The notes beneath the pieces were generated by a model that saw nothing but the letters and a program-made list of their open reading frames with translations, searched no databases and was not told the DNA's origin. Below are positions 1 through 64,000 of a stretch of 64,000 nucleotides of DNA, in pieces. Source of the DNA: Candidatus Bathyarchaeota archaeon (GTDB lineage Archaea; Thermoproteota; Bathyarchaeia; Bathyarchaeales; Bathycorpusculaceae); NCBI GenBank assembly GCA_963767735.1, contig CAVYES010000005.1, forward strand, positions 352,001-416,000. The letters are read 5' to 3'. The first letter of the stretch is position 1; every line of letters begins with the position of its first letter. Both the position numbers and the translations under genes were made by a program.

Positions 1-787
1 TTATCTGGTAGAGGTTTGGCCAGTCCTTGCCTGTTACGTAGAGTCTGTTGTTTTGTTGGTCGTATGCTATGCCGTTTAGTACGGCGTTTTGGTTTGGATT
101 ATTTGAGTCTGGTAGGTCTGCGAGGTTTATCCACGCTTTAACTTGTCCATTTTGCGGGTTGATTATGGCGATTGTATTTGTCATCCAGATGTTGGCGTAA
201 ACTTCACCATTGATGTAATCCAGCGAGTTGATGTTCAATACAGATGTGTTTCCGTTGTGAACTTGGATTTCTCCTGTCTGCTGAAGCGTTGCTGGATTCA
301 AGAAGTAGAGGTGGTCGGTGCCGTCGCTCATAATCAGGTTTTTGCCGTCAAATGTTAAGCCCCAGCCCTGCGTGGGATAAGAAAAATTTCCCAGCAACGC
401 AAACGTGGTTTTGTTGTAGATGAAGCCTATGTTTGACTGCCACGTTAACTGTATGATGGTGTCGTTGACGATGGCTATGCCTTCCCCGAAATACTGAGTC
501 GGCAACGTAACCTCCTGCAGCACCTCGCCTGTAGTTAAGTTCTCACGCCGCAGAGTTGAAGCACCATTAAAGCTGCCTGAACTCTCGTAGAGAAAACCAT
601 TCGAGTACACAAGCCCCTCCGTGAAGGCATTTGTATCATGCGGATACGTGTTAACTATACTGCAAGTGTACTGTGTCACAGCGGAGTTGGCTGAACCGTT
701 ACTGCTGTCGAAGATGACAATTAGGGAAGCGCTCAAAACAATTACGATAACCACGAGCAAGATTGCTATTACTAATGGCTTCTTCAT
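1..787 (-). CDS. Glutaminyl-peptide cyclotransferase (bacterial/plant type) with N-terminal membrane anchor; 3' end beyond the window
   Basis: Manual minus-strand translation: MKKPLVIAILLVV...YPHDTNAFTEGL...QYFGEGI...QLTWQ...QGWGLT...MSDGT...VLNGIAYD...LYVTGKDWPNLYQI; absent from the ORF track because it runs off the edge. Confidence 0.88.
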   Translation of the reverse strand, partial: MKKPLVIAILLVVIVIVLSASLIVIFDSSNGSANSAVTQYTCSIVNTYPHDTNAFTEGLVYSNGFLYESSGSFNGASTLRRENLTTGEVLQEVTLPTQYFGEGIAIVNDTIIQLTWQSNIGFIYNKTTFALLGNFSYPTQGWGLTFDGKNLIMSDGTDHLYFLNPATLQQTGEIQVHNGNTSVLNINSLDYINGEVYANIWMTNTIAIINPQNGQVKAWINLADLPDSNNPNQNAVLNGIAYDQQNNRLYVTGKDWPNLYQI

Positions 788-960
788 TGTAATTTCAATA
801 AACATTTCCCTTTAATATGCGAAACGGACAAAGCCGCCCATTTTTGCCTTGTAAACCCCGAGTTGAACAGCATAGTTTTGTTTATCTAATTGGGAAAATA
901 GACTTAAGCCTTCTTTGGATTAAAAGCAAGAAAAAACCCGTTAGGACGGAGAAATAAAAG

Positions 961-1555
961 ATGCAATGTCCCACATGTGGAAAGGAAAATGCTGAGGAAA
1001 ACATTTACTGCAACTGGTGCGGAAACAAAATGACGGGCTCAACCCAAAGCCAGTCTGCTGCGCAAAGCCCTCAAAATCAGGTTGTTTCTCAAAACACGCC
1101 TGTAAACCAGTCTTCGTCTGGCGTTGAAGACGAAGTTAGGGCCGTTATTATTAAGAGGTTTGATGCCATAAAGAATAAAGATGAAAAAGCAGTTACGGCG
1201 CTTTTGGATGAGAGCTACAGTAAATTTGACGATTGGCCTCCTTACCAAATACAGCAGCGTGCACAAGCCCTGCAGAACGAGTTCACCGCGTTCAAGGTGC
1301 TCTCCAACTATACATACGAAATCAAAGATTTCAAAGCCACCGTACTGGGCGAGGCAGCCTTAAGCCACCTTCACCATAAACTACAAAGCAACCATGAGAA
1401 ACCAACAGTTCGACGTAACTTCACGCGTAACCGCCGTACTGAAAAAACAAGACTCATCTTGGAAACTAGTCCATGAGCACCTATCCCGTTTCCCCGCAGA
1501 AAGACATCCAGACCAGCAGCGGCAACCCGGACATCGCAGGGGATTCCCTTTTTAG
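961..1555 (+). CDS. Zinc-ribbon plus SnoaL/NTF2-like (DUF4440-type) protein, one frameshift near 1363
   Basis: CPTC...CNWC N-terminus; the alternative frame continues ATFTINYKATMRNQQFDVTSRVTAVLKKQDSSWKLVHEHLS to TAG at 1553-1555. Confidence 0.75.
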
Positions 1556-1717
1556 CCAAAGCTCTTCCCGTTTCGAATTAGCGTTCTAAGATGCAACACA
1601 ACACCTCCCTCAGATGGGTCACTTTGCTTGTTCTTGGAACGCGTTTCAGCAGATTTATGAACCGTTGCTTTTGCGGGTGAAAATCTGAAATGTTTAAATA
1701 AAAAATGCTTTATAATT

Positions 1718-2482
1718 TTGGGCATGAGCTCTAAAAGAAACAGCAAAGTTAAAACTTACAATCCTAAAACGCGTGGCAAAAACCGAAAACTGATCGCAGT
1801 AGCAATTATAGCCGTCCTCGCCATCGCAATTGCCGCTTACGTTGTGATTGATCAAAACGGCTCGCATAAGCCAAGTTCTAATCAAGTGGCAAACACCCCT
1901 TCGCCATCTCCAACTTCCACTGCAAGCAGTCCATCTCCAACTCCCACTTCGACTAGTTCGTACCCATCTGTGACTCCGCTGACTTCCCCAGCAGGCGAAT
2001 ACAGTGCAAGCAGCATCAAGGTTCTCTTCATAACTTCCATGGGTGACATAGTTATCCAGATGAGAAATGACAAACCAATAACCACAGCCAACTTTGTAAA
2101 TCTTGTTAAGGAAGGATACTACAACAACACCATCTTCCATAGGGTTATCGCTGGCTTCATGATTCAAGGCGGAGAAGGCAAAACCTCTGAACCCACTATT
2201 AAAGACGAAATAGGCAACGACAACGTCAACAAAGACATGACCATCGCCATGGCAAAAACGGGAGCGCCAAACTCAGCAAGCACCCAATTCTTCATCAACG
2301 TAGCAGATAACAGCAGCCCAAGCTTTGATGCTTCATACACCGTCTTTGGTCAAGTAATATATGGTCAAAACGTTGTAATGGCAATTTCACAAGTGCATGT
2401 GGAAGCAAATCCAGCTTACAACGGCGAGGTTTCTGAACCAATAACACCCGTGACCTTAATCGGCGCAGTAGTCATGCCATAG
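1718..2482 (+). CDS. Membrane-anchored cyclophilin-type peptidyl-prolyl isomerase
   Basis: FHRVIAGFMIQGG, AMAKTGAPNSASTQFFIN, YTVFGQV motifs; N-terminal TM helix and S/T/P linker. Confidence 0.92.
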   Translation: MGMSSKRNSKVKTYNPKTRGKNRKLIAVAIIAVLAIAIAAYVVIDQNGSHKPSSNQVANTPSPSPTSTASSPSPTPTSTSSYPSVTPLTSPAGEYSASSIKVLFITSMGDIVIQMRNDKPITTANFVNLVKEGYYNNTIFHRVIAGFMIQGGEGKTSEPTIKDEIGNDNVNKDMTIAMAKTGAPNSASTQFFINVADNSSPSFDASYTVFGQVIYGQNVVMAISQVHVEANPAYNGEVSEPITPVTLIGAVVMP

Positions 2483-2709
2483 CTCCCCATCAACCACCAT
2501 TCTTTTGTTTGTACTCAATTGTCTGTTCAAATCGTTTTTGTATTGTTGTCTCTTAAAAGTTTACGTGGAAAGCAATTCCTTGATAGCTTGATACATTATG
2601 CTTCTTAATTTTCGGGTTTACGGTATGCGGTCACGGTGAATTTGGCTTCCATTGCTCTCCGATAAACATAAAAACATAAGTTTACTTCTTGTTAAGCGGT
2701 GATTTGTTT

Positions 2710-3039
2710 TTGAAGAAATTTATGATTTTGTATATGGCACCAGCTTCCGTGATGGAAGCTCAAATGAAAATGAGTCCTGAAGATATGAAGAAAGGGATGG
2801 AGCCTTGGCTTGCTTGGTTTAAGAGATGCGAGAAATCGATAGTTGATAACGGCAACATGTTGGGAAACGGGATGCATTTTACTAAGACGGGCAGTTCTAA
2901 AGGGCAAACAGAAGTGACAGGCTACTCTATTGTTCAAGCAAAAGACATGGATGCTGTAAAAGCAATAATCGCCGACCACCCGCATTTCATGATGCCAAAA
3001 GCAACCATCGAAATCCTCGAAATAATACCCATGATGTAA
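2710..3039 (+). CDS. YCII-related domain protein
   Basis: KKFMILY...WLAWF...VTGYSIVQAKDMDAV...HPH...IEILEI pattern; start assigned to TTG at 2710. Confidence 0.7.
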   Translation: MKKFMILYMAPASVMEAQMKMSPEDMKKGMEPWLAWFKRCEKSIVDNGNMLGNGMHFTKTGSSKGQTEVTGYSIVQAKDMDAVKAIIADHPHFMMPKATIEILEIIPMM

Positions 3040-3131
3040 AGCAGCATACTACAAAATAGATCCGTGAGAATTTTTTTTTAAATTTTTTTGAATGGCCAAG
3101 CAATAGCGTCTATGCGCCTTTGATATAGCGG

Positions 3132-3326
3132 TTACCTGCTCGACGGATTTTCTGCACGCTCGTTTGCCTTTTCGAGAAACCGCCTGATCAAGTCTAAGTC
3201 TGCTTGGACGGTTTCCATTTGTCGGCATCGGGTCAAAAGCGTCCTGTAACCGTCGAGCTTTTCGCCTTTCTTTAGGTACCTTTTGGCTATGTGCCTTTCG
3301 CTTTCGGTCAGGATGTACTTTCGCAT
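3132..3326 (-). CDS. Small basic hypothetical protein
   Basis: 64-aa ATG ORF with protein-like composition, preceded by palindromes at about 3368-3401. Confidence 0.5.
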   Translation of the reverse strand: MRKYILTESERHIAKRYLKKGEKLDGYRTLLTRCRQMETVQADLDLIRRFLEKANERAENPSSR

Positions 3327-3659
3327 ATTATTTGCCTTGGATCAGTTTGAAAGAAGTGGAATAATAATGTTACTATTGTGGTAATACTATTATAGTAGCA
3401 TTTTTGCTCTGAAAATCTCCAGCGGAAACGTTGGGGTGTTCATTAACCCACATACAGCTACCATTGCAGTAGCAATGAAAAGTGCGGATCCGTTATCTGC
3501 AAAGAGGATGATTTCAGCGAGAGTAGCTCCCTTGAAGAAGAATCTTGACAACTCATCTAGGCAAGCTTTGAATCTGCCAGCAACTTCACTAGCAAAAAGC
3601 TCTTTAGAAAATGAAAGAAACCGCCAAAACATCGCAAAAATGTCCGAAATTTACTCTAC

Positions 3660-3705
3660 TGGACGGGGGGATTTGAACTCTCAGCAAAGTGGAGATGTCA
3701 CCCGC
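3660..3705 (-). repeat. Degenerate tRNA-Ala 3'-end copy plus 19-bp conserved site (att-like site A1)
   Basis: tggacggggggatttgaac-tctcagca-aagtggagatgtcacccgc. Confidence 0.8.
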
Positions 3706-3773
3706 GATTTCCTTTTTTTTCTAAATTTTTGTTACTGAAAACCGTTTGAACTACGTTTGAGGGAACATACCCT

Positions 3774-3792
3774 AAGTGGTGGTGTCTCCCGC
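3774..3792. repeat. 19-bp conserved site, B-type copy
   Basis: aagtggtggtgtctcccgc. Confidence 0.75.
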
Positions 3793-3849
3793 ATAATCCC
3801 CTCTTTTTCTTTTTTATGTTCCCAATTTTCTCCGAAGTTTTTGTCTCTT

Positions 3850-5280
3850 CAGTAGATGGAAAAGTAGCTTAAGGGTTTGATATTAGTATTTTAGTGCAAA
3901 CAATTGAGATCTTGCGCTCAGACGATAAAGCGTAAATCAAAAGAACGAAAAGTTTCAAGCAAAGTCTTCAAGTTCACAGCCAACCTGCTCAACAACTACC
4001 TGCAGTTTCCAGCAGCCAAAAACAGCCTCTACACCAGCAGTCATATCAACCAATGTCTAATCCAACTCTCGCTCTCCCAAAGCTACGCTGAAGGCGGCTT
4101 ATTAGACCTCTCAGAAAAATGCGCTATGCCAAACAAGGTTCCCACGGGAAGAACCTTCAGAGGAAGAATAGAGCGTTTAGCTGAGAAGCAGATTCGAGAC
4201 TCACTTATAGAAGCAAACGATCAGGTTCTACTCATCCTACGATGCTATAGCATCTTCAGACGCAAAGCAGTGGTTGCAATTGATTATACCAGGCAACCGT
4301 TCTACGGAAACCCAGACGCTAAGAATGTGATAGGCGGCAAACAGGAGAGAGGAACAAATTGGGGCTACACGTATGCCAGCATGGATATTGTTGAAGCCGG
4401 AAGACGATTAGCAATCTACTCTATTACCGTAAACCAGTTCAGCGAGAAAGCACAGGTTGTAGAGAAACTACTCTTTGAAGCAAAGGCAAGAGGGGTACAC
4501 ATCAGTATAGTGCTGCTTGACCGCGCATTCTTCACAGTAGACGTCATTACTATGCTCAAGAGTTTAGGCGTCTATTTCATCATTCCAGCGGTTAAGAATG
4601 GCACAGTCAAAGAAGCAATGATGAACTATGACCAGAAGCAGCGAGCCAAACGTTTCACTTTGGGCAATAAAAGAAAAAGCGTCAGCTTCACTCTCTACAT
4701 CTATAAACGACCAGCAGGGCAGTTGCCGAAAAAGAAGAAGCTTACTGTTTGTGATCTCTATTTTGGTTTTGCAACGAATCTTCCAAGGTCTTTGGCTCTT
4801 GCGTTGCCGTCGTCTATTCCTTCTGAGTACAGGCGGAGGTGGGGTATTGAGACTGGTTATCGTGTGCAGGATAATGCTCAGGCTAAAACTACAAGCACCA
4901 ACTACAAGCTTAGGCTGCTCTACCAGATGGCTTCTGTGCTGCTCTACAATGTTTGGCATTACGCTAACTTTCTGCTCTGCAGGGCTTTGAAGAAGGCGTT
5001 TGATAGGCCAGTTTTGACGTTGACGCGGTTGGCTGTGCATTTTGAAGGCTTTGTTATTGGCGGGTTAGGGCCACCTCGACGGTAAGCATTCTCAGATGCA
5101 GTTCGAGGGACTCGATCGCGTAGATCAGACCCTAAACTCCGCCACTTTCTCAACTATTCAAGCCTTCAGGATATAAAACTGTTCAATGAAAAAGCTTGCT
5201 TAGAACGCTCCGATCGAGGAATTGTTATGATTACGATGTGAATGAAGCATCAGAATCATAAACTACTTTTCCATCTACTG
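3850..5280 (+). mobile_element. Insertion sequence, ISH3/IS4-like family, apparently intact
   Basis: Perfect 18-bp terminal inverted repeats (cagtagatggaaaagtag at 3850-3867, reverse complement at 5263-5280); 5-bp target duplication ctctt; empty site visible in the paralogous leader near 8856. Confidence 0.95.
3904..5085 (+). CDS. DDE transposase (ISH3/IS4-like)
   Basis: VAIDYT, VLLDRAFF, YRRRWGIETGYR motifs. Confidence 0.92.
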   Translation: MRSCAQTIKRKSKERKVSSKVFKFTANLLNNYLQFPAAKNSLYTSSHINQCLIQLSLSQSYAEGGLLDLSEKCAMPNKVPTGRTFRGRIERLAEKQIRDSLIEANDQVLLILRCYSIFRRKAVVAIDYTRQPFYGNPDAKNVIGGKQERGTNWGYTYASMDIVEAGRRLAIYSITVNQFSEKAQVVEKLLFEAKARGVHISIVLLDRAFFTVDVITMLKSLGVYFIIPAVKNGTVKEAMMNYDQKQRAKRFTLGNKRKSVSFTLYIYKRPAGQLPKKKKLTVCDLYFGFATNLPRSLALALPSSIPSEYRRRWGIETGYRVQDNAQAKTTSTNYKLRLLYQMASVLLYNVWHYANFLLCRALKKAFDRPVLTLTRLAVHFEGFVIGGLGPPRR

Positions 5281-5508
5281 CTCTTTGAGCTAAATTTATA
5301 TAAATTAGTTATTTATTATAAGATAGACTAATTTTTGTAATAAAATAAGCGAAAATGCCACTATTTACCCAAGTTTTATAAGGAAGTTGGCAAGATATGG
5401 GGCTTTCGGGTAAGAAACATGAATGCTATAAATGCTCTCGCCCAAAAAAGAGTTTTTTTATGTATTTATGCTTCTTGCTAAAAAAAATAAAATTGAAGGA
5501 AAAGAAAA

Positions 5509-8430
5509 ATGCAAAATATAAAAGGTAAAACTTTGGCTATTTTGATTGCAGCAATTTTAACAATTTCCATAGGAGCTTCAACAGCATTAATGCCGAGCGC
5601 TAGTGCACATACACCTGCATGGCAAATTCCAACTTTCGCCTACATTTTTGCGGAACCTAACCCTATTGGCGTCGGTCAGACAATACAAGTTTACATGTGG
5701 CTTGACCCTGTTTATGGAGCGGCTGGCGGAACAGTTGCAACTGTTGGCACTAATGGTTACACCGCCAGTACAGCATTGCTAGCAAACGACTATAGATTCG
5801 ATAACTACAAGCTTACCATCACAGCGCCCAGCGGTGCAGTCTCAACAGAGACTTGGGCTGTAGTAACAGATCCAACCTCAGCACAGGAAACGTCATTTAC
5901 CCCCAGCGCCGCCGGCACGTACAATTTCACCTTTAGCTTTCCGGGACAGACCTACGGAGTAAATGGTGACGGTTTTGCAGGTTCACCTCTGATTAACGAT
6001 ACATATCTGCCAAGCAGTGCATCAACAACGCTTACTGTTCAGTCATCGCCGATTCCTGCGGCTGTAGGTAGTTCTCCGCTTCCAACTGTTTATTGGCAAA
6101 GCCCTGTTTACGGTGAGAACACTAACTGGTATTCGATTACGTCAAACTGGCTAGGTACAGGTTCACCGGTTCCAGCAGGGTATACTAGCGACACACTGTA
6201 CCATGGTGACAACCTAGGACCTCTGACTTCTCATATCATGTGGACAGGCCAACTTCAAGACGGAGGAGTTGTTGGAGGAAACTATTTTGCTAATGATCAG
6301 GGCGTCGGCTTCTTCGAGGGTTCTTCATACCAGCCAAGATTCGGCAATCCGATACTAATTGACGGATACCTATACTACACAGAACCAGCAGCATTCACAG
6401 GTTCCACAAGTGGACCAACAGTCTGCGTTAACCTGCAAACAGGGCAACAAATTTGGAGCAGCACTACCATACCTGCACTATCATTCGGTTACGAATATGA
6501 CCTATGGGACCCCGACCAGCACGGATCTTTTCCACCAATCTTAGTCGCAGCCAATTCAATTACAGGCAACTGGCAACTTTATGATGCATACACAGGAGAC
6601 GCATTGTTCAACGTAACTGGTGTTCCGTCAGGCTCGGCGACAATGGGTCCAAGCGGTGAAGTGTTGAGATATGTCTTTAACAACGCAGGCACAGTCGCAA
6701 ATCCACATTGGTATTTGGCTGAGTGGAACATGTCCAAACTATGGCAGTACGATATAATCCCATATACCGGCGCTGGAAGCACATCACCAGACCCTATAAA
6801 TGCAACAAACGGAGTTCTCATTCCAACGCTGCCTATTCCAATTCAAGGCGAGTATGGTACCGCTCCAAATGGAGCAAGTGTTCTTGTTCCCTACGGTTCG
6901 ACAATAACAGTCAACGCTAACATTCCTATTGACGACACTGCCCTTGCCCCTGGAACGACAACGCCTATCGGACAAATCAATGGTGATTCTTTAACTACTT
7001 ATGACTGGAACGTCTCGGTACCTTGGGTAAATACTATGCCTCCGCCATATTCCACTGTTGGCGTCACAGGACAATTAATACCTCCAGCTCCGGGAGCAAA
7101 TCCAGTAACGGTAGAGTTTGTTAATTATGGCGATGTCATGCTTTGCATAAATGGTTCCCTACCTACTGGTTTCGACAGGACCTATTCTGGCTATCCAGAG
7201 CTTCCATGGACAATGTTTACTGTCAACCTCAACGCATCTATGGGCGCAATCGGTTCGGTACTGTGGATGCAGACCTATAATCCGCCATTAGGCAACCTTA
7301 CTGTTCTGTGTGACGGAGCCGACTTCCAAACTCGTGTGTTTGTTTTGAGTTATGAGGAAACTATGCAATGGGTAGGATACAGTCTGACAACGGGTGCACT
7401 GCTATGGGGTCCAACTACTTCCTTACCTAACGACTTCAATTATTATAGTACATCATATACTTATGCAAGTAACCTGGCTTACGGCAACATCTACTTCATG
7501 GGGTATGCAGGAGTACTTTACTGCTTTAGCGATTTGACTGGAAAAATACAGTGGACCTACGGTAACGGTCCAATGGGGTCCGACAACAGTACTAACGCCG
7601 GCTTTAACACGCCTTACGGTGATTATCCAACCAACATAGAATCCGTTGCTGATGGAGTAGTATACATATCTACGGAAATGCACACTATCAGCGACCCGAT
7701 TTACAAGGGCTGTACAGCAGCCGCTATTAACGCTACCAACGGACAACTAATCTGGGGTCTTTCCGATTACTGCAGCGAGTGGACCGCCCCAGGCAGTTCT
7801 TGGGTTGTCGCAGATGGCTATGCAACATTCATGAACGGTTACAACAACCAAATCTACAGTGTCGGCAGAGGACCCAGCGCAACCACAATACAAGCACCAC
7901 AGACTACTGTCACAGCAGGGACCAACGTGGTAATCCAAGGTACAGTGATGGATAAGTCCGCTGGCACGCAGCAGAGCCAACAGTTAGCTGACTTTCCAAA
8001 CGGGGTTCCATGTGCATCAGATGCAAGCATGCAGGCTTGGATGGGCTACGTTTACCAGCAGCAACCAGAGCCAACCAACTTCACAGGCGTAACAGTAACA
8101 TTGACCGCTATTGATCCAAACGGCAACTTCGTAACTCTCGGCACAGCTACAACTGATTCAAGCGGCTTATACCACTACACTTGGACCCCTCCGAGTATTC
8201 CAGGAAACTACCTCGTCACAGCAACATTCGCTGGCACCAACGGCTATTGGGGATCAAGGGCTGAAACTGCCATGACAGTACAAGGAGCAACTTCTGCTAC
8301 TGCGGTGCCTACAGCTACTCCGGCTTCTGTCGCTAATGTGTACTTTGTTCCTGCAATCGCTGGCTTATTCGTTTTAATCATCATAGTCCTTGCCTTAGTG
8401 ATCTTAATGATGCTCAGGAAACGACCATAA
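5509..8430 (+). CDS. Large membrane-anchored surface protein with PQQ-like beta-propeller repeats and Ig-like domains (copy 1)
   Basis: Signal peptide; repeats CVNLQTGQQIW, YSLTTGALLWG, FSDLTGKIQW, AINATNGQLIW; many N-x-S/T sequons; C-terminal TM helix plus RKRP. Confidence 0.85.
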   Translation: MQNIKGKTLAILIAAILTISIGASTALMPSASAHTPAWQIPTFAYIFAEPNPIGVGQTIQVYMWLDPVYGAAGGTVATVGTNGYTASTALLANDYRFDNYKLTITAPSGAVSTETWAVVTDPTSAQETSFTPSAAGTYNFTFSFPGQTYGVNGDGFAGSPLINDTYLPSSASTTLTVQSSPIPAAVGSSPLPTVYWQSPVYGENTNWYSITSNWLGTGSPVPAGYTSDTLYHGDNLGPLTSHIMWTGQLQDGGVVGGNYFANDQGVGFFEGSSYQPRFGNPILIDGYLYYTEPAAFTGSTSGPTVCVNLQTGQQIWSSTTIPALSFGYEYDLWDPDQHGSFPPILVAANSITGNWQLYDAYTGDALFNVTGVPSGSATMGPSGEVLRYVFNNAGTVANPHWYLAEWNMSKLWQYDIIPYTGAGSTSPDPINATNGVLIPTLPIPIQGEYGTAPNGASVLVPYGSTITVNANIPIDDTALAPGTTTPIGQINGDSLTTYDWNVSVPWVNTMPPPYSTVGVTGQLIPPAPGANPVTVEFVNYGDVMLCINGSLPTGFDRTYSGYPELPWTMFTVNLNASMGAIGSVLWMQTYNPPLGNLTVLCDGADFQTRVFVLSYEETMQWVGYSLTTGALLWGPTTSLPNDFNYYSTSYTYASNLAYGNIYFMGYAGVLYCFSDLTGKIQWTYGNGPMGSDNSTNAGFNTPYGDYPTNIESVADGVVYISTEMHTISDPIYKGCTAAAINATNGQLIWGLSDYCSEWTAPGSSWVVADGYATFMNGYNNQIYSVGRGPSATTIQAPQTTVTAGTNVVIQGTVMDKSAGTQQSQQLADFPNGVPCASDASMQAWMGYVYQQQPEPTNFTGVTVTLTAIDPNGNFVTLGTATTDSSGLYHYTWTPPSIPGNYLVTATFAGTNGYWGSRAETAMTVQGATSATAVPTATPASVANVYFVPAIAGLFVLIIIVLALVILMMLRKRP

Positions 8431-8667
8431 AAAGGATTAACAACCACAATCTCTCTTTCCCCTTTTTTTGTCTTAAAAGCACGTTGAAACATGAGGGCTG
8501 AGAAGGCTCTGGTTAATCACGATTTACGCTCTTGCTCAGTATCGTGGTGGCGCATTTGCATTTGCCTTCTTTTCTCCTTTAAAAGTTCCAGAGCCTCAAA
8601 AACCCCCAATTTATCTGATGCCATCAATCACTAATTGTTTTTTTAAAAAAAAAGTTTGATCTTCAAA

Positions 8668-8715
8668 TGGACTGGGGGGGATTTGAACCCCCGCCAAAGT
8701 GGAGATGTCACCCGC
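8668..8715 (-). repeat. Exact 26-bp copy of the tRNA-Ala 3' end plus 19-bp site (att-like site A2)
   Basis: 8668-8693 is identical to 12335-12360; aagtggagatgtcacccgc at 8697-8715. Confidence 0.92.
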
Positions 8716-8785
8716 AAAACCCTCTTTTTTCTAAATTTTAGTTACTAAAAAATCATTTGATCTACTGTTCGGTGGAACATACCCT

Positions 8786-8804
8786 AAGTGGTGATGTCTC
8801 CCGC
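8786..8804. repeat. 19-bp conserved site, B-type copy
   Basis: aagtggtgatgtctcccgc. Confidence 0.8.
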
Positions 8805-9084
8805 GCAATCCCTCTTTTTCTTTTTCATGTTCCCAATTTTCTCCGAAGTTTTTATCTCTTTGAGCTAAATTTACATAAATTAGCTATATTCATAAAAATG
8901 AACTAATTTTTGTAATAAAATAAGCGTAAATGCCACTATTCACCTAAGTTTTATAAGGAAGTTGGCAACATATGGGGCTTTCGGGTAAGAAACATGAATG
9001 CTATAAATGCTCTCGCCCAAAAAAGAGTTTTTTTTATGGATTTATGCTTCTTGCTAAAAAAAATAAAATTGAAGGAAAAGAAAA

Positions 9085-12081
9085 ATGCAAAAAATAAAAA
9101 GTAAAACTATGGCTATTCTTATTGCTTTATGCTTAACACTTTCAATGTCAGCTTCAATGATGCTTATACCAAACGCTAGTGCACATACACCTGCATGGCA
9201 GATTCCAACGTATGCCTACATTACTGGGATACCTAGCACTATAGGTGTCGGTCAGACAATAACTGTTTACATGTGGCTTGACCCTGTTTACGGAGCAGCT
9301 GGCGGAACAAGTGCCGTTATTTTAACGAATGGCTACACAGCCAGCACAGCATTGACAGCAAACAACTACAGATTCGATAACTACAAGCTTACCATCACAG
9401 CGCCAAACGGTGCAGTCTCAACCCAAACTTGGGCTGTTTGCTCAGACCCAACATCATCCGTGTTCACATCCTTCACTCCCACACAAGTCGGCACATACAA
9501 TCTAACCTTTAACTATCCAGGACAAGTCTATGGAGCAAATGGCAACGGCTACTCTGGTTCACCATTGGTTAACGATACTTACCTGGCAAGTAGCGCATCA
9601 ACAACACTTACTGTACAATCAACACCAATCGCCGCGCCCGTAACTAGCGAACCATTACCAACAAATTACTGGGCACGCCCAATATACGGTGAGAACACCA
9701 ACTGGTACACGATTTCGTCAAACTGGCTAGGCTCAGGTATGCCACAAATAGCAGGCTATACTAGCTCCTCAGTATACCACGGTGATGCAGTAGGATCTCT
9801 GACGGCTCATATCATGTGGACACTGCCGATTCAAGCGGGTGGAATTGTCGGAGGAAACGAGTACACTACTGCTACGGGAGTTGGCTACTTCGAGGGCTCT
9901 TGCTACATAGGAAGATTCTCCAATCCGATAATTGTAGACGGATACCTATACTTCAACGCACCATCATCATTCACGGGAGGCGCTGTTGGACCATTCGAGT
10001 GCGTTAATCTGCAAACAGGACAAATTGTTTGGTCTTCTAACGCTATACATTCGGTATCATTCGCTTACATCTATAACCTTTGGAATGGTGAACAGCACGG
10101 AGTTTTTCCGCCAATTCTGGTTTCAACTGCAGGAGGCGGTCTCACCGGTATGCCTTCGATGTGGACGCTTTGGGATGGATTCACAGGAGAGCAATTGTTC
10201 AACGTTACTAATGTTCCAGGATTTGCAGCACAAACAGGCCAAACCGTAGGAGGCCAGCCAGCCACGGCTCTCACAACCTCGACAGTAGCGGGCCCAAGCA
10301 GTGAAATATTAAAATATGTCTTTATGAACGACGGCACCGCCGCGAATCCTCAATGGTATTTGGCTCAGTGGAACTCGTCCGATCTATGGCAATACGATGT
10401 AAATCCATACACTTTCGGTGGAAGTCTGTCACCATCAATTGTTAATGCATCCAACGGGGTCCTTGTTTCATCTGCAGGCATTCCTCAAACAACTTTGGGC
10501 ACCACAGGTACCACGCCAACGGGAGGAAGCGTTTTCATCCCCTATGGTTCCACAATAACAGATAATGCATTCATCCCTCTTAACGCCACAACTATATACC
10601 CGGAGAACCTTGGTGCACGAACCACTTTTGACTGGAACGTTTCCGTACCATGGATTAACAACATGCCAATGCAGCCTACCTACCCCAGCCTCGGGGGGAC
10701 AGGGTCACCAATACCAACATTTATGCAAGGAACCGCTATCGGTGATTTCGCAGCAGGCGGAACATGTCCTGTAACGATAGTTGCAGCTAACTATGGCGAT
10801 GCTATGCTTTGCAGAAACGGTTCTCTACCAAGCGGTTTCACGACAACTATGGCTGGATACCCACAACTTCCCTACACCCTCTTCCTTGTCAACCTCAACG
10901 CAACTGTGGGTCCAATCGGTTCAATACTATGGATGAAGAACTATAACCCGCCAGCAGGAAACCTTACTGTCAGCATTCCCGCAGTCGACTGGCAGACACG
11001 TACCTTCCTCGAATATTATGACGAACTAGAGGAATTTACTGGATTCAGTCTGACTACAGGCGCACAGATATGGGGTCCAACTGCACCTATGGTTCCCCTG
11101 CAATACTATGATATTGGTTACGGCATTCTCGGTGCAGCGGCTTACGGCAACTACTACTGCGATAACATGGGAGGCGTATGCTACTGCTACAACGACTTGA
11201 CTGGAACTCTAGAGTGGACCTTCGGCAACGGTCCATCCGGCTCAGACAACAGCACTATGAGCTTGAGTTCTCCTTACGGTGAATATCCACAATACGTTGG
11301 ACCCATTTCTGGTAACGGAATAGTATACCTGATGTCCAATGAACACACAGTCACAGACCCGATTTACAAGGGCGCATTTTTAGCCGCTCTTAACGCCACT
11401 ACAGGACGAGAAATATGGACTCTTTCATGCTACGGCAGTATGGCTACCCCCGCACTCTCAGACGGCTATACAACATTCCTCAACGGTTACGACATGCAAA
11501 TCTACACTGTAGGCAGAGGACCCAGCGCAACCACAGTGCAAGCGCCACAGACCGCTATCACAGCAGGCAGCAACGTAGTAATACAGGGCACAGTGATGGA
11601 TACTTCCGCTGGCACACAACAATCAACGGTGAAAGCTGATTTTCCAAGTGGCGTTCCATGCGCATCTGATTCAAGCATGACTGACTGGATGGGCTACGTT
11701 TACCAGCAGCAAGCAGAACCAACTAACTTCACAGGTGTAACAGTAACATTGACAGCTATGGATCCCAACGGCAACTTCATCACCCTCGGCAGCGCTACAA
11801 CCGATGCAAAAGGCAACTTCATCTACTCATGGCAGGCTCCAAGCGTCCCAGGGAAATACACCGTCACCGCGACATTCGCTGGCACCAACGGTTACTGGGG
11901 TTCAAGCGCAGAAACCGGCATGACCGTACAAGCACCTTCGGCTACTTCGGCACCTACAGCTGCACCAGTATCGGGTCTAGCAACAATGTCAGGCCTAACT
12001 ATGGGAATCGCTGTTGTAATAATCGTTATGATAATTGCAATCGCCATAGTAGGCTTACTCCTGCTAAGAAAAAAGCCGTAA
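9085..12081 (+). CDS. Large membrane-anchored PQQ-repeat/Ig-like surface protein (copy 2, paralog of 5509..8430)
   Basis: Shared AHTPAWQIPT, YMWLDPVYGAAGGT and WMGYVYQQQ blocks; signal peptide; C-terminal TM helix plus RKKP. Confidence 0.85.
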   Translation: MQKIKSKTMAILIALCLTLSMSASMMLIPNASAHTPAWQIPTYAYITGIPSTIGVGQTITVYMWLDPVYGAAGGTSAVILTNGYTASTALTANNYRFDNYKLTITAPNGAVSTQTWAVCSDPTSSVFTSFTPTQVGTYNLTFNYPGQVYGANGNGYSGSPLVNDTYLASSASTTLTVQSTPIAAPVTSEPLPTNYWARPIYGENTNWYTISSNWLGSGMPQIAGYTSSSVYHGDAVGSLTAHIMWTLPIQAGGIVGGNEYTTATGVGYFEGSCYIGRFSNPIIVDGYLYFNAPSSFTGGAVGPFECVNLQTGQIVWSSNAIHSVSFAYIYNLWNGEQHGVFPPILVSTAGGGLTGMPSMWTLWDGFTGEQLFNVTNVPGFAAQTGQTVGGQPATALTTSTVAGPSSEILKYVFMNDGTAANPQWYLAQWNSSDLWQYDVNPYTFGGSLSPSIVNASNGVLVSSAGIPQTTLGTTGTTPTGGSVFIPYGSTITDNAFIPLNATTIYPENLGARTTFDWNVSVPWINNMPMQPTYPSLGGTGSPIPTFMQGTAIGDFAAGGTCPVTIVAANYGDAMLCRNGSLPSGFTTTMAGYPQLPYTLFLVNLNATVGPIGSILWMKNYNPPAGNLTVSIPAVDWQTRTFLEYYDELEEFTGFSLTTGAQIWGPTAPMVPLQYYDIGYGILGAAAYGNYYCDNMGGVCYCYNDLTGTLEWTFGNGPSGSDNSTMSLSSPYGEYPQYVGPISGNGIVYLMSNEHTVTDPIYKGAFLAALNATTGREIWTLSCYGSMATPALSDGYTTFLNGYDMQIYTVGRGPSATTVQAPQTAITAGSNVVIQGTVMDTSAGTQQSTVKADFPSGVPCASDSSMTDWMGYVYQQQAEPTNFTGVTVTLTAMDPNGNFITLGSATTDAKGNFIYSWQAPSVPGKYTVTATFAGTNGYWGSSAETGMTVQAPSATSAPTAAPVSGLATMSGLTMGIAVVIIVMIIAIAIVGLLLLRKKP

Positions 12082-12334
12082 AAACATAACAATAAAACAA
12101 CCACAATCCCTCCTTCCCTTTTTTTAGTCTTTAGAAAGCAGCGAGAAAAGAAGTGGCTGAGAAAGCTCTGGTTAATCACGATTTACGTAATCGCTCAGTA
12201 TCGTGATAGGCATTGCATTTGCCTTCTTTTCTCCTTTAAAAGTTCGAGAGCTTCTGCAAACCCCAAATGCTTTGGAATGTCCGCTAATCTCTCAATTCTC
12301 TTTTTTTAGGAAAGGAGGCTTAATATTTTCAAAG

Positions 12335-12408
12335 TGGACTGGGGGGGATTTGAACCCCCGACCTCTTGAGTGCAAGTCAAGCGTTCATACCAGCTGAACT
12401 ACCAGCCC
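12335..12408 (-). tRNA. tRNA-Ala(TGC)
   Basis: Full cloverleaf: acceptor GGGCTGG/CCAGTCC with G3:U70, anticodon stem CTTGA/TCAAG with loop CTTGCAC, T-loop TTCAAAT. Confidence 0.96.
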
Positions 12409-12542
12409 TAGCTTTCCAATTGATTAACCGTTCAATGATATTTAGCTTTTGTTCGTGCAAAAGCAGGGCTAACGCAGAAAAATAATAAAAAACATAAAAA
12501 AAATAATTAATAAACTGGAGATTTATGGGTTACGCGGTTAGC

Positions 12543-12689
12543 TTAATATCGTCTTGGCGATCTTGCTGGTCGTTTCTTAGCAAAGCATTCTCGGCAATAA
12601 ACTGGCCTGCTTGGGTCAGGTTTGAATGGAACTTCACATTCCTTTCCACATTCAGCACAAGTTGCCTTATGCATTTCCTTCTCGGACAC
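12543..12689 (-). CDS. CxxC-x17-CxxC domain small zinc-binding protein
   Basis: Manual translation MSEKEMHKATCAECGKECEVPFKPDPSRPVYCRECFAKKRPARSPRRY; below the ORF-track cutoff. Confidence 0.88.
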   Translation of the reverse strand: MSEKEMHKATCAECGKECEVPFKPDPSRPVYCRECFAKKRPARSPRRY

Positions 12690-12909
12690 TACTTTTCAAC
12701 TCCTTCTATCTGTTTATTGTGCAAAACTGCTTCTTGCACCACGATTTATGCAACGCATTGACGCATATAAAATTTATCGTCAAACAAAGAGCCCTAACCG
12801 CTTTGCTAAAAGCTTGCTCCTGATTGGCTTTTCAAAAAGCAGCTTACAATTTTTTTAAAAAAGTTATATGCTAAAGCGCTGCATAAGTCATCAGATTGGA
12901 GGCTTAAAT

Positions 12910-13395
12910 TTGGAGTTAAAAACTGTTAAAATTGACCCCCCGAAAGACTGCAACATCATTTTAGGCATGGCTCACTTCATAAAAACCGCTGAAGACCTCT
13001 ATGAAGCCATGGTTAACTCTGTTCCAGACATTAAATTTGGCATAGGTTTCTGCGAGAGTTCAGGACCATGCTTGGTTAGGCATGAAGGAAACGATGTAGA
13101 ACTGCGACAACTGGCAGCTGAGAAAGCCTTTGAAATTGCATGCGGGCACAGCTTTCTCATTTACCTAAAAAATGCTTATCCGTTAAACGTTCTCGACAAA
13201 ATCAAGAAGGCACCCGAAGTATGCACCATTTACGCCGCCTCCGCTAACCCGCTCGAAGTAATAATTGCTGAAACCGCTCAGGGAAGAGGCATCATCGGCG
13301 TTGTTGACGGCTCAAAAAGTAAAGGCATAGAAACGGACGCTGACATCAAGGAGCGTCGGCAGTTCCTGCGGAAAATCGGCTACAAACTAGGCTAA
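12910..13395 (+). CDS. Adenosine-specific kinase family protein (DUF355)
   Basis: [51 protein letters not shown]. Confidence 0.88.
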
Positions 13396-13401
13396 CAACA
13401 A

Positions 13402-14370
13402 TTATTTTTCTGAAGCTATTATGCCCTTCAACAGGTAGTCGTCGATGTTTCCGCCAGATACAACTATAGCAACGGTTTGCCCAATGAATGAATCATTGTT
13501 TTCCAAAAGCATTGCGACGCCTGCCACGCCCGAACCTTCCACTGTTTGCTTTTCGTTTTTCCAAAGCAGATAAACCGCTTGCCTAATCGTTTCTTCTCTC
13601 ACCAGCATTACTTCGTCAACGTACTGTTGCGCTAAGTCGAATGTGATGGAGCCTTTCTCGATGCCTCCCGATAAGCCTTCAGCAATGGTGTATCGTTCAT
13701 GTCTGTGTGGAGGAACAATTTTGCCAGCCTTCAAAGACTCGTACATGATAGGCACAGCTGCGGATTGTACCCCGATAACCTGCACGTTAGGTCTTAGGCT
13801 TTTAACAGCTACGCTTATGCCTCCAATCAAGCCTCCTCCACCAACCGGCACAACAACAACGTCAACATTTGGGAGTTCCTTGAGAATTTCTAATCCGATG
13901 GTTCCGTGTCCAGCCACGATTAACTCGTCATTGTAGGGGGAAATGTAGAGGCGACCAGTTTGTGTCGCAATTTCTTTAGCTTTCCTTTCAGCCTCAGGGT
14001 ACGTTCCACCGAACAACAAAAGGTCGGCGCCGTACTGTTTTATGCCATCCACTTTAATTTTGGGCGTATTGGTGGGCACTACGATTTGCGCTGAAAAGCC
14101 AAGTTTTTGGGCACCATATGCTACTGCTTGACCATGATTCCCCGCTGAAGCCGTCACCACCCCTCTGGCTTTTTCTTCAGGTGAGAGGCTCAGCAGCTTG
14201 TTTATTACTCCGCGAATTTTGAAGGAGTGCGTTACCTGCTGGTTTTCCAGCTTCAAAAAAACGTTGCAATGGCACTGCTCGCTTAGAAACTTTGAACGAG
14301 CCAAAACGGTTGAAACAGCGTATGGTGCAATAGTTTTTTGCGCTTGCTCGATATCTCGAAGTGTAACCAT
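13402..14370 (-). CDS. ilvA: Threonine/serine dehydratase (PLP), no regulatory domain
   Basis: LKLENQQVTHSFKIRG, ASAGNHGQ, VPVGGGGL, VSGGNID. Confidence 0.88.
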   Translation of the reverse strand: MVTLRDIEQAQKTIAPYAVSTVLARSKFLSEQCHCNVFLKLENQQVTHSFKIRGVINKLLSLSPEEKARGVVTASAGNHGQAVAYGAQKLGFSAQIVVPTNTPKIKVDGIKQYGADLLLFGGTYPEAERKAKEIATQTGRLYISPYNDELIVAGHGTIGLEILKELPNVDVVVVPVGGGGLIGGISVAVKSLRPNVQVIGVQSAAVPIMYESLKAGKIVPPHRHERYTIAEGLSGGIEKGSITFDLAQQYVDEVMLVREETIRQAVYLLWKNEKQTVEGSGVAGVAMLLENNDSFIGQTVAIVVSGGNIDDYLLKGIIASEK

Positions 14371-14479
14371 GATTTCATCGCCTAAGAAACCGTTAACTTA
14401 CCTGTTAAGTTAAGAACCATAAACTATTTTAGCTTACTTAAGAATCAAACCTTAACAGCGTTACGTTACTGGTGTTTTT

Positions 14480-15325
14480 ATGAGTTTAGAGAGAAATATA
14501 GCTCAAATTGAAGATTACAGGAAACAACAATCCAAGCAGCAGCAGAACCTAAAAGATAGAATGGGCAAAATTAAACATAAAATCGCCGTCATAAGCGGGA
14601 AAGGCGGAGTTGGAAAAAGCACCGTAACCGTTAACCTCGCCGCCGCTTTCGCACAGAAAGGTTTCAAAGTTGGCGTTTTGGATGCGGATATTCATGGGCC
14701 AAGCGTTCCGAGGCTTTTGGGTTTAGAAGGCAAACAGGTTAAGTATGGTCCCCCGGGCGCTTTCCCCGTTGATGGACCATTCGGTTTGAAGGTTATGTCG
14801 ATTGATTTCTTTTTGCCTGAACAGGCGCCCACAATTTGGCGTGGACCATTAAAAATGAGAGCGATCCGCCAGTTTTTGGCTGATATCGTTTGGGGAGAAC
14901 TGGATTTTCTCTTCATTGATTTGCCCCCTGGAACAGGCGATGAACCCCTCAGTATTGCTCAACTGCTGCCTGACCTCGACGGCGTGGTAATCGTCACGAT
15001 GCCTTCACAGTTGTCAAGTTCAATTGTTAAAAAAGCAATAACTTTCGCTGAAAGATTAAACATGCCAATAATCGGCGTCGTGGAGAACATGAGCGGCTTT
15101 ATCTGTCCACACTGCGGAGAAAAAACTGAAATATTCCAATCCGGTGGAGGCGAAAAGATGGCTCAAGAAGCTGGCGTTCCCTTTCTCGGAAGCATTCCAA
15201 TTGATCCCAAAATAGGCGTGGACTCCGACAAGGGGCATCCTTTTGTAGCCGCGGATAAGGATTCTGCTGCGGCGAAAGCCTTCATGGAAATTGTCAAGAA
15301 AGTTGAGGCATACCTGAAAAAATAA
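14480..15325 (+). CDS. Mrp/Nbp35 Fe-S cluster carrier ATPase
   Basis: SGKGGVGKST, DADIHGPS, IWRGP, DLPPGTGD, ENMSGFICPHCG. Confidence 0.93.
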   Translation: MSLERNIAQIEDYRKQQSKQQQNLKDRMGKIKHKIAVISGKGGVGKSTVTVNLAAAFAQKGFKVGVLDADIHGPSVPRLLGLEGKQVKYGPPGAFPVDGPFGLKVMSIDFFLPEQAPTIWRGPLKMRAIRQFLADIVWGELDFLFIDLPPGTGDEPLSIAQLLPDLDGVVIVTMPSQLSSSIVKKAITFAERLNMPIIGVVENMSGFICPHCGEKTEIFQSGGGEKMAQEAGVPFLGSIPIDPKIGVDSDKGHPFVAADKDSAAAKAFMEIVKKVEAYLKK

Positions 15326-15393
15326 CTGCGACATTTTGATATGTAAAAAGTTTGGAGAGCTTAAAACTCCCAGGTTAATTGCTGTGGGTCAAG

Positions 15394-15684
15394 CTACATT
15401 TTTGTCAAAGTGATTTCTATCGTTGAAACCATTCTTGACCTATTTTCGCCCTCTCTTGGTGGCATCTCTACTGTTCCGATTGCGATTTTTGTCACTTTGA
15501 GGTCTTTTAGGAACCGGCTTCTTGTTATTTCTGCAACGTCAACTGCGGTAGTTATTGCTTGTCCTCTTGCTTTTAGGGTTATTTCTTTTTCTATCCCTGA
15601 AGAGAATGCCGTTATGATAGCTAGCACATAGCTCATTGGTGGTTTGTTTCCAACGAAGATTACATCATTTGGTTTTTCTGCCAT
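15394..15684 (-). CDS. albA: DNA/RNA-binding protein Alba
   Basis: IFVGNKPPMSYVLA, LKARGQAITTAVDVAE, VSTIEITL. Confidence 0.95.
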   Translation of the reverse strand: MAEKPNDVIFVGNKPPMSYVLAIITAFSSGIEKEITLKARGQAITTAVDVAEITRSRFLKDLKVTKIAIGTVEMPPREGENRSRMVSTIEITLTKM

Positions 15685-15897
15685 ATATATCACTCCTTTT
15701 TATTGTTAATTGCGGTAGTACTGCATAACAACGCTAAACTTCCTTATAAACGCAATTAAGCAACCCGATATATGCGGTAACGCTAAACCAAAAAACAACC
15801 CCATACACTTTGTAAACAAAGCCTACCAATGCATATCCAGCAAATCCATCAGCAAACATGGAATCACGCAAAAGCGGTATAGTTTTATACCTCAACC

Positions 15898-16698
15898 TTG
15901 AAGGAAGAATACAAGCCGGAGCCTTATTTCATGTCAGTGTCGCCTAGCCTCAGAGAAGTTTTAGGAAGAAGAATTGCTGGAGAAATAATTCTTTCAGGCA
16001 AACCGGGCGCTACCATGCGGAAGTGGCGTGAGCTTTTTGCAGTTTCTCAACTGACCCTCTCCGAAACGATGGGGCTTTCGTCCTCGGTTATAAGTGATTA
16101 TGAAAGTGGGCGAAGAAAGAGTCCGGGCGCCAAATTCATCCGCAGGTTCGTGCTTTCGCTTTTGCAGATTGACGAGGGAAAAGGCAGCCGCTTCATCCGA
16201 GAATTTGCGAAGCTCACCAGTTCGCCAAGCATGGCTGTTGTGGATTTACGTGAGTTTCCCATTCCGGTCAGAATTGAATACCTGTGCCGAGCAATCGGCG
16301 GCGAAGTAGTAGCTTGCAAAGAAAAGTACGTTAAAGAAGTCAACGGGTACACGGTCATTGATAGCACAAAAGCTGTTGAGGCGTATTCTGGTTCGGAGTA
16401 CGCGCAGCTATTTGGAGCAAGCACTGATCGAGCGTTGATTTTCACAAATGTGGAAGACGGATGCTTGCCCATGATGATTGTGCGCGTCAGCAGCCTAAAA
16501 CCGCGAATTGTTGTTTTTCACAAAACCCAGCCTGACGCCGAAGCCATACGCATAGCAGAATACGAGCAAATCCCCCTCATCTACTCAACGGCACCCAATG
16601 TCGAGCAACTGGTAAAATCCCTGCGGAAACTGTACCGCATAGCACTGCGTATAAAACTTGGCAGACGAGTGCGTCCACCGCCAAAAATAACCGCATAA
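15898..16698 (+). CDS. Archaeal HTH transcriptional regulator (COG1709-like)
   Basis: IAGEIILS..PGATMRKWRELF, SVISDYESGRRKSPG. Confidence 0.85.
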   Translation: MKEEYKPEPYFMSVSPSLREVLGRRIAGEIILSGKPGATMRKWRELFAVSQLTLSETMGLSSSVISDYESGRRKSPGAKFIRRFVLSLLQIDEGKGSRFIREFAKLTSSPSMAVVDLREFPIPVRIEYLCRAIGGEVVACKEKYVKEVNGYTVIDSTKAVEAYSGSEYAQLFGASTDRALIFTNVEDGCLPMMIVRVSSLKPRIVVFHKTQPDAEAIRIAEYEQIPLIYSTAPNVEQLVKSLRKLYRIALRIKLGRRVRPPPKITA

Positions 16699-16722
16699 AA
16701 AGGCTCTTTTGAAAAAAAGTTA

Positions 16723-18198
16723 TTATTTGTTTTTGTTGTTGTAGTCTGTTGTTAGCACGTTCATGGCGCTTAGCACTGCTTCCATGCTGGCTTTTACTAT
16801 GTCTTCGCGTACTCCTGTTGCTGTTACGGTTCGGTTTCCTTTGCGCATGCGCACGACGACTTCAACCATAGCGTCTGTGCCGCCGGTGATGGCTTTAACC
16901 ATGTACTGCTCCAGCGTGATGGGTTCGACTTCGGCTATGGCGTTTTTGACTGCATTTATTGCTGCGTCAACTGGTCCAACGCCGACCGCAGCGCCCCAAA
17001 CAACCTTGCCGTTCAGCGATAGACGCACGGACGCGGTTGCGGTAACTTTGTCACCACCGACAAAAGTCATTTCCTCAAGCCTTATCGATTTAGCCTTGCT
17101 TAAGCCCATAACGGCTTCGGCGATTGCCAGGACGTCTGCATCCAAGACTGTTTTGCCTTTGTCACCTAATTTTTTGATGCGCTGGAAAATTTCTTTAAAT
17201 TGTTCCTCAGATGGCTTAAGCCCCATGTTTTCTAAGTCTGCTCTGATGGCATGTGACCCTGAATGTTTTCCTGCAGATATGCGGCGAGTTGCACCAACCA
17301 ACTCGGGGGCAATCGGCTCATAGGTCAATGGGTTAACCAGCATTCCTTGAGTGTGTATTCCTGATTCGTGGGTGAAAGCGTTTTCGCCGACGATTGCCTT
17401 GTTGGGTTGTACGTGAACTCCGGTTAACCTTGAAACCAGCTGGGATGTGCCATAGATCAGTTCAGTTTTTATGTTTAAATCAAGTTTGTAGAGTGATCTG
17501 AGTGTAAGAACTATTTCTTCCAGTGAAGCGTTTCCTGCCCGTTCACCCAGCCCATTAATCGTTGCATGCACCTCTTCAGCACCCGCACCTAAAGCGGCAA
17601 CGGTGTTGGCGACAGCCATGCCGAAATCGTTGTGGCAGTGCACACCTATTGGAACTTTTATGATTTCTTTTAGTTTAGAGAAGAACTCGGCTGACCGCTC
17701 AGGAGTCAAGATGCCCACAGTATCACAGGGGACAACTCTGTCTACTCCAGCCTCAACCGCTATATGGAACGTCTCAGCTAGGAAATCAAAATCAGACCGA
17801 GTTGCGTCCTCAGCTAAAAACTCCACGATTAAGCCGTGATCTTTAGCGTACCTGACGCATTCATCTGTGACTTTGAGCATTTGTTGGCGTGTTTTGCGGA
17901 GTTTGCACTCTATGTGCAGGTCAGATGTTGGGATAATCATGCTTATAGTTGAAGCGCCGCTTTTTACTACGGCGTCGATGTCACTTTTTGTTCCTCTTGC
18001 GGCACTTGAGATTTGAGCCCTCAAACCCTGCTTAGCGATGAGGCTGACGGCTTCCATTTCGCCTTCGGAAACAGCGGCGAACCCCGCCTCGATAAAGTCG
18101 ACGCCGAGCTCGTCTAAGCGTTGAGCAATTCTTAATTTGCTTTCAGGTACAAGTGATACTCCGGGTGTTTGTTCACCATCGCGGAGGGTGGTGTCCAA
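16723..18198 (-). CDS. cimA: (R)-citramalate synthase / LeuA-family synthase; true start probably slightly upstream
   Basis: DTTLRDGEQTPG, HCHNDFG, GERAGN, HESGIH, LeuA allosteric domain; IIPTSDLH resembles CimA more than LeuA (FIATS). Confidence 0.75.
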   Translation of the reverse strand: MDTTLRDGEQTPGVSLVPESKLRIAQRLDELGVDFIEAGFAAVSEGEMEAVSLIAKQGLRAQISSAARGTKSDIDAVVKSGASTISMIIPTSDLHIECKLRKTRQQMLKVTDECVRYAKDHGLIVEFLAEDATRSDFDFLAETFHIAVEAGVDRVVPCDTVGILTPERSAEFFSKLKEIIKVPIGVHCHNDFGMAVANTVAALGAGAEEVHATINGLGERAGNASLEEIVLTLRSLYKLDLNIKTELIYGTSQLVSRLTGVHVQPNKAIVGENAFTHESGIHTQGMLVNPLTYEPIAPELVGATRRISAGKHSGSHAIRADLENMGLKPSEEQFKEIFQRIKKLGDKGKTVLDADVLAIAEAVMGLSKAKSIRLEEMTFVGGDKVTATASVRLSLNGKVVWGAAVGVGPVDAAINAVKNAIAEVEPITLEQYMVKAITGGTDAMVEVVVRMRKGNRTVTATGVREDIVKASMEAVLSAMNVLTTDYNNKNK

Positions 18199-18318
18199 AA
18201 ATTTTACGAGTTTAGGGAAGCGGTTGAATAAAGCAATACCCCACTTAAATCACATCTCTTTTCAAGGCGTCACGCTTAAATATAAAATTATTGGTGTCTT
18301 AACTGAGCAAAGAGGTTA

Positions 18319-19953
18319 ATGGATATGCGAAGTGACGAGATTAAACTTGGACCTGAACGGGCACCACACCGCGCCCTGCTTAAAAGTTTAGGTTTAACAG
18401 ACCAAGATATAGCTAAACCATTCATAGGAATAGCAAACAGTTACACGTCAATCGTTCCAGGGCACATTCACCTAAGAGCCTTAGGCGAAGCCGTGAAAGA
18501 AGGCATTTTGGAAGCCGGCGGAACACCCTTCGAATTCAACACCATAGCCGTATGCGACGGCATAGCGATGGGTCACGAAGGCATGCGATATTCGCTTCCA
18601 AGCCGCGAATTAATCGCAGATTCAGTAGAAATCATGATGCAAGCCCACCGTTTAGACGGTATGGTGCTGATTTCAAACTGCGACAAAGTCACCCCAGGCA
18701 TGCTTATGGCAGCAGCACGACTAAACGTGCCCGCAATATTGGTTACGGGGGGACCCATGGAGTCAGGCATACTGAACGGGCAAAAAGTCGGTGTCAACAA
18801 CGTTTTTGAAGCAGTCGGCAAAGTTTTCGCAGGCAAAATGACAGTGGAGGAATCGGCGATGCTGGAGAACGTGGCTTGTCCAGGCTGCGGCTCCTGCAAC
18901 GGCATGTTCACAGCCAACACCATGGCATGCATGACTGAAGCGTTAGGCATGTCTCTTCCTTACTGCGCTACGGCACTGGCGAATGGCGCATTGAAGCAGA
19001 GAATCGCAAAAGAAACAGGACAAAAAATCGTTGAACTCATCAAAAAAGACACCAAGCCCTCCCAGATAATGACTCAGAACGCTTTCGAAAACGCTGCAGC
19101 AGTTGACATGGCTCTTGGAGGCTCAACAAACACGGTTCTGCACCTCTCAGCCATAGCCAAAGAAGCAGGAGCAAAACTTGACCTCTCAACCTACGACGAG
19201 ATCGGACGGAAAGTCCCGCACTTATGCAACATGGTTCCAACAGGCTCTTTTGACATGGCAGACTTAGGAAATGCAGGCGGTTTGCCAGCCTTGATTAAAG
19301 AGCTTAAGCCGTTCGAGCATTTTGACGCTTTAACAGTTACGGGTAAAACGGTTGGCGAAAACGTTGCAGACGCCAAGGTGATAAACGCCGAAGTTATCCG
19401 CCCTCTGAGTAATCCAGTTCACAAAGAAGGCGGCATCGCCATACTCAGAGGCAACTTGGCGCCTCAAGGTTCGGTGGTTAAAATGGCGGCGGTCTCGCCT
19501 AAAATGATGAAGCATCAAGGTCCAGCAAAAGTTTACGATTCAGAACACCAGGCGGAAGAATCTATGAAACGCCACGAAGTGGTAGCTGGCGACATCGTGG
19601 TGATTCGTTATGAAGGGCCAAGAGGCGGGCCCGGAATGCCTGAAATGCTGATTCCCACAGCCACCATCGCGGGCATGGGTTTGAGCGAAAGCGTAGCCTT
19701 AATAACTGACGGCAGATTCTCCGGCGCGACTCGTGGACCATGCATCGGGCACGTTGCCCCTGAAGCCTTCGAAGGCGGACCAATCGCAGCACTTAAAAAC
19801 GGCGACAAAATAACCATCGACATCCCCAACAGACTTCTGAAAGTTGAGCTGTCAGACAAAGAGCTAAAAGAAAGGTTATCTGCGTGGAAGCCACGGAAAC
19901 CTAAAATTTCCAAAGGCTACCTAAGCAGATACTCACCTACCCCATCAGAATAA
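18319..19953 (+). CDS. ilvD: Dihydroxy-acid dehydratase
   Basis: [38 protein letters not shown]. Confidence 0.96.
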
Positions 19954-20035
19954 CCACAGAGAAACTTCGCAAAAGCAGACAGAATAAGATAAGCTTAATT
20001 CGCTCCCTTATCTGAAAGAATATGGGTAATAATTC

Positions 20036-20480
20036 TTGAGGAAAGAATTAGCGAGCAGTATCGAGATTAACGCCTCACCTGAAGAAGTTTGGTCGGTGCT
20101 TACGGATTTCGCAAAGTTCCCCGATTGGAACCCATTTATGCGCTGGGCAAAAGGTGAACTCAGAGCGGGGGCGAAACTTGAAGTGCGCATTCAGCCCACA
20201 GGAGCACGAGGGTCAACTTTCAAACCGACAGTACTCGTCGTTAATCCGCCCAGAGAGCTCAGGTGGATTGGTCATCTATGGATAAGCGGATTTTTCGACG
20301 GAGAACACATCTTAACAATTGAACCAATCGGAAACAACAATGCGCGCTTTGAACAAAAAGAAATTTTTAATGGGCTTTTTGTCAGGCTTCTAGCTGAAAA
20401 GCCTCGATAGAGACACACTTCGCGGCTTCAATGAAATGAATAAAGCGCTGAAGAAGCAAGTGGAACTCCACCCTAAATAA
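20036..20480 (+). CDS. SRPBCC/polyketide cyclase-like protein, frameshift near 20398
   Basis: IEINASPEEVWSVLTDFAKFPDWNPF; alternative frame ends SLDRDTLRGFNEMNKALKKQVE. Confidence 0.82.
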
Positions 20481-20697
20481 GACTTATTTAACACTCCAAA
20501 TCAAGCATTGCTTCACTTTACCGATGCCAAAAAATCACGTGCGCTTTAACTTATTTTGCTTGTTTAAGCGGTATTTCCGTTGATTGTGGTAGTGGCGCAA
20601 CTACTGCAAATGCTTTTACGGCGAAAACCGTTAATTTTTCTTACTATCCAGTTTTAATCTGCATATTGTTGTTTGGCGCGCAAAGTATGAATGTTGG

Positions 20698-21069
20698 TTG
20701 GAAGTGTTTTTTATGGTGTTAGTTGAAGGAATCGAAATCAAGATGAAAGCTAAGCCTATACACAAAAAACGGCTTGTTAAAGCCTGGAAAACTTTATCGA
20801 GTAAGCCGCTGCCTAAAGTTAAAGCACTCAAATTAAGCGATGAAGATTTTAACCATGTTATTCAGCGCAGGCACTGTTTTGAAGATGAATTGTGCGAGAT
20901 TGAGGAATGGGGCAGGGTTCTTTCAACCAGCGGCACGGATGCATGTGTGTTTAACGCTGAAGAAACCCGAGACGCCGACTACGTTATACTTGTGAGGCAA
21001 AACCCACACCACGGCTTAGATGAAATTATTCTTCATGAATTATCTCATATCGCCCGAGGAGACCTTTAA
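20698..21069 (+). CDS. Hypothetical protein with C-terminal HExxH motif
   Basis: IILHELSHI near the C-terminus. Confidence 0.55.
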   Translation: MEVFFMVLVEGIEIKMKAKPIHKKRLVKAWKTLSSKPLPKVKALKLSDEDFNHVIQRRHCFEDELCEIEEWGRVLSTSGTDACVFNAEETRDADYVILVRQNPHHGLDEIILHELSHIARGDL

Positions 21070-22019
21070 CCACCCGTCTTATTCATGATTCCTTCAGCAA
21101 ACAGCCTCAAGCCCTCAACGCTGGGCAAATCCCCAAAATAAAGCATAAAGCAAGTCACGCCAAGGTCAACATAAACCTGCAATTGCTCTCTGCACTGCTG
21201 AGCCGTACCCACCAAAGAAGTCTTCTTAAACTCTTCCAAAGTCAAACCCAAAACATTTTTTTGTGAAATTTTTTCGTTTACCTCACTTTCATCCTGACCA
21301 ATCAGCACCTGCCCACCTGGCCAGCAGGATTTCTCAATTTCGCCAAAATTTCTGCCAATCGCCCGACATTCCTTCTCTAAAACCTCAAGCTTGCACTTAT
21401 ACCGCTCAACAGAAGGCTGGAAGCCAAAGTCAAACCTGTTAGCATACGGAGCAGTCACTTTCCTCAGCAGCAGTTTGCCGCTGCCCCCTACGGTTATAGG
21501 CGGGTGAGGTTTCTGCAAGGGTTTGGGCTGACAAACTGCATCCTTCAGCGAATAATACTTCCCTTCGAAGTTTGCCTTGTCCTGTGTCCATAATTGCTCT
21601 ATAACCTCCAAAGACTCGACTAAACGGTTAATTCTAACGCTTGGTTTGGGATAATCAAACCCGTAAGCCGTGTGCTCCGCCTCTTGGATTCCTGCTCCAA
21701 TCCCAAACTCTAATCTGCCGTTTGAAAGCACATCAAACGTAGCAGCCATCTTCGCTAACAAAGCTGGGTTTCTATGTGCGCTGCAGGAAACCATGGTTCC
21801 AAGTCGTATTCTGCTGGTTAACGCTAAGAGTGCAGACAGGGTTGTCCAGGATTCAAGAATCGACCAATAATCATACATTAAATGGTCGTCAAGCCAAACT
21901 GAATGGTAACCTAAGCGTTCACACTCTAAAACAATGTCCCGAATGTGGCTGAAGCTTCCCTTATCTTTTGTTTGGAACGCGTAGAATGGAAGGAAGACTC
22001 CGAATTTTAGTTTGCCCAA
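21066..22019 (-). CDS. LLM-class (luciferase-like, probably F420-dependent) oxidoreductase
   Basis: SVWLDDHL, RIRLGTMV, RNPALLAKMAATFDVLSNGRLEFGIGAG, PKPLQKPHPPI. Confidence 0.9.
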   Translation of the reverse strand: MGKLKFGVFLPFYAFQTKDKGSFSHIRDIVLECERLGYHSVWLDDHLMYDYWSILESWTTLSALLALTSRIRLGTMVSCSAHRNPALLAKMAATFDVLSNGRLEFGIGAGIQEAEHTAYGFDYPKPSVRINRLVESLEVIEQLWTQDKANFEGKYYSLKDAVCQPKPLQKPHPPITVGGSGKLLLRKVTAPYANRFDFGFQPSVERYKCKLEVLEKECRAIGRNFGEIEKSCWPGGQVLIGQDESEVNEKISQKNVLGLTLEEFKKTSLVGTAQQCREQLQVYVDLGVTCFMLYFGDLPSVEGLRLFAEGIMNKTGG

Positions 22020-22107
22020 GCTAAGCTCCAGCCTGCTGACCCATAATTTAAAGGTTAATAAAATTGTTACCTATTGTTGTTTCTAAAACTAAATTTTTTC
22101 AACGACA

Positions 22108-23418
22108 TTAATCTAAAAATCTCGAAGCTATTTTAGCAGGCATATCCAGTTTAGCGCTTTTCTGAGTTTTCTTCTTCCAAACATACGCAAAGGCTATCAG
22201 AACCGCAACGAAGAGAACGGGTATGGCTATCAATAAAGATAACGAGACAAGCGGCGTCGAGGTAGGAGCCGTCGAGGTAGGAGTTGTCGTGGATTCGGTA
22301 GTTGTAGCATACATGCAATAGGCAATATCAGTGGTTGGTTCCGGCGGGTTTCCAGAGAAGCTTATGTGTGGGTTGCCATTGGAATCTAATACCATATTAT
22401 AGTCTGGTAGGGGGCCTACTTCTGAAGCGTTATTTGGGTCAACAGTTTGCGTGGCCCAAGCCTTGCCCGTCCATGTAGCATACAATAAAGTGCCTTCATA
22501 ATCTCCGTAAGTTTCCTTATAGTAGGCCACATGTGGGTTATTGTGCGAGTCTAACGCAAGATAGCCTGCATCTTCAGAATTGAAGTTTGAAGCCACTGTT
22601 TGAGTTTTCCAAGCGGAACCAGTCCAGCTGTCATACGTTAATGTTTCACCCTTGTAATAGGTAAAGTGCGGGTAACCGTTGGAGTCTAAGACCAGGTTTC
22701 CATAGTATCCGTCAATTATATTAGAGACTACGGTTTGTATACTCCAAGCTGATCCATTCCACACGGCATATTTGACGGATGTAGACGAGGCGTACCCGTT
22801 TTTAATAATGGTATAGTTGCCGCCGTAGAGGATGTATGGATTGTTGTTTGAATCTAATGCCAGATAGGCACCACTATTATTTCCTGAGTCTACTGTTTGG
22901 ATGCTCCAACTTGACCCTGTCCAACTTGCATATTTGAGGTCTCCATTACCTCCGAGGTACGCTACGTGCGGATTGCCTGCTGAATCGAGTGCAAGAGAAC
23001 CACAACTTCCCTGGAAAGGTAGGGTTTGGATAGTCCAGTTTACGCCTGTCCAGCTGGCATACATCAGGGCTGGAATTTCATTTATGTTACCCAGAAGCAA
23101 TACGTGAGGGTTGTTATGGGCATCTATTTTGAGGTCAATAGCCCAAGCATTTGGGGTTACAATTTGTGTGTTCCATGTTGAGCGGTTCAAGCTTGCATAC
23201 ATCAGATAAACTGTGTTTTGATAGTACCCGTTTTCATAGTCAGAATAGGCGATATATGGGTTATTATTAGAGTCGAGGGCAATTATGCCTCCGCCACTGC
23301 TGTCTTTGTCTACTGTTTGGATATTCCATGTCAAGGCAGCATGAGCTGGAAGCACCGAGCAGAAAGACACCAACAAGATGAATAGAAGAAGAAAACTCAA
23401 CAACACACAAACTCGCAT
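22108..23418 (-). CDS. Secreted, C-terminally anchored beta-propeller repeat protein
   Basis: About 7 repeats of LALDSxxNPHxxY...LxYAxWxGxxWxxQTVD; signal peptide; T/P linker and TM helix. Confidence 0.8.
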   Translation of the reverse strand: MRVCVLLSFLLLFILLVSFCSVLPAHAALTWNIQTVDKDSSGGGIIALDSNNNPYIAYSDYENGYYQNTVYLMYASLNRSTWNTQIVTPNAWAIDLKIDAHNNPHVLLLGNINEIPALMYASWTGVNWTIQTLPFQGSCGSLALDSAGNPHVAYLGGNGDLKYASWTGSSWSIQTVDSGNNSGAYLALDSNNNPYILYGGNYTIIKNGYASSTSVKYAVWNGSAWSIQTVVSNIIDGYYGNLVLDSNGYPHFTYYKGETLTYDSWTGSAWKTQTVASNFNSEDAGYLALDSHNNPHVAYYKETYGDYEGTLLYATWTGKAWATQTVDPNNASEVGPLPDYNMVLDSNGNPHISFSGNPPEPTTDIAYCMYATTTESTTTPTSTAPTSTPLVSLSLLIAIPVLFVAVLIAFAYVWKKKTQKSAKLDMPAKIASRFLD

Positions 23419-23518
23419 TTTTGTGGCTACCTCGTCAAAGCACTAAAACAGCTTATAATTTTGCAACTATAAAAAATTATGCAAATCTTCATTTGGGCGG
23501 CTTTATCATAGCAAGTCA

Positions 23519-24971
23519 TCATTTAGTGGGTACTTGTTTCCTTACGTCTTTTCCTCTTATGATGGATAATACGCCTGCAATTGCCAGGATTATTATTGAT
23601 GCGTAAAATGCGTGGTCTATGCCTGATATGAATGTTTGGCTGACGCCGCCTGTGAGGCTTTTGGTTCCGATAAACACTTCGAATGCTACATACCTGGGTA
23701 TTGAGGCTGCTGCAACTGAGATTGCTAAAACGTAGCTTCCGACTAATCCGATGTTTTGCACCATTCGCAGCAAGCCTGAGATGCTGCCAAACGATCCTGT
23801 TCTTGCATTTGCCATGACGGCGCTGTTGTTGGCTGGGAAGAACATGGAGGTTCCTAAGCCGGAGACTGCTGAAGCGAAAAGCACGATGTAGAGCGGCGAG
23901 GTTGCACCCATTGTTAAGTAAATCAGTATGGCGACGGCTAAGAAGAATATTCCCAGTGTAGCGATTTCTCTTGAACCGTACTTGTCGGATAATCTGCCCA
24001 TTATTGGACCAAGAAAACTGCCTGCCACATATCCAGGAACCAGCAGTAAAGAAGCATTCAGCGGCGTCAACGCTCTTATTCCCTGCAGATACATTATCAC
24101 GAGGAACACTACGGAGAAGTAGCCGATACTTACAAATAACGCTGAAAAGATTGCGTTCCGCAGAACCCTGTTTTTGAAGGCTTCAAAATCAATCATGGCA
24201 TTTTTAATCCTGCGATCATACAATATGAAAACAGGTATCAGCACCGCGCCAATTACTGATAAAGTGACGTTTAAGGAGTTGATTCCGTTTGAAGCAAAAT
24301 TTACTAATCCCAAAGAGAGCAGTACCAATGCTGCGGCAAGCAGGCCCATTCCAGCCAGGTCCAATTTGGCAGGTGTTTTTTCGGTGTCCTTTATGTATTT
24401 TAAGCCCGCTATCACCGCGATTATGCCGATTGGGATGTTTATGAAAAAGATGTACTGCCAGCTAACGTAGGTGGTGATTATTCCTCCTAAAACGATGCCA
24501 AGCATTGCTCCAGCCGTAAAGCCAAGCGAATTGTAACCGTATGCTCTGCCGCGTCTTTCTCTGGGAAAATAGTCAGCTATTATGGCTCCGCTGGTTGCTT
24601 GCAGAAGGGCTCCGCCTGCCGCCTGAATTGTTCGGAAGCCTATGAGAAGATAGATTTGACGGTGAGAAACCGCAGAGGGCTGAGCCGACTGTGAAGATTA
24701 CGAAGCCTAAGTTGAATATTTTGCTTCTGCCGAAGATGTCTCCTATTCTTCCCATCTGCGCGGTTGCAACGGCGAGAACAAGAAGATAAGCAAGAATAAT
24801 CCACAGAGACGTTGACAGGTCTGAGTGGAGCTTGTCATTTATGGTTGGAAAAGCCAGCAGAACGATTGTACTGTCAAGCGCACCCATGAGAGTTCCAAGC
24901 ATCACGATGGCTAACACTATATTGCTGTGTCTTCCAGGGCTAGAAATCGGTTTGCCGGGTGCTTCTTGCAT
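23519..24971 (-). CDS. MFS transporter (DHA2/EmrB-QacA type), frameshift near 24655
   Basis: [40 protein letters not shown]; two ORF halves. Confidence 0.88.
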
Positions 24972-25157
24972 TCAATTCACCGTTAGCTACCTTTCTTTTG
25001 GAATCGTATTGTTAATTAAAATTTACTTGGTTCCTTTAAAAATATTAACTAATTTACTGAGGTAGACAACTAAAAACATAGAGTTTCTTAAGTTAAAAAG
25101 TGTATTGATTGGAGACAATAAACTGCAAAACCAGAGGATAAGTAATTATCCTATAGG

Positions 25158-25176
25158 AAGTGGCGATGTCTCCCGC
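25158..25176. repeat. 19-bp conserved site, B-type copy
   Basis: aagtggcgatgtctcccgc followed by aaacccctttttctt, as in other copies. Confidence 0.8.
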
Positions 25177-25287
25177 AAACCCCTTTTTCTTTAAGTATAC
25201 TTAGCGAAATAGTCAAAAGGTGATAAGTATTGGAATCGAAAATCGTTAATTGCCTTAGGAGCAAGCTTGATTTGAGAGATAAGAGTG

Positions 25288-26397
25288 CTATAGTTTTTTA
25301 AAGTCTTCCAATGCCTTCTTGAGATCCATTGCCGCGTTGAAAGATAGATCGTCAGTGTCGTATTCAATTCTTTTTAAGCCCTTAAGGTTTGGAGGCAGAT
25401 CTACTTTTCTCTCAACCAACAGAACAACCTGCGTATTGTATTTCAGATAGGCCGCATCGATTTCAGAGGTTACATTTGAATTAAGGATGTAGATTCCGCT
25501 GTACCTTCGCTCCTGTTCAGCGGCAGCGATGTTTATTATTGCACAATCACAGTCTTGCATCAACCCGAATTTATTTTCAGAAATTGGCACAGTTGTTTCT
25601 TCTTTATCGCCCATGACGTAGTCATAATGCAGAAAATCCAACATTTTCTTCACCTGGTCAGAAACTTGGGTGCTGCTATTAGATATGAAGACACGAGGTT
25701 TCAGACCTTCTTTTTGGGGCTCATTTGGCGCTCTTTCAACAAAAGGTGCTGTTTTAGTCACTTGGTCGTCAATTACATATGCAGGTGGCGCCTCAAAGGT
25801 GACTGGTAAGCTTGCAAGGTTTTTAATCCTGGCAGCATAGCGCTTATTCATTAGTTCATTTATGCGTAGCAGCTGAAGTTCAATTCCATTTTCCAATGCT
25901 GTTATTTTTCCCTCTAGAGCGGTGTCATCAAAATCGGGTGCTACAATTATGCCCTTTTGTGCTCTTCCGTTTACTAGCACTTTGACAAAGGCTTCAACAT
26001 CAGCCAAGCGGACAGGATCGGATTGTTTAATCAAAAGAGGTTGACCTCCCTCGGTAAACCCGCTTACGCCTGTAGCTGGGTCGCTTGGTTTGCCATTGAA
26101 TTTTTTTATTACCCGGTCTTCGAAGTCACTGGAGGAAACTCCGCCATTTAGACTCTTTTCATTCCTCCTTTTCTTAAAAACAAATACAAAAGTGACAACA
26201 ACAACTACTGCTACAACCGCTATGATTCCGCCAATAAGTAATAAGGCAGAGGTACTTCCAAGTATTCCTGCTTTGGTTGGGGTTGGCTGTGTCGTTGAGC
26301 TTGGTGTTAATGTTTGGCAATAGGATATTTGCGGAAGGACTACAACTAAAAAAAAGAAACACGCTATAATAGTGGCTACTAGGAATTTTTTATTCAT
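25288..26397 (-). CDS. Membrane-anchored protein with degenerate Mrr-like domain and C-terminal TIR-like nucleotide-binding domain
   Basis: Signal peptide plus TM helix; DFEDRV...GVSG...IKQS...KGIIVA (Mrr-like); RVFISNS...DCDCAII...NVTSEIDAA...VVLLVERKVDLPPNLKGLKRIEY (TIR-like). Confidence 0.72.
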   Translation of the reverse strand: MNKKFLVATIIACFFFLVVVLPQISYCQTLTPSSTTQPTPTKAGILGSTSALLLIGGIIAVVAVVVVVTFVFVFKKRRNEKSLNGGVSSSDFEDRVIKKFNGKPSDPATGVSGFTEGGQPLLIKQSDPVRLADVEAFVKVLVNGRAQKGIIVAPDFDDTALEGKITALENGIELQLLRINELMNKRYAARIKNLASLPVTFEAPPAYVIDDQVTKTAPFVERAPNEPQKEGLKPRVFISNSSTQVSDQVKKMLDFLHYDYVMGDKEETTVPISENKFGLMQDCDCAIINIAAAEQERRYSGIYILNSNVTSEIDAAYLKYNTQVVLLVERKVDLPPNLKGLKRIEYDTDDLSFNAAMDLKKALEDFKKL

Positions 26398-26625
26398 GAT
26401 TTTGCATTCCTTTGATGTGGATAATGTTTAACTTCCCGACCATAGGTAAATACCTACTGTGAATGGAAGGTTATTGGTATATCGCCTTAAAAAACTATTG
26501 AAAAGAAATGCCTAGTCTCAAATTCAGCTTTCGAGTACTCGTTGTCAATTTTTGTTTACGAAAGCAATGAGAGCGATACTCTAGTTTCTCAGAAATCGCT
26601 CGGTCTACAGTTTTCATTCATTGTA

Positions 26626-26673
26626 GTGTAGAGGGTGGATTTGAACCTTTACCGAAGTGGAGATGTCACCCGT
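26626..26673 (-). repeat. Degenerate tRNA T-arm fragment plus 19-bp site (att-like site A3)
   Basis: gagggtggatttgaac-ctttaccg-aagtggagatgtcacccgt. Confidence 0.78.
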
Positions 26674-26723
26674 AATCCCATTTTCTTGCGCAGGTTCTAT
26701 GCCGTCTTTTTTTCCTTTGAGGC

Positions 26724-27143
26724 TTAGTTTGATGACCTATTTCGTCGGTTTTCGATATATATTCGTTGTCCGTTCAGCATATATCCGATTCCCAGTAAGA
26801 TGAGAATGAACTCGCCGGCTGTAACGGCAGGTGGAGGGGCAACTGTGAAGAAAAACTTTGCTTGATCGGCGGGCGCGGTTAAGAAAATTAGTGCAGCGTC
26901 GATTACCGCCAAGACGCCAGCGACTCTTGGTCTTCGCCACAGAGAGACCAGCCCTGCAATCGGAAGCAACAACCCCACTGTCACAAAAAATACTGCGAAC
27001 CAAAGGGTCCGTATCTCGTTCTCGCGGGTCTCAAATCCCAATGGAGTTAACAGGAAGCCCACAACGAATCCCACCACAAACAAAACTGCCAATATCCGCT
27101 TTGTGTCCCCCAAAGAAGCCTTTGCGTCAAAAAATGAAGCCAT
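26724..27143 (-). CDS. Hypothetical membrane protein (about 4 TM helices)
   Basis: 139-aa hydrophobic ATG ORF. Confidence 0.65.
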   Translation of the reverse strand: MASFFDAKASLGDTKRILAVLFVVGFVVGFLLTPLGFETRENEIRTLWFAVFFVTVGLLLPIAGLVSLWRRPRVAGVLAVIDAALIFLTAPADQAKFFFTVAPPPAVTAGEFILILLGIGYMLNGQRIYIENRRNRSSN

Positions 27144-27549
27144 AAAAAATCACTTAAAGAATCTGTAAGTTAATCACTAATTAAAGCGTTTAGATGCGAT
27201 ACTACTAACGAGATGTAAGTGATAGCTGTAGGGGAACAGCTTGAATTAAAAGTTGAAATCACATTGACTCCTTGTGCGACTTGTTGCGAACCTCCTCTTC
27301 AAAACGCAAAATGGCCGAGACTATGAGTTACTGCTACCACACCTGATGAGATTCTAGCTTTAGGAAAGGCTTGCTGGCAAAAATACGCTGAAGCGACTTT
27401 TAACGGTTTGACAATGCATTTCTACCGAAAGCCCAAACGTTTCGGAATCTTCAAAAATATAGAGGATAAGTCCCAGACTATGGGGATAAGTAATTATAAT
27501 TCGTAAACCGTATTTTTAGATTAAACCGCTTCCAGTCGTGGTTCTCTAT

Positions 27550-28119
27550 ATGCCCGAGAAAGACGCTTCTTACGTTGACATATTCGGCTTGTTATCGGAA
27601 GAGAGCCCTGAGCAGGCAAAAAAGAAGCGCAGGCAAGAGCTTTTGGAGCCAACAGGCGTAAAAGAACTATTCAAGGAAGGAAACATAAGCGTGAACAAGT
27701 TTACGTGCGCTGGCGTGCAATGCAAGTTATGCGTTAAAGCTTGCCCAACAAACGCTTTGTACTGGGGAAGTGGCGGAGTAGGAATCACCGAGGACTTGTG
27801 CGTTTACTGCGGCGCTTGCGTCCTTAACTGCATGGTTGATGACTGCATAAAAATCGAACGAACACGGGAAGACGGCAAAGTTGAACTCTTCAGCAAACCG
27901 CAAGACGTTATCAAGCTTGGAGAAAAAATTAACGGAAAGAAACGTTTTGACCGCGTGAAAGCAATTTTCCCAACAGTTGACGCCTACTGCGAAAAATGCC
28001 CCCCGAAGACAGAAAACATTAACCTATTTTTAGAAAAATCTGCTATCAACAGGAATGCCGATGAGCAAAAGCATCAGTTTAGAAAACCCAGTACGCGAAG
28101 GCAACCCAAGAATGAGTAA
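27550..28119 (+). CDS. 4Fe-4S dicluster ferredoxin-domain protein
   Basis: CAGVQCKLCVKACP and CVYCGACVLNC. Confidence 0.85.
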   Translation: MPEKDASYVDIFGLLSEESPEQAKKKRRQELLEPTGVKELFKEGNISVNKFTCAGVQCKLCVKACPTNALYWGSGGVGITEDLCVYCGACVLNCMVDDCIKIERTREDGKVELFSKPQDVIKLGEKINGKKRFDRVKAIFPTVDAYCEKCPPKTENINLFLEKSAINRNADEQKHQFRKPSTRRQPKNE

Positions 28120-28133
28120 AACTTACAAAATAA

Positions 28134-29297
28134 TCACGGAACTTTAGGCGGCATGATTGAGACGGCCGTTGCACTTCGAGTAGATAACTCCATTTTATCT
28201 CCAAAACCCTTTTTCACATACGCGTTTTCCAAGAACAATTTGTCACCAATCTTTAATCCACTAAGGGCTTCTGCGTGTTGGCGCCAAGCTGAAATCCGAA
28301 CAGTGCCAGTCTCGTCTTTTAGCTCAAAAACCGTTAGCTTCACGGTTTCACCTTTGGACGTGTTTACTTCTTTGTTTTCAGGAACCGTTGAAACTACCCC
28401 TTCAACGTCGGCGATTTGGTTCTCAGTCAGGTTGGCTATTTTCGTTAACTGCGGTGCAACAGCTTGAACGCTAATAAAACTGGTGAAGTCAACGTGAACT
28501 TCTATGGTGCCGTTTTGGGTTTCTTTCACTTTAGCGTTACCCAATTGCAAACACGCGTTCGCTTTGAGGGTTTTTTCTAATTCTTGGGCTTTTTCATTCC
28601 AAGCAACCACCGTAACTTCTCCAGAATCATCCGCTAAAGTGAACCGCATAACTGTTCCATCACTTTGATCGTTTCGGGTGAACTTGGTTGAGCCTAAAAC
28701 CGATTTTACAGTGCCTGAAAGATGCACATTCCCCACTGTTTTATTTAGGGAATTTATTTTGGTGGCGAACTTGTCGATGGCTGGGTATTCGCTGGCTTTT
28801 TCTTGAGGCTCCACTTCAATTTGGCTTTTGCCACCAAGATGCAACTCCACTTTGGCGTAACGATCTTGTCGCGTATATCCGTGAAGAAGCCGAACTGCCT
28901 GTCCAACTTTCAACTCGCCCTTCTCAACCAAATCAGCCTTATCATTCCACAACACCACACGCACAATACCGTCGCTGTCAGCAACCATTAACGTCGCAAA
29001 TTTGCCAGGTTTTTCTCCTTCAAAAGTTCGCGCTGGAAAAACCGCGATTAACCGACCAGCCACCGTAACATCGTTTAAGCCAGCAAACAAGCGGCTTGTC
29101 GATAACGTTCCACTGTTGCGAATTGTATTTTGCTGTACCTCAACGCCGTATCTGGCGGCGATTAATCTCAGAAGCGTTTCGTCACCAAGCAGACCCCCCG
29201 TTCTGGATTTTTCCACATGTAATTTCTCGAGAATTTGCTCTTTGTTGATTTCTGGGTTTTTTGCAAGAATTTTGTCGATTATGTCTTGGATGGTCAT
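28134..29297 (-). CDS. rpa: Replication protein A (multi OB-fold ssDNA-binding protein)
   Basis: Three OB folds (VADSDGIVRVVLW, LADDSGEVTVVAW, LKDETGTVRISAW). Confidence 0.85.
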   Translation of the reverse strand: MTIQDIIDKILAKNPEINKEQILEKLHVEKSRTGGLLGDETLLRLIAARYGVEVQQNTIRNSGTLSTSRLFAGLNDVTVAGRLIAVFPARTFEGEKPGKFATLMVADSDGIVRVVLWNDKADLVEKGELKVGQAVRLLHGYTRQDRYAKVELHLGGKSQIEVEPQEKASEYPAIDKFATKINSLNKTVGNVHLSGTVKSVLGSTKFTRNDQSDGTVMRFTLADDSGEVTVVAWNEKAQELEKTLKANACLQLGNAKVKETQNGTIEVHVDFTSFISVQAVAPQLTKIANLTENQIADVEGVVSTVPENKEVNTSKGETVKLTVFELKDETGTVRISAWRQHAEALSGLKIGDKLFLENAYVKKGFGDKMELSTRSATAVSIMPPKVP

Positions 29298-29412
29298 TTT
29301 GCGCCGACACGATTAAGATATTCTGGGCTTTTAATTTTTTGCATTCTCTCAACAACGTTGCTATGTTTATTAAAAACGCAGTTCCATCTTAGCTTGGAGC
29401 GCTGAAGACAAA

Positions 29413-29679
29413 GTGGATCTTGCAGTTTTCTATGCCTCCGGAATAGCGCTGGTGGCAGTGGGAATCATCATTATTGTTGCAGCGATTATTTTGGTTTCCG
29501 CACGTGGGGCTGGAAAGGGTAAGGGTAAGGTCAAGGCTGCGGGTGTGATTATGATTGGTCCTATTCCGATAATTTTTGGGACAGATAAGAAATCAGTTAA
29601 GTCCGTTTTGGCGCTTGCTTTGGCGCTAACTATAGTGCTTGTGGTAGCTACGGTGATATATTACTGGTTGCTGAGGTAA
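29413..29679 (+). CDS. DUF131/TIGR00304 membrane protein
   Basis: AAGVIMIGPIPIIFGTD. Confidence 0.85.
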   Translation: MDLAVFYASGIALVAVGIIIIVAAIILVSARGAGKGKGKVKAAGVIMIGPIPIIFGTDKKSVKSVLALALALTIVLVVATVIYYWLLR

Positions 29680-29685
29680 ACTTTC

Positions 29686-29976
29686 GTGTTAATCGAGCAG
29701 GAAGATGAGGAGGAAGGCATAACAATATCCAGTAGACTTTTTGGTTTTTTGATTTTGGGAATTGCCTTAGTTTTCGTTGGCATAGTGGTTTTGGTGGTTG
29801 TTTCGGTGTTCTTAGGCGGTTCAGGAAGTGTTGGGGTTGTTGTTTTTATAGGTCCATTTCCAATTGTTTTTGGATCCGGGCCAAATGCAACTTGGCTTAT
29901 CCTCTTAGGCATAATTATTGCTGTTGTAAGTGTATTGGTTTTTTGGGTTATGAATAGAAGGTTCGATTGGCTTTAA
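29686..29976 (+). CDS. DUF131 membrane protein (second copy)
   Basis: GVVVFIGPFPIVFGSG. Confidence 0.8.
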   Translation: MLIEQEDEEEGITISSRLFGFLILGIALVFVGIVVLVVVSVFLGGSGSVGVVVFIGPFPIVFGSGPNATWLILLGIIIAVVSVLVFWVMNRRFDWL

Positions 29977-29996
29977 AAAATTAAGAAGGAGGGGTT

Positions 29997-30119
29997 TTAC
30001 TCGTTTACTATCTCTTCATCTTTACCGTAATACCCGTAGAGAAAGATAAGAATTAAAGCGACAAATATTGAGCCCATTAATAGGTATTCTAAAGTTGTGA
30101 AGTATGCTCCAATGTCCAT
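29997..30119 (-). CDS. 40-aa single-TM microprotein
   Basis: Manual translation MDIGAYFTTLEYLLMGSIFVALILIFLYGYYGKDEEIVNE; fills the intergenic gap and is followed by a pyrimidine-rich tract. Confidence 0.55.
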   Translation of the reverse strand: MDIGAYFTTLEYLLMGSIFVALILIFLYGYYGKDEEIVNE

Positions 30120-30163
30120 AGAGATTCTCCCTGATTTTTACTTATTCTTGTGCGTCTTAATAT

Positions 30164-30574
30164 TTAAGGAGTAGCTTTTTTCCACTCATTCATCAACATA
30201 TCATAGCACTCGTCAGTTTCCTCTATGATTTCAAACCAGCCTAGATTCTGCGCGACCTTCTGCGTTAACAGATGATAACACATGTGAACCTTCTTGTCTA
30301 ACACTCGAAAATAGAAATCGTCGCAGGTGCAAAATTCAGCTTCAGGCATAATTAGGTAGTCGCGTTCTCTGCCGACAACTATCCAGACGGTTTTTCCGCT
30401 CGGCTTGAAATTGTATTTTTTCACTCGGTTCTCTTTTAGGGCGTCAAGGGCTTTTGTGAATCTTGACCCGAAAAGCTCGTAGAGCTCGGTTAGGTTGTTG
30501 CCTGACAGTTTGCCTGCTGATTTTGCTTCTCTACAAATAGCGTTTAACGTATCTATCTCTGAATTATCGCTCAT
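30164..30574 (-). CDS. SWIM zinc-finger protein
   Basis: FCTCDDF...CYH motif. Confidence 0.85.
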   Translation of the reverse strand: MSDNSEIDTLNAICREAKSAGKLSGNNLTELYELFGSRFTKALDALKENRVKKYNFKPSGKTVWIVVGRERDYLIMPEAEFCTCDDFYFRVLDKKVHMCYHLLTQKVAQNLGWFEIIEETDECYDMLMNEWKKATP

Positions 30575-30619
30575 TATACACTCGCAACTGGAAAGATTAG
30601 GGAAAATTGGATTTTGGCT

Positions 30620-31219
30620 TCAGACTATGTCGATTGGTTCTCCCTTAGGCTTAGTTTCCGCTTCAGCCTTGGGAAGCACCACTTCTAAGACGCCGTTTTT
30701 GTAGCTTGATTTTGCTTCTTTAACCTTTACTTTAACTGGTAACTCAACTTCCTTGAAGTACTTGTTCTGAGCAGTATCAACCGAAATCGTCAGCGAATCT
30801 TCCGTGCCGTGAAGTTTTATGTCGCCTTTTTCTACACCCGGAAGCTCCGCAACCACGTGGATTTCACCGTTTGTTTCAACAATGTCAACCAGTGGCTCGC
30901 GTTCGTCTTTAACCTGGGGCGCACCTTTGAGGCCCTTTTTTATGTTTCCAAACTCCTGAATCTCAGGTTTGCCGTCTGGACCAATCTTCATGCTGTAACC
31001 ATAAACGAAGGGACCAAGCTCCTTAACTGTGCTGCCATCGGGAAGTTTCCGCTCTTTCACGTATTCTTTAGGCACTTTCTCAGTGAAATCTTTCAGCTCT
31101 TCATCCATCATCTTTTCCATTTCACGAAACATGTCATCTATGTCACCGAAAAACGGTTCTTTCGCCTTTCTCTTCTTTGACCATTCAGGGGAATCCTCAT
31201 TATCAGAAGACATATACAC
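30620..31219 (-). CDS. hsp20: Archaeal small heat-shock protein Hsp20
   Basis: GPFVYGYSMKIGPDGKPEIQEFGN, EPLVD, AELPGVEK, YKNGVLEV. Confidence 0.94.
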   Translation of the reverse strand: MYMSSDNEDSPEWSKKRKAKEPFFGDIDDMFREMEKMMDEELKDFTEKVPKEYVKERKLPDGSTVKELGPFVYGYSMKIGPDGKPEIQEFGNIKKGLKGAPQVKDEREPLVDIVETNGEIHVVAELPGVEKGDIKLHGTEDSLTISVDTAQNKYFKEVELPVKVKVKEAKSSYKNGVLEVVLPKAEAETKPKGEPIDIV

Positions 31220-31410
31220 TCACCACAATACCTTGCGTTTTCCGCTCCAATAAATTTTATGCAATGAAAACGCTTATTTCATGCTGCTGACAGGAGCTTT
31301 TCCATTATTTTTTAGTGAATGAGCCGCAAGCAAAACTTAATCGTGCCTTTAAAAGTTTAAATCACTGAAAATAAACTAAATGACAGCAGCTAGCAAAAAA
31401 GTCGCAATTT

Positions 31411-31545
31411 GCCGGGGTAGCCTAGCCTGGCTAGGGCGCCAGACTCATAATCTGGTAAAAACACACAATCCAGATGAGAAATCTGGAGACTTAGGGGCTA
31501 AACGTCCAAAGCCAGAGGTCGCGGGCTCGAATCCCGCTCCAGAAA
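31411..31545 (+). tRNA. tRNA-Met(CAT), elongator-like, with two introns (about 31450-31480 and 31489-31517); 3' acceptor strand does not pair, so possibly a pseudogene
   Basis: GCCGGGG 5' strand, D-arm, CCAGA-CTCATAA-TCTGG after splicing, BHB-like junctions; T-loop CTCGAAT; 3' strand TCCAGAA instead of CCCCGGC. Confidence 0.75.
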
Positions 31546-31728
31546 CAGAATTAACGTCTGTTTCGGCGAACGGCACCAATTCGAGCCTAACTACCCACAA
31601 AATCGGCAAACCAAGCAAATTGATAACACCATTGATAACAAAACCGCAAAAATTGCTCGACCGCAAAAGCTAACAGTCGAAGACAGGAAAAATTTATTTT
31701 TCGCAATCTTAAATGAAGGTAGACAGCC

Positions 31729-32554
31729 ATGACACAGAATGAAGACGAATTCTATAAATCCTTTAACGATTGGCTAATCAATGAAAAAAAGATAGGCTCT
31801 AAAGTCGCTTACGAATATGTGCGCTTGAGTCGGCAATTCATGGCTAAAGCTAAAGATTTGACTGGCATTGATGGTATAAACATCGAAGACAAAATAAACG
31901 ATTTTCTAAACATTGAAAACCCCAATAGCTACAGAAACAACTTAGCAGCGATAAAGAAACTTTTTGAATTTGTCGGACAGCCCCAGCTTATGCAGAATTT
32001 CAAATAAAAGGTAATCATGCCAACTTTCAGCATAAAAACACCCAGCTTGGAAGATATGGTAAAATTCGGCAAGGCAATTGAGAATGAACAGATTCACGTC
32101 TATTATATTCTTGGAGTAGTTAGCGCAATCCGTCCAGAGCACTTATTGAGATTAAGGGTAAAGCTGTTTGACAAAAACAACAACATGATTAATACATGGA
32201 TGAAAACTTTCGGCAAAAAAACTTTTTCTTCTCATTCTACACGGCAGAGACTAAAACATTGATTGAGGAATTCATAAGCCATATACCTGATAATCAAGTG
32301 CTTTTCCCGATTGGCAAACGCTATATTTGCAAAGAATCGAAAAGGCATCTAACAAAAGCGGTGTTAAAATCGTGCCTAAAATGATGCGTAAATTCACTAC
32401 TAACTGGTTTAGAAGGCATGGCATGATTGAGGAAGACGTTAACGTTATTACTGGTCACACTCCGCAATCAATCATAGCTAAATATTACATGGACGTTTCA
32501 CGCATTCATGAAGAATATGACCGAGCCACAACAGACTTGAAACTTCTTTCCTAA
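31729..32554 (+). pseudogene. Tyrosine recombinase/integrase, archaeal tRNA-targeting (SSV-like) type, disrupted
   Basis: Joined fragments contain SAIRPE, PKMMRKF, ITGHTP and AKYY catalytic motifs; in-frame TAA at 32005-32007 and two frameshifts. Confidence 0.85.
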
Positions 32555-32677
32555 TCTTTTCTTTTTTTAACCTATTTTTATGTTTAGCTTTCGATTGTAA
32601 CATTGTTGCTACATATTGAAACGACATAATCTATATACCATCCATGAGCTGTACTTTACGGTACGAGATAATCTAAA

Positions 32678-32818
32678 GTGGCTGAATGCCCTTATTGTCA
32701 TAAAGAAGTTTTAAAACCTCAAAAAACATTAGAGAATAGGGTTTTCCTAATCGAAGCCTATACGTGTAATGAATGCAAGGGCAAATTTAAGATAGCAAAA
32801 GAATTCACAATATGCTGA
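32678..32818 (+). CDS. 46-aa zinc-ribbon microprotein
   Basis: Manual translation MAECPYCHKEVLKPQKTLENRVFLIEAYTCNECKGKFKIAKEFTIC. Confidence 0.65.
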   Translation: MAECPYCHKEVLKPQKTLENRVFLIEAYTCNECKGKFKIAKEFTIC

Positions 32819-33502
32819 ACAGTTGATTAATTTCTATAAGTATTAACATCTTAAGGCTGGGCAATAGCCCAGCCAACTAAAGCCCATTTTATCACTTAAA
32901 AAATAGTGCGTTTCTCGCTTATAACGCGTGTCATGGAATCATAATACTTAATCATGGCTGTTCGCGCCTAAATCATTGATTTAACATGGTGTTATCAATC
33001 TCCAGATTCATCGATTTGAACGACTTAGCTAAATGATTAATTAATGCAAAGCGCGCAAAATTGGCGCGCAATTTGCAAAACAACTCCTCTGCTGGTTCAC
33101 ATTATCGACCAGCCAAACGCCAAAGCTCCGCCTCTTTGATAATTAGGGTAAAAAAATAAAGTGGTCTTTTTAGGCTATTGTTTTAGGCTGATTGCTGACA
33201 ATTGTGGCTAATTTTGCGCGAGCAGAGGTTTTTTCTTGAGGTAAGCAGCATAGAATCCACCCCGCAAACCAAAGCAAAATTACAAAAGGCAACACCAACT
33301 TTACGGGAAACCTGCTTTTACGATTTCGCGATAACATTTTTTTCCCTCAACTTCCTATGTGTATGCTTGCCCTTTTATATTGAATCTTAACAAAATATAT
33401 AGACTATAAAAATAGTCTGAATGAGCCGTTTAAGCGCCTTTTTGCGGTTTGGGTAAAAAATTTTTGTGGTAAAAAAATGAATGGTATTTTTTATTTTTAC
33501 AT

Positions 33503-33721
33503 TTGAATCGCCTTGAAGCTATGGCTATGCTGAAAGAATTAGTGGCTGGTAACTTGGTAAACCCCGATTATGTGAACATAGTACTAAGAGATGACAACAG
33601 TCATTACCAGATTCAAATTAAATGCGATTATAACAAGGAAGAGATAGAAGAGTACGAAAAAAAACAGTTGACTATAATGGTAGATAAAGAACGAAAATAT
33701 CTTGTCATTTATAGGCCGTAA
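33503..33721 (+). CDS. Small hypothetical protein
   Basis: 72-aa ORF with protein-like composition. Confidence 0.5.
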   Translation: MNRLEAMAMLKELVAGNLVNPDYVNIVLRDDNSHYQIQIKCDYNKEEIEEYEKKQLTIMVDKERKYLVIYRP

Positions 33722-34009
33722 ATATAGGCGGCAACGGTCTGATAATGTGCTTACAATTATAGATAGAGAGCTAGCCTTATGTCACCTAAAGGCTACACCA
33801 ACTTCAATTTTTTTATTATGAGCGGAAACACACGCCCGTGTCAAATAAAGAGAAACCCTGTCCAATTGAATAGGAAACATGGGCTTTTTGAATTCACACC
33901 ATAACATATATTTTTAATATGCAAGCTTGTTCGTTTAGAAATGGTGATTTAAACGGCTGCCGGTAACTGCATAAAAGCTACCCTTCGCTGGAAAGGGTCG
34001 TGATTTTTT

Positions 34010-34780
34010 ATGATTGACCAAAGCGCCGTTCTTTTATTTATTACAGTGGCGTTGGCTAGTGCGGTTGAAGCGACTGAGGCTTTGACCATTATTCTGGCTT
34101 CAGGTATTACTCGGGGTTGGCGTTCGACATTTGAAGGCTCATTACTTGCCATAGCTTGTTTGGCTGTGATTGTGGCGGTTGCTGGTACTGCACTGATTTA
34201 TTATGTTCCCCTTTATGCTCTGCGAGTCGTAGTGGGAACTCTTCTTCTTATCTTTGGGTTGCAGTGGCTCACAAAAGCCATACTGCGCCAAACAGGTTTC
34301 AAGGCTGCGCATGATGAACGAGACATATACAACAAAGAGGTAGCTTCTCTTTCCACGGGGAAAAAAGGGATTCTTCACGGGCAACGAGACTCTTTAGCTT
34401 TTGCCGTCAGCTTCAAAGGCGTGCTTTTAGAAGGCATGGAAGTCGTTATGATTGTTATCAGCTTTGGCTTAGCCAACGGAAGCCAAAATCAACTGGGAAC
34501 TGCCGCCCTCGCCGCCCTTTTCGCGGTTGCGGTTATGACGGCGATAGGCGTTGTGGTCGCGAAACCTCTGACTAAAGTACCTGAGAACTATATGAAGCTG
34601 GGTGTAGGTAACCTGCTAACTGTTTTTGGCCTCTTCTGGATGGGCGAAGGCGTCGGCGTCCAATGGCCCATGGGAGACATATTCATACTGGTACTTCTTG
34701 CCATAATATTTTTGGCAACATTGGGATTGGTTGCTTACTTCAAAAGAGTTCATGAAAGCCAAATGGAGACTAAGCCATAA
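34010..34780 (+). CDS. COG4280-type membrane protein (putative metal transporter, duplicated ExxE motifs)
   Basis: VEATEALTII and LLEGMEVVMIV in two internal repeats. Confidence 0.78.
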   Translation: MIDQSAVLLFITVALASAVEATEALTIILASGITRGWRSTFEGSLLAIACLAVIVAVAGTALIYYVPLYALRVVVGTLLLIFGLQWLTKAILRQTGFKAAHDERDIYNKEVASLSTGKKGILHGQRDSLAFAVSFKGVLLEGMEVVMIVISFGLANGSQNQLGTAALAALFAVAVMTAIGVVVAKPLTKVPENYMKLGVGNLLTVFGLFWMGEGVGVQWPMGDIFILVLLAIIFLATLGLVAYFKRVHESQMETKP

Positions 34781-35049
34781 TGCCCTCTGATAAAAGGTTG
34801 AAGCAACCTTGGAAAGCTATCAGAGCCTTTTTTGCCTTCTGGAAGGACTTTTTAGTCGGCGATTCTCCAGTGCTGGCTTTAGGCGTGTTAATCATCTTAG
34901 GTGTCGCTTACCTTTTCCGTGGCTCCTCCATCTTGGCGCCAGGAATCGCCATTGTTCTGGTACTGGTTTTGATTACATTTGCAGTATGGCAAAAAACTAA
35001 GACACGACGCCAAAGTCCAGTTAACGAAAAAAAGACTCAAATAACATAA
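34780..35049 (+). CDS. Small membrane protein coupled to the COG4280 gene
   Basis: AFFAFWKDFLVGD plus 2 TM helices; TAATG stop/start overlap. Confidence 0.7.
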   Translation: MPSDKRLKQPWKAIRAFFAFWKDFLVGDSPVLALGVLIILGVAYLFRGSSILAPGIAIVLVLVLITFAVWQKTKTRRQSPVNEKKTQIT

Positions 35050-35131
35050 ACTCTGCAGGTTAGTTTCGCAAAAAATCTGTCGCCTGTCAAGCTTATTAGG
35101 TACCTGCCACAGAAACTCCAATGGGGACATC

Positions 35132-35497
35132 ATGAAAGATTACGACAACTTCTTCCTTCCAAGCGGTGACCTCAAGAAGGGCAAAGAGTTCTACCAAGAC
35201 CTGTTAGGCTTGCAGGTTAAGTTTGATTTCTCAGACATGGGCATGATTGCCTTCAAAGTCGGCGACAACGAACCCGCCATTATCCTGAAAGACACAAGCA
35301 AGTTCCCAGAGACAAAGCCGACAATTTGGTTTGTCGTGGACAGCGTGCAGGAAGAGTACAAGCGGCTAAGCGCCAAAGGCTTGAAGTTCATGTCCAAGCC
35401 GTTCGAGATTCACACGGGCATGGCGGTTGAATTCGAAGACCCCTATGGCAACAGACTAGGACTAACAGATTACTCTAAAGGTTCCGCTAAAATCTAA
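35132..35497 (+). CDS. VOC/glyoxalase family protein
   Basis: DLKKGKEFYQDLLGL ... FEDPYGNRLGL. Confidence 0.88.
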   Translation: MKDYDNFFLPSGDLKKGKEFYQDLLGLQVKFDFSDMGMIAFKVGDNEPAIILKDTSKFPETKPTIWFVVDSVQEEYKRLSAKGLKFMSKPFEIHTGMAVEFEDPYGNRLGLTDYSKGSAKI

Positions 35498-35819
35498 TTC
35501 TGGATTAAAACAAGGCTGTCTAAAAATGGATGAAAAAAAGAAAACAAATTAAAAAAGAAATGGCACGGGCAAAAAACAAGTAAAAGCTTTCAAGTGGAAA
35601 AACAGCAATTTGGCTTTTGAGGGGCATGTCGGAGCTAATGTAGGTCAGTAATGGAGAGACATTCTTTAAAAAACATGCTAAAAAAAATTAAGAGCCTCTT
35701 AATCGGTAGGTATTGGTTAAGTCCTTGTTAACTGGTTACTCTTAAAATACGTCTATAGGCGAAAATACACCCTAGCCATAAAATCGTGGCTTTACCTCTG
35801 ACTGTTAAAGGCGAGAAGT

Positions 35820-36251
35820 GTGAACAATAAGTCAAAGGCAAATGTCGTTGTTATTTCATTTTTTATAGCATTTGCCGTATTAATTTTAATATCTATGGCT
35901 TTTTCGGGTGCGACCCCTGCGCCAGGGCCTGTAATACAAGAAAGCCTGAATCTTCAAGTTCAAGGGGTCTCACAAAATAGTAGTTACTGTAACGTCGCTT
36001 TATCGATACTTAATACGAGCCCCAGTTCGGTAAGATTGACGAAGATCCAAATGCATGGAACAAGCGTTGTGACCTTCATCAATGGCACAGAAATTATTGA
36101 TCCACGCCAAATGAGCTTCGGTCTTAAGAGCGGTGATACTCTCCAAGTCAATCTAATAGCTCCAATTGCTAACTACACACCAAATGCGACCGTGGGCATA
36201 ACAGTTTACACACCACAGGCACAATATTACGAAGAAACTAACTTGCCCTAG
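35820..36251 (+). CDS. Secreted or membrane-anchored hypothetical protein (possibly pilin-like)
   Basis: Basic N-terminus, hydrophobic helix, beta-rich domain with N-glycosylation sequons. Confidence 0.55.
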   Translation: MNNKSKANVVVISFFIAFAVLILISMAFSGATPAPGPVIQESLNLQVQGVSQNSSYCNVALSILNTSPSSVRLTKIQMHGTSVVTFINGTEIIDPRQMSFGLKSGDTLQVNLIAPIANYTPNATVGITVYTPQAQYYEETNLP

Positions 36252-36351
36252 CGCGTCTGTCTGCGAATATACACCAGGCAAAGCTCGCACAAGATACGAA
36301 GCCCCTTCACTCGCCTTGACCAATAGGCAAGGTTTTTACGTGCTCCTCCAC

Positions 36352-38013
36352 ATGGTAACTCGACGTGCCTTGCCCCAAAAAAACGCACCTTGGTTTAACT
36401 CGTGGCCCACCCAAGTGCCAAAACACATTGAGTTCCCACAGGTTCCTCTCCAAGAAATCCTTCACAAAAGCGCCAATGAATTTCCCCAAAAAACTTCAAT
36501 AGCTTATGGCGGGCGCGAAATCACTTATGCCCAGTTGGAGCTTCTTTCAAGCCAATTCGCTAATTCCCTTGTTAAGTTAGGCGTGAAAAAAGGCGATCGA
36601 GTTGCAATTTTTCTCCCCAATATTCCTCAGTTCATTATTGCCTATTTTGGAACGCTTGGAACAGGAGCGGTTGTAACGGCCATAAGCCCTCTGCATCGAG
36701 AGCGTGAAGTTGAGTATCAACTGAACGATTCAGGCTCGCAAACTATTGTGGCACTGGATTTGCTTTATCCAATTATATCTAAAGTTAAGGGAAAAACTAT
36801 GCTCAAAAACGTTATATTGACAGGCTTAGATGAGTTTTGCTATAAGAAAACCCGTCCTCCAGCAATTCCGAACACTTTTGCTTTTCAGGATTTATTAGAA
36901 AAAAACTCATGTGACTCACTAAACGTGCAGTTGAATCCGCGCGAAGACTTGGCAGTATTGCAGTACACGGGCGGCACCACTGGGATAGCTAAAGGCGCCA
37001 TGCTGACCCACACCAACCTAGTTTCTAACACGTTAGCCTTCGCCGCTTGGATACGGGGCACAACTGCCCAAGAAACCTTCCTGACAGCGCTGCCTCTCTT
37101 CCATATCTACGGCATGACAACAAGCATGACTGTGCCCATTAGCTTAGCGGCAAAAATGGTTCTTACGGCGAAGTTTGAGCCAGCTAAAGCCTTGGAAGCA
37201 ATCCAGACGCATAAGGTAACGGTTTTCTGTGGCGTCCCAACCATGTACTCGGCGCTGCTCTCCAACTCTGATCTCGGGAAATACGATTTAACCTCGATTC
37301 GCGTATGCATATCGGGCGCTTCACCGCTGCCGCCACAAATCCAAAAACAATTCATGCAAGTCACCGGCGGACTTTTGGCTGAAGGCTATGGGTTAACCGA
37401 GGCATCACCCGTTACCCACTGCAACCCCGTCGACAAGACAATGAAAACAGTGAAAGTTGGTTCAATCGGGTTGCCCCTGCCAGACACCGAAGCACGCATT
37501 GTTGATTTAGCGACGGGCGAAAAAACGTTGGCGCAAGGCGGAACTGGCGAGCTTGCCGTGAAAGGGCCACAAGTCATGAAGGGCTACTGGCAAAGACCCA
37601 AAGAAACCGCCGCTGTGCTGCGTGATGGGTGGCTTCTCACAGGCGACATTGCATACATGGACAAAGACGGCTACTTTTACATTACTGACCGCAAAAAAGA
37701 CCTCATAAAATACAAGGACTACAGCGTTTACCCACGCGAGCTCGAAGACATCTTCTACGAGCACCCAGCCATAAAACTCTGCGCAGTCGTCGGCAAACCA
37801 GATCCAGCAGCGGGCGAAGTTCCGAAAGCTTTTATAGTGCTAAAAGAAGGCACGGCTGCATCAGCAGAAGAAATCATGGCTTTCGTCAACAACAAAGTGG
37901 CACCCTACAAGGCAGTCCGCGAGATAGAGTTCAGAGCTGAGTTGCCTATTAGTTCAGCAGGTAAGGTTTTAAGGCGTCTGCTGCAAGAAGAAGAAAAAGA
38001 AAGAGCAAAATAA
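36352..38013 (+). CDS. Long-chain fatty acid-CoA ligase
   Basis: QYTGGTTGIAKG, EGYGLTEASP, TGDIA, DRKKD, AGKVLRR. Confidence 0.93.
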   Translation: MVTRRALPQKNAPWFNSWPTQVPKHIEFPQVPLQEILHKSANEFPQKTSIAYGGREITYAQLELLSSQFANSLVKLGVKKGDRVAIFLPNIPQFIIAYFGTLGTGAVVTAISPLHREREVEYQLNDSGSQTIVALDLLYPIISKVKGKTMLKNVILTGLDEFCYKKTRPPAIPNTFAFQDLLEKNSCDSLNVQLNPREDLAVLQYTGGTTGIAKGAMLTHTNLVSNTLAFAAWIRGTTAQETFLTALPLFHIYGMTTSMTVPISLAAKMVLTAKFEPAKALEAIQTHKVTVFCGVPTMYSALLSNSDLGKYDLTSIRVCISGASPLPPQIQKQFMQVTGGLLAEGYGLTEASPVTHCNPVDKTMKTVKVGSIGLPLPDTEARIVDLATGEKTLAQGGTGELAVKGPQVMKGYWQRPKETAAVLRDGWLLTGDIAYMDKDGYFYITDRKKDLIKYKDYSVYPRELEDIFYEHPAIKLCAVVGKPDPAAGEVPKAFIVLKEGTAASAEEIMAFVNNKVAPYKAVREIEFRAELPISSAGKVLRRLLQEEEKERAK

Positions 38014-38058
38014 GCAGAGCGTAACAGGATTTTGTTTAGTTACTTTCTCTTTTCGGTA

Positions 38059-38124
38059 GCCATAGCTCGGTGGTGCGGTGCCCATAGTAAGGTTATTGGA
38101 GGTCCAAATCCGCCGAAGGCTCCA
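38059..38124 (+). pseudogene. Degenerate tRNA relic (Thr-like)
   Basis: tagctcggtggt D-arm-like segment, tagtaa loop remnant, ggtccaaatcc T-arm-like segment, ggct-cca end. Confidence 0.5.
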
Positions 38125-38194
38125 TCTTCCTCTGTAACAAAAGCTTTCCCTGCTGCAAAAATGCATATATATGCATATGCACATAGAATTGTAT

Positions 38195-38425
38195 ATGACC
38201 AAGGTTATATCCCTCTCCAAAGAAGCATACCAGGTTCTAAAAGAATCAAAAAAACCCGGCGAGTCTTTTTCCGACGTTGTCCTAAGAATCGCAAAAAAGA
38301 AGAAAAAGAAGTCGCTGTTAGAGTTCTCGGGCAAATGGGCTGGCGATGATATTGATGAGGTTTTTGCCCAAGTATTGAAAGATAGAGAGCAAGCAACTTC
38401 TCGGAAGGTAGACTTTGATTCTTGA
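38195..38425 (+). CDS. vapB: VapB-type antitoxin (DUF217-like)
   Basis: MTKVISLSKEAYQVLKESKKPGESFSDVVLRI; overlaps the PIN gene; upstream palindrome tgcatatatatgca. Confidence 0.88.
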   Translation: MTKVISLSKEAYQVLKESKKPGESFSDVVLRIAKKKKKKSLLEFSGKWAGDDIDEVFAQVLKDREQATSRKVDFDS

Positions 38426-38804
38426 CACGAATGTACTGGTTGCTCTTCTAAAAGGAGAAGCCGACGCAGACAAAGCAATGCAAAACATAGATAAAAACGG
38501 CGAGCGAGCGGCCACCACAATGATTACGGTGTATGAACTTTTGAGGGGAGCATACATCTCTAATGAACTAGAAAAAAATTTGGCTGAGGTCCACGAACTG
38601 TTATCCAACATTGAGGTCTTAGATTTGACGGTGCAGGCATGCGAAGAAGCCTCAAAAATTCACCGCGACCTGAGGAAATCAGGTTACTTGATTGGCGAAT
38701 TCGACGTGCTTATAGCTGCAATCGCACGAGCAAATGCTGAACCAATAATGACGCGAGATGACCATTTCGCTCGCGTACAAGGAATAAACGTGGTTAAATG
38801 GTAG
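38415..38804 (+). CDS. vapC: VapC PIN-domain toxin
   Basis: ILDTNVL, TVYELLRG, FDVLIAAIA, TRDDHF. Confidence 0.92.
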   Translation: MILDTNVLVALLKGEADADKAMQNIDKNGERAATTMITVYELLRGAYISNELEKNLAEVHELLSNIEVLDLTVQACEEASKIHRDLRKSGYLIGEFDVLIAAIARANAEPIMTRDDHFARVQGINVVKW

Positions 38805-38827
38805 CAGCAAAGTTTTGCTTCAGTAAC

Positions 38828-38866
38828 TAGTAATGGTCGCGGTTCCAAATCCTGCCAAAGGCTCCA
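38828..38866 (+). repeat. Second tRNA-3'-like relic; direct repeat of 38104-38124
   Basis: ccaaatcctgccaaaggctcca vs ccaaatccgccgaaggctcca. Confidence 0.65.
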
Positions 38867-38944
38867 ATCTACTCTTCTTTTAGCTTTGGGAGTCGAAATG
38901 TATAAGAGAAAATTTATGTTTTGAAATAGCTACGGTTCCTGTCT

Positions 38945-41227
38945 TTGCGCGTAAAAATTAACGTTACAGGTATTGTTCAAGGCGTCGGTTTCCGCCCATT
39001 CATCTACCGCACGGCAGTGCAAAACGGTTTGGCAGGGTACGTTCGCAACCGGGGCGACGCTGGAGTAGAAATTCTCTTGGAAGGAGACGTCCAAGGCATC
39101 CAAAATTTTATGCATGATTTGACGGAGAAGAAGCCGCCCCTAGCGCAAATTGACGCAGTAAAATCAACTGAGCTTTCTGGCAAAAACGAGTATGACGAAT
39201 TTACGATTTACAAAAGTTCCCAAGAAATGGAGCTTTCAGGCTCAATTATACCTCCAGACATTGCCATATGCGACGAGTGCCTAGCGGAGTTGCGTGACCC
39301 AAAAAACCCACGCTACGAATACTTCTTTATCACCTGCACCAATTGCGGCCCCCGCTTCACAATCATCGAGCGGTTGCCCTACGACCGAGAAAACACCACC
39401 ATGCGCGAGTTTCCACTATGCGGTTTTTGCCTAAAAGAATATGAGGATCCAGCAAACAGGCGTTTTCACGCGCAAACCGTTGCTTGCCCAACCTGCGGTC
39501 CAAAAGCTTACTTAACAACAAAAACGGGCGAACCAATCAAAGCCAAAGACCCGGTACATGAGGCGGGAAAACTACTGTCCGAAGGCAACGTGCTTGCAAT
39601 AAAGGGGTATGGCGGCTTCCACATTGCAGCCTCAACCATGCAAGAGAAGCCTTTGGAGGTGCTTCGAGCAACGAAGCATAGGCGCGAAAAACCCTTCGCC
39701 ATCATGGCAAAAAGCCTGGAGGCGGCTAAAAGCTTCGCCGAAGTAAGTTCGAAGGAGCAAGAACTGCTCTCTTCCCCACAAAGCCCAATAGTGCTGCTAA
39801 GCAAAAACCGCCGCTACAATCTTTCCCCTCTGGTTGCGCCGAACTTGCACAACGTCGGCGTCATGCTGCCCTACACTGGCTTGCACTACATGCTTTTCGA
39901 CCAAGTTGATGACTTATCGTTTGTGATGACCAGCGCTAACCCGCCGAACCAACCTATCGTGAAAGACAACAATGAAGCACTCAACACGCTGGGTGGCACC
40001 GTGGATTATTTTTTGTTTCATAACCGCAACATAGCCCATCGATGCGACGACTCAGTGATGCGTGCTCATGGGGGTCGTCAAGTGTTTCTTAGGCGAAGCC
40101 GAGGTTACGCTCCAGCGCCGGTCAGGCTTAAAGCTAAAGCGAAACGGTGCGTTGTCGGTTTAGGGGGCGAACTAAACAACACCGCTTGCGTGTTGCTTGA
40201 CGATAAAGCCTTCATCAGCCAACACATCGGCGATGTGGAAAACGTGGAAACCCGCGCGTTTCTTTTGGAAGCCACAAATCACCTCTACCAGCTAACCAAC
40301 TGCCACGCTGAAACCGTAGTTTGCGATTTGCACCCTAAATTCACCACAACTGCTTTAGCCCAGGAATTGGCGGAAGCGGATGGTTCAGCGCTGATTCAGG
40401 TGCAGCATCACCATGCGCACGCGGCTGGTTTAATGGCTGAACACGATGCGGAAGAGGCTGTCACTGTTGTTTGCGACGGCTATGGCTATGGAACTGACGG
40501 CGGGGCTTGGGGCGGCGAGGTCCTGTTTTGCACTCGTGAGTCGGCTGAGTTTAAGCGGCTTGGGCATCTGGAACCTCAACCGTTGCTCGGAGGAGATGTG
40601 GCTAGCCGTTACCCTTTGCGTCTAGCTGCTGGAATGCTCGCTAAAGCAGGCGTGGCGGTTGAGCCTTGGCTGAAGCAGAACAGTGCGCATTTGCCTTTCG
40701 GAGAAACAGAAGCCAACCTCATTCTAAGCCAACTTGCAAAAGGCATCGGAACGGTTCAAACTACAAGTTGCGGCAGAGTATTGGACGCAGTCTCAGCTGT
40801 TTTAGGCGTATGTTATGAGCGCACCTATGAGGGGGAACCAGCCATGAAACTGGAATCAGCCGCAATAGCGGGCAAAGATGTTTTGAACATAGCGCCCATC
40901 CTGGATGGCGACACGCTGGACACGGCGGTCTTGCTGAGGTTAATTTTTGAAAACAAACAAAAATTATCCGTTGGCGATTTAGCTTATTCTGCGCATGCTT
41001 ACTTGGCAAAAGGTCTAGGCTCCATAGCGGTAGCAAAAGCTTCAGCGCTTGGCGTTAGCGACGTTGGGTTTTCGGGGGGTGCTGCCTGCAACCAGATACT
41101 TGCAACAGTCATGCGCGAAGCCGTTGAGGCGGCGGGGCTGCGGTTTCTAGTTCATGAGGCTGTTCCCGCTGGGGATGGGGGCGTTTCGTTTGGTCAGGCA
41201 GTTGTAGGTGGGTTTTCTCGGTTTTAG
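38945..41227 (+). CDS. hypF: Carbamoyltransferase HypF
   Basis: GIVQGVGFRPF, two CxxC zinc fingers, QHHHAH, GDGGVSFGQ. Confidence 0.96.
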   Translation: MRVKINVTGIVQGVGFRPFIYRTAVQNGLAGYVRNRGDAGVEILLEGDVQGIQNFMHDLTEKKPPLAQIDAVKSTELSGKNEYDEFTIYKSSQEMELSGSIIPPDIAICDECLAELRDPKNPRYEYFFITCTNCGPRFTIIERLPYDRENTTMREFPLCGFCLKEYEDPANRRFHAQTVACPTCGPKAYLTTKTGEPIKAKDPVHEAGKLLSEGNVLAIKGYGGFHIAASTMQEKPLEVLRATKHRREKPFAIMAKSLEAAKSFAEVSSKEQELLSSPQSPIVLLSKNRRYNLSPLVAPNLHNVGVMLPYTGLHYMLFDQVDDLSFVMTSANPPNQPIVKDNNEALNTLGGTVDYFLFHNRNIAHRCDDSVMRAHGGRQVFLRRSRGYAPAPVRLKAKAKRCVVGLGGELNNTACVLLDDKAFISQHIGDVENVETRAFLLEATNHLYQLTNCHAETVVCDLHPKFTTTALAQELAEADGSALIQVQHHHAHAAGLMAEHDAEEAVTVVCDGYGYGTDGGAWGGEVLFCTRESAEFKRLGHLEPQPLLGGDVASRYPLRLAAGMLAKAGVAVEPWLKQNSAHLPFGETEANLILSQLAKGIGTVQTTSCGRVLDAVSAVLGVCYERTYEGEPAMKLESAAIAGKDVLNIAPILDGDTLDTAVLLRLIFENKQKLSVGDLAYSAHAYLAKGLGSIAVAKASALGVSDVGFSGGAACNQILATVMREAVEAAGLRFLVHEAVPAGDGGVSFGQAVVGGFSRF

Positions 41228-41276
41228 ACCAATTTCTTTTTATCGCCCTTTAATGCGTGTTTAATGATTGATAAGT

Positions 41277-41501
41277 ATGTGTTTAGCAATTCCTGCCAAA
41301 ATAATGAACCTTGACGGCAGCAAAGCCAACGTGGATTTTGGTCAAGGTGTACTGCGAGAAGTTAACGTGACGCTTGTTGACGCTAAAGTGGGCGATTACG
41401 TTCTGGTCCACGCAGGCTACGCTATTCAAGTTATCGAAGAAAAGGAAGCCTTAGAAACCCTCAGCCTCTGGAACAGCATCCTAGAAGCTACCCCAGAATA
41501 G
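41277..41501 (+). CDS. hypC: Hydrogenase chaperone HypC
   Basis: MCLAIPAK...VGDYVLVHAGYAI. Confidence 0.96.
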   Translation: MCLAIPAKIMNLDGSKANVDFGQGVLREVNVTLVDAKVGDYVLVHAGYAIQVIEEKEALETLSLWNSILEATPE

Positions 41502-41522
41502 ACAGCAGGTGAAGCGAGTGGC

Positions 41523-42611
41523 ATGGCTGAAAACCTAAAATTCAGAAACCCCGAACTTGCACACAATATAGCGTCCAAAATCCAAAGTTTGGCGCCGAAG
41601 GCTGGAAAAATAAAAATCTGCCATGTCTGCGGGACCCACGAGTGGACAATTACGCATTTTGGTTTGCGCAGTCTTTTACCCCAGAACGTTGAGGTTATTG
41701 CTGGTCCCGGCTGTCCCGTTTGCATTGTGCCAGCGGCTGAAATTGATGAAGCCGTACAGCTAGCCCAGATGGGCATCGTGGTTACATGTTTCGGTGACGT
41801 GCTGCGAGTGCCAGGAAGCAAAATGTCGCTTCTAGAAGCTAAAGCGGCTGGCGCTGACGTCAGAATTGTATATGCAACTTCCGACGCGGTGGAAATGGCA
41901 AAACATGAGCCTCAGAAGCAGTTTGCGTTTTTCGCTGTAGGTTTCGAAACCACGGCTCCATCAACAGCTGTTGAAGCACTCGGCAACCCACCAAAAAACC
42001 TCAGTTTTCTCGTTTCTCACCGTTTGATTCCCCCAGCTATGGAGCTGCTGCTCGGCGTGGGCGACTTGGAGATTGACGGTTTCATTGCGCCAGGACATGT
42101 GAGCGCCATTATCGGACTTAAGCCCTATGAGCTGTTTCCTAGGGTTTATCGGATGCCCACAGTTGTGGCTGGTTTTGAGCCTATTGATGTTTTGATGTCT
42201 GTTTACATGATTGTGAAGCAGTACAGCGAAGGGTCAGCTAAGCTGGAGAATGAGTATCCGCGTGTGGTTAAGCCTGAAGGCAACCCAAAGGCGCTGGAAA
42301 TAATGAATCAAGCATTCACTGTTACTGGCGGCAACTGGCGTGGAATCGGTAGGCTTCCAGACTCCGCATTGCAGCTACGTGAATCACTTGCAGATTACGA
42401 TGCACGATTAAAGTTTAACGTTCATGTAGAGCAGGGCAAAGATATCCTGCTTGGCTGCGAATGCCACCTCGTCATCATCGGAAAAATCAAGCCCGCCCAG
42501 TGCCCCATGTTCCTCAAAGCCTGCACACCCGAAAAACCCGTCGGCGCATGCATGGTCAGCAGCGAAGGCACCTGCAGGGTCTGGGCAAAAAACGTAGCCG
42601 TCGAGGCGTAG
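41523..42611 (+). CDS. hypD: Hydrogenase maturation protein HypD
   Basis: HVCGTHE, GPGCPVC, GFETT, GACMVSSEGTC. Confidence 0.96.
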   Translation: MAENLKFRNPELAHNIASKIQSLAPKAGKIKICHVCGTHEWTITHFGLRSLLPQNVEVIAGPGCPVCIVPAAEIDEAVQLAQMGIVVTCFGDVLRVPGSKMSLLEAKAAGADVRIVYATSDAVEMAKHEPQKQFAFFAVGFETTAPSTAVEALGNPPKNLSFLVSHRLIPPAMELLLGVGDLEIDGFIAPGHVSAIIGLKPYELFPRVYRMPTVVAGFEPIDVLMSVYMIVKQYSEGSAKLENEYPRVVKPEGNPKALEIMNQAFTVTGGNWRGIGRLPDSALQLRESLADYDARLKFNVHVEQGKDILLGCECHLVIIGKIKPAQCPMFLKACTPEKPVGACMVSSEGTCRVWAKNVAVEA

Positions 42612-42858
42612 GTCGCATTTTTTGTGGTTGAAAATTGGCACAAAAAATAGGTAGGGCTATAGGTGGGCGTTGCTGGTTCAGGGTTTGTTTTGAGTTGATT
42701 TTTTGGTTCAGCGTTTAAATTCTTGGCGGCTTGATTGGCGCCTCTACAAATAATGAGGCTTTTGACTGACGAAGCAAATTTGGGACATCTAGACAATCCA
42801 AATAGACTTTAGACCTCAACCTACGCACCCTGCGTAGAAAAAATAAACTGCAAACATG

Positions 42859-43926
42859 TTAGCAGATTCTCGGCACTGGATCGCCTATGGGCCGTGCGAT
42901 TATCCTTTTGCCGCCGACCAAGGTTTGCATTGCCACGCCTTTAAACTGAGTTGTAGTTTCGCCGATTATCTGAGCGTTTTTGCCCTCATCCGTCTGCTTC
43001 AAAAACTCCAGTGCTTCTTGCGCCTTTTCCGCGACGACGCCGATTATGTATTTGCCCTCATTTCCAACTTCCAACGGGTCTAACCCAAGCATATCGCATG
43101 CTGTTTGAACGTCCTTTCGAATGGGAACTTTGTCTTCATATGTTAAAATGCCAACTTTGGATTTTTCAGCCCACTCATTAAGGGCATCAGCCAAACCGCC
43201 ACGAGTGGGATCTTTTACAGCAATAACCCCCCCTATTTGCGCGAATAATTGCTGAAGCATGCGATTTAATGGTCTTACATCGGATTTTATTTCGCTTCCA
43301 AAAGTCAGGCCCTGCTGAGCCGAAAGCACAGCTAATCCGTGGTCGCCGATTGTGCCTGTTAAGATGATTTTGTCGCCTGCCACCAAATTTGAGTCAAGTG
43401 TCCAGCGCGAGGTGACGCTTCGGTATTGCCTCGCGACTTTGATGTTGCTGTCTAAGTCCGGAGTTCTTTTGCCGATTCCTGAAACATTCATGACCAAACC
43501 GCCTAAGCTGCCCTTCTCCACCACCTTCGTATCGCCCGTAACGATGCCGACGCCTGCTTCAATGCAGGTTTCCCGCATACTCACCAAAATCCGCTCCAAA
43601 TCCGAAAGCAGCAAACCTTCCTCCAAAATAAACCCGCAAGCCAAAGCATAAGGCATCGCGCCCATAGCCGAAATATCGTTAACCGTGCCTGAAACTGCCA
43701 AGCGTCCAATGTCGCCGCCTGGGAAAAAAATTGGCTTAACTGCGTGGGAATCGCTCTTAAACACTATGTCGCCGATTACTGCAGCGTCATCCATCGCCTC
43801 TAGCGGCACCTCAGCAGCGTTGCCTATACCGCCGAAATATTTTACAATGTAGTTTTTGACCAAGTTATGCATGACTGTGCCGCCCGCGCCATGCAGCATC
43901 GTGATTTTCTCGTTTTTACCAGACAT
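42859..43926 (-). CDS. hypE: Hydrogenase maturation protein HypE
   Basis: HGAGG, FFPGGDIG, TGDTKV, DPTRGG, C-terminal PRIC. Confidence 0.96.
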   Translation of the reverse strand: MSGKNEKITMLHGAGGTVMHNLVKNYIVKYFGGIGNAAEVPLEAMDDAAVIGDIVFKSDSHAVKPIFFPGGDIGRLAVSGTVNDISAMGAMPYALACGFILEEGLLLSDLERILVSMRETCIEAGVGIVTGDTKVVEKGSLGGLVMNVSGIGKRTPDLDSNIKVARQYRSVTSRWTLDSNLVAGDKIILTGTIGDHGLAVLSAQQGLTFGSEIKSDVRPLNRMLQQLFAQIGGVIAVKDPTRGGLADALNEWAEKSKVGILTYEDKVPIRKDVQTACDMLGLDPLEVGNEGKYIIGVVAEKAQEALEFLKQTDEGKNAQIIGETTTQFKGVAMQTLVGGKRIIARPIGDPVPRIC

Positions 43927-44028
43927 TCCAAAACCGCCTTTTTAACGAGTGCAATAGCAAATACAATACAGGCAAACATATACGTTTTAGCTATAAGCAA
44001 CATCCGAATGGAAAAACGGTCAACTTTG

Positions 44029-44077
44029 CTAGGCAGAGAAAGATTCGAACCTGTACGTAAGTGGAGATTTCACCTGC
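44029..44077 (-). repeat. Degenerate tRNA 3'-end fragment plus 19-bp site (att-like site A4)
   Basis: ggcagagaaagattcgaac-ctgtacgt-aagtggagatttcacctgc. Confidence 0.72.
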
Positions 44078-44246
44078 AAATCCTAATTGTATGTGAGGTT
44101 CGAGACGCTCTGTCTCATCACCAACTAGTTTCTGTTGGTATAGCGCGGCGCGTCTTCCTTCGCATATTTTATGAATAAATATTTGGGGACAAATAAGACA
44201 TGAATTAGGTGAGCTACAATAGCAAATCAGAAGGTAACTGAGAGAG

Positions 44247-44486
44247 TTATTTGATTATTTCGCCGATTGCCGTTTTTTCGCCGACTTGTGTTACCTTTAT
44301 TTTCACGCGGTCTCTTGGCTTGGTTTTTGGCACAATTATGATGTAGCCCCGAATTTTTGACATTCCGTCTCCGCTTGGGCATAAGTCGGTGATGTTCACT
44401 TCTAATTCCTCGCCCAACTCGACGGGGGGTTGCTTCTTAGTATAGTTGATTTTGTATTGTCCGCCTCGTACTCTTCTGTGAACCAC
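44247..44486 (-). CDS. Single TRAM-domain protein
   Basis: PPVELGEELEVNITD...GDGMSKIRGYIIIVPKTKPRDRVKIKVTQV. Confidence 0.88.
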   Translation of the reverse strand: MVHRRVRGGQYKINYTKKQPPVELGEELEVNITDLCPSGDGMSKIRGYIIIVPKTKPRDRVKIKVTQVGEKTAIGEIIK

Positions 44487-44585
44487 GCAAAAACCTCGCT
44501 TATTTTGTGTGGTAAATGGGGACGAGGGCTTAAGTCTTACGCAGCTTATTCCTTATTTTAATGCGGTCACACAAAGCTGTGTGAT

Positions 44586-45074
44586 TTAATTCTTGTTTAT
44601 TTCTTCATCAGCCCTAAATTCTATTTTGCCACATTTTGGGCATAAGTAAACTATTACAGGCAGTACTTCTTCTCCAAGCTTGCCCGAGTCATCGCCAGTA
44701 AGCTTTGGCTGCTGTCCACCCCATCCATCAATTCTAAACTCAGTTCTAGTCCGGGTCATCTCAACGTTACATAAAGAGCAACAAGTAACTGGGGCGTTTT
44801 TCGCTAGGCATTCTTCGGTCTTTTTGTCATCTTTAAATTCACTTTCAGCTTCAATTTTTTCAGCCTCAAGAGGTGCGGACTCACTTTCAATATTTCCCAA
44901 AAACCTGCATTTTATCGCACATTCTCGTCTAGACCAGCAGAGGTAACAACAGGTCATCTTCTCGTAGTTTTGGCATCGAACCTGCCTGCTTGCCCTCCCT
45001 TTTTCACTGTCAGAGACAGCTGAACATAATTTCTCAATTGTTGAATATTCACAACTATTCGCTAAGTCCGACAA
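44586..45074 (-). CDS. Cys-rich protein with C-terminal zinc ribbon
   Basis: C..CCYLC...C...C N-domain; CSLC...CPKCGKIEF C-domain. Confidence 0.65.
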   Translation of the reverse strand: MSDLANSCEYSTIEKLCSAVSDSEKGRASRQVRCQNYEKMTCCYLCWSRRECAIKCRFLGNIESESAPLEAEKIEAESEFKDDKKTEECLAKNAPVTCCSLCNVEMTRTRTEFRIDGWGGQQPKLTGDDSGKLGEEVLPVIVYLCPKCGKIEFRADEEINKN

Positions 45075-45200
45075 ATTGCTTTCTTCCTACTGCACAACCC
45101 AAATTACAGTTTTGCCTATGTGTGTTTTGGTCGGAAAACAAAAAACATTGCCGCTTCTTTTCCATGCCTGAATTCACGTAACCGCGCGTTATCAGTGAGG

Positions 45201-45250
45201 CGGGCAGGGAGGATTGGAACCTCCAACCCCAACTTAGAATGTTGGTGCCT
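45201..45250 (-). pseudogene. tRNA-Arg(TCT)-like relic (anticodon arm to 3' end)
   Basis: Reverse complement reads ccaac-attctaa-gttgg, ggagg-ttccaat-cctcc, ctgcccg; 5' half not recognisable. Confidence 0.62.
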
Positions 45251-45495
45251 TTTTCACTGATTTCAACCGTAACCGCCTGAACCGACAACACCAAAAACGA
45301 CACTATATAGTCTAATTCCTTTTTTTGGAAAAACTATAAAAGCTTAAACGCCATCCCAAAACTGTACACCTCACGCGTTCGAATTGTTCCTTCGCTGGAA
45401 CAGCAACTAGTCTGTTTAGACTAAAATCTTAGTTGTGATACGGAAAGCCATATAAATTGCTTTTACGTGTTTGTTTGCGCATCGGAGATGTAAAA

Positions 45496-45984
45496 ATGCC
45501 AAAATGGGGATACTCAATAATCAACGAAATGCTTGATCCAGAAAAAACAGCGAAAGCAAGCGGCAGAGAACTCAAAGTATCCCATAAAGCAGCAAGAGAA
45601 GTCTGCAAAGCAATCAAAGGCATGATGCTAACCGACGCAAAACAGTATTTACGGGATGTTGCAGCCAAAAAGAAGGCTGTTCCCTACACAAGGTACAACA
45701 AAAAACTGCCCCATCGCCATGGACTCGTAAACAGCTTTTGCGGAAGATACCCAATTAAAGCTTCACAGCAAATCCTCGATGTTTTAGGATCAGCGCAGTC
45801 TAACGCTGAAAATAAAGGTTTAGACGTAGACAGGTTGCGCATAATTCACGCAGCAGCCTATCAAGGCATCAAATTGAAGCGTTACATGCGAAGAGCGCAC
45901 GGTAGAGCTTCACCAAAATATGACACTACAACACATGTCGAAATAGTTCTAGACGAGAAACCCACCACTCAAGGAGAACAATAA
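45496..45984 (+). CDS. rpl22: 50S ribosomal protein uL22
   Basis: AKASGRELKVSHKAAREVC, GRYPIKA, RAHGRA. Confidence 0.96.
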   Translation: MPKWGYSIINEMLDPEKTAKASGRELKVSHKAAREVCKAIKGMMLTDAKQYLRDVAAKKKAVPYTRYNKKLPHRHGLVNSFCGRYPIKASQQILDVLGSAQSNAENKGLDVDRLRIIHAAAYQGIKLKRYMRRAHGRASPKYDTTTHVEIVLDEKPTTQGEQ

Positions 45985-46725
45985 ATGAGTATAGTCAAAC
46001 GTTTTATAACAGAATCAATCAAAAGAACAGAAATAGATGAATTTTTACAAAAAAAGCTTGACCGAGCCGGATACGGCGGAGTAAACATTTCCAAAACTCC
46101 GCTTGGAACGCATGTTGTAATTTACGCTATGCGTCCAGGTTTAGTCATCGGCAGAGGCGGAGAAACAATAAAAGAACTCGCCTCAGCCCTAGAGCAAAAC
46201 TTCAAAGTTTCCAATCCTCAAATTTCAGTTTCAGAAATCGAAGTTCCAGAATTCAACGCCTTTGTAATCGCGTCACGAGTTGCCTCAGCGCTTCAGCGAG
46301 GCGTTCACTTTAGGCGCGCAGGTTTTTGGGCATTAAACCAAGTTATGGAAGCAGGCGCACTTGGCGCTGAAATAGTTATAAGCGGAAAACTTACCACAGA
46401 ACGAGCACGTTTTGAAAAGTTCAGAGCTGGCTACTTCCCACGATGCGGAGAACCAGCTTTAGTGGCTATGAGAAAAGCTGAAGCTCATGTACAATTAAAA
46501 CCAGGCATTATCGGCGTAAGAGTAAAAATCATGCCGCCGGACGCATATTTCCCTGACAGAATCAAAATTCTCGAGGCAGCGCCCGAGGAAGAAAAAATAG
46601 CTGTTCCAACGCCAGCACCAACACCACCTCAAACTAAAGAAGAATCTCAGGCAGAGCCCGAACCAGAAGCAGAAGTGCAAGCAACAGAAATCGCAGATGA
46701 ACCAAAAGAGGAGGCAAAAAAGTAA
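45985..46725 (+). CDS. rps3: 30S ribosomal protein uS3 with acidic C-terminal tail
   Basis: RPGLVIGRGG, GVHFRRAG, LKPGIIGVRVKI. Confidence 0.96.
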   Translation: MSIVKRFITESIKRTEIDEFLQKKLDRAGYGGVNISKTPLGTHVVIYAMRPGLVIGRGGETIKELASALEQNFKVSNPQISVSEIEVPEFNAFVIASRVASALQRGVHFRRAGFWALNQVMEAGALGAEIVISGKLTTERARFEKFRAGYFPRCGEPALVAMRKAEAHVQLKPGIIGVRVKIMPPDAYFPDRIKILEAAPEEEKIAVPTPAPTPPQTKEESQAEPEPEAEVQATEIADEPKEEAKK

Positions 46726-47032
46726 ATGGCGAGAATGCGAATCAAAGAAATCGTCGACATGTCCCCTGAAGATAGAACAAAGCAAACTTGTTGATTTACG
46801 CGCAGAACTAGCCCGCATCAGAACCATGATTAACGCAGGCGGAGCAGTTGAAAACCCAACAAGAGTAAGAGAACTGCGAAAAACAATCGCTCAAATATTA
46901 ACAGTGGAAAACGAGAATAAATTGGGCATTAGGAAAGCCGCTAAGGAACCTGAGAAGAAACAAAAGAAAAAAGCAGAGAAGCCAGCAAAGAAGCCTAAGG
47001 CTGAAAAAGAAACTGAGGAGACTTCCCAATGA
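46726..47032 (+). CDS. rpl29: 50S ribosomal protein uL29, frameshift near 46780
   Basis: MARMRIKEIVDMSPEDR then KLVDLRAELARIR...ENPTRVRELRKTIAQILT. Confidence 0.9.
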
Positions 47033-47310
47033 AAGTAACCCCAGATATTATTCGTTATGAGTTTATTGGCACTGAAGGCAAAGTCGCCAGAAGCCCTCAT
47101 GAATGCTACGTTGGCTTAGGCGGCAAAGTCGTTGGCGAAACAAAAAACACTTTCACTTTCCTACAGGAAGGGCAAGCGAAGAGTATAATTAAAGAATCAG
47201 CCGTCTTCAACTTTAAGTTTGATGACGGCACAGTTGTAGAGATTGACGGTAAACTTTTAGTCGGCAGATCTGAGGATCGCCTTAAAAAAAGCATTAAGAG
47301 GTTATGGTAA
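47029..47310 (+). CDS. rnp1: RNase P protein subunit Rpp29
   Basis: YEFIG...GKVVGETKNT...IDGKLLVGRSEDRLKK. Confidence 0.92.
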   Translation: MKVTPDIIRYEFIGTEGKVARSPHECYVGLGGKVVGETKNTFTFLQEGQAKSIIKESAVFNFKFDDGTVVEIDGKLLVGRSEDRLKKSIKRLW

Positions 47311-47630
47311 TGTCATTATCTTTTAAGCAACCTAAAAAAACATGCGATGACCGAAACTGTCCATTCCATGGGACTCTTGCAATAAGAGGGCGTGTGCTCG
47401 ACGGCATAGTCCACACGGCTAAAATGGATAAAACCGTTATAGTTGACAGAGAATTCTTACAGTTCTCATCGAAATTCCAACGGTACGAACGAAGGCACGG
47501 TCACATTGCATCCCACAACCCACCTTGTATCGATGTTAAAGAAGGCGACAGAGTAAGAATCGCCGAGTGCAGACCAGTCAGCAAAACCGTTTCTTTTGTT
47601 GTGGTTGAAAAATTAGGAGAGGAAAAGTAG
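47304..47630 (+). CDS. rps17: 30S ribosomal protein uS17
   Basis: CDDRNCPFHG, HNPPC, AECRPVSKT. Confidence 0.96.
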   Translation: MVMSLSFKQPKKTCDDRNCPFHGTLAIRGRVLDGIVHTAKMDKTVIVDREFLQFSSKFQRYERRHGHIASHNPPCIDVKEGDRVRIAECRPVSKTVSFVVVEKLGEEK

Positions 47631-47631
47631 A

Positions 47632-48072
47632 ATGGCGGCAAAGGCAAAACAGAGAGCACTTGTAGCAAAAGGAATGCTTTCACACGGACAAAAAATTAGC
47701 CGTGGTCTTTTATCAGGTTCAGAATTAAAATGCGCCGATAACACGGGTGCACGAGTACTGCGCTTGATTCAAGCCATGGGTTATAAAGGTCGACTGCGAC
47801 GTTACCCATCTGCCACCGTAGGCGATAAAGTAACGGTTTCTGTTAGGCAAGGATCGCCTGACATGAGGAAAAAGATTTTCCAAGCAGTAATTGTTCGTCA
47901 AAGAAAAACTTTCAGACGTGTGGATGGTGTTTGGGTTCAGTTTGAAGATAACGCGGCAGTAATCATTACTCCTGACGGTGAAATGAAAGGTTCAGAAATA
48001 AGAGGTCCAGTAGCTAGAGAGGCAGCCGAAAGATGGCCAAGAATTGCAAGTGCCTCAAGCATAATAGTGTAG
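47632..48072 (+). CDS. rpl14: 50S ribosomal protein uL14
   Basis: [29 protein letters not shown]. Confidence 0.96.
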
Positions 48073-48080
48073 GTGCAAAG

Positions 48081-48926
48081 ATGATGCAAGATACTAAACG
48101 AGTAAAAAATCCTGGTAAACAACGAAAAAAGCTTTTTAACGCTCCTGCTCACCTGCGTCACAAGCTTATGGCGGCTCCCCTATCAAACGAGCTTGCTGCT
48201 TCAAGAGGCGCAAAAACTCTTCCAGTAAGAAAGGGCGACACAGTTCGCATTCAACGCGGAGACAACAAGGGCTTTGAAGGCAAAGTTTCACGCGTTGACA
48301 CGAAAGTTATACCGAATCTACATTGAAGGGTTCACACGTGAAAAGGTTGATGGTACAAACATTTTCCTTCCAGTGCACCCATCCAAAGTTGAAATAAGAA
48401 ACCTCAACCTTGACGATAAATGGCGAAAAGACATTCTTGACAGAAAGAAGGAAATAGAAAAGCCTGAGAAAAAAGAAAAAGCAAAAGCAAAACCAGCAAA
48501 GAAAGTTGAAAAGGCTCCAGAGCAGCCGCAAGCAAAGGTTGAAGAGGTAGAAGAAGAAAAACCTGTTGAAGCACCGCTGTTGAAGAAAAAGCAGTAGCGC
48601 CTGAAATTGCAAAAGAAGAAGCACCAGCAGAACAAGTTCCTGAGAAAGTAGCAGAGAAGGCAGTGGAAAAAGCTCCAGCAGCAAAGAAAGCACCAGCCAA
48701 GAAGCCTGCCGCTAAAAAAGCAGCTCCAGCGAAAAAGAAGCCTGCCGAGGAAGAGGCTCCAGTAGAAGAAAAGGCGCCTGCTAAAAAAGCAGCAAAGCCA
48801 AGGGCAGCAGCAAAGAAAACAGCTGCATCGAAAGAAGCACCAGCAAAAGAGGCGGCGGCCAAGAAAACGGCGCCTAAGCCGCGTGCTAAACGTAAAACCT
48901 CTAAAGAAACTGAGGGAGGACAATAA
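48081..48926 (+). CDS. rpl24: 50S ribosomal protein uL24 with long K/A/P/E-rich tail; frameshifts near 48305 and 48575
   Basis: [39 protein letters not shown]; tail ends EGGQ just before rps4e. Confidence 0.88.
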
Positions 48927-48928
48927 TT

Positions 48929-49708
48929 TTGGGTAAAAAAGGAAAAACAGCAAGGCTGAAACGTAAGCCAGCTCCAAGGTTCTGGCCAATTCACAGAAAA
49001 GAACTGCCCTGGATAGTGAAGCCCTCATCTGGTTCTCACTCGCTCCAGAGTTGTCTACCATTAACGCTTGTTCTTCGAGACATTCTTGGCATTGCGCAAA
49101 CAAGGAAAGAAGGCAAATTGATACTTGCTCAAGGCAAAGTACAGGTTGACGGGAAAGTCAGGAAAAAAGATGATTTTCCAGTCGGCTTGATGGATGTTAT
49201 CTCCATGCCTGATGCAAACAAGTATTACCGTGTAATGCCGTCAAATAAGGGACTGGTTTTAAATCCAATAAGCAAGGAAGAAGCAAACTTCAAACTACTC
49301 CGCGTTGAAGACAAAACAACTGTTAAAAACGGCATGCAAATCGCACTTCATGACGGCTCAAACATGCTCATAAAAGTTGCAGACCCGAAAAAACCAGCAG
49401 AAGTCACATACGACACTTTTGACATTCTAAAAATCTCTTATCCAGAAAAACAAGTGGTTCTTAGCTTGAAAACCAAGGAAGGAAACTTAGCAGTGATTAC
49501 TGGCGGAAAAAACATTGGCAAACAAGGCAAAATAGTTGAAATAGAAAAGACTGAGGCTAAAAAACGAAGGCAAGCCCTAGTAGTTATAGAAGACGCGAGC
49601 GGTGTTCGTTACCAAACAATCTTAGACTTCATCTTTTCCATAGGTGAAGCTGAACCACTAATAGGTGTACACGGAGGCATCTGCAGTTGTCTGAGGAAGA
49701 AGCTTTAG
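48929..49708 (+). CDS. rps4e: 30S ribosomal protein eS4
   Basis: LKRKPAPRFWPI, FPVGLMDVI, LHDG, ITGGKNIG. Confidence 0.95.
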   Translation: MGKKGKTARLKRKPAPRFWPIHRKELPWIVKPSSGSHSLQSCLPLTLVLRDILGIAQTRKEGKLILAQGKVQVDGKVRKKDDFPVGLMDVISMPDANKYYRVMPSNKGLVLNPISKEEANFKLLRVEDKTTVKNGMQIALHDGSNMLIKVADPKKPAEVTYDTFDILKISYPEKQVVLSLKTKEGNLAVITGGKNIGKQGKIVEIEKTEAKKRRQALVVIEDASGVRYQTILDFIFSIGEAEPLIGVHGGICSCLRKKL

Positions 49709-50229
49709 TTAAGAGCTGGGAAGAGCATCCAATGCTTAAGCCCCGAATTGAAAAAGTCGTGGTGAACCTTAACGTTGGAAAATCAGGTGAGCCACTTGAA
49801 AAAGCCAATAAAGTGCTCAAAGAAATAACGGGTCAGACGCCGGTAAAGAAAAAAGCCAAAAAAACTATCCGTGACTTTGGCATACGTGAAGGAGAATCAA
49901 TCGCTGTTGTCGTAACACTGCGAAAGCAAAAGGCAATTGATTTCCTAAAGAAAGTGTTGCCTGTCGTGGATAACAAGATTTCAAAGTCTTCTTTTGATGT
50001 GCACGGTAACTTTGCTTTCGGTCTTAAAGAGCACATTGAAATTCCAGGTGTAAAATATGACCCTGAAATAGGCATCTTTGGAATGGATATTTGTGTTTCT
50101 GTTAATCGTCCAGGGCAACGAGTGAAAATTCGACGCAAAGAGAAGCAGAGCATTGGTCACAAGCACATGTTAACACCTGAAGAATCAATTATCTTCGTCA
50201 AACAAACGTTAGGAGTCGAAATCGTTTAA
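49687..50229 (+). CDS. rpl5: 50S ribosomal protein uL5
   Basis: IEKVVVN, FGIREGE, EHIEIPGVKYDPEIGIFGMD. Confidence 0.96.
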   Translation: MSEEEALVKSWEEHPMLKPRIEKVVVNLNVGKSGEPLEKANKVLKEITGQTPVKKKAKKTIRDFGIREGESIAVVVTLRKQKAIDFLKKVLPVVDNKISKSSFDVHGNFAFGLKEHIEIPGVKYDPEIGIFGMDICVSVNRPGQRVKIRRKEKQSIGHKHMLTPEESIIFVKQTLGVEIV

Positions 50230-50244
50230 ACAGAGGCTGAATGT

Positions 50245-50409
50245 ATGGGAAAACAACAATTGAAGAAAACACGAAAATACGGCAAAGGTTCACGACCATG
50301 CGTCAGATGCGGCTCTTATGGGCCAGTTATTCGACGGTACAATTTATATTTATGTAGGCACTGTTTCAGGGAAGCAGCCCCAAAACTTGGGTTCAAAAAA
50401 TATGAGTAG
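50245..50409 (+). CDS. rps14: 30S ribosomal protein uS14
   Basis: Manual translation ...[44 protein letters not shown]. Confidence 0.95.
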
Positions 50410-50422
50410 GAGCTAAAAAAAC

Positions 50423-50806
50423 ATGGACACTTTAACAAATGGTTTGATCACCATCGTAAACAATGAAATGCGAAACAAGCGTGAATGCATAATTAGTCCT
50501 GCCTCTAAACTTTTGGGGCGAGTCCTACGTATAATGCAGCTTAACGGTTACATAGGCGAATTCGAGTTTATCGACGATGGACGCTCTGGAAAATTCAAAG
50601 TTCAATTATTGGGCAGAATAAACAAGTGTGGACCAATTAAACCACGCTACCCAGCTAAAGTAGGCGAATTTGAAGATTGGGAAAAGAAGTACTTGCCCTC
50701 CAGAGACTTAGGAATAATGGTTGTTTCCACTTCAAAAGGCGTAATAGCACACAAGGATGCGGAAGAAAAGAACATTGGAGGAAGGCTGTTAGCCTTCGTG
50801 TATTAG
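50423..50806 (+). CDS. rps8: 30S ribosomal protein uS8
   Basis: [31 protein letters not shown]. Confidence 0.96.
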
Positions 50807-50817
50807 GGGTGTAATTT

Positions 50818-51363
50818 ATGCGGCTTCCAGAAATATCTAAAACTATTCAGGTTCCTGATAACGTAGACGTCAGCCTAGAAGGCAAAAAAGTCAACGTTAA
50901 AGGTGCCAAAGGGTCCTTAACACGCGACTTTTCCTTTGTTCCAATCGCAATAGAAGGCGAAGGCAAAAATATTCGCGTTTGGGCAAAGTGGCCACGCAAA
51001 AAGGAAGCCGCTCTTGTAGGAACAATAACCTCGCACATTCAAAACATGATTACTGGAGTAACAAAAGGCTACTCATACAAACTAAAAATCGTCTTCTCGC
51101 ACTTCCCAATTTCAGTAAAGATTCAAGACAAATTTATTTTGATTGAAAACTTTACTGGTGAACGCAGGGCACGCAGAATAAAAATAATCGGCGATGTCAA
51201 AGTGAAAATTGAACCTGAAGACATCATTGTTGAAGGCGTAAACTTGGAAGATGTAAGCCAAACCGCCGCTAACATTGAACAAGCTACAAGAGTAAGAAGC
51301 AAAGATCCACGTGTTTTCCTTGACGGCATATACGTGTATGAAAGAAATGAGGGAGTTGCCTAA
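50818..51363 (+). CDS. rpl6: 50S ribosomal protein uL6
   Basis: SHFPISV, KDPRVFLDGIYV. Confidence 0.96.
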   Translation: MRLPEISKTIQVPDNVDVSLEGKKVNVKGAKGSLTRDFSFVPIAIEGEGKNIRVWAKWPRKKEAALVGTITSHIQNMITGVTKGYSYKLKIVFSHFPISVKIQDKFILIENFTGERRARRIKIIGDVKVKIEPEDIIVEGVNLEDVSQTAANIEQATRVRSKDPRVFLDGIYVYERNEGVA

Positions 51364-51998
51364 TGACCGAAAAGATTGAAAAGAAACCATCACATATCAC
51401 AAAAAGCACTTAAAGTTAGAGCACGCGCTAAAAACAAGAAACCAGCATTCGTAAGAGCTGAAAGCTGGAAGTATGACAGGTTCAGCTATAAGTTGGCGAA
51501 GACCCAGAGGATTAGATAATAAGATTAGACGAAAAATCAAGGGTTGGCCAGCCAGGCGCAAGCGTTGGTTATAAGGGACCAAAAATCGCCAGAGGCTTGC
51601 ATCCATCAGGATACAGGGAAGTTTTAGTTTACAACGTAAAAGACCTATCCACTGTTGACCCTAATACTCAAGCCGCACGCATAGCGCACACAGTCGGCAA
51701 AAGAAAACGCGCCCTAATTATTGCCGAAGCCAAAAAACTTAACATTAAAATCTTAAATTTCAAAGCTTCACCAGAAGCCGAAAAGAAAGAAGAAGAAGCA
51801 GCTGAAGGCGAAGAACTGACAGAAGAGCAAAAGACGGAGAAAGAAGAGAAAGAAATAGAAGAAACCTTCAAAGAAGGCACACCAGTCGAAGCTGAAGATG
51901 AAGAGGCAGAGGAAGAAGAACAAGAAGAGGCACCGAAGAAAGAAAAAGCCTCAAAGAAAACCAAGCCTGAACCTGAGGAGGAAGAAGAGGAACAATGA
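51363..51998 (+). CDS. rpl32e: 50S ribosomal protein eL32 with acidic tail; about three frameshifts in the 5' half
   Basis: Fragments KKPAFVRAESWKY, WRRPRGLDNKIRRKIKGWP, VGYKGPKIARGLHPSGYREVLV. Confidence 0.88.
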
Positions 51999-52450
51999 CA
52001 GACCTAACGAGCCAGAGACGGTTAGCGGCTCAAATCTTAAAGATTGGGCAAAACCGCGTGTGGATTGATCCTGAACGAATGGATGATGTTGAAGGCGCAA
52101 TTACACGCGAAGAAGTAAGAAAGCTAATTCATGAGAAAATCATCGATTCTCTGCCTGAGAAAGGCGTAAGCAGATCCAGAGCAAAAATTATCCGCGAGAA
52201 AAAGCTTAAGGGCAGGCGCAGCGGTCCCGGCAGCATCACTGGCGCTGGCTACGCTAAGGTAACTAAGAAAGAGGCATGGATGAAAAAGATCAGGTCTCTG
52301 AGGCGCAAGCTTCGCGAGTTGAAGGCAAGCAGAATCATAACTGAAAAAACATACAGCCAATATTACAGGATGGCTGGCAGCGGCAGGTTCCAGTCTATAG
52401 CTGAACTGGAGCGCAATTTAAAAGCTAATGATTTATGGAGGAAACGTTAA
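51995..52450 (+). CDS. rpl19e: 50S ribosomal protein eL19
   Basis: QRRLAAQILKIGQNRVWIDP, GRRSGPGS. Confidence 0.96.
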   Translation: MTDLTSQRRLAAQILKIGQNRVWIDPERMDDVEGAITREEVRKLIHEKIIDSLPEKGVSRSRAKIIREKKLKGRRSGPGSITGAGYAKVTKKEAWMKKIRSLRRKLRELKASRIITEKTYSQYYRMAGSGRFQSIAELERNLKANDLWRKR

Positions 52451-52451
52451 G

Positions 52452-53303
52452 ATGGCAAAAAGCGGCAATTACCGTGTGCAATTAAGACGCAGACGGGAAG
52501 GAAAAACTGATTACCAAGCGCGTAAGGCTCTGGTTACTTCTAGAAAGCCTCGGCTTGTCACTCGAGCATCATTAAAGAATGTTACAGTTCAAATAACGAT
52601 GGCTAAACCGCATGGTGACGAGGTTTTAGCTTCAGCCAACAGCCGTGAACTCATCAAAAACTACGGTTGGAAGGCTCCAACAGGCAATATTCCCGCAGCC
52701 TATCTTACAGGTTTACTTTGCGGTTTAAAGGCGAAAGCTAAAGGCATTGAACAAGCAATCTTGGATATTGGCTTAATCTCTCCCACTAAAGGCTCAAAAA
52801 TCTTCGCTGTTCTAAGCGGAGTTTTGGATGCTGGCGTCGATGTTCCTCACAGTGAAGAGAAGATTGTTAAGGAACGCATGAAAGGCGAACACATAGCAAA
52901 GTACGCTAAAACGTTAGGCTCTGGCTCTGAAGAGTATACTGCCAAATTCTCAAAGTACACAGCGCAAGGAGTTGCACCTGAAAAAATCTCTGAACAATTC
53001 ACCAAAGTTAAGGCTCAAATTACAGATTCATTTAAGACTGGAAAACAGGTAGTTCCAGAGAAAAAGGCTCCTGTCCAGGAAAAAGCTCCAGTGCACGAAG
53101 AAGAGGTTGCTCCTGTGGAAGAAAAAAAGCCGTCTGCTAAAAAAGTAACAAAGCCAAAGCCTGCGGCGATTCTATCTAAACTAAAAGCACCTAAGGCTCT
53201 GAAAGCAACAAAGAGAAAGCGCCAAAAGAAGAAAAGGCAAGTAAGAAAGGTGAAAAGAAAGCATGAGTCGTTCAGGTCAAATGCAAAGAGAAAGACAAAC
53301 TAA
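52452..53303 (+). CDS. rpl18: 50S ribosomal protein uL18 with K/E-rich tail (tail probably frameshifted; true end uncertain)
   Basis: RRRREGKTDYQAR, NIPAAYLTG, AILDIGL. Confidence 0.92.
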   Translation: MAKSGNYRVQLRRRREGKTDYQARKALVTSRKPRLVTRASLKNVTVQITMAKPHGDEVLASANSRELIKNYGWKAPTGNIPAAYLTGLLCGLKAKAKGIEQAILDIGLISPTKGSKIFAVLSGVLDAGVDVPHSEEKIVKERMKGEHIAKYAKTLGSGSEEYTAKFSKYTAQGVAPEKISEQFTKVKAQITDSFKTGKQVVPEKKAPVQEKAPVHEEEVAPVEEKKPSAKKVTKPKPAAILSKLKAPKALKATKRKRQKKKRQVRKVKRKHESFRSNAKRKTN

Positions 53304-53916
53304 CTTAGAAACATGGGTTCCAAAAACCCGTTTAGGCAAGATGATTCAGGAAGGCAAAATAACAACCATCGAAGACGTCTTCCTTAGCGGCATAAAAATT
53401 TCTGAAGCCCAAATCGTTGACTCGTTGATTCCTGATCTTCAAGAAGAAGTCATAAACGTTAACCTAGTGCAGAAGCAAACTGACGCTGGCGAAAAATCCC
53501 GTTTCAAAGCCATAGTTGCCGTTGGAAACAGAGACGGCTACATCGGCTTAGGCTCAGGAAAAGCCAGCCAAGTGCGAAACGCCATCGAGAAGGCTGCTGT
53601 GAATGCTCGCTTAAACATTATTCCAGTAAAACGCGGATGCGGAAGTTGGGAGTGCGGTTGCGGTAAACCTCATTCAGTTCCGTTCCAAGTTGAAGGGAAA
53701 TGCGGCGGCGTACGAGTGGTTATTGTTCCAGGACCAAGAGGCTTAGGCTTAGTTTCAAGCGAAGTAGCCAAAGTCATCTTCGGCTTAGCAGGCGTGAAAG
53801 ACCTGTGGATGAGAAGCTACGGTTCAACACGAACAGTGCCGTCTTACGCATGCGCGATCTTTGATGGTTTACGGAAGACCTATAATTTGATTACTCAAGT
53901 GGACTGGGTGAAGTAA
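53263..53916 (+). CDS. rps5: 30S ribosomal protein uS5
   Basis: WVPKTRLG, QKQTDAGE, RGCGSWEC, PGPRGLGL. Confidence 0.96.
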   Translation: MSRSGQMQRERQTNLETWVPKTRLGKMIQEGKITTIEDVFLSGIKISEAQIVDSLIPDLQEEVINVNLVQKQTDAGEKSRFKAIVAVGNRDGYIGLGSGKASQVRNAIEKAAVNARLNIIPVKRGCGSWECGCGKPHSVPFQVEGKCGGVRVVIVPGPRGLGLVSSEVAKVIFGLAGVKDLWMRSYGSTRTVPSYACAIFDGLRKTYNLITQVDWVK

Positions 53917-53917
53917 G

Positions 53918-54406
53918 ATGGCGCAGAAAACTGAAGAATGCAAATGCCTCGTCGTCGTTAGAATTCGCGGTCTCGTAAGCGCCCAGAAAGAAACACGAGA
54001 AACCCTGCAATTCCTGCATCTACTGCACACTAACCACGCAGTGCTCATAGACAGCCGCCCGGCATACAAAGGAATGCTGCAACGCGTAAACAGCTACATC
54101 ACCTACGGCGAACCCACAAAAGAAACCGTTGCCATGATGCTTCAGAAACGCGCAAGGTTAGCAGGCGACAAAAAACTAACAGACGAATACATCCAGAAAG
54201 CAGGCTACAAATCAGTCGATGACCTAGCAGAAGCCATAGTAAACTGCAAAGTGCAATTCCAAAAACTGCCCGATGTTCAGCCATTATTCAAGTTGCATCC
54301 GCCAAGCAAAGGCTACAAAGGCAAAACCAAAAGAGGCTTCAACGCAGGCGGCGAAGCAGGCTACCGCGGAGAAGAAATAAACGAACTAGTAAAACGCATG
54401 ATCTAA
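53918..54406 (+). CDS. rpl30: 50S ribosomal protein uL30
   Basis: VVRIRG, LHPPSKG, GYRGEEINELVKRM. Confidence 0.95.
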   Translation: MAQKTEECKCLVVVRIRGLVSAQKETRETLQFLHLLHTNHAVLIDSRPAYKGMLQRVNSYITYGEPTKETVAMMLQKRARLAGDKKLTDEYIQKAGYKSVDDLAEAIVNCKVQFQKLPDVQPLFKLHPPSKGYKGKTKRGFNAGGEAGYRGEEINELVKRMI

Positions 54407-54602
54407 CCGCTGCTAAAACCCATTTCTTCCTCATTTTATTTTAACTTCGATTACTTAAATACTTTCAGGTTTTGATCTAAAAAGGACATTTGCATTGAGT
54501 AAAACTGCTGAAGCTGAGGACTTATCTCCTGTCGTCGTGGCTGTTTTGCGGGTGGCTGAATTGTAGGTGTCCGTTTTCGGCGTAGGTGTATTGTTGTTGG
54601 GT

Positions 54603-54749
54603 TTAGTTGTTGGCGTAGTTGGTGGCGGCTGGGAAATGGTTGGTCACTTTGCGTGGGTAGCTTCTGCTTTTGAAGTATCCTCTGGAAACTGCCTGGTCAA
54701 CTTTCTTGAGGAGTTCCGCGGAGAACCGCGAAGTTATGACCTCTTCCAT
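54603..54749 (-). pseudogene. Ribbon-helix-helix (CopG-like) regulator remnant
   Basis: MEEVITSRFSAELLKKVDQAVSRGYFKSRS, then similarity is lost. Confidence 0.55.
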
Positions 54750-55023
54750 GCAAAACCGCCAATGTAAACATTTTGAATACAACAATAAACTTCATTGGAC
54801 AACAAAAAACTCCCGCTCAAACAGCAACTGCTAAAAAAACCGGTGCCACACACGATTTCAGCACCAAGCAACCTCAAAAAACGAAAACTCGCCCATAAAC
54901 GAAACCGCCACTTTCCACTCATTCATCATTTTCATGGGTAAACTGCTTCATGGCTGATGCGTGTTTTCTCACTGTTTATGTGCGATACGTTTTATAGTGG
55001 GAGTGGAGAAATTCGTTAGTTAA

Positions 55024-55500
55024 TTGGAGGGGGAAAGACACACGAGTGCAAAATGGCGTAGAAGCACAAAAAACCGTAATTGGCTAGATTTTAACCACCG
55101 CGCACCAAAAAGCAAAAAACAACGATTAATTCAACCCGAGCATGCTTACCGTCTAAAATCAATATCTGTTCACCCAAACTTTCGGCCATCTAAAAGCTTT
55201 GCTGAACGCAATTTTCAAGAGCCAAAACCGTTAATCGATATATTCCAAGAAAATAATTATATAACGGTTGTAGCGGAAATCGCAGGCTTTAATAAAGACA
55301 CCCTCAAAATTCATGTAAAGAATCAAAAAATTATTCTCTCGGCGAAATCGAAAGACCGCAGATACTATAAAAGTTTAAATCTTCCGAAGGTAGTGATTCC
55401 AGACATCATGTACACCAAATTCAAGAATGGTGTGCTAGAAATCAAACTTAAAAAAGCTGAAACAGCAATAAATAAAGAAGCTGATCAAAATGCCGCATAA
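55024..55500 (+). CDS. Hsp20/alpha-crystallin-domain protein with basic N-terminus
   Basis: PLIDIFQE...VVAEIAGF...YYKSLNLP...FKNGVLEIKLKK. Confidence 0.82.
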   Translation: MEGERHTSAKWRRSTKNRNWLDFNHRAPKSKKQRLIQPEHAYRLKSISVHPNFRPSKSFAERNFQEPKPLIDIFQENNYITVVAEIAGFNKDTLKIHVKNQKIILSAKSKDRRYYKSLNLPKVVIPDIMYTKFKNGVLEIKLKKAETAINKEADQNAA

Positions 55501-55915
55501 ACTAAGAAAAATACGGAAATTTAGAGGTTCAAGAACACAAGGCTACGGAAGGATAGGCCAACACCGAGATTCAGGCTCCAAAGGGCACCGAAAAGTTGGA
55601 CGACACAAACACCTATGGAGTCTTGTCGTGACTAAAGAACCCGGTTACTTCGGTAAAAACGGCTTCACCTCACCCCAAAGTCTTCACCGCCACGAAAACA
55701 CGATTAACCTCAAAAAACTCGAAGAAATAGCACTAACAAGCCAACAGGAAAAACCTCAAATCGACCTAACAGCCTTAGGCTACACAAAACTTTTAGGCAC
55801 AGGTAAAGTCACAAAACCTCTAACCATACAAGTGTCATCATACTCAAAATCGGCAGCTGAAAAAATCAAAAAAGCAGGCGGAGAAATCTTAGGCTCCCCA
55901 GTCAACGGAGAGTAA
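55490..55915 (+). CDS. rpl15: 50S ribosomal protein uL15
   Basis: RKFRGSRTQGYGRIGQHR, YFGKNGF, KLLGTG. Confidence 0.95.
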   Translation: MPHKLRKIRKFRGSRTQGYGRIGQHRDSGSKGHRKVGRHKHLWSLVVTKEPGYFGKNGFTSPQSLHRHENTINLKKLEEIALTSQQEKPQIDLTALGYTKLLGTGKVTKPLTIQVSSYSKSAAEKIKKAGGEILGSPVNGE

Positions 55916-55924
55916 AGTTACTAA

Positions 55925-57358
55925 ATGCCCGGAAGATTCCTCAGCCTCTTCAAACCAATAGGAAGAGTTTTGCCCGAAATTAAAAAACCTGAGCGAAAGG
56001 TAAGTTTTAACGAGAAAATCTTCTGGACCGGGCTTGTCTTAATTATTTATCTTGTAATGGCTCAAATCCCGCTTTACGGTGTTTCAGCATCAGCCCAAAG
56101 CTCATTTAGTGCCTTGAGAGTTATTTTTGCCTCAAATAATGGAACTTTGATGCAGTTAGGCATCGGACCTATCGTTACGGCTGGTTTGATTCTGCAGTTG
56201 CTTGCTGGCTCCTCCATCATTGAATGTGACATGTCAAATGCTGAGGATAGAGGATTATTCACTTCTGCAAGTAAAGTGTTCACCGTTGTTCTCACTGCTA
56301 TTCAGGCTTCTGCGTACCTTATCAGCGGCATGTTCGGCACAATTACCGGAGCTGCAACAATAGTTATTTTCGTGGAACTCATCAGCGCCGGAGTAATTGT
56401 CATGTTAATGGATGAACTCGTTCAGAAAGGCTGGGGACTAGGCAGCGGAATCAGCTTGTTTATCATGGCTGGCGTTGCCCAAAGTGTTCTGTGGGACACA
56501 TTTTCGCCGACCACCGGTCTGTTTGTAGGTTCTCTTTCAGCTTGGCTAAGCAAAGGGCAGACGTTTTTGGCTTGGGCATTTGGAAGTGCATCTGGAGTTT
56601 ATCCGTCTTTACTCGGATTCTTTGCTACTATCGGAGTCTTTTTGGTCGTTATTTATTTGAATGGAGTCAGAATTGAGCTTCCAATGAGTTATGCTGGATA
56701 CAAAGGCTTCAGAAGCAGGTATCCAATTAAACTACTGTACGTTTCTAACCTTCCAGTAATATTTGCATCAGCATTGTTTGCAAACGTTTACTTCTTCTCA
56801 GAATTATTATGGAGCTCTCAGGGCCGTCCTGCTCCAGGTCACAGTCTCTTATTCTCAATAATAGGTCAATTCAACACAACAACTTCAGGTACAGGAAGTA
56901 GTGCTTCAACCAGTATCGTGCCTGTAGGCGGACTTGCTTTCTTTACCACTGCACCAGCAAATATTGAACAAGTTCTGCTTAACCCGTTAAGGGCTGCAGC
57001 TTACCTCGGTATTCTTGTGGCTTTCTGCGCCGTTTTCTCGCTAATTTGGCTTGAGGTTGGCGGTTTAGGCCCCTCAAAAGTTGCGAAGCAGCTTATGGAT
57101 TCGGGCATGCAGATTCCTGGTTACCGAAGGTCAGGAAGACCCATAGAAGCTGTTCTCAAACGTTACATCCCCGTAGTCACGGTTCTGGGCGGAATCATCG
57201 TTGGGCTAGTAGCTGCAACTGCAGATTTCTTTGGCGCCTTCGGAACAGGCACAGGCATCTTGCTGTCAGTAGGTATCATTTACCAGTATTATGAGTTGTT
57301 AATGCAAGAAAGAGCAGCCGAAATGTATCCAGCCTTCAGAAGAATCCTTGGAGAATAA
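55925..57358 (+). CDS. secY: Preprotein translocase SecY (Sec61-alpha)
   Basis: LMQLGIGPIVTAG, GLGSGISLFI, YPIKLLYVSNLP, IPGYR, GTGILL. Confidence 0.97.
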   Translation: MPGRFLSLFKPIGRVLPEIKKPERKVSFNEKIFWTGLVLIIYLVMAQIPLYGVSASAQSSFSALRVIFASNNGTLMQLGIGPIVTAGLILQLLAGSSIIECDMSNAEDRGLFTSASKVFTVVLTAIQASAYLISGMFGTITGAATIVIFVELISAGVIVMLMDELVQKGWGLGSGISLFIMAGVAQSVLWDTFSPTTGLFVGSLSAWLSKGQTFLAWAFGSASGVYPSLLGFFATIGVFLVVIYLNGVRIELPMSYAGYKGFRSRYPIKLLYVSNLPVIFASALFANVYFFSELLWSSQGRPAPGHSLLFSIIGQFNTTTSGTGSSASTSIVPVGGLAFFTTAPANIEQVLLNPLRAAAYLGILVAFCAVFSLIWLEVGGLGPSKVAKQLMDSGMQIPGYRRSGRPIEAVLKRYIPVVTVLGGIIVGLVAATADFFGAFGTGTGILLSVGIIYQYYELLMQERAAEMYPAFRRILGE

Positions 57359-57489
57359 GCCAAAACAGGTTAGCCTTAAAAATCTCCTTTTTATGGTTTA
57401 ATTTATTTTAGTCTAAAAGAGATTCTGGGTTTACCTTTCGGCGGAAACATTTCATTTTTACTCAACCCTCCACTACTATAGAGTGCAGT

Positions 57490-58217
57490 TTGATTCGAGA
57501 AATGAAGGTTGAACAAGGAAGTATAGCTGATTGGCGTAAACTCAGCTTTTTTCATTATCGCGGGCACACCCTCGCCGTTCCGCGCAAGATTTTCAGATTA
57601 ACGCGTGGCGAGGAGTTGTGCGGTGTGATTGTTTATAGTTATCCTCCTCCAAGCTGCTACGGAAGACGCCTTGTGCTTCCACGCATGATCATCCAGGAAA
57701 TGAACAAACAACAAAGCATCATCAGCTGAGTGGTTATCCATCCAAAATACCGAACGATAGGCTTAGGCACCAAAATAATCCATGAAGCCCTTCCGATAGT
57801 AGCCACGATATATGTGGAGTTGATTGCTGTTATGGCAAAGTATTCGCCTTCTGCTGAAAAGGCAGGCATGCGAAAAATCGTTGAACAGGAATCAGTAGAA
57901 AGTGTTTCAGACGTCTCTATGATGCTTACTGGGTTGGGTTTCGACTTACCAACTTTTAGGCAGCGAACGTTATGTCAAAGAAAAACTTCAAACTCTAAAT
58001 CCTGCACACTTAGACAAGGTTAAAGAATCGTTAATTAAGAATCAGCATCCCATGCTCAAGAAGGAGTTTGCGGATAGCCGAAATAAGCCTTATGGAAAAA
58101 CATCGGATTACATGCAAAGCATTCAGAATGCAGAAATACCGAAAATTGGAAAACTCATAAAACTTGTCAGCGTACTTTCGCAAACGAAGGTTTACTTGTT
58201 TTGGGAAAGAAAATAAC
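57490..58217 (+). pseudogene. GNAT acetyltransferase domain of COG2401 type (ABC-ATPase-associated), disrupted
   Basis: WRKLSFFHYR, GVIVYSYPP, IS*VVIHPKYRTIGLG, AVMAKYSP..EKAGM; TGA at 57727-57729 where Arg is expected, plus a frameshift. Confidence 0.72.
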
Positions 58218-58428
58218 AAGATATTACGAAAAGTCATTTTTAACCTGTTTTACTCAATTTTAGTTAGTAAGGTTTAGTGAAAAGGAGCGGGTATTGGAAA
58301 AAAGTTTGTTTTCTGAAAAAATTTCCTCTGAAAAGCAAAAACGGTTATTAACAAGGAAACAAGATACGCATACTGTTCCAAGAGGAAACTGCGGTGATTG
58401 TTAAGGAATAATGGAAGGAGAATGACAT

Positions 58429-59373
58429 ATGAAAGTACCCACTAAGATAGTTGTTATCCTTCTGTTAACTTTGGTAGCATTTTCCGCTCTAAGCGCATTT
58501 TCTGGATCAGTAAACGCCGCTGGAAACCTCACCTTTACGGCATCCATTTTACCCAAGACTTCTGGTGTTCATCAAACAACATCATATACCTTCACCATAA
58601 GTTGCACGGGTGAAGCCAACCTCGGAAGCGCAAACATTACCATACCTTCAGCATACAGTAATGTCAAAAATTTAGCCATAAGTCAAGAACCAGCCTCACA
58701 AAATTGGACAATAACCACAGCGACAATAAACAAAAATAGTTATATCCTTCTCTATGGGTCTGCTGAAGGCCTAAGCACGGGGCAGAGCATCACATTCACT
58801 TTTGATGCGACAAATCCTAACCCCTCAGGAAATTACAAATGGGTAATAGGCGCTAATGAAAACTCCGGTACAACCGGACTTAGTACTCCAGAATTTACGT
58901 TAGATATTCCTTACTCAATTGCAATTAGTTCACTTTGGGCTGCAACTTTAATCTTTTTCATCGCGACCGTTATTGCTTTCATAAACACAGGATTAAACCG
59001 GGTTCTAATCAACTATTTCATAGGCTGGGAACAATACCGGGTCATGCAGAAGGAAATGAACGAATACCGGTCAGAAACCATGGCTGCCATGCGAGCTAAC
59101 GACAAAAAACAAGTTGAAAAACTCAAAAAGAGAGAGTCACAAATAAAAAACATGCAGGCACAAATGCTCAAGCCCCAGATGGTTCAGTTTGGGTTCTCTT
59201 TTGTTTACATTATTATTTGGTTTTTTGTTTTAACGCCCACTTTTGGAACTACCTCTATGGTTTACGTGCCGGGCATCGGAGCGATTCCCGTTCTCTACTG
59301 GTATCCCATCGGCTCGTTCTTCTTGGGTCTGCTGGCATCACGCTTAATAGGCATAATGCCGATTGAAACTTGA
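58429..59373 (+). CDS. EMC3/TMCO1 (DUF106, Oxa1 superfamily) protein with extra N-terminal secreted domain
   Basis: TM helix, coiled coil (QKEMNEYR...KKRESQIKNMQAQMLKPQ), two TM helices with WY motif; lies upstream of cmk; about 160-aa N-terminal extension. Confidence 0.8.
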   Translation: MKVPTKIVVILLLTLVAFSALSAFSGSVNAAGNLTFTASILPKTSGVHQTTSYTFTISCTGEANLGSANITIPSAYSNVKNLAISQEPASQNWTITTATINKNSYILLYGSAEGLSTGQSITFTFDATNPNPSGNYKWVIGANENSGTTGLSTPEFTLDIPYSIAISSLWAATLIFFIATVIAFINTGLNRVLINYFIGWEQYRVMQKEMNEYRSETMAAMRANDKKQVEKLKKRESQIKNMQAQMLKPQMVQFGFSFVYIIIWFFVLTPTFGTTSMVYVPGIGAIPVLYWYPIGSFFLGLLASRLIGIMPIET

Positions 59374-59396
59374 CGCAGAAAACGCGGGGTGCAAAA

Positions 59397-60002
59397 ATGG
59401 CGAAAAACGCAAAATTATGCTTTGCCGACAAAAAAATAGTAATCTGCATCTCAGGAATGGCCGGAACGGGAAAAAGCACCCTGTCAAAAAAGCTTGCTGA
59501 AAAATACCATCTTCTCTGCTATTCAGGCGGCGACGCGCTTAAAGAACTGGCGAAGGCAGAAGGCTACGACGTGTCGCGTCAAGGCTGGTGGGAGAGCCCT
59601 GAAGGCTTAATTTTTCTTAACGAAAGAGTCAATGACCCCAAATTTGACAAAGCTGTAGATGCTGAACTGCTCAAATACGCCCAGCAAGGAAATGTTATCT
59701 TAGATAGTTGGACCATGCCCTGGCTGCTTAATAATGGTTTTAAGATTTGGTTGATGGCTTCAATCGAGAAGAGAGCGGCAAGAGTTGCGGAACGGGATAA
59801 AATAACCGTTGATGAAGCATTCAAAGTACTTGAAGAAAAAGAAGCTAGAACAAAAGCAATTTACAAAAAGCTTTACGGTTTCGTTTTAGGTGAAGATTTT
59901 GCACCTTTTGACTTGGTTTTAGATACTGATAATTTGAATGCCGAAGAGGTTTTTGAAGTTCTCTGTAAGGTAATAAGCAACGTGGTTCTTTCTGTTCCTT
60001 GA
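59397..60002 (+). CDS. cmk: Cytidylate kinase (archaeal type)
   Basis: ISGMAGTGKST, RAARVAERD, YKKLYG, DLVLDT. Confidence 0.9.
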   Translation: MAKNAKLCFADKKIVICISGMAGTGKSTLSKKLAEKYHLLCYSGGDALKELAKAEGYDVSRQGWWESPEGLIFLNERVNDPKFDKAVDAELLKYAQQGNVILDSWTMPWLLNNGFKIWLMASIEKRAARVAERDKITVDEAFKVLEEKEARTKAIYKKLYGFVLGEDFAPFDLVLDTDNLNAEEVFEVLCKVISNVVLSVP

Positions 60003-60138
60003 GTCTAACTAAATAAATAACAGTTAATTGCTCTAAATAGAACTTTCCTCTATAACATAGTTACAGATTCGCTTAAAGCTATCAAAAAACAAACTAGCCC
60101 CAGTATAAAGCGCCGTTTAAGAGAGAGGTGGGAAATAC

Positions 60139-60522
60139 GTGAAAACATTAAATCATCTAGTTATGTTTCCATTTGTGGCAATAATTATTTTGTGCTTCAT
60201 AGCGTCAATTCGCCTAATTAACTTCCAATCCACAATCACATTATTAATTTTCAATGTACTTTTTATTTCCCTAGCGTTTCAATTGAACGGTACATTTACC
60301 CGAAAACTATTCCTTTTAGCATCAGGCAACATAATAGGTCTCTGCTGGAACTATATCTTTTACTCTCTCGACATTACGGGAACCATTTTTTTCGGTAAAA
60401 TCTTCAATATCATATATACAGTTTTCTTTCCCTTTTTATGTTCAATTTGGATCGTGGCGTTTTGGTCTCTTAGTCTGACAGTTCTCCATCGCGAGGGCAC
60501 AAACCAGGAGTTTCGACTTTGA
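60139..60522 (+). CDS. Hypothetical membrane protein (about 4 TM helices)
   Basis: Hydrophobic ORF overlapping the start of the GT2 gene. Confidence 0.6.
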   Translation: MKTLNHLVMFPFVAIIILCFIASIRLINFQSTITLLIFNVLFISLAFQLNGTFTRKLFLLASGNIIGLCWNYIFYSLDITGTIFFGKIFNIIYTVFFPFLCSIWIVAFWSLSLTVLHREGTNQEFRL

Positions 60523-61799
60523 TTTCTGAAGTTTTGGAAACCCTTTTTCTGTTTTTAACTGCAATAATGATGGCTTACCTAGTCAGACATTACGTCTTTA
60601 CCATTACTGTATTAAGGGGAGCTAACAAAAACAAAATATCCGTAGCCATTGAGACGTCAGCGTTTGAACCTACGGTAACTCTCCTTATTCCAGCACATAA
60701 CGAGGAAAAAGTTATTGGGCGATTGCTTCAAAGAATTACTGAGCTAACCTATCCAAAAGATAAACTGCAAGTAATAGTTATCAACGATGCTTCATCCGAT
60801 CAGACTGGAGCAATAGCAGACGATTACAAAAACAAGTATCCGTTCATAGAAGTGCTGAATCGAGACAAAAGAAACGGTGGCAAAGGAAAAGCTTCAGCGA
60901 TGAATGATGGCTTTAGTAAATCAACTGGCGAAATAGTGCTTTGTTTCGATGCTGACTATTATCCTCAGAAAGATATTGTTGAGAAGCTTGCCGGAGAATT
61001 TATCGATCCCAAAGTTGGTGCCGTGCAGGGAAGAGTTGTTGTCTTAAATGAACCTCAGAACATGATCACACGGCTAGTGGCGTTGGAGCGAATAGGAGGA
61101 TACCGTGTTGACCAAGAAGCGAGAAACAATTTAGGTTTAATCGTACAGTACGGTGGAACAGTCGGCGGATTTAGGAGCAGTTTGTTGAAAGACTTACATG
61201 GTTGGGATGAAACCGTATTGGCAGAAGACACCGATTTAACTTTCCGCATTTACCTCGCAGGCTACAAAATTCCCTATAATATTGATGCAGAATGCTATGA
61301 AGAGGCAGTTGATAACTGGAAAGCTTACCGCCAACAAAGGTATCGGTGGGCGAAAGGGCACATGCAATGCTTCTTTAAACACTCGTGGAACGTTTTGAAA
61401 AGTAAAAACTTGAATGTTAAAGAGAAAATCGATGGTTTGTTGCTGCTAAACGTTTATTTTATACCTATACTAGCGTTGCTTTCGATGCTTATTGGTTTTT
61501 ACCTGATCCTTTCAGGTTCACAGCTTATAAGCACCTTATGGCTTTTCATTCCAATATCTATCTACTGCTCTATAGGCAACTTTGCTCCTTTTTTTGAAGT
61601 GGGAATCGGGATATACTTAGACGGTCGAAAAAGAGCTCAGTGGCTTATCCCACTATTGATATTTACTTTCTTTTACAATATGCCGATCTGTTTGAAAGCT
61701 TTTTTCAACGTGATGGCTTCAAAAATTATGAGCCGAGACGCGAATGTGTGGGTCAAAACATCACACTCGGGTAGTGGAAACAGTTATATTGCAAATTAA
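60519..61799 (+). CDS. Processive GT2 glycosyltransferase (cellulose-synthase-like)
   Basis: IPAHNEE, DASSD, GKASA, FDAD, AEDTD, QRYRW, C-terminal TM helices, WVKT. Confidence 0.92.
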   Translation: MISEVLETLFLFLTAIMMAYLVRHYVFTITVLRGANKNKISVAIETSAFEPTVTLLIPAHNEEKVIGRLLQRITELTYPKDKLQVIVINDASSDQTGAIADDYKNKYPFIEVLNRDKRNGGKGKASAMNDGFSKSTGEIVLCFDADYYPQKDIVEKLAGEFIDPKVGAVQGRVVVLNEPQNMITRLVALERIGGYRVDQEARNNLGLIVQYGGTVGGFRSSLLKDLHGWDETVLAEDTDLTFRIYLAGYKIPYNIDAECYEEAVDNWKAYRQQRYRWAKGHMQCFFKHSWNVLKSKNLNVKEKIDGLLLLNVYFIPILALLSMLIGFYLILSGSQLISTLWLFIPISIYCSIGNFAPFFEVGIGIYLDGRKRAQWLIPLLIFTFFYNMPICLKAFFNVMASKIMSRDANVWVKTSHSGSGNSYIAN

Positions 61800-61818
61800 T
61801 AATTAATGTAAGACATTA

Positions 61819-62088
61819 ATGATTCAAAATCAGAATCCAGATTCATTGATCGCCACTCTGATAATCACAATTGCCATAATAATTATTCTGTTTTTTATGC
61901 CCGCTCTAATAGAACTAAAAAAACCAAAAGATGCAGGACCAAGACTAATAAACGATAACATCCCAAAAATAAGAATCGGCACCCTCAAATCTCCAATAAC
62001 AGACGTCGAAGAAGAGCAGAAATTTACTTATCAATCAACGACCAAAACTGTGGACACTCTTTATATTCTTCCGGACTTGGAAGGTTAG
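61819..62088 (+). CDS. Small single-TM protein
   Basis: TM helix followed by PALIELKKPKDAGP. Confidence 0.55.
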   Translation: MIQNQNPDSLIATLIITIAIIIILFFMPALIELKKPKDAGPRLINDNIPKIRIGTLKSPITDVEEEQKFTYQSTTKTVDTLYILPDLEG

Positions 62089-63131
62089 TTTTCAATCTTT
62101 TTGAATACTAACCCTGCGTTTTTCCACTGGTCCATAGCCAACGATAAATAGCCAGATGGGCTTCCCTGAAGGGAATAGAAAATATAACATAAGTAGTTAC
62201 ACTGTGTGCATTCAAGGTAAGCTTCGCGCAGTTCGTTGAATTCTTGGCTTTTCCACGTTTTGGGCAAATCAAATATTGAACCCGCGAAATTATGGCTGTG
62301 GCAACCAGCAATTCTGCCTAAAGGGTCAATGACTATGAAGTTGCGTAGTGCTTGGCATTTCCATGTTCTGTGGTCTTCCTCATAGAAACCTCGTAAGGCT
62401 TTTAGAAGCTTGTTTGTCATTAGAATTTTCTTATTTTTCTTTTTCATTTCAATTAGGGAATTGCAAAGCTTAACCATAGCTTGCTTATCTTCTATCACGA
62501 AATCATCGTTTTCTTTGCCAATCCTGAATAGTTGGTTTTCGTCCGCTGAAGCATCATATGAGTAAAGGCAATACCAGACTGGGATTCCTTTTGTTGTGAA
62601 ATAGTTAGTTAAATCAATTATTTCATACAGGTTTTTTTGTGAAATTGTCGGCGTAACACTGACATTTATTCCACTTTTGTGAAGTTTTTCTACGGTTTCC
62701 ATTGCTCTTTTCCATGCGCCTGGAACATTTTTTATTTCATCGTTTTTTGTTTCGTTCAAACTGTCTATCGAAATCGCTACAAAATCTGCATTTCGAAGGG
62801 CATCGATTTTTTTAGTAGCCATACTTCCGTTATCATAAACGGTTGTGATGAAAAGTTTTGAGGCGTAATCAATTATCTCATCTATGTCGTCCCTAAGCAG
62901 CGGGTCTCCGCCTGATATTACAAGCTCAACTATGCCGAGATTTTTTAGAATATCTAACCCTTTTTTTATGTCATCTGTCGCAAGCTCTCTCTGATCTTGT
63001 TCTTTCCAGACATTGCAACCTGCACAGCGGTAGTTACATTTTCTAGTGACCAACCATTGAGCATGATGAGGCTTCCCTGGAGCAAGTGAACGTATCATAA
63101 TAGATGCTGCTTTTTTGAGGTCTGTCGTCAA
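62085..63131 (-). CDS. Radical SAM protein with SPASM/twitch domain
   Basis: CNYRCAGC, SGGDPLLR, ISIDS, C...GRIAGC...CTQCNYLC. Confidence 0.9.
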   Translation of the reverse strand: MTTDLKKAASIMIRSLAPGKPHHAQWLVTRKCNYRCAGCNVWKEQDQRELATDDIKKGLDILKNLGIVELVISGGDPLLRDDIDEIIDYASKLFITTVYDNGSMATKKIDALRNADFVAISIDSLNETKNDEIKNVPGAWKRAMETVEKLHKSGINVSVTPTISQKNLYEIIDLTNYFTTKGIPVWYCLYSYDASADENQLFRIGKENDDFVIEDKQAMVKLCNSLIEMKKKNKKILMTNKLLKALRGFYEEDHRTWKCQALRNFIVIDPLGRIAGCHSHNFAGSIFDLPKTWKSQEFNELREAYLECTQCNYLCYIFYSLQGSPSGYLSLAMDQWKNAGLVFKKIEN

Positions 63132-63509
63132 ACAAATGTCCCTAGCTGCTTAATTGGTGTTAACAGTATTAAAATTGGAACTATAAAAACAATTATCCGA
63201 AACTGAATACCCGCTTCTTTGGTTTGCCTTAGATGCTCGCCCTCGCCCGTTGGAATCCATTCATCATATTTTATCCTGCCCGCTTTGACAGATGATACCT
63301 TATTCTCTGATACTGCAGCGATTGTTTTAGGAAAAATCTTATTTTTAAATTGAATCATCGGGAAACGCTTCATAGTGTTAGGATGTTTTTTTGTGCTTCA
63401 ATATCTTTGAAGGAAAAGCTTATAATTGCAGCAAGTGAAACAACTAGTTAGGACTGGCTTCTTCTAGTTGAAGAAGCGTTTTAGTAATTATTTAGGAGAC
63501 TTTTAAGTA

Positions 63510-64000
63510 GTGTTAGCAGGTTTCTGGGAGCACATCAACGAGTTAAAGCATAGACTTAAAATTATTTTCTTTGCTTTAATTGCTTCAACTGCTTTTTTTG
63601 CGCTTTTTCCCTCCAATCCTGGCCACATGTTTACATCTAAGTTTTGGTTAACGGGGATGTACTCGCCTATTGTGTCTATTTTTTTGAATTGGATAAAGAG
63701 TTTTATGGCACCTCGTGGATTGCAGATTATCAGTTTGGAAATCGGAGCTCCGTTCGAAATCTATTTTCTAGCTTCAATAATTTTTGGGTTTTTGGTCAGT
63801 TCACCTGTGATAGCGTATGAACTGTACAAATTTGTTGATCCAGCATTATATCCTCATGAGCGTAAGTCGGTTTATCCGTTTGTCGCGGGATTCACCGGAT
63901 TATTCGTTGCTGGCGCGCTGTTTGGATTATTTATTTTGTCACCTTTCATAGTTTATACGGTGATTTTGTTTTCACAAATTGTAGGTGCGTTGCCTGTTCT
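63510..64000 (+). CDS. tatC: Twin-arginine translocase TatC (partial)
   Basis: Manual translation FWEHINELKHRLK...APFEIYF...SPVIAYELYKFVDPALYPHERK...LFVAGALFGY. Confidence 0.9.
   Translation, partial: MLAGFWEHINELKHRLKIIFFALIASTAFFALFPSNPGHMFTSKFWLTGMYSPIVSIFLNWIKSFMAPRGLQIISLEIGAPFEIYFLASIIFGFLVSSPVIAYELYKFVDPALYPHERKSVYPFVAGFTGLFVAGALFGLFILSPFIVYTVILFSQIVGALPV

Follow-up and report, generated by a model that had tools for sequence, protein, structure and literature searches.

Mobile elements of archaea and bacteria whose tyrosine integrases target tRNA genes leave a direct repeat of the 3' part of the tRNA, rebuild the intact tRNA at one junction, which the integrase adjoins, and fill the same tRNA locus differently in related genomes. 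In the sublocation scheme that Williams reportedly set out in 2002, crossover is said to fall in the symmetric T-arm. A second class of relevance is that of the CIMEs, non-autonomous att-flanked elements that are mobilised by a related integrase in the course of streptococcal ICE accretion. From archaea, as far as the accessible portions of the sources go, tandem arrays and integrase-less remains of integrated elements (PMC8371274), integrons (10.1101/2022.02.06.479319) and the SSV-type 'suicidal' integrases of hyperthermophiles (PMC7253208) have been reported. The locus considered here lies in a 64,000-nucleotide stretch of a Bathyarchaeota genome (the window) and shares with the tRNA-targeting elements the direct repeat, the rebuilt tRNA and the varied contents of one locus; an integrase gene by a junction is full-length in some of the elements compared, truncated in others and absent from the two units at tRNA-Ala. 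It differs from them in that one 19-bp arm recurs at a fixed 8-nt offset from many tRNA and non-tRNA cores throughout a whole archaeal class, and in that many of the units are only 1-5 kb long with a single gene. It is this one shared motif, at a fixed offset across differing cores, that appears to be undescribed, whereas tRNA integration, tandem arrays and integrase loss were already known.

The motif AAGTGGAGATGTCACCCGC matches the window at seven positions (starts at 3687, 3774, 8697, 8786, 25158, 26655 and 44059) with 0-3 mismatches, always on the + strand, and has no match in any of 100 dinucleotide shuffles, which bears out the seven co-oriented copies described in an earlier note on this DNA. 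Its further statement, that the A-type copies (3687, 8697, 26655 and 44059) keep a distance of exactly 8 nt to the reverse complement of a tRNA T-loop, is true of all four, each of which stands 3' of GATTYGAAC plus exactly 8 nt; the remaining three (3774, 8786 and 25158) constitute the B-type. The motif core is palindromic (GGWGAT-ATCWCC), and its usual 3' context is a C-rich stretch with a T-run, T5 or longer after five of the seven window copies, T4 at 26655 and absent at 44059. Across an unbiased set of 30 distinct instances, drawn from the whole genome and from loci of relatives found by the motif alone, the heptamer TTYRARY lies exactly 8 nt upstream in 12 (background 0.0025 per site) and a T5 or longer run occurs within 30 nt in 26 (background 0.08). 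The genome as a whole holds about 20 copies. No description of the motif was found in the partially accessible literature, where the only match to four 14-mers was one irrelevant primer, and the available parts of PMC10848311, PMC11705971 and PMC8371274 do not mention it.

The frequency of the T-run would suit a motif that, together with this run, is mainly a transcription signal with no part in recombination, that is, a terminator or insulator at element ends, or the 3'-UTR or terminator of the integrase gene in the circle. The C-rich stretch and T-run do resemble the sequence directly after the stop codons of the surface proteins, and in junctions that run from integrase through core and motif to T-run, some 100 nt separate the integrase stop from the motif downstream. 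However, such a signal needs neither the fixed 8-nt distance from the core, kept exactly in the 12 instances above, nor a conserved palindrome in which, among the most frequent variants, the third position disrupts pairing as RNA. Furthermore, the single-strand folds of six motif sites showed no significant structure in a minimum-free-energy test (z -1.4 to +1.2), and in one complete unit (L119, below) the integrase reads away from the motif. We therefore regard this explanation as quite unlikely.

Four of the copies belong to an array behind tRNA-Ala(TGC), which comprises two units, E1 and E2:

3660-3686, - strand: degenerate, Ala-like 3' part of a tRNA, from the T-loop to the 3' end and with one indel
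3687-3705, + strand: A-type motif, 0 mismatches, 8 nt from the T-loop, then a T8 run
3774-3792, + strand: B-type motif, 3 mismatches, then a T-run
3845-5280, + strand: IS insertion within E1 (DDE transposase ORF 3904-5085)
5509-8430, + strand: E1 cargo, a 973-aa PQQ-like beta-propeller/Ig-like surface protein, paralogue of the E2 cargo
8668-8693, - strand: exact 26-nt copy of the tRNA-Ala 3' end at the E1/E2 junction
8697-8715, + strand: A-type motif, 0 mismatches, then a T-run
8786-8804, + strand: B-type motif, 2 mismatches, then a T-run
9085-12081, + strand: E2 cargo, a 998-aa surface protein of the E1-cargo family
12082-12333, no strand: conserved non-coding tRNA-proximal arm of the E-type unit
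12334-12408, - strand: intact tRNA-Ala(TGC), integration target and head of the array

E1 and E2 are tandem one-gene units of about 3.7 kb bounded by copies of the tRNA-Ala 3' end, of which 8668-8693 matches tRNA-Ala (12335-12360) at 26/26 positions and 3660-3686 is the outermost scar, at the distal end of E1. A split or permuted tRNA was considered and rejected, as no tRNA 5' part precedes any motif copy and tRNA-Ala is intact; since it is intact, 8668-8693 is the duplicate. A direct repeat of a tRNA 3' part with the intact tRNA at one end is thus present at tRNA-Ala, and is lacking for the fragments at 3660 (degenerate), 26633 and 44024, no second copy of which was found in the genome. The small-unit layout of the earlier note is supported: one-gene units do lie between a tRNA or earlier scar and a motif with a tRNA 3' copy, sometimes in arrays. 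Only one of the four A-type fragments, 8668-8693, has a partner tRNA in the genome.

The homology of E1 and E2 spans both units entirely (86%, 73% and 69% identity). Directly 5' of the B-type motif at 3774 is a GGGAACATACCCT-type sequence, which in the second unit (8786) includes the small inverted repeat GTTCGGTGGAAC. The arm at 12082-12333 holds an inverted repeat with compensatory changes; about 250 nt of it recur in E1 (8431-8667) as well as in E2, and also in the orthologue from G004 and in three further paralogue modules. The shared stretch reaches right up to the (decayed) T-loop core. The surface-protein family itself has at least eight full-length paralogues in the genome, the closest to the E2 cargo at 79% protein identity. 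Both units have att sites at either end and no recombinase of their own; an integrase is absent from E1 and E2, and no integrase ORF lies between 12082 and 14400. The IS that interrupts E1 is missing from one contig of a public run. Among the contigs of public runs, no circular junction or excised form was seen. In relatives, the upstream flank of tRNA-Ala is syntenic while the distance to the distal flank varies: the site is empty in one (G018, about 0.2-0.45 kb between the flanks, no motif) and differently filled in five others, with 5.6 kb in G052, 6.4 kb in G106, 9.8 kb in G000, 6.4 kb including an E2-like unit and motif in G004, and about 11.6 kb with two junctions of motif and fragment in G003.

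The array raises the possibility, in our view less likely than not, that the integrase-less one-gene units are living non-autonomous cassettes, each defined by core, 8 nt and motif on one side and the conserved arm on the other, which integrases encoded elsewhere excise and insert, so that arrays grow downstream of tRNA genes. The 26-nt repeat is identical to the living tRNA while the units are only 69-86% alike, a combination consistent with E2 having been inserted recently and already without an integrase; likewise, as the arm is common up to the decayed T-loop core, the thing copied would be an arm-to-arm unit without an integrase. It is mainly from this exact repeat, beside ~70%-diverged sister units sharing both non-coding arms, that we infer insertion in trans. 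Gene conversion by the tRNA, however, could also keep the 26-nt copy exact. No cassette was seen to recur almost unchanged elsewhere, and the E2 cargo has no paralogue closer than the 79% one.

Two further copies of the motif lie in an insert at a site that is not a tRNA gene:

25136-25149, + strand: left copy of the 14-bp direct repeat GGATAAGTAATTAT, core of the non-tRNA attachment site
25158-25176, + strand: B-type motif, 8 nt after the 14-bp core, then T5; left end of the insert
25288-26397, - strand: cargo, a protein of 369 aa whose match to a TIR domain is weak and falls below the Pfam cut-off
26633-26654, - strand: tRNA 3'-like fragment, from the T-loop on; the genome has no tRNA that partners it
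26655-26673, + strand: A-type motif, 1 mismatch, inside the insert
27330-27452, + strand: C-terminal remnant (41 aa) of a tyrosine integrase
27484-27497, + strand: right copy of the 14-bp direct repeat

The insert (25150-27483, 2,335 bp) is delimited by the 14-bp repeats and is composite, with a tRNA-type junction nested within it. Its left end has the order core, 8 nt, motif, and at its right end the integrase remnant, 58.5% identical to a full-length integrase of the same genome, reads into the core copy. In G018, G046 and G052 the flanks abut with a single copy of the repeat, a precise empty site, and in six more of the 19 loci examined they are 0.2-0.4 kb apart; presence/absence polymorphism with precise empty sites in relatives is therefore found at both this site and tRNA-Ala, as the earlier note had anticipated for mobile units. 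Its statement that no unit carries an integrase has to be amended in view of the remnant. The B-type copies are not linked to tRNAs and mark element ends at other cores.

The last copy, with an AIR-synthase-like gene on one side and a TRAM-domain gene on the other, is an old scar that stands alone:

44024-44050, - strand: tRNA 3'-like fragment without partner, at a synteny breakpoint
44059-44077, + strand: A-type motif, 2 mismatches, no T-run

As this copy stands some 130 nt upstream of the AIR-synthase-like gene, which is a core gene, it is the natural place to consider that the motif might be cellular rather than mobile, either an operator of a host transcription factor or a small RNA or split-tRNA leader. 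The palindromic core would suit an operator, and the A-type copies, read on the minus strand, lead into the tRNA 3' part and the tRNA's own T-run. This proposal is nonetheless largely refuted by the loci that are empty or differently filled in relatives, with flanking genes that are not conserved, and by the site at 44059, which is a synteny breakpoint and not a conserved promoter. An Rfam search, moreover, returned no match except the two tRNAs, no tRNA 5' halves with a complementary trailer were found, the fragments imply acceptor strands unlike those of tRNAs, and the genome has only those 20 or so copies. We deem it highly improbable.

We instead propose that the motif is probably the conserved element-side arm of attP in a tyrosine-integrase family of mobile elements that extends across Bathyarchaeia, a family whose repeat structure, empty sites, integrase remnants and class-wide distribution are directly observed, and that the seven window copies are junction scars: two tandem tRNA-Ala(TGC) units, one composite 2.3-kb non-tRNA insert and one old scar. 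Recombination would take place at a core that is a short inverted repeat. In most cases this core would be the T-arm of a tRNA gene, and the sequence shared with the tRNA then extends from the final 3-5 nt of the 5' strand of the T-stem to the tRNA 3' end; sometimes it would be a different small palindrome, for example GGATAAGTAATTATCC. Once the element is integrated, the motif would be found 8 nt from the core duplicate, at whichever junction is distant from the intact target, with the integrase, if present, at the other junction. The palindrome may serve as a binding site for the integrase or for an accessory protein in recombination, and the T-run may end transcription of the integrase gene in the circle or read-through into the element. 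Most of the window units have lost their integrase.

A scan beyond this genome, which the earlier note had suggested, extends these observations: a search of 185,579 species genomes recovered at least 118 stretches with the pattern T-loop, N9, motif, almost all from Bathyarchaeia MAGs (74 of the 80 listed are titled Bathyarchaeota or Bathyarchaeia, including MCG-6), and their consensus retains motif, spacing and T-run. In 8 of 82 instances, which belong to 7 loci, the fragment recurs no more than 8 kb away on the side predicted, and the layout with a repeated tRNA 3' part is seen in G003 (tRNA-Ala and tRNA-Cys), L129, L122, L119 and L100. Of these, L119 is a complete unit with tRNA-Arg, a 287-aa integrase, a methyltransferase, motif and fragment. 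The loci compared thus support the earlier idea of an att-arm-like motif common to elements at different tRNA 3' ends. The junctions of L127, L122 and L116 run from the integrase 3' end through about 60 nt, core, 8 nt and motif to the T-run, and in L036 the order is unchanged but the motif has diverged; in all four the integrase is truncated, its remnant lacking the 5' part, as is also the case beside tRNA-Cys in G003. A full-length 443-aa integrase in G013 ends 55 nt before tRNA-Ala. As the integrase reads towards the tRNA there and away from it in L119, the motif can have no single fixed role in integrase expression. An element by tRNA-Gly in G003 bears an integrase and ends in the motif, with an adjoining fragment that mismatches tRNA-Gly, and a 12.3-kb virus-like contig with an HK97-type capsid gene has the motif 11 nt from its end. 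The co-occurrence with a recombinase clade that the earlier note had looked to does not discriminate, as the integrase family (31 of 41 relatives) is far wider than strict motif matches (18 of 41).

These loci bear also on the possibility of living cassettes. Att-bounded one-gene units without an integrase occur in L129 (secreted protein), L100 (membrane protein), L082 (flavodoxin-like by eye) and L122 (1,328-aa protein), with repeats of 22/22 to 26/26 and varied cargo, arrays of units in L077 and L126, and at least five full-length integrases of the family in the present genome. Against this, the 5'-truncated integrase remnants common next to cores are the signature of in-place decay and show many of the 'cassettes' to be decayed autonomous elements, and integrase loss from integrated archaeal elements and tandem integration are already known from the accessible part of PMC8371274. 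Mobilisation in trans is compatible with the motif as an attP arm, to which it adds without excluding it.

Among described systems, SSV-type elements are similarly archaeal and tRNA-targeting and often leave trapped elements. This candidate was rejected because it requires the core inside the integrase reading frame, where integration splits the gene, whereas here the stop codon lies 55-60 nt before the core; the remnants, too, are 5'-truncated genes and not int(N) and int(C) halves at two borders. Integrons, too, carry varied accessory genes in serial short units, which terminate one by one in related recombination sites. An integron was rejected as well: the head of the array is tRNA-Ala, with no IntI-type integrase or attI, and an attC-like single-strand hairpin was not seen at the six sites folded by minimum free energy. 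Unlike in integrons, the cargo has promoter-like regions of its own and lies in both orientations across units, and the sites contain the duplicated target core, which attC sites do not. The integron analogy of the earlier note accordingly fails; of its integron-like cassettes, the one-gene, integrase-less, att-bounded units and their arrays survive, and the integrase remnants point to decay. The units are closer to CIMEs, being att-bounded, devoid of an encoded recombinase, tandemly placed beside related elements at a hotspot of tRNA type and with both non-coding arms kept. In contrast to CIMEs, the host is archaeal, there is no conjugation context, mobilisation in trans is something that we only infer, and the integrase remnants of several units are ordinary decay.

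Taken furthest, these observations would describe a class-wide gene-capture system of Bathyarchaeia, in which single-cargo units between two conserved non-coding arms are moved by integrases in trans and form arrays behind tRNA genes and a few palindromic sites. We consider a system of this scope unlikely. If it is real, it would be an archaeal functional counterpart of integron cassettes or of CIME accretion, and would drive the turnover of surface proteins and defence genes.

The window search with AAGTGGAGATGTCACCCGC returned seven matches with 0-3 mismatches, all on the plus strand, and none in 100 dinucleotide shuffles of the window. The seven co-oriented copies described in the earlier note, with their A-type members at a fixed 8-nt spacing, are thus real and well above chance, as direct reading of the sites also indicates. 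They take two forms, in a window with only two tRNA genes (ARAGORN, Rfam):

3687, 8697, 26655 and 44059, plus strand: A form of the motif, with the core GGAGATGTCACC and with GATTYGAAC exactly 8 nt before each copy
3774, 8786 and 25158, plus strand: B form, with the core GG[T/C]G[A/G]TGTCTCC and without an upstream T-loop
12334-12408, minus strand: tRNA-Ala(TGC), found by ARAGORN and Rfam
31415-31540: intron-bearing tRNA, found by ARAGORN and Rfam (Rfam 29.1 bits)

A C-rich stretch and then a run of T5 or more follow five of the seven copies; the 26655 copy is followed by T4 and the 44059 copy by no T-run. Genome-wide, a search with four mismatches gave 15 matches, seven of them the window copies, and four further matches show the family context (C4:339518, C6:349419, C6:597005 and C7:326941). 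With degenerate copies included, a profile search finds about 20 in the genome, and the family is therefore small, with one cluster of it in the window.

At the tRNA-Ala gene, comparison of the window with itself reveals two tandem homologous units, E1 and E2, in which 3660-3849 matches 8668-8860 at 86%, 5281-6938 matches 8856-10589 at 73%, and 6645-8693 matches 10290-12360 at 69%. On the plus strand, each unit begins with a reverse-complemented tRNA 3' fragment, the A motif and, about 70 nt on, the B motif, continues with a promoter-like region and the gene for a PQQ-like beta-propeller/Ig-like surface protein of about 985 aa, and closes with about 250 nt of non-coding DNA that extend to the next tRNA 3' copy. 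The fragment at 8668-8693 repeats the 3' end of the intact tRNA-Ala without a mismatch across 26 nt, and at 3660 the outermost fragment retains that end in degenerate form. This layout is that of two successive site-specific insertions at one tRNA gene. Further features of the locus are:

3845-5280: insertion sequence with a DDE transposase (393-aa ORF), splitting E1 between its motif pair and its cargo gene
5509-8430 and 9085-12081: the two surface-protein genes, with paralogues at six loci elsewhere in the genome

One contig of the public sequencing run X1 joins 3844 to 5281 without the insertion sequence, indicating that this insertion is polymorphic in a natural population.

Upstream of tRNA-Ala, the flank retains its synteny in the relatives G003, G013, G106, G004 and G052. 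An empty site, of the kind that the earlier note proposed to seek in sister strains, is present in a further relative, G018, where tRNA-Ala and the conserved distal flank are about 0.2-0.45 kb apart with no motif between them. The same interval measures 5.6 kb in G052, where it holds a single, very small and degenerate motif-fragment junction, and 6.4 kb in both G106 and G004, the latter with a motif-bearing E2-like unit; it measures 9.8 kb in the genome studied and about 11.6 kb in G003, with two motif-fragment junctions, one of whose fragments matches the G003 tRNA-Ala at 22/22 positions. These differing distances confirm the locus as an insertion hotspot.

The surface-protein paralogues (about 950-1050 aa) number at least eight full-length copies in the genome studied, several with promoter and terminator regions in common, and the family has matches in 100 of 101 genomes of the genus, more than 1,300 in total. 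The closing region of about 250 nt (8431-8667 and 12082-12333) carries an inverted repeat, AGGCTCTGG ... CCAGAGCCT, with arms about 85 nt apart, which recurs on contigs C8, C2 and C4; its copies differ by compensatory substitutions and one compensatory 1-nt deletion, a pattern suggestive of a structured RNA or a pair of protein-binding sites. Two small antisense ORFs (8244-8492 and 11892-12179) overlap the large genes and look spurious.

The motif also occurs at a site that is not a tRNA. The B copy at 25158 sits 8 nt past a 14-base sequence, GGATAAGTAATTAT, that is repeated at 27484-27497. We compared 19 loci of relatives around the ferredoxin-like gene on the right: in three (G018, G046 and G052) both flanks abut with one copy of the 14-mer, in six more they are 0.2-0.4 kb apart, and in ten only the right flank falls inside the locus examined. 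The abutting flanks with a single 14-mer establish that the window holds a 2,335-bp insert, 25150-27483. Several of these ten (G003, G041, G013 and G020) have element-side sequence in place of the left flank, and G009, one of the six, has such sequence as well, showing that the 14-mer site is occupied there too. The left end of the insert consists of the core (crossover sequence), 8 nt, the motif and the T-run, and its right end holds an integrase remnant:

27330-27452: C-terminal remnant of a tyrosine integrase (41 aa, E=3e-10), reading towards the core

The insert is composite, containing a gene with a weak TIR match, a 139-aa ORF and an A-type junction (26633-26673) whose fragment has no partner. 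The presence of the motif at this 14-mer ties it to the end of an integrated element and not to tRNAs as such. Adjoining the 14-bp site, a 132-aa ORF (24573-24971) matches only the first 85 or so residues of an MFS transporter profile and may be a truncated gene or have a mis-called start.

Comparable units are found elsewhere. Among 82 instances in loci of 8 kb or less, 12 contain the fragment twice (up to 3 mismatches in 22), and in eight of these, from seven loci, the second copy is on the side of the predicted target tRNA. The delimited units include:

L129, 1,696 bp: tRNA-Arg, a 404-aa secreted protein, motif, and a fragment matching at 22/22
L100, 1,038 bp: tRNA-Leu and a membrane protein
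L082, 1,011 bp: a flavodoxin-like protein, named by reading the sequence
L122, 4,967 bp: a 1,328-aa protein
L077 and L126, 1,531 bp and 2,825 bp: arrays with a motif-fragment junction on each side of one gene (the L077 cargo was likewise named by reading, not from a search)
L119, 2,179 bp: a complete small element with tRNA-Arg, a 287-aa tyrosine integrase, a methyltransferase, motif and fragment

In other loci, the homologues of the L119 integrase detected with tblastn are 5'-truncated genes. In L127, L122 and L116, about 60 nt separate the last codon from the reverse-complemented core, beyond which come 8 nt, the motif and the T-run; L036 has the same layout with a diverged motif. In G013, a full-length member of the family, a 443-aa integrase with a zinc-ribbon-like motif at its N-terminus, ends 55 nt short of tRNA-Ala. 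The family occurs in 31 of the 41 relatives, where C-terminal fragments are numerous, and the genome studied has at least five full-length members, among them a 439-aa gene at C9:58687-59871. In G003, a 1.6-kb unit with the motif at its end holds one such fragment, beside tRNA-Cys. A second, weaker-scoring clade (L031-type) is encoded directly downstream of tRNAs in eight of the 41; its G003 member is accompanied by a surface-protein paralogue and a distal motif, with a fragment that mismatches that tRNA. For co-occurrence of the motif with one specific recombinase clade, a check raised in the earlier note, neither the G013-type (31/41) nor the L031-type (8/41) distribution is discriminating when set against that of the strict motif pattern (18/41). 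A candidate 15-kb element, from a truncated tRNA-Arg and integrase at C6:581970 to the motif at C6:597005, was set aside because its fragments are too diverged to pair. For integrases of one clade (about 420-450 aa), the gene invariably begins no more than about 100 nt downstream of tRNA-Gly, tRNA-Val or another tRNA, both in relatives (L067, L068, L069, L071, L072 and L075) and in the genome studied (L070, C5:83006); ahead of the gene are the conserved arm TTTTGGGTTCARAACC and a TATA-like box. In the genome studied and in G012 only a tRNA 3' fragment precedes the gene.

Units such as E1 and E2, which have no integrase, could have been mobilised in trans, a reading that we consider rather unlikely, if far from negligible. 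Pointing towards it, the 26/26 repeat adjoins units that are about 30% diverged, and E1, E2, the G004 orthologue and three further paralogue modules of the genome all retain the tRNA-proximal arm of about 250 nt, with a recognisable or decayed T-loop at the end in every case; this conservation argues that the propagated unit was already without an integrase. Against this, integrases are commonly truncated, no cassette was found to recur in near-identical form at a second site, and the contigs show no circular junction. Moreover, a review of archaeal tyrosine recombinases reports that integrases are frequently absent from integrated elements, which is presumed to reflect loss, and that elements also integrate in tandem (PMC8371274). 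The public runs were examined as Logan contigs (X1-X3, DNA; X14, RNA), and none of these contigs joins unit ends into a circle or bridges an empty tRNA-Ala site, a negative that applies to the covered parts. Apparent skips of about 3.6-3.8 kb in public-run contigs proved to be cross-mapping between the paralogous genes of E1 and E2, and the RNA contigs match the surface-protein genes in part only and differ from them at many positions.

The elements insert through conservative site-specific recombination at a short inverted-repeat core. The identity shared by both junctions starts 3-5 nt before the T-loop and extends to the tRNA end, or else comprises the 14-mer, and the motif is always element-side, at the junction with the displaced copy. 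The free circle would read integrase side, core, 8 nt, motif and T-run. Within the motif, the palindrome GGWGAT-ATCWCC is a putative binding site for a dimeric protein that would aid assembly of the recombination complex, candidates being the integrase itself or a directionality or bending factor, and the T-run may halt transcription crossing the site. A purely RNA-level role of the motif is unlikely: in its most frequent variants the third position of the palindrome no longer pairs, and the sites fold no better than shuffles. The earlier note drew an integron-like analogy in function; at the sites themselves, no attC-like fold was detected. A split-tRNA leader or small RNA was discarded because there are no 5' halves and tRNA-Ala is intact, and a C/D-box or other known RNA because Rfam (gathering score or E<=1) gives no match beyond the two tRNAs and chance matches. 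Pairing between A-type and B-type RNAs was dropped as a trivial outcome of the shared palindrome, and coding sequence across the motif because the frames, read by eye, stop in the T-loop and are unconserved.

The motif alone, with one mismatch, has matches in 18 of 41 related genomes, including 14 of 24 of the genus, at up to 11 copies each, and the reversed-pattern control gives near zero. Among 30 distinct instances found without the T-loop criterion, a T-loop heptamer lies at exactly 8 nt in 12 and a T5 or longer run lies downstream in 26. The combined T-loop and motif pattern occurs in at least 118 stretches of a species-representative genome collection; 74 of the 80 matches listed are titled Bathyarchaeota or Bathyarchaeia, one comes from an uncultured archaeon, and the remaining five come from other taxa, probably through binning errors. 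The consensus retains GGGATTTGAACCC, the spacing, AGTGGAGATaTCACCCG, the C-rich stretch and the T-run, and the tRNA acceptor parts vary between sites. In one subfamily the T-run is swapped for another conserved sequence, and hence the motif is more conserved than its surroundings. A 12.3-kb virus-like contig that encodes an HK97-type capsid also carries the motif, 11 nt from its end, and the viral contig L040 has both motif and fragment, but no integrase was found in the 500 nt beyond them.

The copy at 44059 lies between AIR-synthase-like and TRAM-domain genes, adjoining a ribosomal-protein operon. Of 61 genus genomes, 54 contain matches to both halves of the query; in nearly all of those listed the two halves are on different contigs or far apart, and the left-side homology ends at the fragment. 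Across 44030-44210, the AIR-synthase-like and TRAM/ribosomal-protein sides are adjacent in the genome studied only, among the relatives listed, which places an att-type scar exactly on a synteny breakpoint. We read this copy as an old solitary scar on a rearrangement breakpoint and not as a promoter element of a conserved gene. Elsewhere in the window, a 75-aa fragment (32327-32554) matches PF16795, an archaeal phage integrase family, at 27.6 bits about 0.8 kb downstream of the tRNA at 31415-31540; the two look like another decayed integration, by a different type of integrase. Near the right end of the window, a 63-aa stretch (63230-63418, minus strand) is a weak C-terminal integrase fragment (35% identity, E=1e-4).

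The copies are mostly explained as integration scars of a known kind of element, equipped with a conserved arm module that we did not find described. The elements belong to the broad class of tyrosine-integrase integrative elements at tRNA genes; they differ from integrons, SSV-type split-integrase systems and split tRNAs. A literature search with 14-mers of the motif gave one irrelevant primer match, and keyword searches likewise brought up no description of it; it is also absent from the searched text of PMC10848311, PMC11705971 and PMC8371274, whose supplements may list att sites. As far as we found, what is new is a single arm motif, at a fixed offset, common to many cores across a whole class.

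In Bathyarchaeia, a group of abundant, uncultured archaea, mobile elements are poorly delimited. With the arm motif, the borders of integrated elements, relic scars and integration hotspots can be placed to the base in any Bathyarchaeia genome. The motif also flags recent arrivals, here the large surface proteins and the TIR-like protein, and in other genomes a methyltransferase and redox proteins. Core and motif together provide a concrete substrate for the first biochemistry on a Bathyarchaeia integrase. If the integrase-less units are indeed mobilised in trans, they would constitute a new archaeal mechanism of gene capture.

Follow-up and report, generated by a model that had tools for sequence, protein, structure and literature searches.

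Does a single gene of a soil archaeon encode a membrane-anchored immune device in which a dead nuclease fold is coupled to a TIR enzyme? The question is raised by the window, a stretch of 64,000 nt from Candidatus Bathyarchaeota archaeon (genome 3.04 Mb; GCA_963767735.1, contig CAVYES010000005.1, 352,001–416,000 of the forward strand). An original prediction described there a fusion of a signal peptide, a transmembrane (TM) helix, a degenerate Mrr-like region and a TIR-like domain, carried between two motif sites, and proposed a single-gene defence or signalling module positioned to detect incoming DNA. The parts of the locus are listed below with their basis, in window positions, position 1 being the first letter.

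25157..25182, plus strand: motif site B, 106 nt past the stop codon (motif search)
25288..26397, minus strand: the whole gene, 369 aa and a stop codon, single copy in the genome (ORF, genome search)
25291..25698, minus strand: TIR-like domain, residues 234–369, of the CAP12/PycTIR/TIR-STING clade, with F237, S241, N308 and E312 (profile and structure matches)
25699..25803, minus strand: linker, residues 199–233, poorly conserved and of low confidence (pLDDT 28–48, gappy alignment columns)
25804..26142, minus strand: Mrr-like PD-(D/E)xK fold, residues 86–198, with degenerate catalytic positions (structure model, residue counts)
26176..26247, minus strand: transmembrane helix, residues 51–74, followed by KKRR (sequence and model; predicted topology)
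26248..26316, minus strand: extracellular Thr/Ser/Pro-rich stalk, residues 28–50, without a folded ectodomain (sequence)
26317..26397, minus strand: probable signal peptide, residues 1–27, with MNKK, a hydrophobic core and ISYC (sequence, homologue counts, helix 3–25 in the model)
26398..26647, minus strand: upstream region conserved with the gene in other genomes, holding the promoter and the 5' end of the unit (locus comparison)
26626..26651, minus strand: decayed copy of a tRNA 3' end, with T-arm GGTTCAAATCC and an acceptor-like tail (locus comparison)
26654..26679, plus strand: motif site A3, directly adjoining the tRNA-like fragment, immediately beyond the edge of the conserved unit (motif search)

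The N-terminus consists of MNKK, 17 hydrophobic residues, ISYC, the stalk QTLTPSSTTQPTPTKAGILGSTS beginning at Q28, a helix from A51 to F74, and KKRR. Of the 123 homologues, 110 keep C27 and 119 keep Q28, and the signal peptide is probably cleaved before this near-invariant Q28, judging from the sequence pattern; the whole-protein model has a helix at residues 3–25. Alternatively, the first segment may be an uncleaved TM helix. The 23-aa Thr/Pro stalk is the sole extracellular part of the window protein, and the corresponding stretch measures 14–30 aa in 119 of the 123 homologues, 0 in two, and 160 and 252 aa in two long forms. Because KKRR follows the TM helix, the positive-inside rule places the C-terminal domains in the cytoplasm, and the product is strongly predicted to be a type-I membrane protein. 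Sequence and model thus agree with the membrane topology given in the original prediction (signal peptide, T/P linker, TM helix).

The whole-protein model was poor over the TIR half (pLDDT 37–68); the domain was remodelled as a single domain with a 109-sequence alignment, reaching a pLDDT of 89.9. TIR-STING was the best match in both structure searches, with Foldseek E-values of 1e-6 (9lmq) and 1.7e-5 (7un8), and VIA-align Z-scores of 13.5 for 7un8_A (rmsd 3.4, 126 aligned) and 12.9 for another TIR-STING chain. The domain that had been called TIR-like therefore has a TIR (flavodoxin-like) fold closest to solved PF10137-type members. At the sequence level, the window protein scores 18.2 bits on Pfam PF10137 (E 0.0026), below the gathering cut-off of 24.7 bits, over profile positions 1–118 of 119. 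Forty of 43 family members match PF10137 at E ≤ 0.01 (best 2.1e-6), and relatives of residues 213–369 (E 1e-28 to 1e-33) reach 55–72 bits; since the window protein lies below the cut-off, its PF10137 membership rests on transitive homology through these relatives. The same relatives also match the PADLOC PDC-S35, CBASS 'Effector TIR' and PycTIR models. The window protein itself matched no PADLOC family at E ≤ 10 and no NCBIfam model. A search of solved-structure sequences with the whole protein returned nothing at E ≤ 10, and with the family profile only eL21 (E 0.1) and TM look-alikes.

The window protein carries N308-VTSEIDA-A316, the NVTSEIDAA string in which the original prediction had seen a kept Glu, and the counts agree with it. 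E312 lies at the start of model helix 82–95, is invariant across the 109-sequence alignment and is Glu in 116 of 123 family members; it also aligns with the NVHLEFG motif of PycTIR 8jsj, in a weak match (E 0.13). Passages of the SfSTING study (PMC9402430) name F6, S10, N80 and E84 as active-site residues and R78 as an Arg contacting the NAD+ phosphates. When compared with those passages by motif spacing, the window TIR has the F-x3-S ... N-x3-E pattern in common with SfSTING, with F237 (121/123), S241 (122/123) and N308 (110/123) corresponding to F6, S10 and N80. Based on these residues, the TIR domain is strongly predicted to retain its catalytic Glu and most of the pocket. Counted against an effector are the position of R78 as numbered in the same passages, which is Asn in all 123 family members, and the Glu itself, which is swapped for Ala or Thr in seven of 123 otherwise well-kept homologues.

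The middle domain was modelled with a pLDDT of 82–90. Its closest VIA-align match was 1y88_A (AF1548; Z 9.9, rmsd 2.5, 96 aligned), followed by FokI (Z 8.9), R.BspD6I (8.4) and NucS (8.2), and the top Foldseek matches were EndoMS and EcoT38I (E 0.008–0.015). Structure comparison thus reveals a PD-(D/E)xK core fold, in line with the Mrr-like assignment. In sequence searches the window protein had no match to Pfam Mrr_cat (PF04471) at E ≤ 10, one of 43 family members matched (E 0.0032), and the relative P0218, at 25.3 bits, passed the family cut-off of 21; a profile of the middle domain found only TM segments of type-I receptors among solved-structure sequences. As leads only, the atlas neighbours of the domain are Mrr_cat clusters with scores of 0.87–0.89.

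The catalytic motif of Mrr_cat is an Asp plus (Q/E)xK. The window protein lacks this motif, having G110-V111-S112, with S112 at the Asp position, and L122-I123-K124, and the loss of the Asp that the original prediction had read from the strings GVS and LIK extends to the family. Among 123 members the Asp position is Asn in 71, Ser in 27, Thr in 15 and Asp in 10 (N/S/T in 113), the Q/E position is Leu in 120, and the Lys position is Lys in 55. The Mrr-like domain is therefore strongly predicted, from these residues, to be catalytically degenerate, an inactivated nuclease fold. It resembles Mrr/AF1548-type domains in fold (Z 9.9 to 1y88) but has lost their catalytic residues and sits as a cytoplasmic tail behind a TM helix.

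TIR domains of this kind destroy NAD+ in bacteria under virus attack. We suggest, tentatively and at somewhat less than an even chance, that the window protein is a stand-alone, membrane-tethered TIR NADase effector activated by oligomerisation, its defence role and trigger being drawn by analogy; a one-gene immune or signalling device is plausible. Following TIR-STING, PycTIR and TIR-SAVED, the TIR monomer would be inactive, and the dead Mrr-like domain would act as a sensor or assembly module at the inner membrane face, where it could bind nucleic acid, a nucleotide or a partner and cluster the protein in the membrane plane. TIR–TIR packing would then complete a composite active site, like that of SfSTING, to which the neighbouring TIR contributes D110, and NAD+ or a related nucleotide would be hydrolysed. 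Growth would stop or a signal arise, an abortive-infection type of answer to viruses or other invaders. A two-copy complex prediction for residues 85–369 scored 0.01 against a mark of 0.42, a result that speaks neither for nor against binding. As the original prediction stated, no cyclase is found among the scanned neighbours of the gene in the window; in addition, 0 of 64 neighbours in seven loci match PADLOC cyclase models. No cyclic-nucleotide sensor (STING, SAVED, CNBD) is fused to the TIR domain, the PD-(D/E)xK fold being the only other folded domain.

The full-length fusion occurs in 10 of 33 searched genomes of one Bathyarchaeia genus, about a third, and was not found outside this genus among 16, 145 and 286 searched genomes, sets that overlap. 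The gene is strongly predicted to be accessory; it is patchy, non-syntenic and found in one Bathyarchaeia genus only, unlike the universal, syntenic occurrence that the original prediction had named as refuting it. No homologue was detected in the viral contigs searched, which is counted against the effector reading. A search of 647–2000-aa proteins, a weak one, returned no longer fused forms at E ≤ 1e-10, and our full-text literature searches found no paper describing a TM/Mrr-like/TIR fusion and none linking Bathyarchaeia with TIR domains. The gene might be transcribed: contigs from RNA libraries (three runs, two studies), a type of library that may hold DNA, cover positions 25522–26438 of the window only, and the lack of contigs elsewhere carries no weight.

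The strongest competitor of the effector reading, unlikely though deserving serious weight, is a membrane protein with a signalling or scaffold role outside immunity, a 'headless' member of a lineage-specific family of type-I surface proteins with the Mrr-like domain as cytoplasmic tail, in which TIR would be an assembly adaptor or a regulated nucleotide hydrolase in envelope or surface physiology. It draws on 25 other representative proteins that end in the TM helix and Mrr-like module, 0–7 residues after the module. These are archaeal surface proteins that carry signal peptides and differ in their ectodomains (CXXCXGXG zinc-finger repeats, Thr/Pro stalks, Ig-like or propeller-like regions of up to 871 aa), among them the 871-aa long form P0229, and 21 of the 25 keep GIDG. 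Two long TIR fusions, P0122 and P0123, likewise bear ectodomains (160 and 252 aa), with the Asp and Lys retained. Because surface proteins of many kinds share the module as their cytoplasmic tail, its role may lie in assembly or transduction and not in sensing DNA, and the earlier view of a protein positioned to detect incoming DNA is left unsupported.

The surroundings of the gene favour the scaffold as well. It lies among housekeeping genes, and a shared chromosomal block with conserved aconitase and OMP decarboxylase genes adjoins 13 of the 38 loci. In two genomes, the DNA divergence of the gene (76% and 74%) equals that of the housekeeping block (74% and 73%). Owing to the shared block and this divergence, the history resembles vertical inheritance with ordinary constraint and not an arms race, a point counted against an effector. 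Among 64 neighbours in seven loci only two had PADLOC matches, both generic (an oxidoreductase and a DEAD-box helicase); no defence island was found there, which also weighs against the effector, and the defence role proposed earlier has no backing from the neighbourhood. The seven replacements of the Glu fit a scaffold too. Conversely, only about a third of the genus genomes carry the gene and close relatives lack it, so it cannot be essential. The att-like flanks and integration hot spot described below are what accessory cargo typically shows, the closest TIR relatives look like defence candidates, and the window genome has no second Mrr-like-tailed protein as a partner. An adaptor idea, in which the dead Mrr-like domain pairs with Mrr-tailed surface proteins, was dropped, with no second tail in the genome and only loose co-occurrence across genomes.

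A bolder form of the same comparison is improbable in our view. The window gene would be a 'headless' member of an undescribed archaeal outside-in receptor system with diverse ectodomains, one TM helix and an Mrr-like domain (GIDG...KQSD) transducing surface clustering, whose TIR-fused branch drives the TIR enzyme. Such a system would represent a Toll-like-receptor-style layout of independent origin in Bathyarchaeia, possibly sensing viruses at the envelope.

It is slightly more doubtful still that the C-terminal domain, rather than being an NADase, only binds a nucleotide or works as an N-glycosidase on a nucleotide other than NAD+, in the manner of MilB, BcmB, DNPH1 or nucleoside 2-deoxyribosyltransferases. 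The TIR model also matches MilB 4ohr (Z 11.5), 2-deoxyribosyltransferases (Z 10.9–11.0) and DNPH1/RCL, and the Asn in all 123 members at the place of the NAD+-contacting R78, as the available SfSTING passages give it, would suit this possibility. However, TIR-STING chains outrank MilB by both methods, and sequence homology leads to PF10137, PycTIR and CBASS TIR models, not to deoxyribosyltransferase families.

Comparison of the loci delimited what travels with the gene. Homology to all 37 other loci ends at 25252–26672, within about 275 nt of the gene on its upstream side and 36 nt on its downstream side, defining a conserved unit of 1.3–1.4 kb. In closer relatives the unit immediately follows tRNA-Leu(UAG) and is flanked on either side by copies of that tRNA's 3' end. 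The intact tRNA is directly upstream in five loci. Of the 38 loci, 13 have 3'-end copies upstream, 11 downstream and eight on both sides by a loose pattern; a strict pattern finds them on both sides in four. One locus (L023, 95% identical) bears an exact 24/24 copy at +54, and the window itself has only the decayed upstream copy, where relatives have the tRNA-Leu(UAG) 3' end. These repeats look like att sites, and the gene is predicted to move as a unit associated with them; both the boundaries and the repeats are new relative to the original prediction. Two candidate partner genes were rejected: the upstream 139-aa membrane ORF (26724–27143) does not travel with the gene, and for a 230-aa membrane protein beside 13 homologues, the window genome offers no closer counterpart than a relative at 38%.

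The gene could accordingly be pictured as selfish stabilising cargo of a tRNA-targeting integrative element, with a toxin-like addiction function and not host defence. We consider this quite improbable. The compact unit between tRNA-Leu repeats would fit, as would the integration hot spot, at which relatives hold ORFan-rich inserts; two close gene-less relatives have other, mostly ORFan DNA at the locus. Nevertheless, no integrase was found in the unit, it is accompanied by no antitoxin or other gene of such an element, no homologue was found on viral contigs, and many loci have no att-like flank.

The two motif sites are real (3 matches against 0.00 expected), and seven of the nine matches in the genome fall inside the window. 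The bracketing of the gene by sites B and A3 was correctly described for the window, but it does not extend to the family: among the 37 other loci, L026 alone has sites on both sides and four more have one site within ~4 kb, so the gene is bracketed in only two of 38 loci and tRNA-Leu(UAG) 3'-end copies flank it more often. Two related genomes without the gene have kept site B at the corresponding syntenic position. The A/B motif is read as a pseudo-palindromic DNA site; an RNA reading was rejected, there being no Rfam match and half-sites too close for a hairpin.

Finally, an active Mrr-type nuclease, making the protein a membrane-bound restriction enzyme, is very improbable: the fold is nearest to AF1548, FokI and type IV enzymes, and the Mrr_cat clusters of the atlas are leads in that direction, but the Asp position is Ser here and Asp in few homologues, the Q/E position is nearly always Leu, under half of the family keep the Lys, and Pfam Mrr_cat was not matched.

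How does the proposed effector compare with known systems? TIR-STING (CBASS Cap12; SfSTING, 7un8 and 9lmq) is the nearest solved fold, with a similar active-site pattern (F...S, N-x3-E), and the logic would be expected to be alike, sensor-driven assembly switching on a TIR NADase. In contrast, the window protein is archaeal and membrane-anchored, lacks a STING domain and a nearby cyclic-dinucleotide synthase, has Asn in place of R78 and is only 14–16% identical in sequence. With PycTIR (the Pycsar effector, 8jsj) it shares, by transitive homology, the Pfam family PF10137 (CAP12-PCTIR_TIR), and its motif NxNV..E.(G/N)AA...LPSN aligns with PycTIR; it differs in having neither a cyclic-nucleotide-binding domain nor a pyrimidine cyclase, and in scoring below the PF10137 cut-off. 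The nearest TIR relatives, 41–47% identical in the TIR domain and composed of an N-terminus of no known type plus TIR, match the models of PADLOC PDC-S35, a candidate single-gene system, at 1e-9 to 1e-12. The N-terminal half of the window protein is entirely different from theirs. PDC-S35 is matched only by these more distant TIR relatives: the window protein had no match at E ≤ 10, and P0067, P0122 and P0123 had none at E ≤ 0.01. No paper on PDC-S35 was found by full-text literature search. Animal Toll-like and IL-1 receptors have the same type-I membrane layout with a cytoplasmic TIR, and P0122 and P0123 add an ectodomain. Unlike these receptors, the window protein has no LRR or Ig ectodomain, carries an extra Mrr-like domain between membrane and TIR, and has a TIR of the enzymatic prokaryotic clade, so that the likeness is one of architecture and implies no homology.

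TIR NADases are central in bacterial, plant and animal immunity; to our knowledge, those of archaea are little known. The att-like tRNA-Leu flanks make the locus a tangible example, from an uncultured lineage, of an integration hot spot that keeps a single accessory gene. The occurrence of the TM helix and Mrr-like tail on many archaeal surface proteins raises the question of signalling or anchoring across the archaeal envelope. If active, the protein would be a one-gene, membrane-tethered TIR effector with a dead-nuclease-fold sensor and no second-messenger synthase, and would offer a simple system in which to see how TIR assembly is triggered.

The gene (window 25288-26397, minus strand) is an intact ORF of 369 codons, present in one copy in the 3.04-Mb genome according to a genome search. 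Its product, here called the window protein, begins with MNKK, 17 hydrophobic residues and ISYC, a typical secretory signal; among 123 homologues, the following residue, Q28, is conserved in 119, and C27 in 110. We infer that the signal is cleaved before Q28, and an uncleaved hairpin would give the identical topology. A 23-residue Thr/Ser/Pro stalk is followed by a helix (A51-F74) and KKRR, and because of the positive-inside rule the last 290 residues are predicted to be cytoplasmic. RNA-library contigs from three runs in two studies matched at 95-100%, confined to 25522-26438, that is, the ORF and at most 41 nt upstream; one DNA run also spans the flanks. This is a weak hint that the gene is transcribed, because the matches are contigs and DNA may contaminate RNA libraries.

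For the middle domain, a whole-protein AlphaFold model built from 43 homologues was confident at residues 90-200 only (pLDDT 82-90) and displayed the alpha-beta-beta-beta-alpha-beta order of PD-(D/E)xK nucleases. The best match in a wide structural search was AF1548 (1y88_A; Z 9.9, rmsd 2.5, 96 aligned), followed by FokI (Z 8.9), R.BspD6I (8.4), NucS (8.2), and then modification-dependent enzymes and Can2/Card1 nucleases; the best Foldseek rows were EndoMS and EcoT38I (E 0.008-0.015). Pfam Mrr_cat did not match the window protein, and P0218, a relative of the middle domain, passed it with 25.3 bits against a cut-off of 21. A second model, of the C-terminal domain on an alignment of 109 sequences, reached pLDDT 89.9 and pTM 0.86. 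Its best Foldseek matches were TIR-STING chains (E 1e-6 to 1e-4), with TIR-1/SARM1, SPARTA TIR-APAZ, DNPH1 and MilB next, and VIA placed SfSTING (7un8_A; Z 13.5, rmsd 3.4, 126 aligned) first and a second TIR-STING chain (9lmq_A, Z 12.9) after it, plant and animal TIRs ranking below. Pfam PF10137 aligned to the window protein across the full profile but under the cut-off (18.2 against 24.7 bits); it was found at E <= 0.01 in 40 of 43 family members, and more distant relatives of the domain scored 55-72 bits. On the fold searches, Foldseek, VIA and Pfam results, the original prediction was therefore right in both domain calls: an Mrr-like domain of the AF1548-type PD-(D/E)xK fold and a TIR-like domain matching SfSTING in fold and homologous to PF10137 via its relatives. 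The motif strings that it quoted (GVS, LIK and NVTSEIDAA) were all found in the protein. Residues were counted in an alignment of 123 members of the TIR-fusion family (P0001-P0123), comprising the best 120 of 175 matches and two long forms with an ectodomain, P0122 and P0123.

Residues at candidate active-site positions among the 123 aligned family members
Position 112, Mrr Asp: N 71, S 27, T 15, D 10
Position 122, Mrr Q/E: Leu 120
Position 124, Mrr Lys: Lys 55
Position 237, as SfSTING F6: F 121
Position 241, as SfSTING S10: S 122
Position 306, as SfSTING R78: Asn 123
Position 308, as SfSTING N80: N 110
Position 312, TIR catalytic Glu: E 116, A 6, T 1

In the TIR-domain alignment of 109 sequences, E312 is the Glu that never varies; it lines up with the Glu of NVHLEFG in PycTIR, a weak match (E 0.13). 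The SfSTING pocket is described as F6, S10, R78 and N80 together with the catalytic E84 (PMC9402430). Compared with these residues, the spacings F-x3-S and N-x3-E are identical in the window protein, whereas the R78 position is Asn in every family member. The pocket residues would be equivalent to those of SfSTING, as judged by motif spacing and near one-to-one residue ranges (C-terminal model 8-144 to SfSTING chain 2-146) rather than by superposition.

The 150 representative clusters among the listed matches were reclassified by domain content. Both domains occurred in three of them (the fusion family's own cluster, P0122 and P0123), TIR alone in 115, and the TM plus Mrr-like part alone in 27, two of which are fragments of the fusion family; five were N-terminal fragments. 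The 25 true tail-only proteins invariably carry the Mrr-like domain at the extreme C-terminus, after the TM helix, and their N-terminal parts consist of signal peptides and diverse ectodomains. Unlike the TIR-fusion family, 21 of these 25 retain GIDG, and most of those that do also retain h-x-h-K-Q-S-D. The long forms have a signal, ectodomain, Thr/Pro stalk, TM helix, Mrr-like domain with Asp and Lys retained, and TIR. Since both are among the 10 family members with Asp at position 112, the nuclease site decayed within the TIR-fusion family. The tail module (TM helix, KKR, then an Mrr-like domain in which GIDG and KQSD are conserved) is found in P0152, P0156, P0174, P0185, P0218, P0229 and 19 other proteins. 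Many secreted proteins end in it, and DnaJ-type CXXCXGXG zinc-finger repeats are among their ectodomains. In the members scanned, the tail domain matched no dedicated family among the curated entries of Pfam and NCBIfam.

The best 120 of 175 homologues were all full-length-like and 57-99% identical; where a source names them, most are called Bathyarchaeota/Bathyarchaeia or Nitrososphaerota archaeon, and two rows have names of bacteria. When whole genomes were searched, 10 of the 33 distinct genomes of the genus had the two-domain gene (G000, G005, G007, G010, G012, G021, G024, G335, G321 and G019); the match in G321 covers residues 73-369, and that in G019 lies in two pieces at a contig end. 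The 23 genomes without it include two that are single contigs at 96-97% completeness (G003 and G014). Outside the genus, three draws that share members yielded no two-domain match: 11 other families of the order (16 genomes), 69 other genera of the family (145 genomes) and the class (286 genomes). Only single-domain matches appeared there (G159, G182, G137, G161 and G296), and a scan of viral contigs found no homologue.

A scan of species-representative genomes recovered 37 other loci, which overlap the loci of the six other genus genomes described below and are not independent of them because the collection is of the same kind as the genome set. At all 37, nucleotide similarity to window 18000-32000 was limited to 25252-26672, and even the 95% identical locus L023 matched just 25252-26636; the gene therefore moves with ~110-275 nt upstream and at most 36 nt downstream. 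The boundaries of this unit follow from its abutting tRNA-Leu(UAG) and 3'-end copies in the flank alignment, where closer relatives carry it directly 3' of the tRNA-Leu(UAG) gene and the T-arm and acceptor 3' end of this tRNA are repeated 40-70 nt past the stop. An intact 85-nt tRNA, ending 143-235 nt ahead of the start codon, was present in 5 of 13 loci scanned with Rfam (L027, L029, L031, L034 and L047), two being Leu(tag) by ARAGORN. A loose T-loop pattern marked an upstream copy in 13 of 38 loci, a downstream copy in 11 and both in 8; a strict ungapped 24-mer (at most 6 mismatches) gave 11, 6 and 4, with a background of 19 matches per 836 kb, part of them real tRNAs. In L023 the copy at +54 matches at every position (24/24), and in L032 ~3.7 kb separates the tRNA pair from an additional 3'-end copy ahead of the gene. 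These repeats look like what an integration event at a tRNA gene would leave behind; the unit is not accompanied by an integrase. At 13 of 38 loci, mainly of more distant homologues, the common feature is instead a downstream block in which a membrane protein of 230 aa is followed by aconitase (12 of 13) and OMP decarboxylase (10 of 13).

Apart from the gene, window ORFs of at least 100 aa between 14 and 40 kb had no match at E <= 1e-10 when ~10 kb around the homologue was compared in six other genus genomes. In those genomes the homologue has housekeeping neighbours (aconitase, OMP decarboxylase, transketolase, transaldolase, asparagine synthase), and PADLOC matched 2 of 64 neighbours, both generically. 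A Pfam scan that covered seven of the 38 loci showed, at one of them, a SLOG/LOG-family ('lysine decarboxylase-like') gene (L017:8824-9405, plus strand) that precedes the homologue by ~330 nt and has the same orientation; its cluster is absent from the neighbour families common to at least 4 of 38 loci. In some defence systems, TIR and SIR2 are partnered by SLOG domains, which process nucleotides.

The gene had been proposed to be carried between two motif sites. A 26-nt A/B pattern matched three times against 0.00 expected, and its 18-nt core identified seven sites in the window:
Window 3689, plus strand, A/B site (~35 nt)
Window 3776, plus strand, A/B site (~35 nt)
Window 8699, plus strand, A/B site (~35 nt)
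Window 8788, plus strand, A/B site (~35 nt)
Window 25160, plus strand, A/B site (~35 nt; site B)
Window 26657, plus strand, A/B site (~35 nt; site A3)
Window 44061, plus strand, A/B site (~35 nt)

Seven of nine matches genome-wide, and all seven strong profile matches, fall inside the window. The core is a pseudo-palindrome, GGnGA-N2-TCnCC, in which types A and B exchange T and A at two symmetric variable positions; B sites are flanked by short inverted repeats differing in sequence from copy to copy, and Rfam matched none of the sites. Every A-type site adjoins a tRNA 3'-end-like fragment: 8668-8693 repeats 26 nt from the 3' end of tRNA-Ala(TGC) (12335-12408, minus strand) without a mismatch, 3665-3678 is a 14-nt tRNA-Ala remnant, and A3 adjoins a tRNA-Leu-like fragment. 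The A-B pairs at 3.7 and 8.7 kb (spacing 87-89 nt) belong to units 86% identical across 194 nt that precede two surface-protein paralogues of ~1000 aa (5509-8430 and 9085-12081; 60% identical, PQQ-like propeller matches). A DDE transposase is encoded at 3904-5085. The arrangement looks like att remnants and a segmental duplication. In our reading, the A/B sites are arms that belong to elements of another tRNA-targeting family. They are real and do flank the gene here, just beyond its conserved unit, but of the 37 other loci L026 alone is flanked on both sides, with a single site 0.7-3.8 kb off in L052, L041, L032 and L057. Bracketing by the pair is thus incidental to this hot spot, and the pair is not the gene's vehicle.

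At the window's own locus, only a decayed upstream tRNA fragment remains (26626-26651). The close relatives G003 and G013, which lack the gene, are syntenic with the window between ~31.3 kb and 27336-27366, where synteny ends; the 12.5-22 kb block and the site-B region (87% identical) follow beyond a stretch of unrelated DNA, 39.6 kb in G003 and ~8.3 kb in G013:
C1:1680249-1719860, unrelated insert in G003 (part is L021:8250-19001)
L022:7503-15832, unrelated insert in G013

Most ORFs in the stretches scanned lacked a Pfam family, and one had a resolvase-type HTH; for 10 of 13 ORFs in these stretches of G003 and all 6 in those of G013, no counterpart was found in G000, and three further A/B-type sites interrupt the G013 insert. 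Both inserts are probably integrated elements or proviruses. With unrelated, mostly Pfam-less inserts at the syntenic place, the gene thus lies in an integration hot spot. Between A3 and the synteny break at ~27336, upstream of the gene, is a 139-aa ORF with several hydrophobic stretches (26724-27143, minus strand), with no Pfam, NCBIfam or PADLOC match and not beside the gene elsewhere. An MFS transporter occupies two minus-strand ORFs (23519-24505, C-terminal 328 aa; 24573-24971, N-terminal 132 aa) and is probably a frameshifted or broken gene; neither it nor a BNR-repeat surface protein (22108-23418) is matched by DNA of G003 at the syntenic position. One tRNA carries a long insertion (31415-31540, plus strand, 126 nt in total); Rfam alone detected it, at the gathering score (29.1 bits), and it was missed by ARAGORN, which listed 42 tRNAs in the whole genome and none for Phe or Tyr; many tRNA genes of this genome probably have unusual introns.

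Full-text searches found no paper joining Bathyarchaeia with a TIR domain and none on PDC-S35, and those on Mrr-like domains with TIR, transmembrane and effector do not, judging by their listings, describe this fusion. The architecture of the window protein is well supported, and we infer its function. Several observations speak against a defence role: the housekeeping neighbourhoods of the gene, its ordinary divergence (76% and 74%, against 74% and 73% for a housekeeping block in the same genomes), the Glu missing in 7 of 123 members, and no PADLOC match of the protein. The main rival, non-immune membrane signalling within a family of Mrr-tailed surface proteins, seems to us rather unlikely. 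The window protein may be a headless derivative of a receptor-like protein such as P0122 or P0123. Its most likely reading, a tentative one, is a stand-alone TIR effector. The dead Mrr-like domain would act as a sensor or assembly module at the inner membrane face; clustering may complete a composite TIR active site, by analogy with SfSTING (PMC9402430), and the completed site would then deplete NAD+.
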